Origin: Scenedesmus sp. PABB004
Taxonomy: Eukaryota
Reading direction: 5' to 3'
Assembly (NCBI GenBank): GCA_014905635.1
Contig: JABVCE010000013.1
Coordinates: 62,001 to 126,000 of the forward strand
DNA: 64,000 nucleotides
Numbering within the stretch: position 1 is the first letter of the stretch; each line of letters begins with the position of its first letter. A program made the translations under genes and the position numbers. This document shows, in pieces, positions 1 to 64,000 of the stretch. The notes under the pieces are model-generated. The model was not told where the DNA came from. It did no database searches and was given only the letters and a program-made list of their open reading frames with translations.

Positions 1-125
1 GCGCCCCGCACAGCCCGCTCTCGCCCGTACGCCGCCGCCCCGCTGCCCTCCACAGCACCGGCGCCCGCCTCGCTCGCCCCACGTCGCAGCCCCGGCCCCC
101 CCTTGGCCAGCTCCCGCCTTCTTTC

Positions 126-887
126 ATGACCGACGTCGTTGAGCCGAGCGTCGTTCCTGGCGGCTTCGGTGCGGGCAGGGGCGCGCGGGGGCTGCGGGGG
201 GCGCGGGGCGCGGCGCGCTGCTGATTGCCGGCCGCCCCGCGCCGCAGACGCGTTTGCGGACGCGGCCGAGCAGGAGGAGAACACCGCGGGTGTGGACTAT
301 GTCCACATCCGCGTGCAACAGCGCAACGGCAAGAAGAGCCTGACCACCGTGCAGGTGCGCGCATGCGCCACCCGCCGCGGCGCCCCCGCGCCGCGCCGGG
401 GCCCCCGCCTGACCCGCCGTGGCGCGCAGGGCCTCAAGAAGTCGTATGACTACAAGAAGGTGCTGAAGGCGCTCAAGAAGGGTGCGCCGCGGGCCGGGGA
501 GGCCGCGTTTGCCGCCGCGCGCGCCCGCGGCGCCCGCGCGACGCCCCCGCGCCGCCGTCCGCAGAGTTCTGCTGCAACGGCACCGTGGTGGATGACCCCG
601 AGCTCGGCCAGGTGGGCCCCCGCGGTCTGAGCGCGCCGGGGCGGGCGCCTCCGCGCTGGCGCGCCCGCCTGCCGCGCCGCCCGGGCGCTCCGGGCGCCGG
701 GGGCGCGCCCCCGGCGGCGCCGCGCCCGCGGCGACGCCCTCACGCGCCGCATGGCCACCGCCGCCGCCCGCACGTGCCGCGCCGGCAGGTCATTCAGCTC
801 CAGGGCGACCAGCGCAAGAACGTGCTCCAGTTCCTCACCCAGGAGGGCCTGGTCAAGAAGGACCTGATCAAGATCCACGGCTTCTGA
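126..887 (+). CDS. SUI1: Translation initiation factor eIF1 (SUI1), 5 exons: 126-168, 248-354, 430-481, 565-611, 789-887
   Basis: Spliced translation MTDVVEPSVVPGGFDAFADA...YVHIRVQQRNGKKSLTTVQGLKKSYDYKKVLKALKKEFCCNGTVVDDPELGQVIQLQGDQRKNVLQFLTQEGLVKKDLIKIHGF*. All four introns are GT-AG and keep the frame. Confidence 0.97.
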
Positions 888-1534
888 GCCCGCGCCGGCG
901 CGCGGGCCAGGGCGCGCGCCGCGCGCGCGAGCGGCGGCGGCGACGACGCGGCAGCAGCAGTTGCGGCGCCGCGCAGCGCGGCGCGCGGGCGTCGCACGCG
1001 GGAGGCCGGCCGGCACCATTCGCGTGCGCCGGTCGCGGGCGGGCGCCGCGGCGGTGCGCGCGTGACGGGGCGGGAGACGGGGGCAGCAGCGGCTGGCGCG
1101 ATGTGAGGCCGCGGCCGCGGCGGGCCGCGCCGGCCGCGGCGGGGCGGCCGCTGCCGCACAGGCAGCGCCGCAGCCGCGGCCGGCGCGCGCCCGCCGCGCT
1201 GCGCGCTGCGCGCGGCGCCGCGCGCCGCCGCGCCGGCGGCGCGCCCGGCACTGCGAGGTGCTGGGTGGGCCGCGCGGCGCGGCGCGGCGCGGCCCGCGCG
1301 AGCAGCGGACGGGCAGGCAGCAGAGCGCACGGGCTGTACCAATAGGCTCGGGTAGGGGCGCCTCCCTGCGTGTCGTCGGTCCCGCGCGCGCAGCAGCAGT
1401 TGCTTCGCTCTCCTTTTTCGGCCTCGGGCCGCGCACCGATCGATTGGTGCAACCTCGCGTGTTGCCGCCGCCGCGACCGCGCGCCGCCGACTCCGCGCGC
1501 CCGCGAGCGGACAGGAGGGCGCCGACGTAAGCGT

Positions 1535-1539
1535 TTACA
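1535..1539 (-). promoter_or_regulatory. UGUAA polyadenylation signal for KAS II
   Basis: TTACA on the + strand about 225 nt past the KAS II stop. UGUAA is the known chlorophyte near-upstream element. Confidence 0.55.
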
Positions 1540-1762
1540 GCCGCGCACAGGCACGTGCTCGCACACACACGCAGCGCGGGGCCCGAGCAACTGCCAGCCG
1601 GGCGAGGGGCGCCCCGCCGCCCCCGGCCGGCCCCACCGGCCGGCCCCGCAGCCGCAGCTGCTGCTCCGCCCCCAGCACAGCGCACAGCGCCAGCGCGCCG
1701 CCCTCGCCCTCGCCCCGCCGCGCCCCGCTCGCGAGCCCGCCCCGCCTCGCGGCCGCCGTCCC

Positions 1763-4659
1763 TCACTGTCCCTCCATCTTCTTGAAGATGACGCAGCTGT
1801 TGTGGCCGCCAAAGCCAAAGCTGTTGCTCAGCGCCACGCGCACGTCGCGCTGCTGCTTGCCGCCGGCGCACACGACCGCGGGGTCGACGCCCGCCTCAGG
1901 GTTGGACACGTTGATGGTGGGGTGCACCCAGCCTGGCGGCGCGCGGCGCGGGGTGGGCGGCGGCGCGGCGCGGCGGCTGCTCGGCGCGGGCAGCGTGCCG
2001 GCGACGCCCGGCGGCGGCGCCCGGGTGGCCTCACCCGTCTTGATGGCCATGATCGTGGCCACCGCCTCCACCGCGCCCGCGCCGCCGAGGAGGTGCCCGA
2101 TCATGCTCTTGGTGCTGCACGGCGGCGGCGCGGCGCGGCGCGGCGCGCGGCGTCGGCCCGCCGCCTGCCGGCCGTCGCTCGCTCCGCACAGCCCCCCCGC
2201 CGCGCAGCCCCCCGCGCAGCCCCGCGCGCCGCGCCGGTGCGCGCCTGTTCATGCGCAGGGTGTCGTGCGGCAGCACGCGGCGGATGGCGCGATACTCTGC
2301 CATGTCGCCCGCGGGCGTGGAGGTGGCGTGGGCGTTGACGTAGTCCACCGCGCCCGCCTCCAGGCCTGGCCGCGGGGGGGGCGGGGCGAGGTTGCGGGAA
2401 TGGGCGCGTGAGCGGGCGCGTGAGCGGGCGCGCGGGCGGCAGGCGCGCGGCGTGCGGGAGGCGGCGGGCGGGTGCGCGGGCGGGGCGCGCGGGCGTCGCA
2501 CCCGCCGACGCGAGCGCGCGCTCGAGGCAGAGCGCGACGCCGCGGCCCTCGGGCTGCGGCTCGGTCATGTGGTGCGCGTCGCAGGTGAAGGCGCCGCCGA
2601 CGTACTCGGCGTAGATGCGCGCCCCCCGCGCGACGGCGTGGCCATACTCCTCCAGCACCAGCACGCCTGGCGGGGGGGGGGCGTGAGCGCGCGCGTGTGC
2701 GCGTGGGCGTGTGGCGTGTGTGTGCGCGTGCGTGAGCGCGCGCGCGTGTGGGGGTGTGTGGGTGTGTGGGCGGGGGGGGGGGGCATCGGCGGGCGGCGGG
2801 GCGCGCGGTGCGCCGGCGCGGCGCGCGGGCCCGCCCCGAGCCTCGGACGCCGCCGCCGCCCGGCCCCCCGCGCCCACAGGCCCCCCCCCCCCCCCAGCGC
2901 CGCCGCCCGCTCACCCGCGCCCTCGCCCATCACGAAGCCGTCGCGCCCGGTGTCCCACGGCCGGCTCGCCTCGGCCGGCGCGTCGTTGCGCTTGGAGAGC
3001 GCCTTGCACGCGACGAAGCCGCCGATGCCGCTCGGTATGATCGTCGCGTCGGCCGACCCCGCGAGCATGAGGTCGGCCTGGCCCTCGGCGATGTGGCGCG
3101 CCGCGTTGGTGATGCAGTAGTTGCCGGTCGCGCAGGCGGTGTTGATGGCGTAGTTGGGGCCCATGAACCCCAGGTCCATCGCGAGCAGCGCGCCCGCCAT
3201 GTTGGTGATGGCAAAGGGGATGCAAAAGGGGTTCATCTTGCGGAAGCCTTGGTGTGTGTGTGTGTGTGTGTGTGTGTGGGGTTGGGGGGGGGGGGGGGGC
3301 GAGGCGGCGGTTGGGGGTCAGGTCAGGAGGGGAGCGGCGGCCGGGGGGAGGGAGGGAGGGGCGGGCGAGGGCGCGGCGGGCGCGGCGGCGGCGGCGGCGC
3401 GCACTCTGCGTCTCGAGCGCCTCCACCGCGGTGGAAAAGCTCGTCATGCCGCCGAATGCGCTGCCGATGAGGATGCCGCACCGCGCCTTGTCCAGCTCCT
3501 GCGCCGCGGGCGCGGGCGCGGGCGCGTCGGCCAGCGGCGCGCGGCGCGGCACGAGCGCGCGCAGCTAGCTCCGCCCCAGCGCGGCGCGGGGCTTGCCTTG
3601 ATGTCGGGCCCCGCCCAGTCGAGCCCCGCGTCGGCGAGCGCCTTCTTGCCCGACACCAGCACGTACTTGATGGTCTTGTCGAGGCGGCGCTCCATCTTCT
3701 TGGCGATGTAGCCCTCCGCCTCAAACGACTGCGACGCGGCGGCGGCAGCGGCGGCGCGCGGCGCGGCGCGCAGCGTCGTGTGTGGGCAGGGGAGCGGGGC
3801 GGCGGCGGCGCGCGCGGCGCGGGCGGCAGGCTGCGCCCCGCGCGCGCGCGTGCGGGGCGCGGTGTGGCCGCGCCTTGATCTCGCCGGCAAAGCGCGTGGG
3901 GAAGTCTGTCGCGTCAAAGCTCTCGATCTCGCTCACGCCGCTCTTGCCCGCCAGCAGCGCGTCGTAGAAGGGCTCGATCTAGAAGCGCGGCGCGGCGGGG
4001 GCGAGGGGCGGAGGAGCGCGGCGGCGCCCAACGCGGCGTCGGCGGCGCGGGAGGGACGGCGCGGGCGCCCGGCGGGCGCGGCGGCGGCGGCGCACCCCGC
4101 CCCGCCCCGCCCCGCCCGCTGCTGCGGCGGCCCGCCCGCTGCCGGCCGCACCTCGTGCCCCAGCGGCGACACCACGCCCATGCCTGTGACCACGACTCGC
4201 CGGCTGCTGCCATCCTGCGGGCGCGCGCGCAAAACGCGCGGGCGCGCGCCGGCGTCGGCGGCCACGCCCCCGCGCGCTGCGGCGCCGGCGGCCGCTGCGC
4301 GCGGCGCGCACCGTGCCAGCGGCTGCCCGCGTCACCACCCGCGCGCGGCTGCGCGCTGCTGCTACCCGCGGGCACTGCGGGGCGGCGGCGGCGGCGGCGG
4401 CGGCGCCCGCCGGGCGTCGTCGGCGCCGCGTCCTCCGCGATCGTGCGCGCCGCCCACAGGGCCGCAGCTGCTGCGGGCGCCGCCGCGACTGCTGGCGGGC
4501 GCCGGGGCCGGGGCCGGGAGCGCTGGCGTGCCGTGCTCGGCGCCGCCGCCGCCGTGCAGGGGCGCGGCCGCGCCGCGCCGCCGGAGCAGCGCGCGCCGCG
4601 CCGCTGCGCCGCCCGCCGCCCGCGCTGGGCGCGCCGCCGCCGGGGCGCTGCAGCTGCAT
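1763..4659 (-). CDS. KAS2: Plastid 3-oxoacyl-ACP synthase II (KAS II/FabF), multi-exon; start uncertain (ATG 4659, or in-frame ATG 4893)
   Basis: Motifs RRVVVTGMG, FPTRFAGEIK, MNPFCIPFAITNM, TACATGN (catalytic Cys), DGFVMGEGAG, DAHH, YVNAHATST, STKSMIGHLLG, SNSFGFGGHN. Transit-peptide-like ...RVVTRA precedes the catalytic domain. Confidence 0.95.
3252..3299. repeat. (GT)n microsatellite followed by a G run, intronic in KAS II
   Basis: Read directly from the sequence. Confidence 0.9.
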
Positions 4660-5814
4660 TGGCTGCCGCCCGCCGGGCGCCGTCGGGGGCGGCCCGCCGC
4701 GGCCGCGGGCGGGGCCCGGGCGGTTGCCCGGGGCGCGGCAGCAGCAGCTCACCGAGGTGCTGAACGCGGCGCGCCTGCAGGCGCCCGCGGCGCGCGGATC
4801 CACGCCTGCGAGCACGAGCAAGGGCGTCAGCGCCGGCGTGCGCCAGCGCGCGAGGCCGCGGCCGGCCGCGGGCAGGCGCGCACCGAAGGCCATCAGAGCG
4901 CTGCTGCTGCCGCGCCCACGCGCCGCCGCCTGGGGGCGCGGCGGGCCCAAATTCACTGCGTCAGCTGCCCGCAGACGGCGCCGCGCATAGCGCGGTCGCG
5001 CAGGTGGGCGTTAGGGGGGCGGAGCGCGCGGGGGCTGCTGCTGCTCGAGCGCTTCGCGATCGGGCGCGAGCGGCGGGCGAGTAGGGCGGCGGCGCGCCGG
5101 CGCGGCGGCGGGGGCGGCGGCGCTGCGACGCTGCGCCGCCGCCTTGCGCCGCTGCCGGCGCGCGCGATCGATCGGCGCGGGTGGGCGCGCGGGCGCGGGC
5201 CAGCGCTCAGGCACAATCTACAGCAGTGCCGCCAGCCAGCCAGCCAGCCCACACCCCGCGCCGCTGCCCCGCCCCAACGACCAATACGCTGCGCGCCCGC
5301 CGCGCCGGTCTGCGCGCCGGCGCAGCGCCGGCCCTCAGACCGACCGACAGACAGAGAGGGCCCACAACCAATGACGCCTGCGCCGCCGCCGCCGCCCGCC
5401 GCCCGCGCGCGCCCAATGGCGGCGCGCCGCGGGCTGGGGCGTGCGGTCGGCGCGTCCCTCGTGCCCGCCTCGCTCTCGCGCCCGCACGCGCGCGTGGGCG
5501 TGTTATTATGCCTCCCGCAGAATGCCTGCAGAGCAGCGCCGGCCAGGCGCAGCGCGCCCCGCCAGGGCCGCAGCGGCGGGCGCGCGCCGCCCCGGCGCGC
5601 GGCGCGCGCAGCGGATGCAAGTCTGTCTGTCTGTGCACGCGGTCGGCGCCGCCGCGCGGCGCGCGCATGTACAGCGGCAACGCCCCGCCGCACGGCGCGC
5701 GGTCCACCACCAATCCACGCCCCGTCCTTGTCCCCGTCGCGTCGCCGTCCCCGCCCCCGTCGTCGCCCCCGCGCCACGCGCAGGGGGGCCCCGCCGCCGC
5801 GCCGCGCGGGCCGC

Positions 5815-8800
5815 TCACGCCGCCGCGGGCGCAAAGCCGCCGCCGTGCGCGGGCGGCGCGCCGCCGCCGCCGCCGCCGCCGCTGCGCGCGCGCGGCCGCG
5901 GCGGCCGCGGCGGCCGCGGCCGCCGCGCCGCGGCCGACCTTGGCGCTGTCCGGCAGCAGCAGCGGCGTGAGGAGCATCGTGACGCCGATAATGCACGCGC
6001 TCAGCCCAAACGCGGCCTGCGCGCCGTGCGCGTGCCAGAGCGCGCCAAACATGGTGTTGGCCGCCATCGCGACGACGGCCATCATGGTGTAAAAGATGCC
6101 AAACGCGGTGCCCTTGAGGTGCGGCGGCGCCATGCCGACGACCGCACTGAGCATCGGGCCCTGCACGACCGCCCAGTGCACGCCCCAGAACCCGCACGCG
6201 ACAAACACCGCCGCCGGCCACGCGCCGCTCGCGAGCAGCACGAGGTCGCCCGCGACGAGCGCGGCCATGCCGAGGCCAAACGTCGTCGCGTGCCCCGCGC
6301 GGTCGTCGAGGCGGCCGAGCGGGTAGGCGCAAAGAAAGACGGAGAAGCAGAGCAGCGCGACGACGAGCGTCGACTCGGCCTTGCCAAAGCCGACCTCGAT
6401 CGCCCGCGCCTCGAGCAGGCTCTCGTTGATGTGCCCCAGGCCGTACAGCGCGATGACCGAGAGCGTGCGGTAAAAGTCGACGCCCATGCTGCGCACGTCG
6501 CCCCAAAACGCGCGCGCCGCCGCGAGCGCGCCGGCGGGCGCGCGCGGCGCGCGCGCGGGCGCGGGCGCCGCCGCGGGGGCGCCGCCGCCCGCCTGCTTGT
6601 GCGGCGCGCGCCGCCGCAGCGCCTGCTGCGGCTGCGCCTGCTGCGCCTGCTGCTGCTGCTGCTGCTGCTGCTCCCGCGCGCCCGCTTCGCTGCCGCCGTG
6701 CTGCGTGTTGGGGTGGCTCGGCACCAGCAGCACAAACGCGAGCGTGCTCAGCGCCGACACGCCTGCGGCGGGGCGGGGCGGGGCAGCGCGGCGGCGTCGG
6801 CGGCGCGTCGGCGGCGCGCGGGCGGGCCCGCGCGCGCGCCCTGCTCCCGCCTTCGCCCCGCCGCGCCCGGCCCCCGGCCCCGGCCCCGGTTCCCGGCACG
6901 CACTTGCGGCGAGCAGGAAGATGGCCTTGTAGTTGTTGTCGCTCGCCTTCATCAGCGCAAAGGCCAGCCCCGCGCCCATGAAGCTGCCCCACTTGCGCAT
7001 GCTCTGCGCAAAGCCAAAGCACGCGGAGCGGCTGTCCGCGGGCGAGAGGTCGCCGATGAGCGCGTCGCGCGGCGCGGCCTGGCAACGCGCGGCCGCGGGC
7101 GGGGGCGGCGCGGTGGGCGGCGGGCGGCGGGCGGGCGACGCGCGACGCGCGCCGCGCGACGCGCGCAGCGCCGTGCGGCACGCCGCCCATCGCGCAGCGC
7201 GCACCTGCACGCCGTTGCCGAGGCGGTCAACCGCCTTTGTGAGGAAGAGCTGCAGCGTGCCGGTCGCGGCGGTCATGCCAAACTTGGCCGCCGCGCCCAT
7301 GGCAAAGCCGGCCGCGATCGCGGCCTTGCGGCTGGCCATGCGGTCGCTGAGCACGCCGCTGAACATGCGCACGACGTACGAAAAGGCCTCCAGGAAGCCT
7401 GCGTGTGGCGCGCCGCGGCGGCGGTTGAATGAGTGCGCGGTCGGCGGCGGGCGCGCGCGCGCGGGGCCGGCGGCACGCGGCGCCAGCCCCCCCTGCGCCG
7501 CGACGCGGCCGGCGCACCCTCAAACATGCCCATCGCGCGCATGGTCATCTTGAGCTCGGTGACCATGTAGATGGGCAGCAGGCTGTTGAACACGCAGCTC
7601 GCGCTCGTCAGCGCCATGCTCACCAGGCTCAGCACAAAGATGCTCTGCGGGATGCCGCCGCCGATCATGGCCGGGCCGTCGCCGCCGCCCGCCGACGCCG
7701 GCGCGCCGCCGCCGGCGGCGCCGCCCTCGCGCGGCGCCGGCGCCGGCGCGCCCGCACCGCCGCCCGGCGCAGGCGCGTGGCCGCCGCCGCGCTGCGCCGC
7801 CGCGTCGGCGAGCAGCGGGAGGACGTCGTCGTCGGCAACTGTCGAGTAGTCGTGGCGGTGAGGCCCGCCGCGCGCCGCCGCGGCGGCCGCCGCGTCGAGC
7901 GCGGCGCCGCTGTCCTGGTACAGCGCCTCCAGCCGCACGCGCCGCATCTCCTGCTGCACCGCCGCCGCGATGCTGTCCGCCGCGGCGGCCTCGCTCGCGG
8001 CTGCCGCTGCAGCCGCCTCCGCCGCCGCCGCCGCCGCCGCGGGCGCGGGCGCGGGCGCAGCCGGCGCCGGCAGGGGCGCCGGCGGCGGGGCCGGCGCGGC
8101 GTCTGCCGCGCCCGCCGCCGCCGCGGCGCGGAGGCCCTGCGGGTCGACCGCGTCGCTCAGCGTCCCCAGCTCCAGCTCCAGCTCCAGGTCGTGGTGGCTG
8201 CCGTTGGGGTCGCTGCTGCCCGTGACGGGGCGGAACTGCGCGACGCGCGCGGGCACGCCGGCGCGCCGCCGGTGCGGCGCGGGCCTGCGGCGCGGCGGGA
8301 CGGCGGCGGCGGCGGCGGCGGGTGGGCGGGGGAGCACGCGCGGGGCGGCGCCGCGGCGCAAGAGGGCGAGAGGCGCGGCGGGGCCGCGGCGCGCGCGCCG
8401 CTGCCCCACGGCCGCGCGCGCCAATTGCCGCCCCCCGCCCGCCCGCCCGGCGCCGCGCGGGCGCGTGGCGCCACGGCCGTCCCCCGGGCCGCCCGCAGAC
8501 GCGCGGCGCGGGGCGCCGGGGCCACGCCGCGGCGCGGCGCCGTGCCGGCCTCAGCAGCGGCGGCCGGCGGCGGCCGGGGCCGCGCCGGCCCGCCGCCGCC
8601 GCGACGCGCGCCCGCGCGCCGGCCGGGGGCGTGCCGGGCCGGTCCCCGCGCCGTGGGCGGGCCCGCCCGACCGCCCCGCCTCCCCGCGGCCCGCACTGCC
8701 ACCAGCTGCTCGCGCGCACCTGAGCGCCTCCAGGGAGCCACCCAAGCCGCGCCGCGCCGCATTCTGTGAGTCCAGGACCACGACTCCCAGCCGAGAGCGG

Positions 8801-8859
8801 CCCGGCAGGCGCACGCCGCACGCGCCGCCCACGCCCGGAGCGCACAGCATCGTCGCCAT
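5815..8859 (-). CDS. MFS transporter with long low-complexity N-terminal extension; both ends uncertain
   Basis: Multiple hydrophobic helices; MFS motif-A-like FSGVLSDRMASRK and LGRLDDRAGH; DRLGNGVQAAPRDALIGD. First exon proposed from ATG 8859 to a GT donor near 8719. A TGA at 5815-5817 is out of frame with the main ORF. Confidence 0.85.
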
Positions 8860-9430
8860 TCTTGCCGCCGCCGCGGTGCGCCGCGCTGTCGCGAGGTCGA
8901 CGCGAGGTCACGCGGACAGGGCGCGCATCGTCACGACGCCTCCACGCGCTGCTGCTACGCCAGGGCGCGAGGCCGTGGATTCGACGCAGTGCAGAGAGCT
9001 CGGGGCGTCGCGAGCGTGCGGTAGTGAGCTGCTGGTCGACTGGGCGTCGTCTGGCGGCGCTGAGCGGTGCTGTTAGAGGAGGTCGCGCCGCGACCAGGGC
9101 TCGAGCCTTGCATTTTTGCGCGCCGCGGGCCCGCGGGCTGCTTGCGAGAGCAGCCAACCCGGCCGTCACACGACTCGCCAGCCCCCAGGGCGGCGGCGGC
9201 CGCCGCGCCGCGCGCGGCCAGCGCCCTCGCGCGCCTGCCGCCGCCGCCGCCCGTGCGCAGCTCCAGCCCCCAGCAACACCCCAGCGATTGAGTTCGAGTC
9301 CGCCCTGACCCCACGCGGGCCGACGACACATTTTGCCGCGACGCCCCGAATCCCCGCCCGCACGCGCGCGCGCGCCGCGCGACGACGGATGCCCACGGCG
9401 CGCGGCGGCGGCCGCGCGCGTCGGCCGCGC

Positions 9431-11291
9431 TCACTGGCCGACGATGCCGGGCACCACGGGCGCAAAGGGCAGCTCCGTGTCTGTGTGGATGTAGGTGTAG
9501 TCGGTCATGTCGAGGTGCTTGTACCTGCGGCGGGGCGGCGCAGCCAGGCTGCGGGCTTCAGCGCGCCGCACAGCCTGTGCGCGGGGCAGGGGCACAGCCC
9601 CTGCGCGCTGGCGCGCCGCGGCGCCGCGCACCGGATGGCGCCGATGAGGCTCTCCGGCAGCTCGTGCGCAAACTGGCCCTCCAGCAGGTAGGCGTGGTCG
9701 ATGAGCATGCTGCGCGTGGCGCCCTGGACCATCTTGACGATGTAGGCGACCGCCTGCGTGCTCGCGACGTCGACGTCCACCTCGATGTACCTGGCGGCGA
9801 GGGAGGAGGGGGGGGAGGAGAAGGGGCGCGAGCGAGGGAGGGGAGCGAGGGAGCGAGGGAGTGAGGCAGGGAGGGAGGGAGGGTGTGAGCGAGGGAGCGA
9901 GCGAGGGAGGGAGGGAGGGAGGGAGGGAGCGGGTGAGGGAGGGAGGGAGGGCGGGGCGTGCGGGGGAGGGCGCGCGGCGCGGCGCCGCGCACCGCTCGTG
10001 GGTGTGGTAGGTCGTCGCGAGCTTGCGGCCGAGGATGACGGGCGTCGTGCCGACGCTCTGGCTGACCACCCAGCTGCCCTTGGCGCAGTGGGGGATCAGC
10101 TTGAACATGCCGTTGCGCTCCTCGTCTGCGCGCGCGCGCGCGCGGGCGCGCAGAGCCCGGAGGGTCGGCGGGCGCGCCGCGGCGGGGTTTTGGTGGGCGC
10201 GCCGCGCGCGGCGGCTGCGCCAGCGCGGGCGGGGCTGGGGGTGTGTTGGCGCACCGTTGGCGTGCAGGAAGCGCGCCATGGTGAAGTCAAAGGGGCTCCA
10301 CTCCTCCCCCGCGTCGAGCGGGTCGTCCGGGCAGGGGCCCAGGCTGTCGGGGTGGCGGTCGGTGGAAAACACCTGGCGGCGCGCGCGCGCGCGGGGCGCG
10401 GCGGGGCGGGGCGGGGCGGTGAGGCCCGGGCGCGGCGGCGGCCCCGCGAGCCCCGCGAGCCCCGTCAACCGGCGGCGCGCTGCGGGGCGCGGCAGCACAT
10501 CAGGTTCAACACGCCCACGAGCCCTGACCCGCCGCGCCGCGCGCGCCCTGACGCACCATGACGAGGTGCAGCACGGGGCTGCCGTAGTTGATGATGAGGT
10601 CCACCACAAAGCTGAACGCCGCGCCGCTGCAGCGCACGCTCGGCAGGAAGCGCGCGATGTGGTCGAGCGGGCCGTCGCTCGCGACCAGGTCGGCCGCCAT
10701 GAGCTTGTACCGGCCCTTGCCTGCCGGCCGCGGCGGACGCGCGGTGCAGGTCAAGCACGAGCCGGCGCGGCGCGGCGGCGGCGGCGGGCGGCGGCGGCGG
10801 CGCCGGCCGGCCGGCCCGGCGGCGCACCAGCGGGGATCTTCTTGCGGTCGCGCAGGTACGCGGGGCCGCGTATGCTGTACACGTCGCGCACGCTGCCGAC
10901 GCCGTCGTGGATGGGCTCCCAGTACTGCCGGCTGAGGCTGCCGCCGATGAGCGACGCCAGCTCCGCCTCGCTGTACGGCAGGCCCCCCGCGGCGGCGGCG
11001 CGCCGCCGCCGTCGTCGCCGCTGGCCTCCTGGAACGCGTCGTCGTCGTCCGCCGCGCCCGGCGCGCCTGCGCCTGCGCCGCCGCCGCCGGCACCCCCAGC
11101 TGAGGAGCCGCACACGCTGTAGAAGCGCTCGCCGCCGCCACCGCCCGACTCCGACAGGCTGCCCCCGCTGCCGGCCGCCGCGAGGCCCGGCTGTCGCCGC
11201 TGCTGCGCCGCCTGCTGCGCTTGTTGCTGCTGCGCTTGTTGCTGCTGCGCTTGCTGCTGCACCGCCTGCTGCTGCGCCGCCTGCTGCACCG

Positions 11292-11372
<81 letters not shown>

Positions 11373-14300
11373 CCGCCGCCTTGCCGGCTGCGACGATGAC
11401 CTCCGCCGCCGCGCCGCCCGACTTGCTGTCGCGCAGCGTGCCCGCCATCGACTGCTTGGTGGGGCTCTGCGGCGGCGTGTTGGAGGCGCCTGCGGGGGCG
11501 GAGCGCGGCGCGGCGTGAGCGGCGGCGGCGCGAGGCGCGGCGCCCGCCGTGCGCGCGCGCGCGCGGGCGCTCACTGAAGCCCGACGTGCTGCCGCGCTTC
11601 TCGTGCCACAGCTGCTGCGGGTTGGTCATGTGTGCCGCGAGCGCCGAGGCAGCCGCAGACACGCGCGCCGCCGCCGCGACCGCGACCGCGCCCGCCGCGC
11701 TCTGCGTGCGCGACACGAGGTCGCCGCCGCCGCCGGGCGAGCCCGCGCCGCACCCGTCGCCGGGGGGCACGCCCGTGTGCCGCGCCGGCACGGCGACGCT
11801 CAGCCCGGGCGGCGCCCGCGCGGCGCCGTTGCAGGAGCTGGCCGCCGCCTGCGCCGCCGCCGGCGCGGCCGCGGCGCCGCGCGGCGCCGCGGCCGCCGCC
11901 TGCGCCGCGGCCTGCGCCGCGGCCTGCGCCGCCGCCGCCGCCGCGCCCCACGCCGCGCCGCCGTCGGCGTCGCCGGCGTGGGGGCCGCCGCTGGTCTCGT
12001 ACTCCTCCTGCGTGAGCGTGAGCAGCTGGAAGGGCTTGGTCTTGAAGCGCCCATACTCCACGTCCTCCTTGAGGATCATCACGCGCATGAGCACGCGGTC
12101 CATCAGCGCCTCCTGCAGGCCCAGCGCCTGCAGCCCGCGGCGGACGCGCGGGCGCGCGGCGCGGCGGCGGCGTGTGGCGTGTGGGCGCGCGGGCGCGGCG
12201 CGCGGACAGCAGCGCACGGGCGGCGGCGGCGGCGGCGGCGGGCGCACCTGTCCGAGGCCGCTGAGCCACGAGTTGCTGCCGAGCCAGCCGCCAAAGTCGG
12301 CGCGCACGATGCAGGTGACGAGCGTCTGCGGCGAGTCGCGCCCGGTGCGGCCCTCGAGCGCGCTGAGCGTTATGGCGCCCGTGATGCGGCACCGCACGGG
12401 CGTGCGCCACAGCGCCTTGCGCCGCCCGCTGCCGGGGTCGCTGCGCAGCACCGCGCGGTGCGCCTGCGCGCGCGCGCGCGAACGCGGGGCGGGGTGGGGC
12501 GGCGCTCGTCATCGGCTTGCCCGCCGCGCTCGCGCGGCGGCGCCGGCGCGGCGCGTCGATCGCGGCGCGCGGCACGCACCCGCTGCGTGCGCGCGTTGGC
12601 GCGCGCGATCCACTCTGGCTTGACGTCCTCGTCAGGCACGCTGCTGAAGAGCACCGCGTACACGCCCTCCTCGTAGCTCGTCAGAACCTGTGGCCCCGCG
12701 AGCCGCACACGCACGCACGCAGGGCGCGCGTGAGCGGCGCCGGCGCGCGCAGCAGGCGCGCGCGTGCCGCGGGCGCCGCGCAGCGGGGCGCGCGCAGCAG
12801 GGCGTGCCGCGCGCCGCGCCTGGTGCATGAAGGTGTAGCGCGGCGCCGCGAGCACGGTCGCCACGCCCGCGCTGCCGGCGGGGTGGAACACCATGTGCCA
12901 CACCTGCGCCGCGCCGCGCCCGCGCCGCGCCGTCGGCCGCCGCCGCCGGCGGCCTCGCGCCGGGCCCGCCAGGCCCGCCGCCCGGCCCGCCGCCCAGCGC
13001 GCAGCGTGTGCGCGCCTGCATGTCTCCGTTGTCCTCCAGCACCTCCATGAACGCGGCCGTGCTGAGCACGCTGCCGGTCTTGTCGGCCTTGAGCATCAGG
13101 TTGCCCACGCAGCACTCGGGGCTGGCCGCGACCGCCGTGCTCAGCATGTACTCGCCAGACGCCTGGCGGGACAGGGCGCGGGGCGGCGCGGGGCGGCGGG
13201 GCGGCGCGGGGCGGCGGGGCGGGGCGGGGCGGGCGCGCGCGGCGGCGCGCGGTGAGCGGCGGCGGCGGCGGCGGCGCGTCGCCCGCGGCTCGCTCGCGCG
13301 GACGGACGGCCAGCCCACCCGCCGCGCCCCGCCGCGCCCTGGCGCCGCCCGCTGCCCTGCCCAGCCCCTGCCAAGCCCCTGCCCCCGCCCCGCGCGCGCC
13401 TGCGGCATGCCCTCCTCCTGCGGCGTCTGGCGGTAGTAGATGGCCATGCCATTGGCGTGCTTGTACGGCACCCAGCGCACCATGCACTCATCCACGACGA
13501 CGCCGGTGGTGCTGCTGCTGCCCCCGCGCGCGCCGCCGCTGGCCGTGCCCGGCCGCGAGCCGCGCGGCGCCGGCGGCGGCGCACCGGCGAGGCCGGCCAG
13601 GCTGTTGCTGCTGCTCGCGTGCGTCGGCGGGTCGGGGCTGGCGGGGCCGCTGCCCAGCGCCGGCGCGGCCGCAGACAGGCCGCCGCCCTGGCTGCCGCCT
13701 GCGAGGTCCTGGCTGCTGCTGTGCCGGTAGTGGCCGCTGCCGCCCGCCGCGTTGCTGCTGCTGCTGCGGTCCAGCACCAGCTGCGGCGACGGCGAGAGGC
13801 AGTCCGACACGCTCGGCTGCTTGCTCAGGCCGCCGCTGGGCGTGCCCTGCGCACGGGCGCGGCGCCGGCGGCGGCGCACGTGAGCGAGGCGGTCGGCAGG
13901 CGAGCTGCGGCGCCGCTGTCGCCCGCCCGCCGCGCGCGGGGCGCGCACGCCGCGCCGCGCGCCGCGGGCCCGGCGCGAGCCCGCTGCCGCCCCGGCACTG
14001 CCCCGCGCACCTCGGGGCTGTTGTAGGGGCTCGCCCGCGCGCTGCTGCTGCCGCCCGCGGGGCTGTAGGGCGCGCCGGGGACGCCGAGCGCCGCGATGTG
14101 CCCCGCCAGCGCCGCGTGCCACTCCTGCGCCTGCGCGAGGCTCGCAAAGCCGAGCTCCACGACCGAGCCGTGGTGCGGCGCGTACTTGTCGGGCCACTCC
14201 ACGCGGAAGCAGTACTGGCGGGGTGGCCAGGGAGGGCGGGCGCCGGCGTGGGCGGGCGGCCGCCGGCCGGCAGCGCGGCCCCCACCGGCGCAGCGGCGGC

Positions 14301-14702
14301 GCGTGCGGCGAGCCGCGCCGCGCCGCGCGGCGGCCGCCGCGCCGCGCCGCCGGGTGCTCACCAGCTTGAGCACGTTCTTGTCGCGCGCGTAGGCCGACAG
14401 CGCCCTCAGCGGCCCCGCCTTGCGCAGGTGGCGCTCGTGCAGGCGAATGGCGCCCGCGCTGGCCGGCTCCAGCACCGTGCGGCGGTGCAGCGCCCAGAGC
14501 TTGCCGCTGGCGGGGCGCCCCCGGTCGGGCTGGTAGGTCGTGAAGCCTGCGCAGGGCGGCGTGTGAGAGCGGGAGAGGGGAGCAATGCGGCACCTGCTGC
14601 CGCGCCCGCACCGTCTGGGCCCAGAACCACCGCACGCTTCACCACGATGTGCGGCAGCGTCGTCCCCTTGTAGACGGGCGCCTGCAGCAGGGCCCCCTCC
14701 AT
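9431..14702 (-). CDS. EDR2-like protein (PH + START + DUF1336/EDR2_C), multi-exon
   Basis: N-terminal PH-like segment; START-like segments (WVPYKHANGMAIY, CIVRADFGGWL); DUF1336 motifs YSIRGPAYLRDRKKIPA, RNGMFKLIP, VGTTPVILG, YIEVDVDV, LEGQFAHELPESLIG. Apparent 1-nt frameshift near 10983-10988. Confidence 0.9.
9797..9951. repeat. Degenerate (GGGA/GCGA)n simple repeat in an EDR2-like intron
   Basis: Read directly; forms a C/T-rich tract on the transcript strand just before the acceptor. Confidence 0.85.
11293..11370 (-). repeat. Perfect (CAG)26 encoding poly-Q in the EDR2-like linker
   Basis: 78 nt of uninterrupted CTG on the + strand. Confidence 0.95.
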
Positions 14703-15045
14703 CGCTCACCACCCACCGCGCAGGCGAGCGCGCGCTCAGGCGCCCATGCTGGGGGCACGGGAAGCAGAGAAGACAGACGGAGACGGCCGCGCGGTCCGCG
14801 GGGGCGATGGCTCGACTGCGCCGCGCACAGCGGCGGCGTGCCCACGCGGTGCGGCGCGGTTTTGATGTGCTGCCAGCCCGTCCGCTGCCGCCGTGCGAGG
14901 GGCTCATAGTGCACTGGTATCCGCGCCCGCGCAATCGCACGTGCCGCGCCGCCAACCCACGTCCGCCGCGCAGCGGACGCACGCACGCGCTGCCGCCGCC
15001 AAGCGCCTGCGAGCCGGCCCGCGTCCGCGCAGGCTTCCCTCCAGC

Positions 15046-16661
15046 ATGCTGCGGGCGGGCGGGCGAGCAGCCGGACCGCCGCAGGCCGCGGCGCGGGCCG
15101 GCAGCAGCGCCTCGTCGGCGCCCACCCCGCCGCGGCCGCTGCGCGCCGCCGCGCCCCGCGCCCCACACGAGGCGGGCTGCGCCCCGCAGCCTGACAGGTG
15201 CGCCGCCGTGGCCCCGCACCGGGCGCCGGCGGCGGTCGCGGCCGGGCGGCGGTCGCGGAGGACAGCGCGCCGGCGGCGCGCATGCATGCCCTTCCCCCCT
15301 GCCCTCACCTCCGCCGCCGCCGCTGCAGGGAGGGCGAGCAGCCGCAGCGGCGGCCGCGGGAGCCGCAGCAGCAGCTGCAGCAGCGCTGGCCCGCGGCCCC
15401 TGCCGCGGCAGGCGGCGCCTTGACCGGCGGCGCCCGCCAGCGGCGCCGCGCGGCGCTGGCGCTGGGCCGGCCGCGGGCCTGCGGCGGCGACGCCGGCGAG
15501 CGCCCGCCGCCGGAGCCGCCGGCCGCGAGCGGCGCGCCGCCCGCGCGCGCGGGCGGCGGCGCCGCGCCGGGGCCCGACCCGGAGCCGCCCGCGCTGGGCG
15601 AACGCAAGCCGGCGGCGGCCACCGGCGGCGACGAGGAGCTGGACGTGGAGGCGGCGGTCGACGCGATGCTGGACCGCACGTGGCAGGGGCTGAAGCGCGA
15701 CCTCAAGAAGGAGCTCTCGCCCGAGCAGGCGGCGATGCTGGACAGCTGGCGCGTGAGCGACATCCAGAGCGACCGCGTGTTCCGGGACATCGCGGAGCAG
15801 CAGCTCGGCCCCATCCTCGAGGCGCGCGCCGCCGCCGCGCCACGCGCCGCCGCCGCACACACGCCGCCGCCGCCGCCCGCGCCGCGCGCGAGCCACAACG
15901 CAACCAGCCGCCGCCCGCGCGCCCGCCCGCCCGCCCGCACGCGCGCGCGCGCTCGCATCACATCGCACCACACCACAGCTCATGGGCATCCGCGAGGACC
16001 CCTACGACTTTTTTGTCGACCTCTTCAAGACCGCGCTCGCGCTGCAGCTGCTCAGCGGCGGCCTCGCCTTCTACGGCGCGCAGCTCGGCGCGGGGCTCGA
16101 CGCCGGCGGCGCGCTGCGCTGCGTCGCGGGGCTCGCGCTCGGCTACGGGCTGCGGCTGGGCATCAAGATCGAGCAGCTCGTGCGCGCCACGCTGCCGCCG
16201 GGCGCGGCGCCGCGCCTTAGGCGCCGCGCGCGGGCCGCCCCGCCCGCTGACGTCGCCGCCCCGCGCCGTCCCTCGCCCCCCGCCGCGCCAGGCGTGGCCG
16301 ATGTACAACGCGGTGGTGCAGCTGCTCCTCCGCGGCGACGCGGTGTACGAGGTGCCGCGCGCGACGCCCGAGGAGCGGCGCGACACGCTCAACCGCCTTG
16401 GCCTCGCCGTCGGCGCGGCGCTCGTGCTGCCCAAGGCCGCCCTCGGCTGGACCAACGACGAGTGCGCGCAGGTGTGCGGCGCGGCGCCGCGGCGGCGCGC
16501 GCGCACGCGCCGCCCGCGAGTGGCGGCGCGTGCCGACGGGGGCGCGCGCGCTGCACGCGCGCCAGATGGTGCTGCCGATGCTGGCGGGGCTGTTTTGCTT
16601 CGACTTGGCCTACATCGCCGCGCTGCTCATCAAGCTCTGGGGCCACGAGGACCGGCAGTGA
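15046..16661 (+). CDS. Unknown multi-pass membrane protein with organelle-targeting-like N-terminus, about 5 exons
   Basis: MLRAGGRAAG... (R/A/S-rich); spliced core ELDVEAAVDAMLDRTW...LMGIREDPYDFFVDLFKTALALQLL...MVLPMLAGLFCFDLAYIAALLIKLWGHEDRQ*. About four hydrophobic segments; frames are consistent across splice sites. Confidence 0.8.
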
Positions 16662-16964
16662 CCCCCGGGGCGCGCACCCGGGCGCTGCAGCTGCCGCCCG
16701 TGTGTGCTGTCCATGCCGTGGTCGGTGTGTCGCGGCGGCTGGGCGGGCGGCGTGACATGCGGGCGCGTTGCATGCGTGCACAATGCAACCAAAGCCAAAA
16801 CCAACAACTACGACCCGCGGGCAGAAGAGAGCCGATCGAAAACATACACGCGGGTGGGGCCGCCCGCCTAGAGTCACATCACATACGCAGCACACCAGGG
16901 GGAGTGGGGCGGTGGTACACGCAGGCCGGTCAACGCCTTGCCCCAGCCAAGGCGTAGGAACGCC

Positions 16965-16969
16965 TGTAA
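16965..16969 (+). promoter_or_regulatory. UGUAA polyadenylation signal
   Basis: TGTAA about 300 nt after the stop at 16661, in a relatively AT-rich patch. Confidence 0.6.
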
Positions 16970-17273
16970 TAGTTTTGGTCACCCACACACGCAGCCCCAG
17001 TGCCCCCGCGGCCCGCCGCTAAGTCGGTGCACGCCCGCCCGTGTCTCCGCCCCGCCGCCGGCCCCGCTGCGCAGTTCTGGTCGCAAGAGGGCACACAAGA
17101 GGGCACACGCCTGGAGAGGGCACAGGCGCCTGCCGGCCTGGAAAAACCCGGTGCGCCTGCAGTGTTTCGTCGCAAGCGGAGATGCAGGGGCAGCAGTAGA
17201 GTCGGCGTGCAAGTGACAAATGCTGCGGCCACGAGGGGGCCACCACCAACGCGGCACGACTGCTGAGCGCGGC

Positions 17274-19459
17274 TCACGCGCCCGCCAGCTGCATCAGGCC
17301 TGCGGGGGCACGGGCGGGCGGGGCCGAGGGCGTGAGCGCGGGGCGGCTGCGGCGGCGCCCGGAGCGCGGCCAAGCGGCGCCGCGCAGGCACACGCCGCAC
17401 CTGCCACGGCCTCGAGCTCCAGCGCCTGCGTCTCCCCCGCGTCGTGCTGCGCCGTGCGGTGCGGTTCCTGCTGGTCCGCACGATGCAAGCTCGCCTGGTG
17501 CGCCTGGTGCGCCTGGTGCGTCTGAACCTGCTGCGCCGCGAGCAGCTGCTGCACCTGCACCACGAGTGCGCCTGCAGGTGCCGGTGCCGGCCACAGCTGC
17601 AGCACGCCCGGCGCAGCCTGCCGCCGCTGCTGCTGCGCCGCCTGCACCTGCAGCTGCGCCAGCGCACGCGCCTGCGCCTGCGCCAGCACCGCGGCCTGCA
17701 CCTGCGGCGACAGCTGCTGCTGCGCCGCCGGCTGGGGGCCTGGCGGCTGGGGTCGCTCGGCCGCCTGCTGCTGCGCTGGCCGCGCCGCCTGCGGCGGCAT
17801 GAAGAGAGGCAGCAGCTCTGGCGTGGCTGCCGCCAGCTGCTGCTGCGGCTGCTGCGGCTGCTGCTGCGGCAGTGGCGGGTGCGGCGGCTGCGTCCCCTCC
17901 TGCTTCAGCGCGGGCGGCGGACCCGCCGCCTGCTGCGGCGTGGCCGGCGCCGCGGCGCCGGCCATGCGCTGCAGCCAGGACTGCGGGCCCTCGGCGCGCG
18001 GCCGCCGCGCCGGCAGCTGGTGCAGTGCCGGCGGCGGCGCCGGCGGCTGCCAGGGGCCGGTCTCGGCCGCCTCAACCGCGTCGGCCGCCACCGCCGCCGC
18101 GACGGCCGACGCCAGCGCCGCGTCAGCGGTCGCCTGCTGCTGCCGCCGGCGCTGCACCTGCTGGCGGCGGCGCGCCAGCTGCTGCTGCCAGATGCGCCGC
18201 GCGAGCGCGCCCGACAGCGCCTGGGCGGCCTGGTGCTGCTGCTTGCTCCTTGCCTTGTGCTGCAGCGCCTGCTGCTGCAGCGCCTGCTGCTGCAGCGCGT
18301 GCTGCTGCAGCGCCTGCTGCTGCAGCGCGTGCTGCTGCAGCGCCTGCTGCTGCAGCGCGTGCTGCTGCAGCGCGTGCTGCTGCAGCGCGTGCTGCTGCAG
18401 GACCGCCTGCTGCTGCAGCAGGAGCGCCATGCCGCCGCCGCCCGCCAGCCACGGCCCCGCCGGCACCGCCCAAAACTGCTGCTGCGCCTGCTGCTGCTGC
18501 TGCTGCTGCTGCGATGGCGGCGCGGCGTGCGATGGCGTAAGCGGCTCCTCGCTCTGGTTGAACGCGGCCTGCACGGCCAGCCGCGCCTGCGCGCCGCCTG
18601 GGCTGCCCGGCTCGCCCGGCTGGGGCGGCGCCGCCGCGCCGCCGGCAGGCGCGCCCGCCGCAGGCCCGCCCGGCTGCCCCGGCGCAAACGGCAGCGCGGC
18701 GTGCTGCAGGCCCAGCCGGGGCGTCGCCGTGCTGCTGCTGCTGCTGTCGCTGCCGGCCTCGCGCGGCGGCGGGGCGGCCGCCGGGCCCGGCGGCGCCGCG
18801 GCCGGGCGCGCCAGCGAGTCGGGCGGGCTGTGCAGCCCGTCGCCCGCCCGCCGGCGCTTGGCGTCCTGCCCTGCCGCTGCGGGTGCGGGCTCCGCGCCGG
18901 GCGCGGCCACGCCCGTGCCCGGCCGCAGCGTGCCCCCGCCCGTCGGCGGGACGCACGCGGCGCCGGCGGGGCCCAGCCCCTCCGCCCGCCCTGGCGACGC
19001 CTGCATCTGAGCGAGGGCGCGCTTCGTCAGCAGGCCCTGCAGGAGCGGCAGCTGCGCGTGCTGCGCCGCCGCTGCCGCCGGCGCCGGCGCCTGCTGCGCC
19101 AGCGTGCCGAGCCGGCCCGCCTGCCGGCTGAGCAGGCCCTGCAGCTGAGCGATGGCCGCCGCCTGCTGCTGGTGCAGCACCACGGTCGGCGACATTGAGC
19201 GCTGTGCCGCGGCCTGCTGCCCGGGGAGCGGCGGCGGTTGCGGCGACGCGTGCGCGGCGCTTGACGCCAGCGGCGACGCGGCGCCGCCACCGCTGCCGGC
19301 GAGCGGGGCGGCCATCGCGGCCGGCGCCTCCTCCAGCCAGGGCAGGCCCGTGCCGCGGTCGCGCGTCGCTGCCTCGGCGTGCGCGGCGCCGGCGCGCGCC
19401 GCCGCGAGCGGGGCAGCAGGCAGTGCTGCCTCCCGCACTGCTCCGGCGTCGGTGGTCAT
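17274..19459 (-). CDS. Q/A/P-rich low-complexity protein, possibly a nuclear regulator; intron 17300-17400
   Basis: Long ORF with coding-like CAG/GCG/CTG usage and an NLS-like AKRRR. A GT-AG intron gives the C-terminus LELEAVAGLMQLAGA*. No globular domain recognised. Confidence 0.65.
18258..18400 (-). repeat. 15-nt coding tandem repeat, (ALQQH/Q) about 9-10 copies
   Basis: Unit ctgcagcgc[c/g]tgctg repeated on the + strand. Confidence 0.9.
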
Positions 19460-19875
19460 GCCGACTCAGGCGCTAGGCGCCTCGGGCGCCTCGCTCGCCG
19501 CGCATGGGCAAGGGCTGTTCGGAAAGCGCGCCGCGGCAGGCCTGGCGCCGCAGGCACACGGCTTGCGAAGCTTGCGAAAGCTGCGAGCAAGCCCGGGAGT
19601 CCGCCCGGGACCGGCCGCGCGGGCGCGGGCCGAAACGGCCGGGCGCTGCTCGAGGGCCAGCAGCGCCGGGGGTGCGGTCGGGGTGGCTGCCGGTGCCAGA
19701 GAGCGCGCGCGGGCTGGCCGGGCGCTGCGCATCGCTGCGGAGGTGTTTCGACCGGCGAAGCTGAACCGTCGCGGTTCAAGCGACGCGACGCAAACCTTGG
19801 AGCGCCGGGCCCCTACGGCTAGCCCTCCCCCCCCACGCCCACGCCCCGCCCGCCGCCGCCCCCGCCGCCCACGTT

Positions 19876-22800
19876 TCACAGCTCCTCGTCGAGGCCCTCG
19901 CCCCAGTCCTCCTCGAGGTCGATGCCGGCCGCGTCGCCGCCGGCGCCGGGCGCGCCGCCGAGGTCGTCGTCGTCAAAGTCAAAGTCGTCCTCGCCGCCCC
20001 CAAACGCAGCCGCCGCCGCGGCCGCCGGCGCCGCGGCCGGCGGCGCGGGCGGCGGCGGCGGCGCGGGCGCGGCCGGCGGCGCGGGCATGAACGTCGGCGG
20101 CGCCGCGGGCGCCGGCCCCGGCGGCGCCGGCACAAAGCTCGGCGGCGGCGGCGCGGCGCCGCCGCCCGAGCTGCCGTGCTGCGGCGCGGGCGGCGGCGGC
20201 GGGTGCTGCTGCGGCTGGTGCGGCGCGCCGCCAAACGCCGCGTGCGTCGGCGGCGGCGGCGGCGGCGCGGCTGGCTCCGGCTCGGGCTCCGCGAACAGCT
20301 CGTCGTCGTCCTCCTCCTCCTCGGGCTCGGGCGGCTGCTGCGGCGCCACCGGCGCCGGCGGCGTGGGCGCGGGCGGCGCGGGCGCGGGCGGCGCGGGCGG
20401 CGCGTGGAGCGCGGCCGCGCCCCCGTTCGCGTCGGCCTGCGCGGGCGCGCCATGCGGCGTGGGGCCGGGTGAGGCGGCGGGCCGCGCGGCCGAGCCGGGC
20501 GGCGGGCGGCGGCGCCGGGCGCGGCGGGCAGCGGCGGGCGCTCACCCACTGCGCGCCGCCGGCGCCGCCGTCGCTGATGCCCAGCACCGCGAGCTGCTCC
20601 GCGAGGGTGTCCGCGAGCGCGCCCGCCGCCGCGAGCCCCGCAAACGCGCGCCCCGGCTGCCGCGCGACCGCGGCCTGCGCCGCCGCCGCCGCCGCCTCGA
20701 GCTCCACCGCCTCCTGCGCGGCGCGCCGTGGGCGGGCGCGGGCGGCGCGCCGTGGTGGGCGGCGCGGCGCGCAGGCCTCGCGCCGGCGGCGTCGCCGCGC
20801 CCGCAGTCACCCCCTGCCTCACCGTGAGGCCGGGGAAGAGGTTGGGGTACTCCCCCGGGTCCGCCAGCGCGTCGGCGGCCTTGGGGTTGACGCCCGCCAG
20901 GTCCTTCTTCCACTCCTGGCGGCACAGCGCCGCGCACGCACGCGTGCGGGGAGGGGGGGGGGGGGGGGGGGACCAGCCAGTCAGTCGGTCGCCGGCGGCC
21001 GGGCGGCCAGACGGGCGGCCAGATGGGCGGGCGGACAGTGCCTCGGCCCCGCAGCCGCGGCGCGCCGCGCCGCACCTTGACCGGGTCGCTCATCGCGCTG
21101 GGCAGGTAGGCGCGCGCCATCATGGCGGCCTCGGGCAGCCGCCCGCTCTCCATCAGCAGCGACACGCAGCGCTCGACCTGGCGGTGCGGCGCGGCGCGGC
21201 GCGGCGCGGCGCGGGCTGTGACGCGAGGCCGGCCGCGCGCGGCGCGCGCGGCGGGCTGCCCGCGCGCAATCCGCCTGCTGCTCCTCCGGGCGGGGCCGGC
21301 GCACCTGGCCGAGCATGAAGAGACAGACAAAGGCGACGTTGTGCTTGCCCGCCGCCAGCGAGGCGTCCAGTAGCTTGGTCAGGCCCGCACGGTCGCCCTG
21401 CGCCGGCGCGCGCGCATCGCGTCGGCAGGCGCCGCCGGCGGCGCAGCAGCGCGCCCGCCGGCGCCCCGCGGCGCGGCGCGGCGAGGGCGGCCCCGGCCCG
21501 GGCGCCGCGCCTTTGCCGCAGCCATGAGCAGCAGGCCGCTCATGTCCTCCGCCTTCTCCAGGCAGTCGCTCGCAAGGTCCAGCTGGCCGCGGCTCAGCGC
21601 CAGCTCGCCTGCGCGCACGCGCGCGGGCCGCCGGGCGCGTGCGTGGGCGCGCGGCGGACGGCAGCCGGGGCGAGCGGCGGCGCGCCCGCGCGGCGGGGCG
21701 TCGAGCCCGCGCGGCGGCCGGCTGCGCACCCAGCTGGCGCCACTTGGCGGGCGTGTCGAGCGAGGCGGCGATGCCCGCGGCGACCTCCAGGTCGCCCAGC
21801 TGGATGGCCAGCTCAAACCTGGGGGGAGAGGACGCGGCGCGCGGCGGCGGCGGTGAGCGCGCGCGCTCGGCAGCAGCGGCCCGGCTGCGAGGCGCCAGCC
21901 CTGCGCCGCGCGCCCGCGGCGGCGCCCGCGGGCGCGGCGCGCGCGCGCGCGCTGTGTCTGCCGTGTCCGCGCCTGTAGTCCTGGTCGGTCGCGATGTCGA
22001 GCGCCTCCTGCACGAGGCCGCGCGCCTCGAGGAAGCGCGCGAGCCCGTTGCGCTGCTCCGCGGGGATGCCCGGCAGCAGGCCGAGCGCGTCGGACAGCTG
22101 GTCGCGCATGACGAGCGTCTTGAACTCGATCAGGCTCAGCAGCAGCGTGTAGGACACGATCGAAAACTCCCTGCAGGACACGGCCCGCGACGGACGGGCG
22201 GCGCGGCGCGCGCGGCGGCGCGGTGAGCGTGTTGCGGGCGGCGACGGCCGCGCCTCCCCGACGCCGCCGCGGCGCGGGCCCGCCGCGGCGCCGGCACGAA
22301 CACACGGCGGCAGCAGCCGCTGGGCAGCTGAGCAGCGGCGGCGCGCGCCTGTCGATGAGGTAGACGCGGCTCTGCGCAGCGAGGTAGCCAAGGAGGTAGA
22401 GCGGCTTGTCGAGGTGGAAGAGCGTCGTGACCTCGCCGCCAACGCAGTAGTTGAGCCGCCACGCAGCGTTGTTGTAGATGAAGCAGTCGCCCACCCACAG
22501 CCCCGTGCTGCGGCGGAGGCGCGGAGCGGCGCCGGGCGCGGCGTCGGGTGCGGCGGCGCGGCGGCGCGGCGGCGGCACAGCGGAGACGGGCCGGCGGCGC
22601 GGCGGCGAGCGAGCAGTGCTCGCGGGCGCGGGCGGGCGGCCCTGCCGTGCGCACCGGATCTTCTCGGGCACCTCCGCCACGAGCTCAAACGCGTCCTCCA
22701 GCCCGTCCTCGTCGACCTCGCCGCCCGCCGCAAACGCGGCGTCCACGGCGGCACGGTTGAACTGCGCGGCGCGGCGCGGGAGGTTCAGTGTGAAGAGCGC

Positions 22801-24739
22801 GGCGGGCGCGGGCTCGCGACAGGCGCCCCGAGGTGCCCCGGCGGGCGGCGGCGGCGCGCCTGGAGGATGTAGAAGCTCGAGTCGCCCGCGATGGCCACGA
22901 GCTCGCCGTTGTCGCTCCACAGCACCTCGCGCACCGCGCCGACGTCGATGCGCCGCACGAGGCGGCCCTCGTCCCAGTCGTAGAAGCACACAAAGTCGGC
23001 GCCGCGCACGCCTGGCGCGGCGCGGCGCGGCGCGGCGCGGCGCGGCGGGGCGCGCGTGAGCGCGAGAGGCCCGCGCCGCCGCCGCCGCCGCTGCCGCCGC
23101 CGGGCGCGGCCGCGCCGCGCCGGCGCCGCGCCCGCGCCGCCGCCGCCGGCGCCGCGGCCGCGCACCGACGAGCGCGCCGCCGTGGATGCCCTCGACCGCG
23201 TACTCGATCTTGAGCGCCGCGCGCTCCGCAAAGTTCTTGTGGATCTTGATGCGGCTCCCGCCCTCGCGCACCGCATAGTCGGTCGACTCGGCGCTCCACG
23301 CAAACTCCATCGCGCTGCGCGCCGCGGCGGGCGACGAACCTAAGGTCGCGCGCTCGCCCGCCCGCCCGCCCGCGCGCCCGGCGTGCCCCGAGTGCAGCGC
23401 AGCCCCTCCGCGGCGGCGGCGGCGGCGGGGGGGGCGCGCGGCGTGCGCGGTCCGGCGCGGGGGCGCACCTGCCGAAGCTCTTGTTGCGCCACGCGAGCGC
23501 GGTGTAGACCACATACTCGCCGTCGCCGCACACCGTCACGAAGCGGCCGTTGGGGTTGTGCTTCAGGCTCTGCGGCGTGCCGCGGCGCGACGTAAGCGCG
23601 GCTGCTCGGCCGGCCGCCGCGAGCCCTCCCGCGCGGCGCGGCGCGGCAGGGCGCGGCGCTGCCCCGCGCGACGCCCCGTGCCGCGCGCGCGCGTGCGGGG
23701 CGTGCCTGCGGGTAGAGGTCGCAGGCGCCGAGGTCCTTGACCGCGAGGGGGAGGCGCTCGCCGTCGACGAGCTCGTAGTCGGCGCCGAGGCTCTTCACGT
23801 TGACGGTCTGGATCTCGTTGTGCCGCGCCCAGATGATCTTGCCGCTCGCGTCCATCGACGCGACCGGCTCCTCGCGGCCTGTGGCAGCAGCGGCGCGGCG
23901 CGGCGCGTGAGGCCGGCGGCGGCGGCGGGCAGCGGGCAGCGAGGGGCCCCGCGGCACGCCACAGCCGTGGCGTGCGCGGCCGCGCGCCGCGCCCGCGCGG
24001 CGCACCGATCTTGACGACCGCGACGCCCTCGTCGAAGCCGAGCGCGACGCTGTTGCTGCCCTTGATGACGCCGATGGCCCAGATGCGCTCCATGCCGTAG
24101 TTGAGCGTGTTCTCAAGCCTTGACACCGGGCGGCGGCGGCGGCGGCGCGGGGCGGCGCGAGGGAGACCGCATGTGAGCGTGTGTGTGTATGGACGGCGTG
24201 CGAGAGCGCGGCGGCGGACTGGGGCTGCCCCGCGGCGAGGCGCCGGTGGGGGCGGGGGCAGGGGCGCCGCCGGCGCCGGTGCTGGCGCGCGGCCGCACCG
24301 GTAGGTCGTCGCGTGCCACATCTTGACGCAGCCGTCCTCGCTCGCGCTGAGGATGATGGGCAGCTCAGGGTGGAACGCGACGGCGCTGATGTTGTGCGCG
24401 TGGCCCTCGAGTGTGTGCACGCAGGCCTTGGTCTGGTAGTCCCACACCTTGATCAGCCGGTCGTCCGCGCCCGACACCAGGAACGGACGGTCGCCGCCTG
24501 GGCCGCGGCGGCGCGGGCGCGGCGGGGGGCCGCGGCGCTGAGGCGGCGCGGCGGCGCAGGGCGGGGCGGCCGCCCCGGGAGCCGCGCGCGACGCCCGGCC
24601 GTCCCGCGCGGTGCCCGGCCGCGCACCCGTGAAGTAGTCGACGCAGTTCACGCCCTTCTCGTGCCCCTCGAGCGTGAAGTTGGGCAGCGGCTGGCCCAGG
24701 CTCCACACCTGCGCGCGCGCCGCCACGGCCGTGAGCGGG

Positions 24740-24781
<42 letters not shown>

Positions 24782-26230
24782 GCCCGGCTGTTGCACGGCG
24801 GGCGGGGTGCCGCCACACCTTGACGGTGCGGTCGAGCGAGGCGCTGGCAAAGGTGTTGGTGTCCTTGGGGTTGAACACGACCTGCACGGCAGCAGCGGGT
24901 GGGCGGGCCGCGGGCGGCGACGCGTGTGGCGCGGGCGCCGCGAGGCCGCCGCCGCCGCGGCGCTGCTGGCTGCGTCGCGGACCCGCACCTGCATGACGTA
25001 GTGGGAGTGGCCCTCGAAGACCTGCACGCACGCCCAGGCCTTGTCCCAGTCCCACAGCTTGATGAGCATGTCGTCGCTGCTCGTCAGCAGGTAGGGCAGC
25101 GCCGGGTGCACCGCGATGCTCCTGCCGCGCGGCGCGCGCGGCCGGGTGGGCGCGCGCCGAGCGTGGCCGCGGGACCGCCCGCGCGCGCCGTCCCTGCCGC
25201 CGCCGCTGCTGCCCCCGCCTGCCGCCGTCCCCTGCTGCTCCGCCGCCGCTGCTTGCCCGCCCGCCGCGCGTGCGCACCGGATGTAGTCGCTGTGCGCCTC
25301 AAAGGTCTTGACCTTGTCCATCGTGTTGTAGTTGTACACGCGCAGCTGCATGTCGTCCGCGCCCGCGACGACCCACTGCTTGCGCGCGACAAACTTGGCC
25401 GACCGCACTGCGCGCGCGTGCGGGCGACGGGGCGGGCGGTGAGGCGCGGCGCTGCCGGCGCAGGGCGCCGCTCCCCGCGCGGGGCGCGCGCAGGGCACAC
25501 GCACGCACCCGGCAGCTCCGTGACCTCGAACGACTTGACGAGCGTCTGCGGGCGCCGCACGCGCGGGCGGGCGGGCGGGCGGATGGGCGGGCGGCGCTGC
25601 CGTCAGCGTCTGCGGACGCCGCGCGGCCACATCCGTCCGCGGCGGCCCGCCGCCGCCCGCGCAGAGGTGCGCGCACCGAGTCATTGTAGTTCCACAGGTA
25701 CACGTTGCCGTTGTAGAGGTTGGCCAGCAGCCTGCGCGCGGGGCGCGCGGCCGCGTCGGCGCGGCCCGCTCCGCCGCTCCGCCGCTCCGCCGCTCCGCCG
25801 CCAACCGCCCGCTGCTGCCGCCGCCGCGCGCCGCCGCACCAGGGCTCCGTGGGGTGGAGGTCCACGCCCTTGACGCGGTCGGTGCGCTGCACCAGCTGCT
25901 TCTGCGGGGCGGCGCCAACCGATGGCGGCGCGGCGCAGCAGCAGCGGCGCGGGCTCGGCGGCGCGCCCCGGCGCAGCGCCGCGCCCGGCGCCCCCGCGCG
26001 CCCGGCAGGAGCGGCCCAGCGCTGCGGGCCGGCGCCCCGGCATCGCCGCTGCCGCGCTGGGTGGCGCGAGCGCGCAACGACGGCGGGGGTTGGCGAGCGA
26101 TCAGCCACCCACCTTGACGTCCAGCCGCAGCGGCTGCGGGGGGCGCGGCGGCGGGCGTGAGTCGGGAGCGGGCCGTGGCGGCCTGCCGGGACGCGCTGCT
26201 GGGCGCGGGCGCGGGCGCCGGCCTCACCAT
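19876..26230 (-). CDS. COPB2: Coatomer subunit beta' (COPB2/SEC27), about 20+ exons; first coding exon is ATG only, second is 21 nt (26133-26113)
   Basis: [137 protein letters not shown], acidic C-terminal tail. Confidence 0.97.
24742..24780. repeat. (CTG)13 microsatellite inside a COPB2 intron
   Basis: Read directly from the sequence. Confidence 0.9.
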
Positions 26231-26530
26231 CTTTGCTGCTGCTCTCGCCCGCGCCCTCAGGGCCCTCCAGGCGCGCGCTGTGATGGCCAGGCCGCGCGCA
26301 GCCGTTGCAGCGAGTGAAGCCGAGGGCAGCAGCTCAATCGGCACCGCTGCCCGCTCAGCTCCGCGCGCTCTGGCTGCGCCATCGCGGCCGGGAACTCGCA
26401 GACGCGGTCGGAGTGCGCTAGCGGACGCCGTGCGCGCCGATCTCCCGCGCCCGCCCCGAGCAGCAGCGGCGCCTGGGCAGCGCGTGGCGTGCGGCGACCA
26501 GGATGCGCGCCTGAGCCCGGGCTGGGGCCG

Positions 26531-28328
26531 ATGAGGGGCATGGCGCTGCCCGCGCCCGCGCCGGGCGCGCGGGCGCTCGGCGCGCGGCCCGCCAGCGCGC
26601 CAGGGCGGCCGCTCGGCCTCGCCAGGTGCGCCCATTGGCGCGGGGGCGCCCCCGCCGCACGCCGCGGCCGAACCGGCCGCCTGCATGCGCGCGCCGCGCG
26701 GCGCCGCCGCTGCCGCCGCTGCAGCGCTGCGTCCGTCGCAGCGCGCTCACGCGCCCGCGCGCGCGCAGGCCGGCGGCGGGCAGCAGCTGTGCTGCGGCGG
26801 CGGGCGGCGCGGCGCTGCGCGGCGCCCCGCGCCGCGGCGGCGCGCACGTGCTCGAGGCGGCGGCCGCCGCGCCGCGGCCCGCGGCGCTGCCCGAGCGCCT
26901 GGAGGCGAGCAGCAGCAGCAGCGCCAGCGGCAGCAGCCCGCCCCGCCGGACGCGCAGCAGGAGCGGCCGCGGCGGCGGCGCCCCGGGCGCGGCGCCCGCT
27001 GCCGCCGCCGCCGCCGCGTCGGCGCGGCGCGAGCCCGCGGCGGTGGCCGCTCCCGCGCCGCCGGCGGGCGTGGCGCCGGAGCACCTGTCCGCGCTCCTCG
27101 TGTCGGCGGCGGGGCACGGCGCGGCGGCGGCCGCGGCCGCGGACGCGGCGGCGGCGGCGGCCGGCCTGGCGCTCGCGGGCGCGCCGCACGGCGCCCCGCC
27201 GGCGCCCGACGAGTGCGAGACCCGCACGGGGCGGCGGCTGAGCGACGCGGGGTGGCAGCTGATGCAGGCGGTGCTCGCGGCCGGCAGCTGGCAGGAGCTC
27301 GCGCGGCTGGTGGAGGCGCGGCCCGGCGACTTCAGCGCGCAGCACTGCGCCGCCGCGCTGCACCGCCTCGCGGCGCTGTGGCAGGCGCAGGAGGCGGGCG
27401 CGGGCGCGGCGCGCGGCGCGCGCGCGGAGCTGCGCCTGCAGCTGCCCGACGTGCAGGCGCTGGCGCGCGCGCTCCTGGCGGGCCTGCAGCGGCAGGCCTC
27501 GGACGCCGAGGCGCGCGACGTCGCGGACGCGCTGCAGGCGGCGGTGGTGCTGCGCCTCGCGCTCGCGGCGCCTGCCGCGGGCGAGCGGCAGCGGGGCGGC
27601 GCGGACGCCGCGCCGCGCCGCGGCGGCGCGCCTCACGCCGCCGGCGCCGGCGCCGAGGGGCTGGGCGACGCCCTGCTGCAGCGCAGCCAGGCGCTGCTGC
27701 GCGCGGGCAAGGTCAAGCCGCTGCAGCTGGCGCGCGTGTTGTGGGGGCTGACGCAGCTCGGCGTCGCCCCGGACCGCGACTGGTGGGCCGCGGCGCTGGA
27801 GGCGAGCGCGGGGCAGATGCAGGCGCAGCTGGACGCGCCGCGGCAGCACGGGGCGGCGGCGGAGCAGGAGCAGCAGCAGCAGTCGGAGCGGGGGCGCGTG
27901 CACAACCCCCGCACGCTGGCATGCATGGGCTGGGCGGTGGCCAAGCTGCGCGCCCCTGCGCCGGCGGCCTGGTGGGCGCTGTATCGCGCCGCCACCGCGC
28001 ACCAGCTGCCGGCCATGGAGCCGCGCCAGCTCGCCAACTGCGCGTGGGCGCTCGCCACGGCGCGGTCAGCGCCAGGCGCCGCGTGGATGGCGGCGTTCTG
28101 GGATGCCTCGGGCGCGGCGCTCGGCGGCTTCTCGCCGCAGGGCCTCGCCACCGTGCTGTGGGCGGCGGCGGCGCTGGGCGAGGCGCCGCCGCGCGGCTGG
28201 ATGCGCGGCTTTGGGGCAGCGAGCGCGGCGGCGATGCCGGGCTTCAGCGCGCAGCAGCTCAGCATGACGCTCTGGGCGCTCGGCCGCCTCAGCCGGGCGC
28301 GGCAGCAGGGGCGGCCGCAGGCTCAGGC

Positions 28329-28364
<36 letters not shown>

Positions 28365-28370
28365 GCAGGT

Positions 28371-28403
<33 letters not shown>

Positions 28404-29939
28404 CGAGCTCGAGCCGGACGGCGCAGAGCCGCCCTCCGCCGCGTGGGTCGACCAGGCCTGGGTGCAGCTGGCGCGCGTCGAGGGCGAGCTGCGGCCGCAG
28501 GGCCTCGCCTGCGTGCTGTGGGCGCTCGTGCAGCTGCGCGCGCCCGTGCCGGAGCAGCGGCTGCAGCAGCTGGAGGTCCTGGCGGGCGAGGTGCTGCGCG
28601 GCGCCGACCCGCAGGGCCTGGTTGTCATAACGTGGGCTCTGGGCGTGCTCAGGTGGGCTGAGCGATGGGGCGAGCCCGCGCGCCGCAGCGCCGCCCGGCG
28701 CGCCGCCCACCCGCCGCCCCTGCCGCGCCGCCGCTGCGCAGGGGCCCCGCCACGGGCCGCGCGGTTGTGCAGCGCCTGCGGCGGCACTGCCAGCACCACC
28801 ACCAGCAGCTGGCAGCGTCGCTCACGCCGCAGGGGCTGCTGATGCTGCTGCATGGCCTGGCGCGCATGCGGGCGTGGCAGCCGCAGTCCTTCAAGGATCA
28901 GCTGCTGCTGCTCGCTGACGCCACGCTGCAGCGCGGCCTGTATGACGGCAGCGGCGGCGGCGGCGGCGCGCGGACCGCGCTGCGCGCGTCGGAGCTGCCC
29001 TGCGTGCTGCTGTCGCTCACGCAGCTGCGCGTGGCGCTGCCCACGGCGCTGCTGCTGCGCTGCGAGGCGGCGCTGCTGCCGGCGCTGCCGGCGCTGCCGG
29101 CGGGCGAGCTGGCGCGCTGCGTCTTTGCGCTGGGCGGCGCGCGGCACAACCCCAGCCCGGAGTTCCTGGAGGCGGTGCTGGCCGCGCTCGACGCGCGCCT
29201 CGGCGCGTGCAGCGCTCTGGACGTGGCTCACCTGCTGTACGGCCTTGCCGCCATGGGCGGCGCAGCCGACCAGCTCGCCGCGCCCGCCCACCAGGAGCGG
29301 CTGCAGCGGCTGCTGGCGGCGGCGGAGCAGGTGCGCGCGCGTTTGCTGCGCCGGCGGCGGCGCGCCGGCAGCGCGCCGGCCTCGCCGCGGACCCGTCCCT
29401 GGCGCTGGCCCGCCGGCGCCGCCGACCCAGCGCCGCCGCCGCCGCCGCCGCTGCTGCAGGCCGTCCCGCGCATGGACCAGGCCTGCCTGGGCATGCTGAT
29501 GTGGGCGCTCGCGGCGCTCCGCCTGCGCCCCGCGGAGCCGCTGCTGCACGGCGTGCTCGCGGCCACGAGCGCGGCGCTGCCGCACATGACCCTGCTCAGC
29601 CTCACCAGCGTGCTGGCCGCGCTGCAAGCGCTCAACTACCTCCCGCCGCTCGCGTGGATGGTGGAGACCTGCAGCGCCGCGCGCGCCCGGCTCGGCGACG
29701 GCGGCGGCGCGCGGCCCGCGGCGCGGCGCGCGAGCGCGCGGCGGCTGGAGGAGGCGGTCGCCTGGTTCAACGCCGCCGTCGCGGCGCAGCAGCCGGGCGG
29801 GCCGCCGCCGGCGGGCGGCCGCGCCGGCGCGCCGCCGCCCGGCCGTGCCGGGCTGCTGCCCGGCGGTGCCAACAGCGAGGCCGTGCTCGCGGCCGCGGTG
29901 GGCGTCGCGGCGGCGGTGGCGCAGACGTGGCACCCCTGA
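26531..29939 (+). CDS. Octotricopeptide-repeat (OPR)-like helical repeat protein, probably organellar RNA-binding; about 4 exons; start ATG 26531 or 26540
   Basis: Repeats of about 38-40 aa such as [75 protein letters not shown] donors at 26626, 28653 and 29331. Confidence 0.85.
28330..28401 (+). repeat. Interrupted (CAG)n poly-Q tract in the OPR protein
   Basis: Read directly from the sequence. Confidence 0.9.
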
Positions 29940-30012
29940 CGCCGCCGGGAGGCTGCCCGCGCGGCAGTGCGCGCCTGCCGCCCTGAAAGCACTGGGCGCT
30001 GGCGGGGAGCGG

Positions 30013-30017
30013 TGTAA
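30013..30017 (+). promoter_or_regulatory. UGUAA polyadenylation signal for the OPR gene
   Basis: TGTAA about 75 nt after the stop codon. Confidence 0.6.
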
Positions 30018-30221
30018 GTTTGAAACGGAGTGCGTCTGTCGCGCACCGCCCGCCGCAAAGTAACGCAAAAACTGGGGCCGCGCCACGTTCGCGGGACGCC
30101 AACAACGCTCCCGCCGCGTGCGGCGGGGCGACACCTTATTCTCGCGGCACGCCAGCGTTCTCCGCCCAGCCGGCCAGCGCCCCGATCAGTCAGCTCGCGT
30201 CGTTGATAGTAAAAAACTGGG

Positions 30222-31201
30222 TCAGTTGACCTTGGAGAGCAGGGCGCGGTAGTCGATGTCCTTGCCGTCGGGGATGAAGCTGGCAACCTGCGACACGACC
30301 GTCAGCCCGCTGGCCTGGAGCAGCTTCTTGAGCTCCGTGCTGCCGATCTTGCCGTCGCCGTCGGAATCCAGGACGGTGCACAGTGCGTTTGCGAGGCCGC
30401 CGGCGCCCATCTGCGCGGCGCGCGGCGCGGCGGCTGGGGCGGCCGGCCCGGAGCCTCGCGCGCGGCCGGCCCGAGCCGACCCCTCAGGGCGGCTGCACGG
30501 TCGGTTTGCTGCTCTTTGCGGCGCGCGCACCTTCGCCTTGTCGGCGATCACGCCGATGTACATCACCGTGAACTCGCGCTTGCTGAGGGTGCCGTCCGAG
30601 TTGAAGTCCGCGCGTTCGAACCACTTCTTGATGTCCGCCTCTGTCCTCGTCGTGTGCTCCTGCCCGGTCGCGTTCTTCACCGCGGCGGAGAGCTCGGGGC
30701 TGTTGAGCAGGGCGACCGCCTCGGCGATGGAGAGCTTGCTGTCGCCGTCGGCGTCGTACTTGCCCCACGTGCCCAGCGCGGTGTCGACGAGCGACTTGAC
30801 CGCGCCCGCGCTCATGTTGACCGCCTGCCCCGCCTGCGCCTGCACCTGCGTGGCCGCCGCCTTGAGCTGCGGTCGGGCGGCGGCGCGGCGGCGGGTGACG
30901 GTGCTGGCGCGCGGCGGTGACGTCCAGCCTCTCCCAGCAACAAGGCTGCGGCGAGCAGCACGAGCCCGCGGGCAGCCCGCGGCGGAGCCATGTTTTGCGT
31001 CCACACCTTGTCCTGGTCGATGTTTTTGGCGGCTTCGACGCCCATCTTGAGCACGTCGGCGGCGGCCTTCAGTGCATCGCTCTTGGCGTCCCGCGCGACG
31101 ACGCAGCGGCGGCGGACGGGCGCGGGCGCCACAGCAGCAAGGGACGCGCTCCGCGGCGCGGCGCGGGCCGCGGAGGCGAGGCGGGGCTGGGCGACAAGCA
31201 T
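30222..31201 (-). CDS. EF-hand calcium-binding protein with chloroplast transit-peptide-like N-terminus, 3 exons
   Basis: EF loops DADGDSKLSIAE, DFNSDGTLSKRE, DSDGDGKIGSTE. N-terminus MLVAQPRLASAARAAPRSAS...RRRCVVAR. Confidence 0.88.
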
Positions 31202-31441
31202 GGTTGCGATCGGGGGAGGTCTGCTGTGCGCTGGAGCGGCGGGCGCGGGGAGAGATCGCGCGCGGGGGCACGGCAAGGCCAGTGGAGGTGGGGAGTGGGC
31301 GGGCTCAACCAGTCCGATGCCGCGCACGGTCCTCGCGCGCTTCGCTCGACACGGGCCGCGCGCGACCGTGGCGGTGCCGCGGCGGCGCCGACCGCGGCGT
31401 CACTAGCGCGCCGCGCCAACTGCTGCTCGCCGACCGCCGCG

Positions 31442-33453
31442 TCACGCCGCCGCCGCCGCCTCGCCCGCCGCCGCCGCCGCGTCGTCGTTATCGTCGCAGA
31501 GGCGACAGCTGAGCCGGCAGTAGACCCTGCGGCGGCAGCCGCGCTCAGCAGCACCGCCGGCGCGGTGCGCGCGCGGCGCGCGCGAGGCGCCTGCAACCCG
31601 CCGGGCGCCCCTCCCTCCCTCCCCCGGCGCCCGCGCGGCGCACCGCATGTAGCCCGGGTTCTTGTCGCACTCCCCTGCACGGCGGCAGGCCGGCGACAAG
31701 GGGCGGCCGGCTGAGCGGCCGGCCGCGCGCGGCCCGCGCGGCGGGGCGGGCGCGCGCGGCGCCGCGCCCACCCGTGCGCGCCCAGTAGCTGCAGTGCTCC
31801 GCGCCGTCGACGCAGCCCTTCCACTTGGCCGCCTGCCACGCGGCGTCCTTGCGGAACGTGTCGACGTGGATCCACTTGGTGGCGGACCACTTGGAGCCCT
31901 TTGTCGTTGGGCAGCTCCCGTGCAGCGAGTGTGGGTCCTCGGCGCCGTCCGGGGTCAGGCTGCGCGCGCGGGCGCGCGGGCGGCCACGGTGGAGGCGCCG
32001 GCGGGCGCGGCAGGCGCCGGCGACGGCGCGGCTGGCGGGGGCCGCCGCACCTGTAAAACAGCAGCGCGTCGCCCTTTATCGGCTTGTGCGCGAAGCCCTG
32101 CCGCGCGCACTCGCTCCACCCCGGCCCGCTCACGCGCAGCGCGGCGTCAACGTTGGGAAACACGGTCTGCGGCGCGGCACGGCCCCCGGCGCTGGGCGGC
32201 GGGCGGGCGGCGCCAGCGCGCGCCCCCGCTGGGCGGCGCGGCGCGGCGCGGCGCGGCCGGCTGCGTGCGCGCGGGCGGGCGCCTCGCCTCGCCGCCCTCC
32301 TCCGGCGTGGCGAGATACATCAGCACAGTCACGATGCGCTGCCCGCCCTGCTCGGGCGCCTTGTTCACGGCGTCCAAAAAGTAGTCTGCGGCCGGGCGCA
32401 GGGCGCGGCCGCGCGCAGGGCGCGGCGGCGGCGGCGGCGGCGGCCGTGGCGCGGGCGTGGCGGCGGCCGGGTAAGGGAGCGGGCGCGCGCGCCGGCCACG
32501 GCGGCGCGCGGCGGCGGCGCGCGGCGGCCGGCGCGCTCACCGTGGTGGGGCTCATACTTTTGGCCGTCGACGTAGCGCAGGACCTGCAGCCCCTCCTGGT
32601 TCTCTGCGGCCAGCGGTCGTGGCGCCGGCGGCGGCGGCGGCTCGCCCGGCCGCGCCGGGCGAGCGCCCCGGCGGCCGGCTGCGCGCGGCCGGCCGGCGCG
32701 CAGGGGCGCGCAGGGGCGCCGCGGCTGCTCCGCCGCGGCGCGGGCGACCGCCGCACCCTTGGGCAGCATCGTGACCATGGCCACGCGCTCCTCAATCGCG
32801 GCAATCACGTCGTCGCGGCCCTGGTCCAGGAAAGTCCCCGTCGAGGTGCGCACCTGCGCGGCGGCGGCCGCGTGAGGGCGCGCGGCGCGGGCGCCGTGGC
32901 CGCGCCCGGCCCGGGTCGCGCGCGCGAGCTGGGCGCGCCGCGCAGGGGGCGCCCCACACCTCGCTGCGCTCGCTCTCGCCGGTGTCGGTGTTCACGACGT
33001 CCGAGGCGGTCAGGTTGCCGCGCGACTGCGCGCCGGCGGCGGGGCGAGAGCGGGGGGGGGGGGGGGGGGGGGGGGGGCTCGGCGCGCGTGGCTCGGCGCG
33101 CGCGCACTGCTGCTGTTGCGGCGGCGGCGGCGACGGCGGCGGCGCGCAGCGCGGGTCCCCGCACAATGTCCTTGATGTGCTCGCACTCTGCGTCACTCAG
33201 GAAGCCCTTGAGCACAAACGCGCGCGGCCGCCACGTCAGCGGCACCATCTCGCCGCGCCACTCCACGCCCTGCGCGCGCGCGGCCGGGCGGCGGCGGTTG
33301 CCGCGCGCGGCGCGCGGCGGCGCTGCTCGCAGCGCGGGCCGTGGGCCGCCTGGTGCGCCGCACCTGCGTGCTGCGCCCGATGGCCAAGTTCTCGGCTGCA
33401 TTGTAGCGCGGCCACAGGAGGGCCACCAGGGCAGCCAGCACCACTCGGCGCAT
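31442..33453 (-). CDS. P4H: Prolyl 4-hydroxylase (2OG-Fe(II)) with C-terminal ShKT domain, multi-exon
   Basis: Signal peptide; LTWRPRAFVLKGFLSDAECEH, VRTSTGTFL, EGLQVLRY..GQKYEPHHDYF, GGQRIVTVLMYL, GGETVFP, SLHGSCP..KGSKWSATKWIHV; ShKT-like C..W...GECDKNPGYM..YCRLSCRLC. Confidence 0.95.
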
Positions 33454-33855
33454 CGCGCCGGCCGCGCGCTGCGGGCTCGCTCGCCGCTGCTGACGCCGCC
33501 GCCGTGGTGGCGTGCGCTGCGACGGGATGCGGCGGCACCGACCGGTGCGTCAGGCGGTCGTCTGGCAGTGCGGGGGCGCCGGCGGGGAGTGGCGGGGGTG
33601 TGCGCACTGGCCAGGGCACTTCTCGGCATGGCGAGCTCCAAACGCGCCGCGGCACAAGCGTCCACTGACGCGCGGCGTCCTGTCCGGCTGGCGAGCTCCG
33701 CGGGAGAGTGCGATCAGCGCGTGCCGGGTGTGATTTTGCTGGAGACCAGCGCGGCGCGGCCCGCGGCAGCGGCGACGCCGCCGCAGCGATCGCGGCGCGC
33801 CTGCCAGCCGGCGTGTGCGGCAAGCGGGGTGCATGGCCTGACGCTGGTGGCACAG

Positions 33856-36800
33856 ATGGCTCGGTACCGCCGCGGCGGCGGCCGGCTGCGGGCGCCGCTG
33901 GCAGCGTGGCTGGCGCTGCACCTGCTGCTGCTGCGCGCGGCCGCGCTGCCGGCCCCGGTGCCGCCGCTGACGGCGTCGCCGCAGCCGGCAGGAGCGGCCG
34001 GCAGGCCAGCCGGAGCGCCGGCGGCGTCGCGGCCGCGGCAGGGCCTGCCGTCGCGGCCGCGGCAGAGCTGCCCCGCGCTGTCGGCGCCGCTGTCAGCGCC
34101 GGGCTGCCCCTGCACCATCCACTATCACTCGGCGTTGGCGGGAGGCGGCGACAGCGGCGCCAACACCACCGCCGCTGGCGCCAACAGCACCGCCGGCGGG
34201 CCGCAGCAGCTCAACCGATGCCCCGCGGGCTTCCGCTGCAGCCCCAGCGCCGCGGCGGTGATTATGGCGGTCGGCTGGCGCGCGCCGCCGTCCGTCAACA
34301 CCACCGCCGCGGGCCTGGACGACAGTCTCGCGATCGCGACCGGCTGGGACTGGACGTGGGGCGCCGGCACCGGCGCTGGCGTGCTCGACGACGACGGCGG
34401 CCCCGGCGGGATGGCGACGGCAGCCGCGTCTAGCGGCGTGTGCGTGCCGTGCCAACTGAGTGAGCGGCGCGGCGCGCGGCACGTCACGGCTGCGCCGCGT
34501 GAGCCTCGCGCGCGCGCGTGCACTCGCAGCCGCGCCGGCTCGCCGACGGCCGCGCCCGCGCGCGTGCACCCGCCGCCGCAGCCGAGTACTGCCCTGCCGG
34601 CACCGAAGAGGAGACGTGGCTGAGCATCGTCGAATGCCAGACGCGGCTGGGCCAGGCGGCGCCCTCGGGCGGCGCCGACAAGGCGCCGGCGGAGCCGTTG
34701 CTCAGCGAGCAGGGCACGATGACGTGGTGCCGCGGCTTCAAGGCCTGCCCGCGCGGCCGCTTCTGCCCGAGCCCCTCGGTCGCGCAGCCGTGCGTCGCGG
34801 GGAGCTGGTGCCCCGAGGGCATGCTGCGCCCGCAGACCTGCAACGTGACGCGCCTGCTGAGCTGGGACCCGTTCAAGGTCGTGCGCCCCGACCCCACGAG
34901 CCTGCTGGAGCGGCTCGCCGCGTATGGCGTGCCACTCGGCGGCAACAGCTGCCCGGCCAATTCGACCACGCCGCTCACGCCTTGCCCGCCCGGTTTTTTC
35001 TGCCCCACCGAGGCCGAGCTGATCGAGTGCCCCGCCGGCCACGCCTGCCCGAGTGAGCGCGGCGCGCGGCACGGCGGGGCGGCGCGGCGCCAGGGGGCGC
35101 GGCGCGGCGGCAGGGGGCGCGGCGCGGCGGCAGGGCGCGGCGCGGCGGCGGCAGGGGGCGCGGCGCGGCTGCAGGGCGCGGCACGCGCCCAACCCCGCCG
35201 CCGCCGCCGCCGCCGCCGGCCGGCCAGGCTACTCTTCGGCGCCGGTCAAGTGCCCGCCGCTCGCGAGCTGCACGGCGCCCGGCGCCGCCGCGCCGGCGTG
35301 GTCGTGGTGGGGCCTGCTGCTGCTGCTGCTGTGCCTCGTGCTGCTGCTGGCGCTCCTGGAGTACCTGCGCGTAGCGGGGCGCCGCTCCGGCCGCGCGAGC
35401 GAGGACGAGGTGGCGCAGCTCATCGGCGCCGTGGGCTTCCAGGCGCGCGGCGCCGGGCGGCGGCGGCGCGCGCGCGCCCGCGCCGCGCGCCCGCGCCGCG
35501 CGCCACGCGCCCCCCGCTCACCGCCGCGCCGCGCCTCGCCGCGCCGGCCGCGCCGCGCAGCTGATCAGCACCCAGCAGGAGCAGTATGTGCTGCGCCGCA
35601 TCGCGCCGCCGGCGGCGCCGCCCAAGCGCGCGCAGCTGACCGCCGCGCTGCAGCGCGCCTTCTCGCGCGTGCCGCCCGGCGCGGTGCGGCCGCGCTCCGA
35701 GGACGGCATGTCGTCGGTGCGGGGCAGCCTGCGCAGCTCGGTCACGGCGCTGAGCCGCCGGCAGACGATGTCGACGCCGCACAGCAAGGGCTTTGCCGAG
35801 GCGCTGCGCAGCTCATTTGTGGCGGGCGTGTCGGGCGCGGTCTCGATCAGCCGCTCGCTGGTGTGGCGCGCGTCTGGCGGCAGCAGCAGCACCGCCGGCT
35901 CCGCGGCGGCGCTGCGGCGCGGCGCGGGCGCGGACGCGGCCGGCCGCCCGCTGGCGGAGGGGCGCGAGGAGCGGTCGCAGCTGGACCAGCAGGGACCGCA
36001 GCAGGAGCAGCAGGAGCAGCCGCCGCCGCCACCGCCACACACGGTGCTGGAGGTCGGCTCAGTCAGGGACGCCGGCGCGGCAGCGGCTGCGCCCGGCGCA
36101 GGGCTGGCGGCCGGCGCCGCAGACGGCGGCGGCGCCGGCGCCAAGCGCCCCCGCATCTCCTGGGCGCGCAGCGCGCTCGAGCGCGAGGCCGCCGCCGCCG
36201 CCGCCGTCGCCGACGACGACAGCGACGCCGCGGCGGGGCAGCCGCGCCGCCTGGAGCGCGCGCTGACGAGCGACTCGCACCTGACGGCCCTCACCGGCAC
36301 CACCAACACGCTCACCGACACGCACACCACGGCCACGGACAAAGGCGACGCCGTGCCCGCCGCGGCGGCGCTGCCGGGCGCGGCCATGGATGAGGAGGCG
36401 CCGCGGCTGACGCTCGTGTTCCGCGACGTCTGGGTGGCAGACCGGCCGCTGCGCGGCCGCTGGCTCGCGGCGGCGTGCGGGCTGCGGCGCGCGCAGGGCG
36501 TGCCGCAGCTGCGCAGCCCGAGCGAGACGGGCGCGTGGGACGGCGCGCCGGGGCCCGACGCCGCGGCGGCCGAGGCCGCCGGCGCTGCGTTCATCGTGCC
36601 GGGCGTGAGCGGGGAGTTCCGGCACAGCCAGCTGCACGCAATCATGGGCCCGAGTGGCTGCGGCAAGACGACGCTCTTGAAGGCACTCGCCGGCCGCCTG
36701 CCCGCGGCGCGCGCGTGGGGCGACGTGCGCGCCGTGCTGTGCGCGCAGGGGGCGGCGGGCGCGGACGCCCGCGGCGGCGGCGCTGCGCCGCAGGGCGAGC

Positions 36801-39800
36801 TGTCGCTCGCGGCGAGCGCGGTCGCGCACATGACTGGCTTCGTCCCCCAATTTGACCTGCTGCACGAGAGCCTCACCGTGCGTGCGGCGTGCGGGGGCCG
36901 GCGCCGGCGCCCGCGCCCGCGCCCTGAACCCGCGACGGCCCTCCCCGCCCGCGCCACAGGTGGCCGAGAACCTGACGGTCGCTGCGCGCCTGCGCCTGCC
37001 GCACGGCGCCGGGCGGCGCGGCCTGATCGGCGCGTGCCGCGACTGCGGCGGCGGCGCGCTGCGCGCGCGGCTGCGCGCCCGCGCGCGCGAGGTGTCTGCC
37101 GCCGTGGACGAGGTGGTGGCGCGCATGGCGCTGACCTCGGTGGCGCACCAGGTGTGCCCGCCGGCGAGCCGCCCCGCGCGCCTGGCCGCCCAGCGCCGCC
37201 CAGCGCCGCCCCGCGCCGCCGCCCTGCGCCGCCGCGCGCAGGTCGTGGGCGCGTCGTCGGCGCGGCTCATGTCGGGCGGGCAGGTGAGGGCGCGCCGCCA
37301 CGCCAGCGCGCGGCGCGCGCCGCCGCGCTCGCGGGCAGGCAGGCACGCGCCCTGCCCGCTGGCGGCCCGGCGAGCTGCCCCGCAGCTGCTCGCCGCGCCC
37401 ACGGCGCCGCCCGCGCTCGCTCACGCGGCCGCCGGCCGCCCCTTCCCGCCCCGCACGCCACAGCGTAAGCGCGCCGCGATCGGCGTGGAGCTCGTCGCCG
37501 CGCCGCGCCTGCTGTACCTGGACGAGCCGACCAGCGGGCTCGACGCCGCGGTCGCGGCGGACGTGGTCTCCGCGCTCAAGGGCAGCGCGCAGGGCGGCGT
37601 GACGGTCGTCGCGGTCATGCACCAGCCGCGGTGCGGCGGCGCCCGGCGCGCGCGGCGCGGGGCGTCCCGTGCGTCGCCGCGCCCGCCACGCCTGCCCAGC
37701 AGCACCGGCGCCGCCCACGACGTCCCGCGCCGCGCTGCGCGCCGCGCGCCGCGCGCCGGCGCAGGTGCTCCATCTTCAACGCCTTTGACACCTGCCTGCT
37801 GCTGGGCAGCGAGGGCCACGTCGTGTACGCGGGCCCCCAGGTGGCCGCGCTACCGTACTGCGCCTACCTCGGCTTTGCGCCGCCGCCGGGCGAGAGCGCC
37901 GCCGACTTCCTGCTCGACGTCACCGCCGGTGCGCCGCGGCGGGGTGGCGGGGCGCGGCGCTCGTGCGGGGGGGGGGGGGGGGGGGCGCCGCGGACGTCCC
38001 AGGCATGCGACCTCGCCGGCAGCCGCTCGGGGCGTGGCGCTTGGGGCGCGCGCGGCGCGAGCCGCGCGCACGGCGAGAGCCGCGCCGCGGGGCGCCGCCG
38101 CCGACGCGCCCGCGCGCCCCGCCGCCGCGTCCCTGCTGCTGCCCCAGGCGTCGTGTCGCGGCCGGGGGACCCTGACTTCATTCCCAGCGAGCTCGCGGTG
38201 CTCTGGCTGCGCTGCGGCGACATCTGGGTCGCGCGGCACGCCGCCGCGCCGCCCGAGGCGCAGCGCACGGCGCTCGCGCGCCTGCTCGTGGCGGCGCAGC
38301 GCGGCGACGCGCCGCCGCCCGTCGACTGGCCGTGGCGGCCGCGCGACCTGCAGGCGCTGCGCGCGCGCTTCAAGCTGCTCACCGCGGCCGCGCCTGCGCA
38401 CGGCGGCGCCGGCGCGCTGCCGCCCGCCGCGCTCGCGGGCGAGTCGGGCGGCGGCGGCGGCAGCAACGGCGCGGGGCCCTCCGTGCTCACCTACGCCGGC
38501 TTCCTGCGCTTCTGGGACGAGGCCGGCCTGCGCGCGTGGCTCAGCGAGGTGCGGGCGGGGGCGTCGCGCGCCGCGGCCGCCCGCAGCGTCGCGACCCCGC
38601 CGCGCCCGCCGCCGATCCGCCCTGCCCTGCCCTGCCGGTGCCCTGGCCTGCCCTGCCCTGCCTGTTCGCAGGCGCAGTACCAGGCGTTTGTGTCGGGGCT
38701 GTGCGCCGACTTTGGCATCGCGCCCGGCGGCGTCATCAGCCAGGCCGACTTTATCGCGGTGCTCAAGCGCCACATGCACGCCGCCGCCGCGGTCGCGGCG
38801 GGCCTCGCGCACCCGGGCGCGCACGGCGCGGGCGAGAGCCCCACCGGCGGCGGCGGCGGCAGCGGCAGCGGCGGCGGCGCCGGCGGCGACGTCCCGGAGC
38901 CGGAGCTGCCGCCCCTGGCCGAGCAGCTCACGGGCGGGCGCTCGGCGTTTGAGGTGCAGCTCAGGCAGCGCGCGTCGAGCGCCGACGAGGCGTCGCCGCT
39001 GGAGCCGCTGCCGCTGAGCCCCAGCGCCGCGCCCGCCCCGCCGGGCCTGGCGGCGGCGCCGGCGCCGCCGCCCGGCGCGCGCCGCTGCGGGCCGGGGGCG
39101 CCGCAGCTGCCGGCTGCGGGGACCGCGCCGGAGCTGGGCGGCGACGCGGCGCGGCGGCAGCAGCAGCGGGCCGCCGCGGTGGAGGTGCTGGAGCGGTTCA
39201 GCAAGACCGCGCCGCCGCACCACCTGCGCGCGGCGTCGATGATAATGCAGCACGCGCCGGTGATGCGGCGCTTTGCGACGCGCGCGCAGAGCATGGTGCA
39301 GGCGCACGCCCCGCGGCCGGGCGCCGCGAGCCGCGCCAGCAGCAGCTCGGCGCTCGGCGACGACGAGCGCGCCGGCGCGCCTGCGCTCGAGGGCCGGGCG
39401 AGCCTGCAGGAGGCCAAGACGCTGCGCGACCTGGGGGACCAGATCATGCTGGAGCACCTCCAGCAGCAGCTGCAGCTCGCGGCGCAGCACAGCGCCGGCG
39501 CGCCGGCGGCGCCGCCCGAGGGCGAGGCGCCGCAGCGCGGCGGCGGCGACGACGCCGGGCCCGGCGCCGACCAGGCGCCCTGGCTGCCGCACGGCGAGCA
39601 GCTGTCGGAAGAGCTGCGCGTCGCCACTCGCGAGCTGAGCTACCTTCGCACTGGGACGGCGCCGCCGGGGCTGCCGGGCGGCGCCGCCGCGCGCGGCGCC
39701 GCGCCGCGCTGGGTGGCCGCGCCGGGCGAGCCCGCGGCCGCCGCCGCTGCCGTGGCGGCGACGCGGCGCCGGCTGCCCTCGACCGCGGAGCAGCTGGCTG

Positions 39801-41242
39801 TGATGTTGGGGCGCTGCGGGCGCAAGTGGATCTCCTCGCGCGGCGCGCTGATGACCGACCTGCTGCTCACCGCGCTGCTGGGCCTCGCGCTCGGCACGGC
39901 CCAGGCGCGGTCGCGCGGGCCGCAGCTCGCCCCGCAGGGCTCGCCGCCGCTCTGACGCCGCCGTCCCGCTGCGCTGACGCTGCCGCGGCGCCGCGCACAC
40001 CGGCAGGGCCACATCGACAACGCCGGCGAGTCGGTGCTGTGGGGTCTCATCACGCTGCTGGCGTTTGGCACCATGGCGTTGGCGCGCAGCACGCACAGCC
40101 TCGGCGACGAGCGGCACCTGTTCCTGCAGTCCGAGGCGCACGTGCGGCGGCGGCGGCCCGCCGCCACGGCCCGGGCCGCTGCGACGCGACGCGGCCGCCC
40201 GCCGACGGCCGCCGCCCGCCGCCCGCCGCCGCCCGGCGCAGGGCGGCGTCTCGGCGCTGGCGTGGGTGCTCGGCCACGTGCTGTTTGACCTGCTCGGCCT
40301 GCTGCTGCAGCCCCTCGTCTTCTTCAGCTCGTTGTACGTGCTGACGCTGCCGCTCGTGCCGCCGCGGGCGTACCTTTCGGTCCTGGTGCTCGTCGGCTGG
40401 TACTGCTCCGGCGTGGGCTACCTCGTCTCGCTCGCCACGCCGCCCCGCCAGGCGCTGGTCGCGGGGCTCGCGATCGCGCTGCTGCTCGGCGGCGTCGCCA
40501 ACGGCGTCGCGCCCAAGGTCTGGCAGCTCGCGCCCACCAACCCGCTCGCGTGGCTCGATGCCATCAGCTACACGCGGTGAGGCCGGCCGCCCGGCCCGCC
40601 GCCCACACCGCCGGCACGCGCCCCGCTCCCGCGCCGGGCCCGGCCCGCGCACGCCGCGCGCGGCGCCGCCGCGCCGCTCACGGCCCGGCCGCCGCCGCCG
40701 CGCGCCACGCGCCGCGCGCGCGCAGCTGGGGCCTGCAGGCCCTCTATATCGCGTGGCTCACGCCCCGCCTCTCGCCCGAGCGCGCGCCCGCCACGGCCGC
40801 GTTCCTGGCGCAGCTCGGGTTTTGCGGCCTCGACCCGCGGCTGCTGCAGGCGCTGGAGGACCCGAGCCACGCGGGCGACCGCGCGCGCACGATGGGCCGC
40901 GTCGTGCACGACGCGGCGGCACAGCGCAACGCGACGTCCGCGGCCGCCGACGCGCAGCGCTGGCTGGGCATGGGCGGCAGCGCCGCGCGTGCCGACGTGC
41001 TCGCCGACGCCGCGGCGGCCGCGCACGCGGGCGCCGCCGACGACGACGCGCGCGCCGTGACCGCCGCGGCGGCAGCGCTGACGCAGCTCTGGCGCTTCCA
41101 GAGCCACCCCGAGGCGCTCACGCAGGAGTGCGGGGGCGCTCGCGCGGCCGCGCTCGGCGTGCTGTTTGCGCTCGGCCTGGGCTGCCGCCTCGCGGTGGTG
41201 CTGCTGGTCAAGTGGAAGGTGGCGCGCAAGGCGCAGGAGTAG
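33856..41242 (+). CDS. ABCG half-transporter with signal peptide and Cys-rich N-terminal ectodomain (ABCG24/28-like layout), multi-exon
   Basis: Signal peptide; CPxGxxCP repeats; one TM helix; Walker A GPSGCGKTT; GFVPQFD; signature MSGGQ|RKR; Walker B LLYLDEPTSGLD; HQPR; C-terminal TMD ending KWKVARKAQE*. Confidence 0.9.
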
Positions 41243-41663
41243 GAGGAGTAGGAGCAGTAGGGGGTGCCCTGCAGGGGAGGAAGGGAGGCGTTGATGCTGC
41301 ACCGGTGTGTGCGCGCGCGTGCGATTTGAGCCGACACGCGCGTGAGATAGAGTGTGAGAGACAGAGAGAGCGAGAGATTGTGAGAGAGAGCGCGAGCGAG
41401 GGACAGCTGGGGCGGGCTCAGAGCACTGCTGCAAGTGGCGGTCGCCGACCGAGGGCTCTGGGCTGGGGCTCTGCAAACCCCGGGCGCGAACCCCGGTCCC
41501 CGGAAACTGGCGCACATTCGTCGAACGGATGTCAGGGCGGCGCCGCGTGTTGACACGCGCTGCGTTCCAGCCCGCCGCAGCCCGCCCCGCCTGCCCACTC
41601 CCACACTCCCCTGCTTGCTAGCTGCCCCAAGAATGCCGCCGCCGCTGCGCGCCCCGCCCGCCC

Positions 41664-41756
41664 TCACAGGTCGTACGTGAGCGACCACACACCCCGCCGA
41701 TAGTGCGCGCCCCAATTGTTCTCGCGCAGCGAGAGGTGCAGGTCCTGGAGCACGAC

Positions 41757-41789
<33 letters not shown>

Positions 41790-42642
41790 TCAGCACCGGC
41801 GCTGCGGGCCCAGCACCGGCGCGGGCGGCCCGCGGCGCCGCCGCGGCCGCGGCGCAGCGCACCGCGTTGAGCTGCCCGCTGCGGGCGGCGCCGCTCGCGG
41901 CCTTGGCGGGGCGGGGCCAGTCGAGGTCCAGGCCGACCGTGAGCTGCAGGTCCTGGTGCGCGGTGAAGTCCAGCAGCCGCCGCGACACCGCCACGTGGCC
42001 GCTGCGCACCATCTGCGAGGCGCGGGCGCGGGCGCACGCGGGCGCGCGGGCTCGCGCCGCCGCCCCACCGGCCGCGGGCGGACGTCGGCCGCGGCCGCGC
42101 GCGGCGCCGCCGCCGCACCCTGCTGGAGCGCGGGTCCAGCTCCACGCGGGCCTTGGCCGACAGCTGCGTGTGCTCGCCCTCCAGCAGGCTCAGCTTCTTG
42201 CTCGCCGTCGCGGTCAGGAACGGCTCGTCCGCGTGGCCGCTGCTCACGCCCAGGCCGACGCCAAGCCGCAGCGGCTGCGTCAGCGACTCCTGCGCGGGGG
42301 AGGGCGTGGCCCCGGCGTGGCGGTCGCAGGGAGGGCGGGGGCGGGCAGGCGCCCCGCTCCGCCCGCCGCGGGCGCCGCGGCGGCAGCGGCAGCAGCGGCA
42401 GCAGCGGCGTCCCGCGCCCGCGCCGCCGCCGCGTTGCACCCCGCCAGCACCGCGCGGCGCGCCTTGATCGCGGGGCCCGAGGTGAACAGCTTTTGTGCGG
42501 TCGCGTGGTATTCGAAGCCGCCGGTGGTGGTGTTGAGGCGCCCCCGGAAGCGCATCGCGACGTTGGGGTCGGCCGTGACGCCCTCCTTGAGCAGGAAGCT
42601 CAGGTGCCGCTGCTTGGGATCATAGTGCAGCGAGGTCTCCAT
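41664..42642 (-). CDS. OEP21: Chloroplast outer envelope pore protein OEP21-like, 4 exons
   Basis: METSLHYD...LKE...RGRLNT.TG; LGVGL; LDFTAHQDLQLTVG; LRENNW...WSLTYDL*. Matches the plant OEP21 termini as I recall them (METS..., RENNW...W..RYDL). Confidence 0.88.
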
Positions 42643-42842
42643 CGGATCGGACGGGTCGCCCGGCAGGCGGCGGCGACCGGGCGCGCGGCGACCGTGCGCG
42701 GGCGCGTGCCTGCAGCGGCGGAGGGAGGCGGGGACCGCGTGCGTTGCCAGGAGCACAGAAGCCCGCCGCCGCGCGTCACGCGGCCGCCGCAACTGCAAAA
42801 GCGCGAGTGGGAACCGCCGACCGACCGCTCGTTCGCCGCCTG

Positions 42843-44324
42843 TCACGCGCCCCCGGCCTCCCAGATGGCGCGGAACCGGCGGGACAGCGCGCGCGACACG
42901 GCGCGCTGCAGCGCGGGCGGCCACCACGCGTCGAGCAGCAGCCACTCCTGCGCTGCGTGGCGCCAGTAGGGCGTGATGACGGGCGGCCCGCGGCCGATCG
43001 CGCGCACCATCGCCGCCGCGACCGCCTCGGCGCTGGGCGCGCCCGGCAGGCGCCCCGAGCCGGCGCCCCCGCCGCCGGAGGCTTCAGACGAGCGCGCCAT
43101 GAGCGCCCTGACGCCGGGCGTGTCGACGGCGCCGAGCACGAGCGACTGCGCGGTCACGCCGTCCGCGCCGACGAGCCGCAGCTCCGCGTCCAGCGCTGCC
43201 ATCATGGCGTTGATTTTGGCCTTCTCCGCCCCGTAAGGCACCGCAAAGGCGCCCCAGCGGTGCATGAGACTGCTGACCGCGACGACCGCGCCGCGCCGCG
43301 CCGACAGCATGCCCGGCAGCAACCCCCGCACGAGCGCGTAGCAGGCGCCGCCGTTGAGCGCCGCCACGTAGGCCTCATCCCCGGCTGCGGCCGCGGCGAG
43401 CGGCGGGTCGGGCGGCGGCCGCGGTTCGGGGCCGGCGCGCAGCTGCCGGCGCCGCGCGGGCGCGGGCGGGCGGGCGGGCAAGCGCGTGCAGCGGCAGGGG
43501 CGCAGGGGGCCGGCAGGGGCGCAGGGCGGCCCCCTCACCCGCGTAGTCCCAGTAGCAACGCGGCCCGCTGATGCCGCCGCCGGCGTTTGCGACGAGCACG
43601 GCGACGCGCGTGCCCTCGGCATCGAGGCGCGCGAGCAGCGCATCGCACGCGCCGGGCGCGGTGAGGTCGGCCGCGTGCGTGGTGACCTGCGCGCGCGCAG
43701 GGGGCAGCCGCCAGGCGGGCGGGCGGGGCGGTCAAGCCCGCCGGTCAGCGCGGGCGGCGCGCGCGGCCGCCCGCGGCTGCGCACCTGCACGCCGGGGTGC
43801 GCGGCGCGGATGTCGGCGGCCGCCGCGTCGAGCTTACATTGGGAGCGGGACACCAGCAGCACGTTGAGCCCCGCGCGCGCCAGCTCCGCCGCCACGGCCT
43901 TGCCCACGCCCTCCGAGCCTGCGTGGGATGCGGGGATGACCGGCGGCGCCGCGGCGGCGCCGGCAGCAGCGGCAGCGGCAGCGTCGGCAGCAGCGGCAGA
44001 GGCGGCGGCAGCAGCGGCAGCGGCAGCGGCAGCGTCGGCAGCAGCGGCAGCGGCGGCGGCAGCAGCGGCAGCGGCGGCGGCAGCAGCGGCAGCAGCGTCG
44101 GCAGCAGCGGCAGCGGCGGCGCAGGCCGGGCTAGCGCCCCCGCCTCTCGCAGGCCAGCGCAGCCCACCGCCCGTGACGACCGCGGTCTCGCCCGCCCAGC
44201 GCTTGACGAGCACGGGCCCGAACGACAGCTGCGCGCGCAGCCAGAGCAGGCGCGCTGCCTCGACCGCCACCGCGATCGCCGCGGCGCCGCCGAGCACCGC
44301 GAGGCGGCCCTTCCAGTCCGCCAT
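42843..44324 (-). CDS. Short-chain dehydrogenase/reductase, KCR/17beta-HSD12-like, 4 exons
   Basis: N-terminal membrane anchor; spliced TGGSEGVG Rossmann motif, GLNVLLVSRS, LVANAG, VSS, catalytic YGAEK. Confidence 0.88.
   Translation of the reverse strand: MADWKGRLAVLGGAAAIAVAVEAARLLWLRAQLSFGPVLVKRWAGETAVVTGGGLRWPARGGGASPACAAAAAAADAAAAAAAAAAAAAAAAAAAADAAAAAAAAAAASAAAADAAAAAAAGAAAAPPVIPASHAGSEGVGKAVAAELARAGLNVLLVSRSQCKLDAAAADIRAAHPGVQVRSRGRPRAPPALTGGLDRPARPPGGCPLRARRSPRTRPTSPRPARAMRCSRASMPRARASPCSSQTPAAASAGRVATGTTRVRGPPCAPAGPLRPCRCTRLPARPPAPARRRQLRAGPEPRPPPDPPLAAAAAGDEAYVAALNGGACYALVRGLLPGMLSARRGAVVAVSSLMHRWGAFAVPYGAEKAKINAMMAALDAELRLVGADGVTAQSLVLGAVDTPGVRALMARSSEASGGGGAGSGRLPGAPSAEAVAAAMVRAIGRGPPVITPYWRHAAQEWLLLDAWWPPALQRAVSRALSRRFRAIWEAGGA
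43960..44120. repeat. Compound (GCA/GCG)n triplet repeat inside SDR intron 1 (43919-44167)
   Basis: Read directly from the sequence. Confidence 0.9.
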
Positions 44325-44780
44325 GGCGGAGAGCAGCGGCGGCGAGCGGCGCGCTGGAGCGACGTGGCGTGGCCGCAGGCGCTGCGGAGCGTGTGGGGCC
44401 GGCCGGCGCAGCGGCGGCGTTCCAAGCGGGTTGCCGCGCCGCGGTTCAGGCTGCCCACACCGCGCTGCGCACGGCTGCGCACGGCTCGACTCCAGGGGCC
44501 CGGGAGAGGTGTTACCCCAGCCTGCCGCGCGGCGGGGCTGCACCACGGACGCGCGTCCCTGCCGCACGTCGCCGTGCGCGCGAGCCCCGGTCAAGAGGGA
44601 GAGATCAGTGCCGGGTGCCCCTCTGCTGCCCAACGCTCCGGCCCACCACGCGCCGAGACTACCCACATGCTCACTCGCACGCGCGCGCGCCTGGTCTGGT
44701 CAGCGCGGCGCGCCGCCGGAGGGGCGGCGCGCCGCGGCGCGGCGCGGTCAACGGGCCCCCCGCCCCCGCGCCCACACGGC

Positions 44781-45700
44781 TCACAGGGCGCGCAGCATCC
44801 TGCGGCCGCCGGGGGCAACAATTGTGCCCACGAACGGAATTCCGCTGACGACGGTGCCGCGGGGGCCGTTGAGCACGTCCACGCCGGCGATCGTCTGCGG
44901 CGGCGGGTGGGCACGGGCGCGCGCGCGCGCGGGGCGAGCGGGTGAGCGGGCGAGCGCGGCCTCGGCGGCGGCCCCCCCGCGCCGCGCGCGCGTCGCAGCA
45001 CACAGCACCTGCACGCTCGTCACGGGGCCGGCGGGGGTCTTGACGACGTCGACGTTGGCGCCGGGCGACGTCACGCTCGTCGCGAGCGGCGTCGACGCGA
45101 CGGTCGTGGTCGGTGCGGAGACAAACACCGCCTTCTCAGCGCCGGCGGCCTTGACGCCCGTGGGCTTGGCCGCGACCACGGTCTTGGTGGTGGTGGTCAC
45201 CTTGGTCGCCGGCGCCGTCGCGCCGGTCTGCGGCGGCGGGCGCGGCGGCGGGCGCGGAGTGAGGCGGGCGGAAGCAGCGCGCGCCGAGTGTCCGCGGTGC
45301 CGCCACGCGGCCGGCGCGGTGCGCGGGCCGGGGCGAGCCTGGCAGCCTGGCGCCGGATCGGCGGGCGCGGGCCTCGCGGGCCGCCCCCGCGGCCCCTGGC
45401 GGGCGGTGACGACACTCTTGCGGCAGCTGCCCGCACCGCGCGCCGCACGGCGCGCGTCGAATGCGGCGGCGCCCACACATGCTGCGGGCTGCTGTACTCT
45501 GACCATGCGCGCCCCGGTGGGCCGCGCCGGGCGCTGCAGGCGCCGCAGGGCGGGGCAGCGCCCTGCCCACCGCCCGCCGCCGGCCACGCGCCCGCTGCCG
45601 GCCCGCCGGGCGCGGCGCCGCGTCCAGGGCGCTCGCACACACGCACCTGCACGGCGGCGGCCACCAGGGCCGCCAGCACGAAGAGGGCGAGCTTGGCCAT
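44781..45700 (-). CDS. Small secreted Thr/Val/Ala/Pro-rich protein, 128 aa; exons 45700-45647, 45227-45009, 44894-44781
   Basis: Signal peptide MAKLALFVLAALVAAAVQTGA; two phase-0 GT-AG introns; ends ...GTIVAPGGRRMLRAL*. Confidence 0.82.
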
Positions 45701-46333
45701 CGCGGTGTGTGTCCGGCTTGGGCTGGTGGGGCGGCTGCGTGCAACGGCGATCAGAGAGGGAGAGGCGGCAGGGATCAGAGGTGCTCGTGCGATGCGGGGG
45801 CGGCGGACAAGTGGCGCGGGGAGCTGGAGCGGGAGCGGCAGCAGACAGGGCACGTGAATCAGTGAGAGCAGCTGGCCCGACATGCCGCCATGTCGGGCAG
45901 CACCGCCGAGCCACGCGGAGGACCGTGAGCCCGGCCCGCGCCGCAGCGCGCGCGTCACCCGCGGAGCAGCACGATTGCTGCCGCGCACCTGCGGGCTGGG
46001 CGGTGCACCTGGGCTTGCGGGGCGCTGCCACGGGGTCGGCAGTAGTCAGCGTCTGGAGCTGCTGGATCTGGTGGCGTGTGAGCCGGCGGCCATTTGATGC
46101 GCCGGCGGCGAGTTTGGGCCTGGCGCACCGGAGCCAAAGAGCCCAAGTTGGGTTGCAATCCCCAGCCAAACTCATCAAAACCCCAGCAGACCAATCCACC
46201 GCCACCGCCGGTGCATCGTGGCCCGGCCCAACCTGCTCCGAGCCGCGCTCCGCGCGGCGCGCGGCGCGCCGGCACACAACTGCCGCAACCGCCGCTCATC
46301 AATCGCCATCACGCAGCCCCCTGCCGCCCGACT

Positions 46334-47080
46334 TCACGCGCCGCCGCCGTCACCGCCGCTCCGGCTGGCGGCGAGCTGCAGCGCCGCGGCGGCGGCGGCC
46401 GCCGCGCCCGCCGCCGCGCGCGCGTCTGACGCCCGCGGCGCCGCCGCCAGCGCCGCGCCGCCCTTGGCACGCGCCGCGCCGGCCACGCCGACCACCGCCA
46501 CGACGCCGACGCCGTCGCCTTCGCCGGCGTTGGCGCCGCCGGCGCCGTCCCCGCGGGCTGCCGCCGCCGCGGCCGCGGCCCTGGCGCGGCGCGCCGCGCG
46601 GCGCGTGCGCAGCCACGCGGCCGCCGCGAGCGCGGCGCGCAGCAGCTCGGGTGCGAGCATGACGCAGACGTCGACAAAGTAGCAGGCGACGAGCACCGAC
46701 AGCAGCGCCGCGCTGCCGGGGCGCGCGCGGAGCAGCAGCGCGGCGACCAGGATGACCAGCTCCGCGCCGTACGCGGCGACGTCGGCGGCGAGCAGCAGGC
46801 CCGACGCGAGCGGCCGCGCCGCGAGCAGGTAGGCCAGGAAGGCGGCGTGCAGCGCGAGCAGCGCGCCGAGCTGCGCGTCGCTCGCGGCGGCAAAGTGGAA
46901 GGCGCCGAAGAAGAGCGCCGTGCCGAGGCGCTGCGCCGCGCTGGCGACGTAAAAGGCCAGCACCGCCGGCCGCAGCCGCGCGAGCGCGCCCGGCCGCTCG
47001 TCGCCGACCAGGTCGTCCACCAGGTGGCCAAAGCGATCCAGCCACGCCGCGTCGCCCGCGGCGGCGGCCGCGCCGGCGCC

Positions 47081-47111
<31 letters not shown>

Positions 47112-50100
47112 CCGCCTGACATCCACGTCTGCTGCCGCGCGAGGCCGGCGCCGGGCGCGGCGGCGCCGCCGTCGGACGGGCCCTGCAGCGCGACGCCGCT
47201 GGCCGACGCGAGCTCGCCCCAGCCGCCGGCGGCGGTGCCGCGCTCCGCGCGCCACTCCCGCTCCTCGTCGCTGTCGCTGGAGCCGCTGTGCGCAACCGGC
47301 GGGCCGCGCACGTCGCGCGGCAGCTCGCGCGCCTCGTCCAGGGGCTGCGGGCCGCCTGCGGCGGCGGGCGGCACGCGCGGGCGGGGGCGAGGGCGGCAGC
47401 GGCGCATTGGGCGGGCGGCAGCGCCGGGCAGCGGCGCCGGCGGCGTGCTGCCGGCCGACTGCTGGGGGGCGAGGGTCGTGCGACCGACCTCGGCTGTGCC
47501 GCGGCGGCCCCGCGCCGTCGGGGCGGCGCTCGGACGACGCCGGCCGGCTGCGGGCTCCGCCGCCGGCGCCGTCGTCGGCCGCCGCCTCGCCGGGCAGGGA
47601 CTCTGCCCGCTGCAGGGCGGGCGCACGCGGGGAGCGAGCAGCACCTGTTGCGCTACGGGGGCTCCGGCTGAGGCGTTGAACTGCGGCCAGCGCGTCGTCG
47701 CGCTCGTCGCCGGAGGTTGGCAGGAAGCTGATGGCCGCCGCGCGCAGCGCGCCCGAGCGGGCGCCGAGCACGGGGGCGGGGCCCGCCGCGCCGCCGCCGC
47801 CGCCGGAGTCCGCGCCGCGCCAGGGCCGGGGCGCCTGCTCCGCGCGCCCGCTGCGCCGCCGGGGCGCGCACTCGCGCTCGCCGTCCGAGTCCGAGCCGCC
47901 GCCGCTGCCGGGCGGATCCTCGACCGCCTCGCTCAGCTCATCTTCGCCCGTGTGGCGGTCGCGCAGCACCAGCGTCGGGTTGTCCGCCGGCTCGCCCAGC
48001 AGCGCGAGCGTCGCCTGCGCGCGCTGCTGCCCCGCGGGCGGCGGTGCGGCGCCGCCGCCGCCCGTCGCGGGGCGCTCGTACGTGCGCAGTATGCTCGACC
48101 GGCTGCGCGGCGGCGGGCGCCGCGCGCCGGCGCGCTCCGCGCGCCACTCCCACAGGACATAGGCCCAGAAGGCAAACACGGGCAGCGGCAGCAGCGCGAC
48201 GACCGCGACGCCCGCGCCCGCGTCGGCGGCCGCGGCCGCGCTCGCGCCGCCGGCGGCCGCGAGCTTGGCCGCGCCGTAGACGACGGGGACCATGAGCAGC
48301 GTGTGGGCGAGCAGCTGGGGCTTGGGCGAGCGCAGCAGCCTGGGAGCAGCGTGCAGGCGCGAGAGAGGCGCGCGCAGGGCCGGGCGGGCGCGGGTCAAGG
48401 AGGGGTCAGAGCAGGCGGGGGGGGGGGGGGAGCGGGGAGGCGGCAAGCGCCGCCCCCGGGCGCCGCCGGCGCTCACGTGGGCAGGCTGTCGGGGCTGAGC
48501 CGCAGCAGGCGCCACGCGCCCAGCGCGGCGCCCTGGAGCAGCGTGGCCGCCGCGACCGCGACCACCAGCGTGAGCACGCTCATGCGCAGCTCGTGCAGCG
48601 AGGCGGGCTTGGGCTGGCGCACGTCGCCCGCCAGCACCACCGGCGCGCCGGCGCCGGCGCTGCCGTTGCCGTGCGGCGCGGCGCCGCTGCCGTCGCCGCC
48701 GAGCACCAGCACGCCCGTGCCGGCGCTGCCGCTGCCGTTGCTGGCCGCGTAGCCGCCGCCGGCCGCGTTGGCGGCCAGCCAGCTGTCCACGGAGCGCGCG
48801 TCGGGCGCGTCGCCCAGCAGGGCGCGGCCGTGCCGGTGGCGCGCGCGCGCGGCGTCGCCCCCGGCCGCCGCCATCAGGTGGCGGCGTGCGGCGGGGGAGG
48901 ACGGCAGCTGCTGCTTGATGTAGGCGGTCGCGTTGCTCGTCAGCTGCACCACGCGCTCGGCGGGCTTGACCAGGTTTGACCAGCTGCCGCGACGTGGGCG
49001 GCGCGTGAGCGGTCAGGCGCGGCGCCGCGCGCGCGTGCTCCCCGCGCCGCGGCCCCGCCGCCGGCGGCCGTGCAGCACGGCCGCGCCGCGCTCACTCGAG
49101 GCCGGAGCAGAGCCGCACGTACTCGGCCGGCAGCCAGGGCACCGCGAGGCTGACCGACATCGCGAGGAACTGCGTGTGCCCCACACTGCGCAGCAGGCTG
49201 GTCGTGCCGCCCGCGGTGCCGCCGCTCGCGACCGACGCCGCCGCGCCGAGCGCGGAGGCGGCCGCCGAGACCGCGGTCGCAGACGACCCCATGTCAGCGG
49301 CGCGCTGCAGCAGGCCGCTCCCCGGCACAGACACCTGGCCCGCACGGCGGCGGGCAGGCGGGCGGGCGCCAGCAGGGGTCGGCGCCGGCCGAGCGCGCGC
49401 GCTGCGCGCCGCGCTGCGCATCGCGCCGCGCGCCCGGCCGCACCGCCAGCCGCTTGTCCTGCACGCCGCGGCTGCCCGCCAGGTCCTGGTACGCGGCGCC
49501 CAGCACCTCCACGGCCGCGGTGGTGCCCGGCCACGAGCGCAGCCACATTACGTACGCCGTCGCCGCGCCCGTCGCCGCGCCGTCGGGCGTGGCCGCGAGC
49601 GAGTCGGGCGCGGCCGTCATGTTGAGCAGGGCGGCGTTGGTGAGCCAGATGCGGCTGCTGCTGAACGCGGCGAGCTGTTGCGCGGAGCCGCCCGCGTCGA
49701 GCGCGCCCGCGTCCGGCGCGGCGGCGCTCGCGTTGGCGCCGCCCGCTGTCGTCGTCGTTGTCTCGACCTCGTCCGCCACCCAGTGCACCGGCTCTGAGAA
49801 GGTCAGCAGCAGCTGGAAGGCCGGCGCGTCCACGGTCGGCCGCAGCGTGACGGCCATGCTCAGCAGCACCGGCGGCAGCGAGTCCAGCACCACCTGCGGC
49901 GGGCAGAGGTGGGCGCGCGCGCACGCGCGCGCGTGGGGCGGCGGGGCGGCGGGGGCGGCGGGGGCGGCGGGGCCGCCGGTCGCGGGCGTGGGGCGCACCT
50001 CGGTGACGACCGGCTGCAGCGCGACCTGCGCCGCGCACCACGTGGCGTTGGGCACCGCCGGCAGCAGCGACACCGACCAGCGCCCCTCGCCCGGGAGCGT

Positions 50101-53100
50101 GGCCGCGAGCTCGCACATGCCGCCGGCAACCGCAAGGCAGGGCAGGCCGGGCAGGAGCACGACCGAGCCGTCCCCGGCGCCGGACGCGGTGGCGTCGTTT
50201 GACGCGCCGGCGCCGCCCGCGGCAGCGCCGCTGCCGCCGGGCGCAAACATCGGCAGGCTCAGCAGGCGCAGGCTGCACGCGTTGCCCGCGCCGCCGCCGA
50301 GCGTGGGCCCCTCAGGGCAGTAGAGTTTGCGCGACTCGGGCGACGGAAAGACGACGAGGACGGGGACGACGGCGGCCGCCGCGCCGCGCGGCGCGTAGAG
50401 CACGGGCGCCAGCTCGCTCGCCGGCGCCTCGCACACGCCCAGCAGCGGCGCGCGCACGCGGCAGCACGCGGCGGCGCTCGTGTTGGCCTCCGCCGCCGCG
50501 CCGGGGTCGAGCTCGTAGCCGGGCGCGCAGGGGAAGGCGGCGTGCGGGGCGTCGGCGTAAAAGGCGCAGGTCGGCACGAACACGCAGCACGCGGCCAGTG
50601 ACGGGCTGGTGGCGTTGGCCGCTGATGGCGCGGGCGCGTAGCCCGGCGGGCAGGCAAACGCGGTGCCGTTGGGCGCGGCGAAGCCGCAGGTGGGCTCAAA
50701 GGCGCAGCGCTGCGCGGCGGCGTCCCAGGCGTAGTGAGGCACGCAGCCGCACGCGTGGCCCGTCGCGGGCGCGGGCGCGTCGACGCAGGCGCTGGTCGCG
50801 TGGCTGACGTTGGCGCACGGCGCCGCCGCGCAGCCGTCGATGTCTGGCGGCGGGCCGGCGGCGCGGCGGGCCGGCGCGCGTGAGAGGGGCGGTGGCGGGC
50901 GGCGAGCCGCGGCACGCGCGCGAGGGGGGTGGACGCCCGTCGGCGCCGCACCTGCGTCGCACGTCTGCCCCTCCCAGCCGGCGGTGCAGCTGCACACGCC
51001 CCCGGCGCAGGCGCTGGCATGGCCGTAGCAGTAGTTGGGTGTGAGGGTGCAGTCGTCTGCGGCGCGCGATCCAGCGGCGCGGTGCGGCTGGCGGCGCGTG
51101 CGCGCCCCGGCAGCGCGGCGCGGCGCGGCCTGGCGGACGGTTGGCGCGACCGGGCGGTGGGCAAGGCCGCACCTTTGCACGCCGCGGTGCCGCTGTCCCA
51201 CGAGTGCCCAGCGGCGCAGGCACAGGCGTAGCCAACGCTCGGCGCGACGGCGTCGGCGCAGCTGCCGTTGATGGCGTGCGCCGCGCCGTCGCAGGGCGCG
51301 CTGGTGCAGCCGTCCACGTCTGCCGGGGCGGCGCGCCGCGCGCAGCGCGGCGGGTCAGCCTGCTCGTCCGGTGAGAGAGGCGCGCTCGCCGTGCTGCGCC
51401 GCGCCCCTGCTGGCCAGCACGCACCGTACTGGCAGCGCTCGCCGTGCCACGCCGCCGCGCAGCCGCACACGCCCGCGGCGCAGGTGCCATTGCCGTGGTC
51501 GCCGTTGCACCAGTCCGGCACGCCCACGCAGTCGTCTGTGCGGCGGTCGGCGGCGCGGCGCGCGCGGTGGGGCGGGGTGAGGCCGCCGCACGGCAGCGGA
51601 CTGGCTGCCAAGGATGCGGTGGGGCGGGCGCCGCCGCACCCGTGCACTCGAGGGCGCTCTGGTTCCAGGAGAAGCCCTGAGCGCAGACGCACGCGTGGTC
51701 TGTGAACGGCGGCACACGGTCGAGACAGACGCCCGGCAGCGCGTTGCTGGTGGCGTTGCACGGGCTGGCTGCGCAGGCATCAAAGTCTGCGCGCCGCGGC
51801 GGGCGGTCAGCAACAACGCGGCGGGCAGCGCCGCCACGCGCGGCGAGTCCTGCGCCGCAGGCTCCCTGTAATGCAGCCGCGCGCACCGACGCAGCATGCC
51901 GCGTTGCTCAGGCTGGTGACGTTTGCGCGGGCGGCGTCCAGCACAAACCCAGGGTCGCACTGGAAGGCCGTCCCGTTCTCCAACGCCGCGCTGCAGTGTG
52001 GGATGTACTGCGGGCGAGGCAGAGGGGGGTGAGCCCCCGCGCGCGCGAGGCAAAGACGAGCGCGCAGTCACTGCTGGTGTGATCCCAGCACACAAGGCCC
52101 CTCGACTCCTCACCGTGCAGCACGCCGCCTGGTCTGGGCTGGGGCTGGCGCCCTGAGGATTGTACTGATACCAGGTCGGGCACTGCAGGGCGCTGCCATC
52201 GCTGTTGTACTGCGCGCACGTGCGGCCGACAGTGATGGCGGCCGCGAGCTGCACGTTGTTGGCCGCGTTGCTGTCCGGCTGGCCCGCGGCAGCCACGCTG
52301 GTGTTGGCGCTGAACGAGCCGCTGCTGGTGCCCTTGACCACCACCGCGTAGCTTGCGCTGCCGCCAGCAGCCAGCGACGCCACCGGCCCGCAGGTCAAGA
52401 CGTGCCCGCTGATGCTGCAGCCTGCGGCGGCGGCAGTGGACAAGCGGCCAGCGCGCATGTGAGATGTCAGATTGGCGAGCTGCGCCCCTGCACCCACACA
52501 GCGCCCCCGCGCGCCCCACCTGCTGGCGCTGGCGCCACAAACGCCAGCCCCGCTGCGGGCAGCGTCTGTGTGGTGGTCACGTTGGCTGCCTCCCATGTGC
52601 CCTGGTTGACAACGCTGATGTTGAAGGCGGCCGTGTCTGCAATCAGGATCTGCCCATCGGCCGGCACCAAGCTCTGGTTCAGCGCCAGGTCAGGGAACAG
52701 CTCGACCTGCGCGCGCATGGTGACGGGCAGACGGAGCAGGACGCAGCGGGTGAGCGCAGCTGCGGCGTGCGCGGTGCGCCGCGGCCAGGGCCCCGCCCGC
52801 GCGGGCCCGGCACTCACGCAGCACGTCGCCTGACTTGGGCTGGTGTTGTTCGCGGCCGCAGCTACGAACAGCCACCAGGCGTCGCTGGCCGTGCAGTCGT
52901 ACGCGCTGCCATCGCTGTTGTACTGCGCGCACGTGCGGCCGACCGTCACGGCGGTGTGCAGGGGACCGTTTGTGGTCAGGTTGCTGTCGCGGTCAACGTC
53001 CAGCGTTGTGTTGACGGCAAAGCTGCCTGCCGCGCTGGTGGACACAGCAAACGTGAAGCTCGTGCTTCCGCCGGCAGCAGCCAGCGTGGCGATGGGCCCG

Positions 53101-56100
53101 CAGGTTAGGTCCTGCCCGCTGATGCTGCAGCCTGCAGCAGCGACGGCAGCACACTGTTAGAGGGCCAAGCCAGCGCTGCTCTGCTGGCAATGCGCCCGCC
53201 GCCAGCCCTCCCGCCGCACACCTGCTGGTGCAGGCGCCACAAACGCCAGGCTGGCCGGCAGCGAGTGCGTCAGGTTGGTGTTGACAGCCTCCCAGTCCCC
53301 GTGGTTGACGATGCTGGTGGTGAAGCTCACGGTGTCTGAGATCAGGACCTCGCCGCTGGCTGGAGCGGTGGTCTGGCTGATCACGAGGTCAGGGAACAGC
53401 TCGTACTGCGCGGCGCGCGCCAGCAGCAGGCAGGGCGGCGGGCAAACCGTGAGCGCTGCTCCTGCTGCCGCTGCTGCTGCTGCTGCCGCTGCTGCCGCTG
53501 CTGCCGCTGCTGCTGCTGCTGCCGCTGCTGCCGCTGCTGCCGCTGCTGCTGCTGCTGCTGCCGCAGCTGCTACCACTGCCGCCAGCACGCAGCAGCACTC
53601 ACGCAGCACGTTGGGTTGTCGGGGCTGGTGTTGCCAGCAGCGGTGGTGTTGAACGCCCACATGTTGTTGCAGTTGAACTGGCTGCCGTCGCTGTTGCACT
53701 GCGCGCACGTGCGGCCGACAGTGATGGCGGCCGCGAGCTGCACGTTGTTGGCCGCGTTGCTGTCCGGCTGGCCCGCGGCAGCCACGCTGGTGTTGGCGCT
53801 GAACGAGCCGCTGCTGGTGCCCTTGACCACCACCGCGTAGCTTGCGCTGCCGCCAGCAGCCAGCGACGCCACCGGCCCGCAGGTCAAGACGTGCCCGCTG
53901 ATGCTGCAGCCTGCGGCGGCGGCAGTGGACAAGCGGCCAGCGCGCATGTGAGATGTCAGATTGGCGAGCTGCGCGCCTGCACCCACACAGCGCCCCCGCG
54001 CGCCCCACCTGCTGGCGCTGGCGCCACAAACGCCAGCCCCGCTGCGGGCAGCGTCTGTGTGGTGGTCACGTTGGCTGCCTCCCATGTGCCCTGGTTGACA
54101 ACGCTGATGTTGAAGGCGGCCGTGTCTGCAATCAGGATCTGCCCATCGGCCGGCACCAAGCTCTGGTTCAGCGCCAGGTCAGGGAACAGCTCGACCTGCG
54201 CGCGCATGGTGACGGGCAGACGGAGCAGGACGCAGCGGGTGAGCGCAGCTGCGGCGTGCGCGGTGCGCCGCGGCCAGGGCCCCGCCCGCGCGGGCCCGGC
54301 ACTCACGCAGCACGTCGCCTGACTTGGGCTGGTGTTGTTCGCGGCCGCAGCTACGAACAGCCACCAGGCGTCGCTGGCCGTGCAGTCGTACGCGCTGCCA
54401 TCGCTGTTGTACTGCGCGCACGTGCGGCCGACCGTCACGGCGGTGTGCAGGGGACCGTTTGTGGTCAGGTTGCTGTCGCGGTCAACGTCCAGCGTTGTGT
54501 TGACGGCAAAGCTGCCCGCCGCGCTGGTGGACACAGCAAACGTGAAGCTCGTGCTTCCGCCGGCAGCAGCCAGCGTGGCGATGGGCCCGCAGGTTAGGTC
54601 CTGCCCGCTGATGCTGCAGCCTGCAGCGGCGACGGCAGCACACTGTTAGAGGGCCAAGCCAGCGCTGCTCTGCTGGCAATGCGCCCGCCGCCAGCCCTCC
54701 CGCCGCACACCTGCTGGTGCAGGCGCCACAAACGCCAGGCTGGCCGGCAGCGAGTGCGTCAGGTTGGTGTTGACAGCCTCCCAGTCCCCGTGGTTGACGA
54801 TGCTGGTGGTGAAGCTCACGGTGTCTGAGATCAGGACCTCGCCGCTGGCTGGAGCGGTGGTCTGGCTGATCACGAGGTCAGGGAACAGCTCGTACTGCGC
54901 GGCGCGCGCCAGCAGCAGGCAGGGCGGCGGGCAAACCGTGAGCGCTGCTCCTGCTGCCGCTGCTGCTGCTGCTGCCGCTGCTGCCGCTGCTGCCGCTGCT
55001 GCTGCTGCTGCCGCTGCTGCCGCTGCTGCCGCTGCTGCTGCTGCTGCTGCCGCAGCTGCTACCACTGCCGCCAGCACGCAGCAGCACTCACGCAGCACGT
55101 TGGGTTGTCGGGGCTGGTGTTGCCAGCAGCGGTGGTGTTGAACGCCCACATGTTGTTGCAGTTGAACTGGCTGCCGTCGCTGTTGCACTGCGCGCACGTG
55201 CGGCCGACAGTGATGGCGGCCGCGAGCTGCACGTTGTTGGCCGCGTTGCTGTCCGGCTGGCCCGCGGCAGCCACGCTGGTGTTGGCGCTGAACGAGCCGC
55301 TGCTGGTGCCCTTGACCACCACCGCGTAGCTTGCGCTGCCGCCAGCAGCCAGCGACGCCACCGGCCCGCAGGTCAAGACCCGCCCGCTGATGCTGCAGCC
55401 TGCGGCGGCGGCAGTGGACAAGCGGCCAGCGCGCATGTGAGATGTCAGATTGGCGAGCTGCGCGCCTGCACCCACACAGCGCCCCCGCGCGCCCCACCTG
55501 CTGGCGCTGGCGCCACAAACGCCAGCCCCGCTGCGGGCAGCGTCTGTGTGGTGGTCACGTTGGCTGCCTCCCATGTGCCCTGGTTGACAACGCTGATGTT
55601 GAAGGCGGCCGTGTCTGCAATCAGGATCTGCCCATCGGCCGGCACCAAGCTCTGGTTCAGCGCCAGGTCAGGGAACAGCTCGACCTGCGCGCGCATGGTG
55701 ACGGGCAGACGGAGCAGGACGCAGCGGGTGAGCGCAGCTGCGGCGTGCGCGGTGCGCCGCGGCCAGGGCCCCGCCCGCGCGGGCCCGGCACTCACGCAGC
55801 ACGTCGCCTGACTTGGGCTGGTGTTGTTCGCGGCCGCAGCTACGAACAGCCACCAGGCGTCGCTGGCCGTGCAGTCGTACGCGCTGCCGTCGCTGTTGTA
55901 CTGCGCGCACGTGCGGCCGACCGTGATGGCGGCCACGAGCTGCACGTTGTTGGCCACGTTGCTGTCGGGGGCGCCCAGCAGTGCCACAGAGGTGTTGACA
56001 GTCTTGTTGCCGGGCGACGTGGCCCGCAGCGTCACGAGCACAGTCGTGTTTGCGTTGACTGCCAGCGGCGCTGACAGCCCGCACGTCACCGTCTGACCCG

Positions 56101-59100
56101 TCGCGGCGCAGCCTGCGCATCAGCACGAGACGGCGAGTGTTAGGCGACAAGCGGTGCGGCCACGGAGCTGCGGCACGCCACACAGGCGCACCTGCTGGCG
56201 ATGAGCTTGCCAGCTCCAGGCCGGCCGGCAGGTCCAGGGTGATGGTGATGTTCTCGGCCGCCCACTCGCCCTGGTTGGCCAGCGTGGCGCTGATGTTGAG
56301 AGTGGAGGCGATGAGCAGCTGCCCGCTGGCCGGCGCCACGCTCTGGCTCAGCACCACGTCGGGGAGCAGCCGGCGCTGCGGGCGGCGGGGGTGGCGGGCG
56401 GGCAGGGCGAGTCGGCGCTCCAGCCATGCCCTGGGCGCGGGCACCTACCGCCGAGGCCCGGCTGGCCGCCGCGCCCCCGCGCCCGCTCACGCAGCAGGTG
56501 TCGCGCGGCAGCGCGCCCGCGAGCGCGCCCGCCGCGCTGCCGTTTGTGGCGTAGCCCGGGTTGAGCGCGGCGCAGTCGTACGCGGTGCCGTTGGTCCAGT
56601 ACGACCCGCAGGTCGGCTGGTAGCAGCAGGTGTCGTGGTCGACCGTCGTCGAGGTCGACTGGTTGGCGTTGGCCAGGTAGCCAGCGACGCAGTCAAACGG
56701 CGCGACCGAGATGATCGCGGTCGCGTTGAACGTCGGCACCGCGCCGCACGTCGGCGTGTAGCAGCACTCCCCCGCGACGCCGGTGCTACAGTTGCGGGGC
56801 AGGCCCGCGTGCGTGGAGTTGATGGCGAGCGAGCAGAGCTCGCGCGTCGACGCGGCGCTCAGCGGCACGCAGCACGCGGCGTCGCTCGGCGGCGCGGACG
56901 CGAGCGCCATGGCGTCGGGGCCCTCGCCTGCGACGGTGCAGGCCCAGGGGCTGCCGCCTGGGTCAGCCACGCCGCAGGTCGGCACAAACGCGCAGCAGGT
57001 CGCATTGTCGAGGGTCGTCGCGGCGGGGTTGATCGCCGTCCACACGCCCACCGAGGGGCAGGCAAAGGGCGCGCCCGTCGCGTTGGCGGCGCCGCAGGTC
57101 GGCACAAACGCGACGCAGCAGGCGGCGTCGCTCGGCGCCGTCGCGTTGACTGCCGCCGCGCTCAGCACGCTGCCGGGGGCGCACGCGTACGCGCCGCCGC
57201 CCGGCGCGGCGAGGCCGCAGGTCGGCGTGAAGCGGCAGCAGCGGGCAAAGTCGGGCGCGGTCGTGGCGGCCTTGGCGGGGTCGTTGTCCCAGCTCGCGCC
57301 CGCGGCGGCGCAGGGGAACGCGCCGCCGCCGGGCATGAAGGCGCCGCAGGTGAGCGGCGTCGTCGCTGGAGTATAGAACCAGGGCGGCGCGCTGCGCGCG
57401 GGCCACCAGTCGCACGCCGCGCACGTGGTCGCGGGGTCGCAGCTCGCCGCCCAGTCGGACACGGAGCCCGCGCCGCTATAGGACGACCAGTTGATGGCGC
57501 TGCAGCTCGCGTCTGCGCGGCGGCGGCGGGCACGGCGGCGGGCGCGGGGGGTTCGTCGCGTCGGGCGCCCGCGGCCGCGCGCCGCGCGCGCCGGCCCGCA
57601 GCGCGGCCTGTGGCGCGCGCACTGTTCCAGGTGAGGCGGGACATGTCTGGCTTGATGTTCGTGCCCTTCAGCTTGAGGTAGGAGAGCTTGGGGAAGGCCG
57701 TCTGGTTGTACCACGCGGCCGGCAGGTCGCCGTAGAGGTCGGTGTGGCCCGCGAGGTTGCTGCAGGCCGCGGCGGCGCGGCGGCGGGTGAGGTCAGGCGC
57801 GCGAGCAGGCCAGCGGCGCTGAGCGCGCCCCCTTCCCAAGAGCAGGGCTGCTGCGCCCCTCCCGCGCCGCGCCGGGGCTCACACGCTGATGAGCGTCTGT
57901 GCCCACGCCGCGGGCGAGCCGTCGGCCTTGGCGCCCCACGTCGCGGGGATGGTGCCAGAAAACATGCGGCGCACGCCGCGCACGACCGTCGCGCCGAGGC
58001 TGCCCGTGCGCGCCCACGCGTCGAGCGCGGCGCCGACGCTCGGCACGACCGTCATGTTGTCCCACGCGTCGTCGGGGCAGAAGCAGGCGCCGTTGGTCAC
58101 CGTGCCGCCGGGGCCGTCGGCGACGCAAAACTCGGGCGCGCTCTGCTGCCACGCGTACTCGGGCGCGTGCCGCCCCGCGGAGCAGTGCGCGAGCCTGCGC
58201 GCGGGGCGGGCCCGCGTCGGCAGGCCGCCCGTGGCGCCGCCCGCGGCGGCAGGCCGGGCCGGGCCGGGCCCGCCGGGCGCACGGCCCTGCGCTCCCCCGC
58301 GGCCCTGCGTGCCGCCCACCCGAGGTGCCGCAGGTTTGGGAAGATGTCGGGCAGGCCGGCCAGCGCGGCGAGGGAGCCGCCGAGCATGTTGAAATTCAGG
58401 TTGCTGCGCGGCACACGCGGCGCGAGGCCGTGGGGGCAAGGCCGTGGGCGGGGCCCGCCTTTCAGCACGCAGCGTGCGCGCGCCGAGGCCCGGCGGCAGC
58501 GGCGTTAGCGCGAATCAGCACGCAAGCCGCGCCGCAGCAGCTGCTCACAGGTACCAGACGTGCTGCCCCGCCTGGTCGGGGCCGGCAAAGGCGCTGAAGT
58601 CGAGCTGCTCCGAGTAGAGTGTGAGGTTGCGCCAGTCGCTGCAGCATGGGGATGGGCGGGGCGGGCGCGGCGGTCGGGCGGCGGCCGGGCGGAGGCGGCC
58701 GTGCGCGGGCGGGCGCGCAGGCCCGGGCCGCGCCCAGCGCCGCGCCGCGCTGAGCGTGCGCCCTGCCGGCCTCACATCGCGGCGATGCGGTTGGCGGCCG
58801 ACGGGTCGCGCATGCGGCGCGGGTCGGACGCGCAGGTGGTCGCGTTGACGCAGCCCACGACGTCCCCGCCGCCGTCGCGGACGAGGCCGTCGGTCGCGTT
58901 GACGCTCCACCCGCGCCGGGCGGGGTCGCTCGGCAGGCTGCAGTCGGCGACGCACTCCACAAAGGGCCAGCCGCAGGGGTCGTGCCGCGGGCTGGCCATC
59001 GCGCTCCAGAGGTCGTCCGCGGCGGCGTACTGCCCACCGACGCGCGCGGCGCACTTGTCGGCGTCTGCGCCCGCGCGCGGCGTGAGGCGGCCCTCCGCGC

Positions 59101-62100
59101 CCGCGCGGTCGCAGGCGTTGGCGTAGGCGTACAGCCAGGCGCTGCCGGACCAGCAGGGCGTCACGCGGGCGCCGCTGCCCGGGTCGGACGCGAGGAACGC
59201 GTCCGAGCACGCGTCCACCGGGAAGCGCTGCCCCCCGACCGTGACGCCCACGTTGTATTCGCAGTTGTCGGCCTTGGCGCCGTCCCACGCGCCCAGCGCG
59301 CCGCCGCAGCCGACGTTGCCGCCGTCGCCGCGGGTCGAGAGGCCCTGCCGCGCGCCCGGCGGCACGAAGCGCGTCCTGCGGCGGCGGCGGCGGGGGCGGC
59401 GGCGGCGGCGGCGAGGGTCGGTCAACGGCTGCGCGGCCATGCCGCAGGCAGGGTGGCAGGGGCGACCGCCGCGCGCTGGTGGCGCGCACGCAGCGCGTCG
59501 ACCCGCGCCTGTGCGCGCGCGCGTCGACCGCGTTGGTGGCAAAGCTGTCCAGCCAGAACTTCTGCAGCACGAGGTAGGAGGGCCAGGCTGCGCGCAGCGT
59601 GCGGCGGCGCCGTGAGCGGCCAAGCTGCGCCCGGCCGCGCCCGCGCCGCGCCCCGCCGCCGCGCCGCGCACCCGCCGACTCCTGCGTGACCACGAAGACC
59701 GAGCCGTATCCGAGCTCGTCGAGCACGGCAGCCTTGGAGCCGGTGGTGAAGGTGTTGAACAGCGCGAGGCGCGACCGCGTCGCGTCGACGCGCACGCTGT
59801 ACAGCGCGAGGGCGCAGCCCGCGGCGCTGAACATCGCGCACGCCGGCGGCTTGAGGTAGCCCGCGGCCGTGGCCTGCCAGTCGGTCCAGCCCTCGTCGCA
59901 GGGGCGCAGGCTGACGAGGTACGCGTAGGACCGCGGCCCCGGCGCCGCCGCGTTGGCGGCAAAGCCCACGCACAGGCCGCGGTGCGTGATGCGCGCGCTC
60001 GTTGCGAGGCTGCCCTGCACCTGGAAGCACTGCCGCTCGCTCGGCACCGCCTCGCACGGCGTCAGCTCCACGCCCAGCGCGTGGCTGCCGAGCTCGGCCA
60101 GGCTCCAGCCCGTGCCGCTCGGCGGCGTGAGGCTCGCGGGCGCGGTCCAGCAGCGGTTGGTGCCCTGGAAGCGGTGGTTGGAGTTGAGCCGGAAGCGCGT
60201 GCACCCTGCGCGGCGGGGGCGACAGGGGAGGCGGCGCGGCGCGTCGGCTGCCGCACTGCCCCGCGCCGCCGCGCCGCCGCGCCCGCGCACGATGCCACCG
60301 AGCCTGCCGCGCACCGGCGCGCGCGCGCGCGCACGCACACACCCGCCGCTGAGCCCTTGCCCGCGGGCAGCTCAAAGACCTCCTGGAAGAGGAATAGGCG
60401 GTCCAGCGCCTCCTGGTCAGCGTTGAGCGCGGCCTGGCGCGGCAGGATGCCCTCGTACAGGCTGGCGGCCACGTTGGTCGCGTCGTCGTCGCTCGCGGCG
60501 CGCCACGCCTCAAACGGCCACATTGGCGGCACGAACCAGGCCTTGCGCGCGTCCCACATGTCGGCCGCGCCGGGCGCGGCCGCGGCGGCCTCGGCCGCCA
60601 GCCAGCGCGTCACGCCGCCCTCCAGGCAGCCGCCGTACTGGGGCAGGCCGTGCGCCTGCCGCGCCGCGGCGGTGTGGTAGGCCTCGTCATGTGCCAGGTA
60701 CTGCACCACCGGCGCGGCGCAGCGCCCGCCGTGGCGCCGGTCAAACGTGGCCCAGTTGCAGGGCACGCGCGGCAGCAGCCCCGTCGGCGCCGGCACGCGC
60801 GGGTCGGCCGCGTGGAGCGAGTCGTCGGCGTACGCCGCGGGCACCTTGAACGACAACGTCATGTTGGCCAGGCGATTGACCTGGAGCAGCTGCGACCCGC
60901 GGCGACAGGCCAGCACGGGCAGGCCGTGCGGCAGCGCGCGCGCGCAGGTCGCGTTGGCCGCCGCGGCGTCGGGCGGCGCGGGCGTCATGCCCAGCGTGCA
61001 CACGTCGCCGTCGTCAAAGGGCCCGATGCAGTGGTCGCCCTGGTCAACGGGCTCGTACGCGCCGGGCTGAAACACGTCGGTGTCGCCGGCATCGGAAATC
61101 ATGAACCCGTTGGCCGACACAGTCGTCCCGTTGGGCAGGGCCGTGGACACAAAAGCGAGGTTGTGGTACACGCCTTCGATGTCAGTCACGGAGGTAAAAG
61201 GGTAGTCATACCAGGAATGGAGCGGCCACAGCGGCGTCGGCAGACTGCCAGTGTTGTCGAGGGGGCGCGGGGCCGGAGGGGTGCCGGTGCCGAGCACCGT
61301 CAGCACAACCGCCTGCCCGCTCGCGCCGTACGCGATGTCGGTGGGCGCGGTGTTGGGGTAGACTGCGGTGCCGCCGAGGGTGTCGGGCTGCAGCTCAAAC
61401 GGCTCCCACCGCAGCGTCACCGCGCAGCGCCGCGCGCTCCAGACCCAGCGCAGCTCCCGGCCCGACGCGACGAGGTCGCGCAGGAACAGGTTGCAGGTGT
61501 GGTCGCTCGTGGGCGCCGCGGGGGCCTCCTCCACCCACTCCCAGCCCAGCTCGCCGGGCGGCGTGAGCAGCGAGGTCGCGGTCGGCGGCGCGGGGACGGC
61601 GTCGTTGGGGATGAGCAGCGTGCCGTTGGCGCCGTCGCAGAAGCGTGAGAATGACGCATAGCAGATGGTCGATCCAAATGTGTGTGCGCTGGTGGACAGG
61701 GAAGCGTAGCCAGCAATGTTTGGGTCAAACATGTCGTAGTCCACGAGCACCGCGTTGGGGTCGCTCCCCCGCGCCGCCTGCGGCGCGCCCTGGGGCAGCA
61801 CGACGTTGACCTGCGCGCGCGGGAGGCCGGTCGACACGTAGAAGGGGACCGCGTGGGGCTGCGCGCCGTCGGCCCAGTCGCGGCGCAGGTAGAGCGACAC
61901 CAGCGCGTCGTCGGGCGGGTGCCGGCCCAGCCACCACTGCTTCTGCTGCGGCGGCGCCGCCCAGTCGCCATCGGCCCAGGTGTACGCCAGCGCCGCCCAG
62001 TTGGCGCCGGGGTCGTACGACGCGGCGGGGCCCGCGGCGCCGTTCTTGGGCCCCGCCGGCATCAGGGTGTCAACATACGCGGCGGCCGCGCCTGCGGGGC

Positions 62101-62362
62101 GTGCGGGCGCGCGTGGGCGGCGGGGCGCGCGCGCCGCGGCGCAGCGGGGCGGCTGCGGCCAGCGCGCAGGCAGCATGCCGACGGCGCGGCCGAGCTCACC
62201 GGGCAGCAGCTGGAGCGCCGGCAGCCAGCTGCGTGCGGCGGCGGCGGCACCGCCGCGTGCCCGCCCGCCCGCAGGACTCGGGCGGGGCGCCAGCAGCACC
62301 GCCAGCAGCGCCGCCAGCAGCAGCACGAGGCGCGCCGGCGGGCGAGGGGGCCAGCTGCCCAT
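46334..62362 (-). CDS. Giant modular cell-surface membrane protein: signal peptide, unknown domain, ricin-B-like, LRR cap + LRRs, 4-Cys repeats, 6 DUF11-like domains, EGF-like, Ig-like, FLC/TRP-like multi-TM domain; about 30 exons
   Basis: Co-oriented chain of exons with coding-like composition and many NxS/T sequons. DPCGWPFVEC cap; FSGTIPATWG and LYGDLPAAW LRRs; PDL...VVNQG...DSNAANN; CxCxxGWxGxxC EGFs; LTFSEPV; GHTQFLAMSVSLAVPWLPAEY. A single-gene model is inferred. Confidence 0.7.
52192..55924. repeat. Near-perfect intragenic tandem repeat, 1489-bp period, about 2.5 copies (exons and introns)
   Basis: Matching ORF ends at 52467/53956/55445 and 53157/54646 (offset 1489); only a few SNPs seen between copies. 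Confidence 0.97.
53455..53581. repeat. (GCT/GCC)n intronic triplet repeat, duplicated at 54944-55070
   Basis: Read directly; apparently the same pattern in both copies. Confidence 0.9.
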
Positions 62363-63299
62363 GGCGGCGGCGCGTGCGGCCCGCCGGGCGGCTGGCAGGG
62401 CCCCGCCGCGCTCTGCCTGCGCGGTGGTGCGGGTGCCGCGACTCCTGCGCAGCACGCGCGGGCGGCGGCGGCAGCCTGTCAGCCGGCAGCGCTGCTGCTC
62501 GCCACCCCAGCCGCGCCGCGCTGACGTGCGGGGCGGCCAGCGCTGCGCGACTGTGCAGCGAGCGCTGCGCGCGGACTGGCGGCGGCGCCCGGCCGGCCGC
62601 ACAGGCCGTGCCAGCGGGGCCCGCCCGCGTCGCCTGAGCCTAGCGCTCCTCTGGGCAGCGCGCCGGGAGCCTCTGCCTGCGCCTGCTGCCCGCCGGCGCC
62701 CACCTGGCTGTTGGACTCTCCTCCAGGCCCTGCCCGCCGAACGCGGCCGCGCAGCACCGATTGGTTGAGCGATGAGGAATGCAGCAGACACTAACAGCAC
62801 TCCAGGCCCACCGCGGCTCGCCTGGCGCGCTCTGTGCGGCGCAGCAGGCGGGGGCCGACTCGGGCAGATGCCGAGGGCCCGCGCCGCGAGCAAGGGCGCA
62901 GCCGGCGTGGCGTGCGCTCGGGGGCGCGCGAGCTGCGGCTATGAGTCCAGATCGCGCACCTGCGCGGCTCGAGGCGCCGGCATCGTCGCGGGCGGCCCCC
63001 CAGCGCCCGTTGACCGCAGGTGGGAGACGCCAAGAGACGCCTGCGCGGCTCCCCCACCCAGGCGCGGGCACCGAGCGCAGCTGCATGCCCTCGGGACCGC
63101 CGTGATGCAGGCGCCGCCGCCGGTGGCGATGTGCGGCGCGGCGCGCACGCGCGCGCGCCGCCGCCGCTGCCCACCGAACAGCCATCGCCCGCGCCCGCCG
63201 CCCGCGCCCGCGCCGCCGCACCTGCTCGAGCAGGCAGAAAGTCCAGCACACTCGCTTGGGCCCCGACGACGAGCGCGGAGTGCGCCGAGGCACAGCGAT

Positions 63300-63304
63300 T
63301 TACA
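63300..63304 (-). promoter_or_regulatory. Possible UGUAA poly(A) signal of a minus-strand gene lying mostly beyond the right edge
   Basis: TTACA on the + strand in a relatively AT-rich patch; the coding exons could not be identified. Confidence 0.35.
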
Positions 63305-64000
63305 GGGAGCTCAGGTGCGCGGCGTCCACCTCGCGCTGCGCCGGCGCAACAATGTACAACACGAAGCGGCGAAAGGCCGCATCCGCAGCTACAATGTACT
63401 GATACAGGGGGCGCGCTAGGCTTGTTGGTACACGCATGCTGCTACTCGCACAACCGACCGACGCCCCGCCCTGCCCCACCCGCTCCGCCCACCCCGCCGC
63501 CGCCCCGCCCACCCACCGCCGCCGCGAGGTCGGCGTTCGTTGTGTGTGGTGGTGGGGAGCGCCATGCTCCACACACCTTGATGATGGAAGTGCGTGTGTG
63601 CCGGGCGCGCCTTGGCAGCCAGCGGCGGCAGGAGCCATCCCACCCTGGCATGCCCGCCGGCCGAGACGCCGGCGGCGCGATGACGGCACACGTGTCGCAA
63701 ACCATGGGCAGTGAGCGCACGCGCGCAGGGCGCGCCCGCGTGCCAATGGGCACGTGCGGGCGCCCCGCCCGCTGCGTCGCCGCCGCCTCAGCCCCCGCTG
63801 CCGCACACGCTCCTTGGACGTAGCCGGCGGGCGCCGGGCGCACGGCGGCCGTGCGCGCACAGCGCCCGCCTGGCGCCCCTGCTGCCCCCCCCCTGCCGTG
63901 CGCGGACCACGGGGCCGCGCAGCGCAGTGCTCCCGACGCGGCGCGATGTCACTGGCAGATGCACGCCCTGCGCGCGGTCGATTTGACCAGCAGCTTGGGC

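What the first reader, a model, noticed from the sequence alone, without database searches (positions are those of the whole stretch)
2115..42462. Unusually high frequency of GC-AG introns
At least 16 introns need a GC donor, always after exonic AG (AG|GCGCG, AG|GCAAG, AG|GCACG, AG|GCGAG). KAS II: 2115-2244, 3499-3596, 3729-3873. EDR2-like: 12688-12819, 12904-13015, 13163-13399. Membrane protein: 15822-15978. COPB2: 21398-21510, 21819-21972, 22171-22348, 22762-22859, 23570-23705. P4H: 32167-32287. ABCG: 35443-35560, 39905-40006. OEP21: 42290-42462. Several restore conserved motifs exactly (AGEIK|SF, MNS|TKSMIGH, GGE|TVFP, DLYPQ|SLKH), and 15822-15978 contains no GT at all. By rough hand count this exceeds 10% of introns, against about 1% in typical plants and animals. 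Many also lack the strong +3 to +6 consensus GC donors normally need, which hints at an altered U1/U6 snRNA or spliceosome under GC pressure.
Basis: partly seen in the sequence, partly recalled or inferred. Interest (0 to 1): 0.75.

Follow-up and report, generated by a model that had tools for sequence, protein, structure and literature searches.

The report
Abundant GC-starting introns in green alga
In this extremely GC-rich green alga about one intron in six is predicted to begin with GC instead of the near-universal GT, almost only after an exon ending in AG; this is known from a few other GC-rich algae, and the splicing RNAs here look ordinary.

Summary
All 16 sites read AG|GC...CAG. Nine are pinned to the base by homology; seven rest on a gene model only. 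A self-trained gene model that favoured no non-GT donor found 298 GC among 1608 introns in 851 kb of genome G000. That is 15-19%, depending on prior and denominator, while 14 decoy dinucleotides totalled 76. Three blindly chosen ATPase genes gave 10 GC of 63 introns. GC use is gated by exonic AG: 40% of AG| donors, about 2% elsewhere. Paralogous introns switch between GT and GC. U1, U2, U4, U5 and U6 motifs are canonical, so the altered-snRNA idea fails. Best reading: ordinary U2-type GC-AG introns, made by GC pressure wherever exon-side pairing offsets the +2 mismatch. High GC-AG rates are published for Emiliania, Aureococcus, Micromonas pusilla and Chlorella, with GC content as the proposed cause; my searches found no report for Chlorophyceae. 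No RNA data could be examined. The scan had not noted this elsewhere.

The parts
2115..2244 (-). GC-AG intron, KAS II (CAG|GCGCGC), phase 2
   Evidence: donor-agnostic alignment to 18 algal homologues, no gap
3499..3596 (-). GC-AG intron, KAS II (AAG|GCAAGC), phase 0
3729..3873 (-). GC-AG intron, KAS II (AAG|GCGCGG), phase 0
   Evidence: gene model, kept at 0.2% prior; length a multiple of 3; no homology test
12904..13015 (-). predicted GC-AG intron, same gene
   Evidence: gene model, kept at 0.2% prior; nearest in-frame GT 27 nt upstream
13163..13399 (-). predicted GC-AG intron, same gene
   Evidence: gene model, kept at 0.2% prior
15822..15978 (+). predicted GC-AG intron (GAG|GCGCGC) with no GT inside
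   Evidence: no homology test
21398..21510 (-). GC-AG intron, COPB2 (AAG|GCGCGG)
   Evidence: donor-agnostic alignment to 16 homologues
21819..21972 (-). GC-AG intron, COPB2 (CAG|GCGCGG)
22171..22348 (-). GC-AG intron, COPB2 (CAG|GCGCGC)
22762..22859 (-). GC-AG intron, COPB2 (CAG|GCGCGC)
23570..23705 (-). GC-AG intron, COPB2 (CAG|GCACGC)
26905..27081 (+). doubtful extra GC call (GAG acceptor, length a multiple of 3, low-complexity region); probably a false intron
   Evidence: gene model only
32167..32287 (-). GC-AG intron, prolyl 4-hydroxylase (GAG|GCGAGG)
   Evidence: flanking exons abut at residues 148/149 of 2jig_A
35443..35560 (+). predicted GC-AG intron, ABC transporter gene; in-frame GT 12 nt upstream is an alternative
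39905..40006 (+). predicted GC-AG intron, ABC transporter gene; least secure (length a multiple of 3, lost at 0.2% prior)
42290..42462 (-). predicted GC-AG intron (gene label OEP21 unconfirmed); in-frame GT 12 nt downstream is an alternative; lost at 0.2% prior
   Evidence: gene model only

Best explanation
These are ordinary major-spliceosome (U2-type) introns whose donor has changed from GT to GC. Strong GC-ward pressure (biased mutation or gene conversion) keeps pushing the +2 T towards C. The change survives almost only where the exon ends in AG, because that adds pairing to the U1 5' end and then to U5 loop 1, while +5 G keeps the pairing to U1 and to the U6 ACAGA box. An AG|GC donor then pairs about as well as the common non-AG GT donors of the same genome, so it stays above a recognition threshold and is only mildly selected against. 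With A at +3 the penalty disappears. Shown: sites, rate, context rule, GT/GC switching between paralogues, canonical snRNA motifs. Inferred: that the junctions are spliced as predicted, the pairing geometry, the source of the GC pressure, and the selection strengths.
For: Rate: 298 GC, 1234 GT and 76 decoy calls among 1608 introns; AG|GC is still 245 of 1589 when every non-GT donor gets a fixed 0.2% prior; 7-22 GC calls in each of the 18 larger blocks, 11-33% over all 20. Decoy opportunities are as common as GC ones (non-donor AG|NN-R-N-G: CG 1312, CA 834, GC 688, CC 615), yet called AG|CG, AG|CA and AG|CC donors number 0, 11 and 8 against 279. Blind homology check: 10 GC, 49 GT, 4 unresolved among 63 introns of three ATPase paralogues, all 10 after AG. 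Public protein P0242, laid on its locus, uses both GC donors of that gene. Switching at shared intron positions: GT/GC/GT and GT/GC/GC. Context: GC share 44% after CAG, 41% AAG, 23% GAG, 19 of 839 elsewhere; ACG at +3..+5 gives 23 GC and 0 GT. U1 hydrogen-bond score: AG|GC 14.4, non-AG GT 14.0, AG|GT 16.1. Intron-interior GpC/(GpC+GpT) is 0.92. Canonical snRNAs; METTL16, SNRNP27, U1-C and LUC7 genes present. Compensation by a stronger context and neutral fixation is the published model for mammalian GC donors (PMC2490688).
Against: No RNA evidence. The +4 rule is not explained by U1 pairing: G at +4 could wobble with U1, yet GC donors avoid it (GGG context 4 GC versus 69 GT; GCG 216 versus 273), and the GC share is not monotonic in my U1 score (44% at 15, 19% at 16, 4% at 14). 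GC donors cluster among genes beyond chance (p about 0.001), and neither gene GC3 (p = 0.24) nor the GC content of a gene's other introns (p = 0.09) explains it. The published correlation between genome GC and GC-AG share is weak overall, and C. reinhardtii has 2.0% (PMC3033335). Donors with only five Watson-Crick pairs to U1 work here, which a human-like U1 snRNP would bind poorly (+2C competes weakly in vitro, PMC4383343). No orthologous introns from lower-GC relatives were available, so the direction GT to GC is inferred.
Confidence: 0.7

Rival explanations
1. A changed spliceosomal protein (or snRNA modification) in this lineage lowers proofreading of +2 or strengthens exon-side recognition, and GC pressure then fills the opened space.
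For: Only one LUC7 gene was found. Its last zinc-finger motif has Tyr where yeast Luc7 has His. One of the three atlas clusters listed is named LUC7L3 (score 0.91), and that subfamily favours exon-side-strong donors (PMC11842720). U1-C has Ala at Thr11 and Ser at Lys22 (prediction; residue numbers from PMC4383343). The +4 rule and the tolerance of weak donors are unexplained. PMC3033335 also pointed to proteins or modifications after finding canonical U1.
Against: None of these changes was compared with other green algae, so they may be general chlorophyte features. Alanine mutants of the U1-C residues had no growth effect in yeast. The LUC7 subfamily call rests on one weak atlas row plus recall, and the own-genome searches scored few candidates. 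The pairing-threshold model accounts for most of the pattern without a new part.
Confidence: 0.17
2. GC donors are selected as weak, regulatable sites (alternative splicing or intron retention).
For: Clustering among genes. E. huxleyi combines GC donors with much intron retention (PMC4028052).
Against: 154 of 264 intron-bearing gene models carry a GC donor; no bias to first or last introns; paralogues switch freely; the share at AG| sites is below the neutral expectation, not above.
Confidence: 0.05
3. The excess is an artefact of gene modelling or of T-to-C base-call errors.
For: The gene model is my own and self-trained; CAG GCG and GAG GCG are common codon pairs; at least one window call is probably false; read data could not be examined.
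Against: Decoy donors stay rare; read-through-compatible introns are no commoner among GC calls (26%) than GT calls (25-28%); homology agrees at the base. At conserved Val columns preceded by an AG-ending codon, 15 of 16 are Val, 1 Ile, 0 Ala. GC donors have a different +3/+4 profile from GT donors, which errors would not create.
Confidence: 0.05
4. The GC introns are copies of an introner (transposon-derived intron family), as in pelagophytes.
For: Introners with GT and GC donors exist in Pelagomonas (bioRxiv 10.1101/2021.10.25.465678).
Against: 9 of 298 GC introns versus 44 of 1234 GT introns have a look-alike in the sample. Terminal inverted-repeat matches equal shuffled pairs (7.5 versus 7.4 of 12) and no extra direct repeat is seen. 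GC introns sit at positions shared with GT introns in paralogues. The sample is only 2% of the genome, so small families could be missed.
Confidence: 0.03

Closest known systems
High GC-AG share in GC-rich algae: Aureococcus anophagefferens 39.6%, Micromonas pusilla 22.2%, Chlorella NC64A 7.7% (Iwata and Gotoh 2011, PMC3033335; passages and supplement rows seen)
   Same: GC-rich alga, GC-AG share far above 1%, canonical U1 5' end, GC content proposed as cause
   Different: Different class (Chlorophyceae), higher genome GC (78-79%); here no intron family is evident, and the exonic-AG gate and paralogue switching are measured
Emiliania huxleyi GC donors, 56-64% of junctions (Feldmesser et al. 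2014, PMC4028052; passages seen)
   Same: GC donors as a major class with canonical AG acceptors; attributed to genome GC content
   Different: RNA-validated there; GC is the majority there and a context-limited minority here
Chlorella sorokiniana (7090 of 124435) and Micractinium conductrix (8057 of 114347) major non-canonical sites (Pucker and Brockington 2018, PMC6310983, supplement file 8 read whole)
   Same: Intron-rich, GC-rich green algae with 5.7-7.0% GC-AG plus AT-AC
   Different: Two to three times higher here; the Sphaeropleales entry in that table (Monoraphidium neglectum) lists only 19 of 67746, probably an annotation limit (my inference)
Mammalian GC-AG U2-type introns (Churbanov et al. 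2008, PMC2490688; first of two parts read)
   Same: GT/GC interconversion at homologous introns; stronger surrounding context offsets the +2 mismatch
   Different: Under 1% in mammals, with near-consensus intronic bases; here compensation is mostly exonic and the intronic part is GCGCG
Two 5' splice-site classes, U5 loop 1 versus U6 ACAGA (Parker et al. 2025, PMC11732430; Kenny et al. 2025, PMC11842720; passages seen)
   Same: Exonic AG offsets weak intronic pairing
   Different: The passages seen concern GU donors at +4/+5; here GC donors need both exonic AG and +5 G

Membership tests
U2-type GC-AG introns | GC at +1/+2 and AG acceptor at junctions fixed by independent evidence | tested here: met
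   9 window junctions and 10 ATPase junctions fixed by homology with any donor allowed
U2-type GC-AG introns | Stronger donor context than GT introns of the same genome | tested here: met
   exonic AG in 279 of 298; more A at +3; fewer G/T at +4
U2-type GC-AG introns | Same acceptor, branch-site and length profile as GT introns; major snRNAs present | tested here: met
   CAG acceptor 95% versus 98%; branch-like motif 31% versus 30-33%; median 129 versus 123-125 nt; U1, U2, U4, U5, U6 found
U2-type GC-AG introns | Removal from mRNA at the predicted junction | not testable with these tools
   no RNA run was listed
GC-rich algae with abundant GC-AG introns | Genome GC above about 65% and GC-AG share several-fold above 1% | tested here: met
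   77.5-81% GC in all 20 blocks; 15-19% GC donors
Introner elements | Many near-identical intron copies | tested here: not met
   9 of 298 GC introns have any look-alike, no more than GT introns; 2% genome sample
Introner elements | Terminal inverted repeats or target-site duplication | tested here: not met
   equal to shuffled controls and to GT introns
U12-type introns | ATCC at +3..+6 (recalled consensus) | tested here: not met
   none of the 16 sites; not among the common contexts
U12-type introns | U11 snRNA in the genome | tested here: inconclusive
   no match, but the control genomes did not ring either
Non-canonical splicing through changed snRNA sequence | Variant U1 5' end or U6 ACAGAGA box | tested here: not met
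   2 of 2 U1 matches canonical; full-length U6 canonical, second match a 3' fragment; further divergent copies cannot be excluded, as only 41 of 245 and 48 of 671 candidates were scored
Non-canonical splicing through changed snRNA sequence | Changed snRNA modification or spliceosomal protein | tested here: inconclusive
   METTL16, SNRNP27 present; substitutions in U1-C and LUC7 seen but not compared with other algae

The most novel reading that the evidence does not exclude
This lineage has a spliceosome retuned at the protein level (a single, exon-side-favouring LUC7 with an altered second zinc finger, plus U1-C changes) that makes the +2 base nearly free once the exon ends in AG. It would be a natural mutant of 5' splice-site proofreading, with thousands of matched AG|GT and AG|GC donors, and would answer why some GC-rich algae accumulate GC donors while others do not.
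Probability: 0.15. Interest if true: 0.72.

Novelty: new member of a known kind. Interest (0 to 1): 0.42.

Why it matters
Why a few GC-rich algae have abundant GC donors despite a canonical U1 was called an enigma in 2011 (PMC3033335). Here is an intron-rich case without an evident intron family, in a lineage with sequenced relatives of about 56% GC (PMC12571836). That makes the mutation-pressure-plus-threshold model directly testable by comparing orthologous introns, and gives a graded readout of how much each donor position is worth in vivo. In practice, 154 of 264 intron-bearing gene models carry a GC donor, so GT-only annotation would damage over half of such genes here and possibly in related high-GC algae.

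Tried and rejected
RNA runs: no RNA holder listed for window 19800-26300; this is no evidence either way. Orthologous introns: the metagenome scan returned 80 COPB2 loci; the 14 I aligned were intron-poor or spliced, shared only GT intron positions near the N-terminus, and covered none of the GC positions. ORFs from all 80 loci matched only 4 of 277 predicted genes, too few for validation. GA and GG donors (28 and 34 calls in the first run) came mostly from one 172-bp satellite; I dropped the first 13,000 bases of that block before the final counts (864 kb to 851 kb). SIN3 with distant homologues: of 5 GC calls, 3 were recovered with any donor allowed, 1 only with GT+GC allowed, 1 unresolved; the aligner also placed spurious junctions in poorly conserved parts. 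One COPB2 GT intron slid by 3 nt in any-donor mode. Pfam scans of 8 single exons named only the ABC domain. U11 search uninformative. Earlier scan notes: none for this genome; two Ostreococcus notes, not relevant. Literature: nine searches showed no paper on abundant GC donors in Chlorophyceae; only listings were seen for most hits, the library lacks most subscription papers, I ran no search by strain name, and unseen supplements (including bioRxiv ones) may hold such counts.
Full report
Setting. The window is G000:C6:62001-126000 in a 39.97 Mb, 80-contig assembly. GC content is 78.4% in the window and 77.5-81% in the other 19 blocks sampled. The closest named homologues of KAS II, COPB2 and a P-type ATPase are from Tetradesmus obliquus, then Monoraphidium and Raphidocelis, so this is a Sphaeropleales green alga. 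I cite the genome by handle only.

The 16 sites. Each reads exonic AG, then GC, and ends in CAG. I wrote a spliced profile aligner with adjustable donor penalties. With any donor dinucleotide allowed, KAS II (8 introns) gave 5 GT and 3 GC, and COPB2 (22 introns) gave 16 GT, 5 GC and one GT intron slid by 3 nt. Forcing GT cost 217 and 253 score units and 31 and 52 inserted codons. The P4H exons join residue 148 to 149 of a solved prolyl hydroxylase. The other seven sites rest on the gene model; two of them are lost at a very low prior and two have an in-frame GT 12 nt away.

Genome-wide rate. I trained a generalised HMM gene finder on 864 kb (the window plus 800 kb from seven contigs). Splice signals were seeded from GT introns only, and the 15 non-GT donors started at the same 2% prior. 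GA and GG calls traced mostly to one 172-bp satellite, so 13 kb were dropped. On 851 kb the model called 1608 introns: 1234 GT, 298 GC (279 after AG) and 76 spread over 14 decoys. Outside the window it was 280 GC of 1476. With each non-GT donor fixed at 1% or 0.2%, AG|GC was 251 of 1596 and 245 of 1589. Non-donor opportunities for AG|CG, AG|CA and AG|CC are as common as for AG|GC, so false GC calls should number in the low tens at most (inference). The estimate is 15-19%. As a check not chosen for its donors, three ATPase paralogues gave 49 GT, 10 GC and 4 unresolved introns of 63. SIN3, with distant homologues, confirmed 3 of 5 GC calls outright, 1 partly, and left 1 open. Public protein P0242 uses both GC donors of its gene, so the public annotation already contains such introns.

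Not an error, not an introner. Conserved Val codons after an AG-ending codon remain Val in 15 of 16 cases and are never Ala, which argues against T-to-C miscalls in that context. GC introns have no more look-alikes than GT introns (9 of 298 versus 44 of 1234) and no terminal-repeat signal. Shared intron positions in the ATPase paralogues read GT/GC/GT, GT/GC/GC and GC/GC, so the +2 base switches within old introns.

The rule. GC share is 44% after CAG, 41% after AAG, 23% after GAG and 19 of 839 elsewhere, which is near decoy level. Among AG| donors it is 23 of 23 with ACG at +3..+5, 6 of 7 with AAG, 15 of 29 with GAG, 216 of 489 with GCG, 4 of 73 with GGG and 1 of 22 with GTG. Intron interiors have GpC/(GpC+GpT) of 0.92 and C/(C+T) of about 0.87. 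Against these, AG| donors sit 2.3-2.9 log-odds below neutral and non-AG donors about 6 below, while A+3 donors are at or above neutral. Read as mutation-selection balance this means weak selection against C at AG| sites; that reading is an inference. A crude U1 hydrogen-bond score gives 14.4 for AG|GC, 14.0 for non-AG GT and 16.1 for AG|GT. GC share rises with the intron's own GC content (33, 39, 42, 47% by quartile, p = 0.007), though easier detection of GC-rich introns could contribute.

Against a simple reading. The avoidance of G at +4 is not predicted by U1 pairing and may reflect the U6 step, where +4 faces the methylated adenosine (PMC11732430; inference). GC share is not monotonic in my U1 score. 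GC donors cluster among genes (p about 0.001), and gene GC3 does not explain it.

The machinery. U1 (two identical copies), U2, U4, U5 and U6 carry canonical recognition motifs. METTL16, SNRNP27, U1-C and one LUC7 gene are present. U1-C differs from human at Thr11 and Lys22, and the LUC7 zinc finger has Tyr for a His of yeast Luc7. I could not compare these with other algae, so they are leads only; the LUC7 subfamily label rests on one atlas row and recall.

Prior art. Iwata and Gotoh 2011 (passages and supplement rows) report 39.6% GC-AG in Aureococcus, 22.2% in M. pusilla, 7.7% in Chlorella NC64A and 2.0% in C. reinhardtii. They link it to genome GC and found canonical U1. Feldmesser et al. 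2014 (passages) report 56-64% in E. huxleyi with RNA support and the same explanation. Pucker and Brockington 2018 (passages and supplement file 8) give a plant mean of 1.2% and 5.7-7.0% for two Chlorellaceae. Churbanov et al. 2008 (first part) describe GT-to-GC conversion with context compensation in mammals. Nine searches showed no report for Chlorophyceae, within the limits of that library.

Verdict. A real and sizeable feature, but a new member of a known kind: 15-19% GC-AG introns, AG-gated, most likely produced by GC pressure on a standard spliceosome (0.7). Everything here is from DNA and homology; RNA confirmation is missing. Interest 0.42.

Noticed in passing
L177-L180 (G000:C4:565800-567125): Only one LUC7 gene was found; its last zinc-finger motif has Tyr where yeast Luc7 has His. 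Animals and land plants keep two LUC7 subfamilies.
   Followed up: partly
L171:351-1557 and L172:354-1557 (G000:C1 near its end; G000:C61 near its start): The U1-C locus and its neighbour occur twice, nearly identical, at contig ends (assembly overlap or duplication). U1-C has Ala11 and Ser22 where human has Thr and Lys.
   Followed up: partly
L110-L111 (G000:C1, about 2,003,780-2,012,270): 172-bp satellite, 49 copies at 99% identity, 88% GC; it fooled the gene model into GA and GG donors.
   Followed up: partly
window 46337-62176, minus strand: Predicted protein of about 4000 residues with 33 introns, including near-identical duplicated exon-intron units of about 1.5 kb at 52.1-56.3 kb; Cys-rich repeats and transmembrane-like stretches; only one GC donor.
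   Followed up: no
L165 (G000:C46:1124544-1127652), L001/L002, L169/L170: U4 and U5 genes lie within 1 kb of each other; U1 and U2 each occur as an identical inverted pair; all on contig C46.
   Followed up: no
851 kb sample: The genome's usual GT donor is GTGCG: +3 is G in 96-98% and +4 is C in 65-69%, so even GT donors match U1 poorly; A at +3 occurs almost only with GC donors.
   Followed up: yes
L147:49-6698 (G000:C6 ATPase gene): Public protein P0242 reads through two GT introns that homology and the gene model both support, so that annotation is 92 residues too long.
   Followed up: partly
window 126-884, plus strand: Small four-intron gene at the window start with all GT donors, about 60% identical to an ORF in L076; looks like translation factor SUI1/eIF1 (label recalled, not tested).
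   Followed up: no
L003:1501-1601 and L004:1501-1557 (G000:C77): A 3' half copy of U6 lies about 3 kb downstream of the full U6 gene.
   Followed up: no

Follow-up and report, generated by a model that had tools for sequence, protein, structure and literature searches.

A probable intragenic tandem array of DUF11 modules in the stalk of a predicted membrane-anchored surface protein of a green alga

The window analysed here, a 64,000-nt stretch of Scenedesmus sp. PABB004 DNA (contig JABVCE010000013.1, positions 62,001 to 126,000), probably contains a genuine tandem array inside a single gene, in the part encoding the stalk of a large algal surface protein anchored in the membrane, with DUF11 domains turned over through homology-driven exchange and acting as a passive spacer. 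Ungapped comparison at an offset of 1489 nt bore out the original prediction of about 2.5 near-identical copies of a 1489-bp unit at 52192..55924, introns included. Positions 52192-54435 and 53681-55924 differ at 8 of 2244 nt (52198, 52208, 52486, 53028, 53139, 53891, 53892 and 54400), with no indel, even across the intron carrying a GCT/GCC triplet run. The array as assembled is 3733 bp long, or 2.51 units. As a control, the best 500-nt ungapped identity at offsets of 1400-1600 in the rest of the window was 47%. The base composition of the array differs from that of its flanks, as had been noticed: its GC content is 0.69-0.70 compared to 0.74-0.81, and its 4-mer entropy is higher.

The host gene was modelled by hand; all acceptors are AG, and the donors comprise 31 GT and one GC. 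Its protein runs from a signal peptide and an N-terminal region through 4-Cys repeats, six DUF11 domains and EGF repeats to a multi-pass membrane region. The DUF11 block (residues 1591-2583 of 4098) thus lies mid-way in a long protein predicted from hydropathy to be secreted and anchored, with a hydrophobic N-terminus and C-terminal hydrophobic segments.

46334..62362, minus strand: host gene, hand-built model of 33 exons and 4098 aa; open frame, P0002 collinear
56491..57512, minus strand: exon 10, with six diverged 4-Cys repeats that make up the stalk before the DUF11 block (pattern scan)
50952..51786, minus strand: four EGF-like exons, all phase 1-1 (weak Pfam EGF matches, E 0.002-0.09, below the cut-off)
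46334..49334, minus strand: membrane region, four hydrophobic windows above 2.0 and a long loop (hydropathy)

Exon 10 gave no Pfam match and no usable Atlas match, exons 2 and 3 and the 4-Cys repeat could not be assigned to a family in Pfam, Atlas or NCBIfam, and single exons of the membrane region had no Pfam or NCBIfam match. Part of this region bears a weak Atlas likeness to TRP (PF06011) and DGF-1_C clusters (score 0.90-0.92; families on 18-34% of members), which is a lead only. Each homolog search with the N-terminal region returned 1 match among about 8000 scored candidates.

Along the gene the modules are ordered C-a-A-b-B-a-A-b-B-a-A-c, where capitals denote DUF11 types and lower-case letters 4-Cys repeat types. 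Exon phases and Pfam DUF11 matches agree with the proposal that each unit holds four exons encoding two DUF11 domains, each followed by a 4-Cys repeat: one 1489-bp unit carries 4 exons totalling 993 nt (331 aa), in frame, with intron phases 0/1/0/1. Skipping of cassette exons would be compatible with the frame, judging from these phases; it is not needed to explain the array. In the following list, motif X is a 30-nt motif encoding GRTCAQYNS.

52192..55924, no strand: tandem array of 2.51 x 1489 bp, from the self-comparison and the modules
55913..56375, minus strand: the only copy of DUF11 type C, lying outside the array on exons 11-12 (exon 11 matches Pfam DUF11 at E 1.6e-4)
55881..55924, minus strand: gene-5' edge, where C passes into a through motif X; 55889 is the sole difference from the B-X-a junctions
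55796..55912, minus strand: 4-Cys repeat a, first copy, TC-x-C-x-CC pattern; further copies at 54307-54423 and 52818-52934
55200..55684, minus strand: first of three DUF11 type A copies, with Arg at aa 1826 and Q/Q/A in the isopeptide columns
55092..55199, minus strand: Cys repeat b, which has a fifth Cys; also present at 53603-53710
54895..55091, minus strand: intron of 197 nt with the GCT/GCC triplet run, identical to the copy at 53406-53602
54424..54894, minus strand: first of two DUF11 type B copies (exon 15 matches Pfam DUF11 at E 1.2e-5), isopeptide columns Q/H/V
53711..54195, minus strand: DUF11 type A, second copy (His), from the gene model
52935..53405, minus strand: DUF11 type B, second copy, from the gene model
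52914..52943, minus strand: internal motif X (GRTCAQYNSDG), last DUF11 β-strand and first Cys of the repeat; also 53690-53719, 54403-54432 and 55179-55208
52222..52706, minus strand: DUF11 type A, third copy (His), from the gene model
52190..52230, minus strand: gene-3' edge in motif X, A-type on its upstream side and with B-type letters after it; a 41-nt stretch matches 52903-52943 exactly
52117..52221, minus strand: 4-Cys repeat c, single copy, inside which the array ends (array comparison and gene model)

Both array ends had been placed inside the GRTCAQYNS motif, with six recurrences, and motif X was found at exactly these six places (near 52201, 52914, 53690, 54403, 55179 and 55892). A search of the whole genome assembly (G000), allowing up to 2 mismatches, returned no site beyond these six, with 0 in the control. 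In the last motif X, the upstream sequence is A-type, whereas all 4 diagnostic letters on the downstream side are those of B. The C-X-a junction is also present in metagenome run X1, with 0 differences in 231 nt. Type C is 51% identical to A and 40% to B. Three domain types and three repeat types give four junction types, so that any unduplicated ancestor needs two new junctions inside motif X.

By profile match, the window domains are DUF11 (PF01345). Pfam DUF11 matched 5 of the 7 DUF11-half exons scanned (E 1.2e-5 to 1.7e-3), two of them above the curated cut-off, and missed the second halves of types C and B. On first-half exons alone, types A and B scored 25.5 and 26.0 bits against a cut-off of 24.6, and type C 22.4 on half a domain; TIGR01451 matched all three first halves. 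The predicted fold of an intron-free paralogous domain, to which the window domains align, has 8 strands (pLDDT 96.7). It superimposes on PDB entry 9IFR with a Z of 14.2 (rmsd 2.5 over 119 aligned positions); three TTHA1873 entries tie with this score, and integrin Ig domains come within 1 Z of it. In a profile search of the PDB, 9IFR was a weak match (E 0.0023) but the best of 5; a single-sequence search did not return it.

As described in a 2025 survey, DUF11/CLIPPER domains (PF01345, TIGR01451; PDB 9IFR) form the stalks of bacterial and archaeal fibrillar adhesins, which share with the window protein tandem DUF11 domains in mid-protein, a signal peptide and an anchor (PMC12617251). However, the window protein is eukaryotic, a phase-1 intron splits each of its domains, and the isopeptide triad is replaced in 6 of 6. 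The K715 column of 9IFR (Lys, first strand) holds Gln in all six, the catalytic Asp column (V-x-D-x-L-P) Leu, Gln or His, and the acceptor Asn column (N806) Val or Ala. The aligned Asp is chain position 44 of 9IFR, residue 749 by our count and 748 in the paper. The Asn of D-x-x-x-x-N-N was considered as the acceptor and rejected by the 9IFR alignment, where the acceptor is the Asn of the preceding strand; all triad counts use this column. Judged by these columns, the six window domains cannot form the CLIPPER isopeptide bond; the survey mentions other DUF11 domains that are without it (PMC12617251). A 4-Cys spacer follows each window DUF11 domain and is absent from 131 other long matches.

The sequencing runs listed as carrying the locus were four freshwater metagenomes of three studies, with none from RNA and none from the source strain; in these four, most wild contigs have a depth under 5 and uncovered parts are uninformative. 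The suggestion that differences between copies argue for real copies held only in part. The Cys at 53697/55186 is present in both b copies and is a junction difference (b versus c), not a copy-specific mutation. At 55380-1, His and Arg seem to have arisen independently of each other from the Gln codon of the wild allele, which was read at low depth. None of the four runs contained 52486 C, 53028 T, 54628 G, His or Arg; these copy-specific alleles therefore argue against an artefact only indirectly. No record in these runs spans even one unit, and repeat b is without cover in all four. Polarised by wild alleles, the differences comprise one private change per B copy and one in A1, while A1 and A2 share one against A3, as sequential real copies would give. 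The unique flank shows 0 differences from wild contigs in about 510 nt (three records). In JGI metagenomes, exact motif X was found at 0 loci, and 0 of 534 pattern matches to the exon 16 protein were confirmed.

Run X2 contains a wild relative diverged by 3-5%, with contig depths of 18.6 for B, 13.3 for A and 7.3 for C, the junction contig being identified only by its count of 3 mismatches. These depths correspond to about 2.6 copies of B and 1.9 of A, although contig depth is not a copy number and X2 may hold several strains. This relative thus seems to have several A and B copies too, collapsed into single contigs. Its B:A depth ratio is 1.4 compared to 0.67 here (binomial p 0.0015 or less), which, set against the 3:2 of A to B here, suggests copy-number variation between strains from the depth ratios of one metagenome. 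A loose end of X2 at 55823 was considered as a repeat-a variant and rejected, its peptide matching the C18:484k paralog; most other joints and loose ends in the metagenome matches were short GC-rich chance matches and were not used. The expansion had been called very recent, which holds only with a qualification: the private changes, if real, suggest that the last expansion is roughly 10^6 generations old, and the repeat state looks much older.

The genome holds at least 157 DUF11 matches and sister arrays of 3, 4 and about 5 units, among them C18:484k (4 x 757 bp) and C37:149k (3 x 748 bp). The units of these two are 99.7-99.8% identical, introns included, and as young as the window array. 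Both likewise consist of DUF11 plus 4-Cys modules, with the same intron positions in C37, whose gene carries a VWA head (E 4.7e-5 in Pfam, above the cut-off). They differ from the window array in having one domain per unit and in their edges, which lie further along the Cys repeat or at the donor. The C18 arrays contain patchy tracts. All 9 duplicated DUF11 blocks compared have low GC and CpG, whereas all 3 unduplicated ones are normal; that decay of CpG sites lowered the GC is a guess, and the CpG excess in Chlamydomonas is reportedly just small.

The ortholog P0002 (a transcript-type record under the name Flechtneria rotunda) and P0001 (under the name Hariotina reticulata) share the element order of the host gene: signal peptide, N-terminal region, 4-Cys repeats, DUF11-plus-Cys modules and EGF. 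P0002 is collinear and 42% identical over 1971 columns, P0001 40% over 938 columns. P0002 scores 148 bits for DUF11 in 4 domains, all of which have lost the triad (0/4). In contrast to the window gene it has four modules instead of six and nine 4-Cys repeats instead of six before the block; its modules are only 29-51% alike, with no recent duplication, and the record ends in the EGF region. Types C, A and B group apart from the four diverged P0002 modules (SH-aLRT 96).

In the preferred reading, the DUF11 block would long have been turned over through homology-driven exchange. An a-A segment bounded by motif X at both ends would have been copied or converted, giving a 755-bp direct repeat around b-B (C-a-A-b-B-a-A-c), and in-register unequal crossover anywhere in this repeat would then have added one unit. 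The reading frame would be kept because homologous codons recombine, not through exon shuffling via introns. By analogy with yeast flocculins, the block may act as a passive, disulfide-braced, N-glycosylated spacer setting the distance of the N-terminal head from the membrane or wall. The original prediction had unequal crossover at the motif change stalk length in frame. Expansion in frame, with two junction types made inside motif X, agrees with this, but the last expansion could fall anywhere in the a-A repeat and a special role for the motif did not hold up. It is very improbable that motif X serves as a dedicated signal for recombination or breakage that drives the switching of cassettes on laboratory time scales. 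Both array edges and both new junction types do lie inside it, and the right edges of two C18 arrays and the C37 left edge fall 4, 11 and 12 nt past the equivalent TC codons. However, the edges of C18:484k and the right one of C37 are close to the CC and the donor or a little way into the intron; the motif occurs at its six sites only and corresponds to the point, conserved at the protein level, where the strand meets the Cys repeat; and the private changes imply about 10^6 generations. On module comparison, the motif is simply where the modules resemble each other most, and it is neither a general nor a special signal: A and B share another, equally long 22-nt run outside motif X, and the edges of the two sister arrays lie beyond the equivalent site.

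Two further explanations concern the history of the copies. The last unit could be an assembly artefact, the true locus having 1.5 units (C-a-A-b-B-a-A-c), the loop being written twice and the three private differences being consensus errors. The lack of a spanning record and of the private alleles in all four runs would fit, as would the identical triplet intron and the small contigs repeating other DUF11 genes (C34, C35, C52, C53, C57 and C64), which imply that the assembly had trouble with this family. We nevertheless consider an artefact unlikely: the differences are all substitutions (0 indels in 2244 bp), the unique flank agrees with the wild contigs, both B copies depart from the wild allele at different sites, and B is multi-copy by X2 depth. 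The Mb-size contigs of the assembly suggest sequencing reads longer than the array. Even if the artefact were true, the a-A repeat and the X-bounded junctions would stay real. An old array of fixed length, homogenised by gene conversion (concerted evolution) with stalk length under selection, would explain a relative that seems multi-copy for A and B, the long time as a repeat implied by lowered GC and CpG, and the patchy C18 tracts, and the ortholog makes a four-module ancestor plausible. But conversion alone must erase differences over 2244 bp end to end, slippage-prone intron included, and both the B:A ratio of X2, pointing to another copy number, and the varied unit numbers of the sister arrays make a fixed length improbable.

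The triad was also counted in the family at large. Lys, Asp and Asn are in register with 9IFR in 16 of 30 full-span domains of four paralogous proteins of this genome (P0003 0/11, P0004 8/9, P0005 5/6, P0010 3/4; P0005 and P0010 are near-duplicates) and in 1200 of 1552 domains of the comparison set. P0004 maps to C37 in 21 exact pieces with 20 gaps of 80-470 nt, most with GT..AG ends by eye; other triad domains are on contigs of 0.8-1.3 Mb. The triad domains group with those of the window and of P0002 in a supported clade (SH-aLRT 98), and the triad-bearing paralogs are true eukaryotic genes, not contamination. A tree of 73 rows and 123 columns, whose comparison rows are the best 40 of 248 and assumed prokaryotic, gives 3 changes, 1 of them forced, and is compatible with a single horizontal origin and also with other histories. 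Sister genes may carry the self-crosslinking isopeptide bond. To our knowledge, this intramolecular bond has been described so far only in bacteria and archaea. The 2025 survey sets eukaryotic matches aside as likely false positives or contamination and treats eukaryotic intramolecular isopeptide bonds as an open question (PMC12617251). Our literature search, confined to result lists and the opening lines of abstracts and largely outside subscription journals, returned no report on algal DUF11 or algal intramolecular isopeptide bonds.

Tandem copying of stalk domains is an already known way to vary surface proteins. In yeast FLO1-type proteins, repeat number shifts by slippage and recombination and alters adhesion (PMC3537727, citing Verstrepen 2005). 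The window array resembles these in its in-frame tandem repeats in the central stalk of a surface protein. It differs in its unit of 1489 bp with four introns and two probable Ig-like domains, compared to 45-aa Ser/Thr-rich repeats, in a predicted multi-pass membrane anchor instead of GPI, and in being known from sequence alone. It would be a yeast-style accordion strategy using whole intron-bearing Ig-like domains in a green alga, and the three fresh arrays in one genome offer ready length markers for strain surveys. The family-level isopeptide lead is more novel than the array itself: among intron-split DUF11 genes, some keep the full triad and others have lost all three residues together. 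A broader reading, which we hold to be evenly balanced, is that green algae of this group took up a prokaryotic CLIPPER/DUF11 stalk domain, combined it with a 4-Cys spacer and introns of their own, and made of it a large family of surface proteins resembling fibrillar adhesins, with stalks that lengthen and shorten in whole-domain steps, some members having true Lys-Asn bonds and the window branch having dropped the bond for disulfides. If true, the VWA-headed C37 gene, with its fresh 3-unit accordion, would be an example, and its Lys-Asn isopeptide bonds would be the first in a eukaryote. The DUF11 family bears on algal sticking, flocculation and colony formation.

The 1489-bp units form a tandem array of 3733 bp, or 2.51 units (window 52192-55924), in the stalk of a minus-strand surface-protein gene. 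Comparison of 52192-54435 with 53681-55924 (offset 1489) gave 8 mismatches in 2244 positions and no indels, the triplet intron included; the best 500-nt identity at offsets of 1400-1600 in the rest of the window was 47%. The near-identity through introns claimed in the original prediction was confirmed by these figures. Motif X, a 30-nt sequence of the GRTCAQYNSDG motif where a DUF11 domain meets its 4-Cys repeat, was found at all six of the places named for it and, at up to 2 mismatches, nowhere else in the source assembly (G000; 40 Mb in 80 contigs, longest contig seen 4.85 Mb). The window corresponds to C6:62001-126000 of this assembly. As predicted, both edges of the array lie inside X; they are located mid-exon. 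No long copy of the unit DNA was found elsewhere in G000, the exceptions being the triplet run and a weakly matching module C. We regard the array as very probably real. An unrelated 15-bp tandem repeat (10.6 copies, 92% match) lies at window 18258-18419.

The host gene was modelled by hand from splice-site candidates on the minus strand. The model runs from 62362 to 46334 and comprises 33 exons with one GC donor and no internal stops, encoding 4098 aa. The N-terminus is hydrophobic and is followed by a long region without known family, six 4-Cys repeats (TC-x-C-x-CC) and six DUF11 domains, each with a 4-Cys repeat. Located 3′ of the DUF11 block are four EGF-like exons and two further Cys repeats, followed by a multi-pass membrane region. 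The model is supported by two green-algal proteins that align to it: P0002 from Flechtneria rotunda (42% over 1971 columns), whose identifier is formatted like that of a transcript ORF, and P0001 from Hariotina reticulata, which spans exons 2-6, GC donor included. Since a phase-1 intron splits each DUF11 domain and a phase-0 intron closes each module, one unit contributes 993 nt of coding sequence, or 331 aa. The modules are ordered C-a-A-b-B-a-A-b-B-a-A-c along the gene, where capitals denote DUF11 types (40-56% alike) and lower-case letters 4-Cys repeat types, and X connects every DUF11 domain with its Cys repeat. Further features of the gene and its surroundings are the following.

Window 59376-59508: probable GC-AG intron; the spliced peptide matches P0001 and P0002.
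Window 55685-55795, 54196-54306 and 52707-52817: intron of 111 nt separating repeat a from domain A, in frame and stop-free; its retention would add 37 aa and leave the protein frame unbroken.
Window 53697 and 55186: fifth Cys in repeat b, once per unit; it is probably unpaired and could cross-link chains.
Window 60343-62091: 582-aa exon with only two homologs found and no match in Pfam and NCBIfam; probably the binding head of the protein.
Window 44784-45701, minus strand: small gene of three exons encoding a secreted Thr/Val-rich protein, directly downstream of the large gene.

The array contains four types of domain-to-repeat junction (C-a, A-b, B-a and A-c), whereas an unduplicated three-module ancestor, either C-a-A-b-B-c or C-b-B-a-A-c, has three. 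Two junctions are therefore new and were made inside X; two new junctions inside X must also be invoked if a-A converted an older fourth module. At the last X the sequence is of A type upstream, and downstream of a shared 22-nt run it is of B type at all four diagnostic letters. The presence of a-A on both sides of b-B would constitute a direct repeat of 755 bp, in which an in-register unequal crossover could have added one unit without requiring X. The proposed role of the motif as the site of exchange holds for the two new junctions but need not apply to the step that added the last unit. The sequence encoded by X comprises the last strand and the first Cys, which are conserved, and A and B have another common 22-nt run at 55402. 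Although the edges and new junctions fall in it, X is therefore ordinary shared sequence and not a special signal. We consider it probable that the array is the latest step of a long-running, homology-driven turnover in the stalk; the original picture holds in broad terms, with active length change as a hypothesis. The stalk repeats described for yeast flocculins (PMC3537727) work in a similar way, but the array is built of intron-bearing folded domains.

Four freshwater metagenomes (runs X1 to X4) from three studies contained contig pieces of the stretch, with no RNA run among those listed, and all four were compared with one unit plus flank. X1, X3 and X4 contain near-identical pieces that are 154-288 nt long and have a depth of 2-5, and the C-X-a junction showed no difference over 231 nt in X1. 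The wild alleles are A at 54628 in all four runs, C at 54517 in X1, G at 55464 in X1 and X3, T at 55381 in X2 and X3, and C at 55380 in X3. They assign one private change to each B copy and one to the first A copy; at the His/Arg site the wild residue is Gln, with Arg in one copy and His in two. Judged from these alleles, the differences fit real copies, as had been argued, which arose one after another. However, the derived copy alleles were seen in none of the four runs, where the covered pieces of X1, X3 and X4 have a depth of 2-5. One unit is spanned by none of the records, and repeat b is without cover in all runs. X2 represents a relative that is 3-5% diverged in the array block. Its contig depths are 18.6 for B, 13.3 for A and 7.3 for C, and one contig with a depth of 7.0 has its end in X and shows 3 differences there, the number predicted for A-X-c and for none of the four other contexts compared. 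At face value, with read length assumed, these depths correspond to about 2.6 copies of B and 1.9 of A, compared to 2 and 3 in the window, but contig depth is no copy number and several strains are possibly mixed in X2. If this reading holds, the split between X2 and the window came after both the repeat state and the A-X-c end had arisen, and copy number varies between the lineages.

Three private changes in 2 x 1489 bp amount to 1.0e-3 per site (95% range 0.2-2.9e-3). At the rate given for Chlamydomonas, 9.63e-10 (PMC4617969), the last copies would be about 10^6 generations old, a figure that is meaningless if the private changes are errors or come from another haplotype. The description "very recent" must be qualified accordingly; the block itself has existed as a repeat for much longer. 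The six distinct introns of the block have a GC of 0.70-0.81, compared to 0.78-0.91 in 20 other introns (p 3e-5), which bears out the predicted difference in composition from the flanks. All nine DUF11 blocks of G000 with near-identical internal copies (about five independent groups, several being near-duplicates of one another) have a GC of 0.67-0.72 and a CpG o/e of 0.89-1.09, whereas the three blocks without such copies show 0.75-0.76 and 1.20-1.29. The composition shift thus tracks repeat state. The four P0002 modules fall outside the cluster formed by types C, A and B (SH-aLRT 96; 94/93, unstarred, in a smaller tree).

G000 contains at least 157 DUF11 matches, with 17 contigs represented among the 150 matches listed. 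Twenty stretches were self-compared and 8 inspected in detail. The arrays at C18:484k (4 x 757 bp with 5 mismatches over 2311 positions) and C37:149k (3 x 748 bp with 4 mismatches and one 2-nt indel) are as young as that of the window, which is one of at least three young ones. Their edges fall further along the Cys repeat or immediately beyond the donor; only the left edge on C37 differs, at 12 nt past TC. Five further DUF11 arrays are 90-98% alike. The stretches concerned include the following.

L033:3837-6904 (C18:484k): four 757-bp DUF11-plus-Cys units, 99.8% identity; the stretch also has a second near-duplicate with a period of ~1012-1021.
L051:1-4175 (C21:110000-114200): long tandem array of ~231-bp period with 17 or more units (BLAST identity 94-97%), directly upstream of a DUF11 gene.
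L039:7732-8534, L041:1420-1961 and L045:9238-9779: Cys-rich tandem repeats of 261 bp (87 aa) with 97-99% identity, located C-terminally in members of the DUF11 paralog family.
C34, C35, C52, C53, C57 and C64: contigs on which the DUF11 gene of C4/C11 recurs in near-identical form.
L036:600-9101 (C37), L037/L038 (C3), L039 (C11), L041 (C4) and L045 (C52): intron-bearing genes with the full Lys/Asp/Asn triad of CLIPPER, the renamed DUF11.

The C4/C11-type gene occurs twice on C52 (period ~14.4 kb) and on C57 (~12.1 kb), owing either to tandem duplication of the whole gene or to redundancy in the assembly. DUF11 genes other than that of the window recur on several small contigs, which indicates that the assembly had trouble with this family. 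Thirteen short matches from other assemblies join DUF11 to a 4-Cys repeat; other organisms, probably algae, thus carry the module.

CLIPPER domains are described as the building blocks of fibrillar-adhesin stalks in bacteria and archaea and as carriers of a Lys-Asn isopeptide bond; the same survey mentions DUF11 domains without the bond and calls its eukaryotic matches likely false positives (PMC12617251). A profile of the algal domains had the CLIPPER structure 9IFR as best PDB match (E 0.0023), which fixed the three triad columns. These read Q/L/V, Q/Q/A and Q/H/V in the window, and the triad is present in none of its six domains and none of four in P0002. The window domains are DUF11 by profile, as predicted, and not isopeptide domains.

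Lys/Asp/Asn is present in 16 of 30 full-span domains of four annotated paralogous proteins, compared to 1200 of 1552 in 131 other matches. Triad-bearing paralogs are located, among other places, at C37:149582-150184 and C3:686606-686950. P0004 was placed exactly on C37, in 21 pieces with intron-sized gaps; P0003, P0005 and P0010 were matched to loci by eye. Besides its VWA head, the C37 gene has the triad in eight of nine DUF11 domains. The model of an intron-free paralog (pLDDT 96.7) matches 9IFR with Z 14.2 and rmsd 2.5 (119 residues); TTHA1873 scores equally well, and integrin Ig domains come close. A literature search based on titles and abstract openings found, among the entries shown, no prior report of eukaryotic intramolecular isopeptide bonds. 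From their residues, the sister genes may carry such bonds. The family-level reading, bacterial-type DUF11 stalks in algae, some with isopeptide bonds, is in our judgement evenly balanced, and the lead from the sister genes is more surprising than the window array itself.
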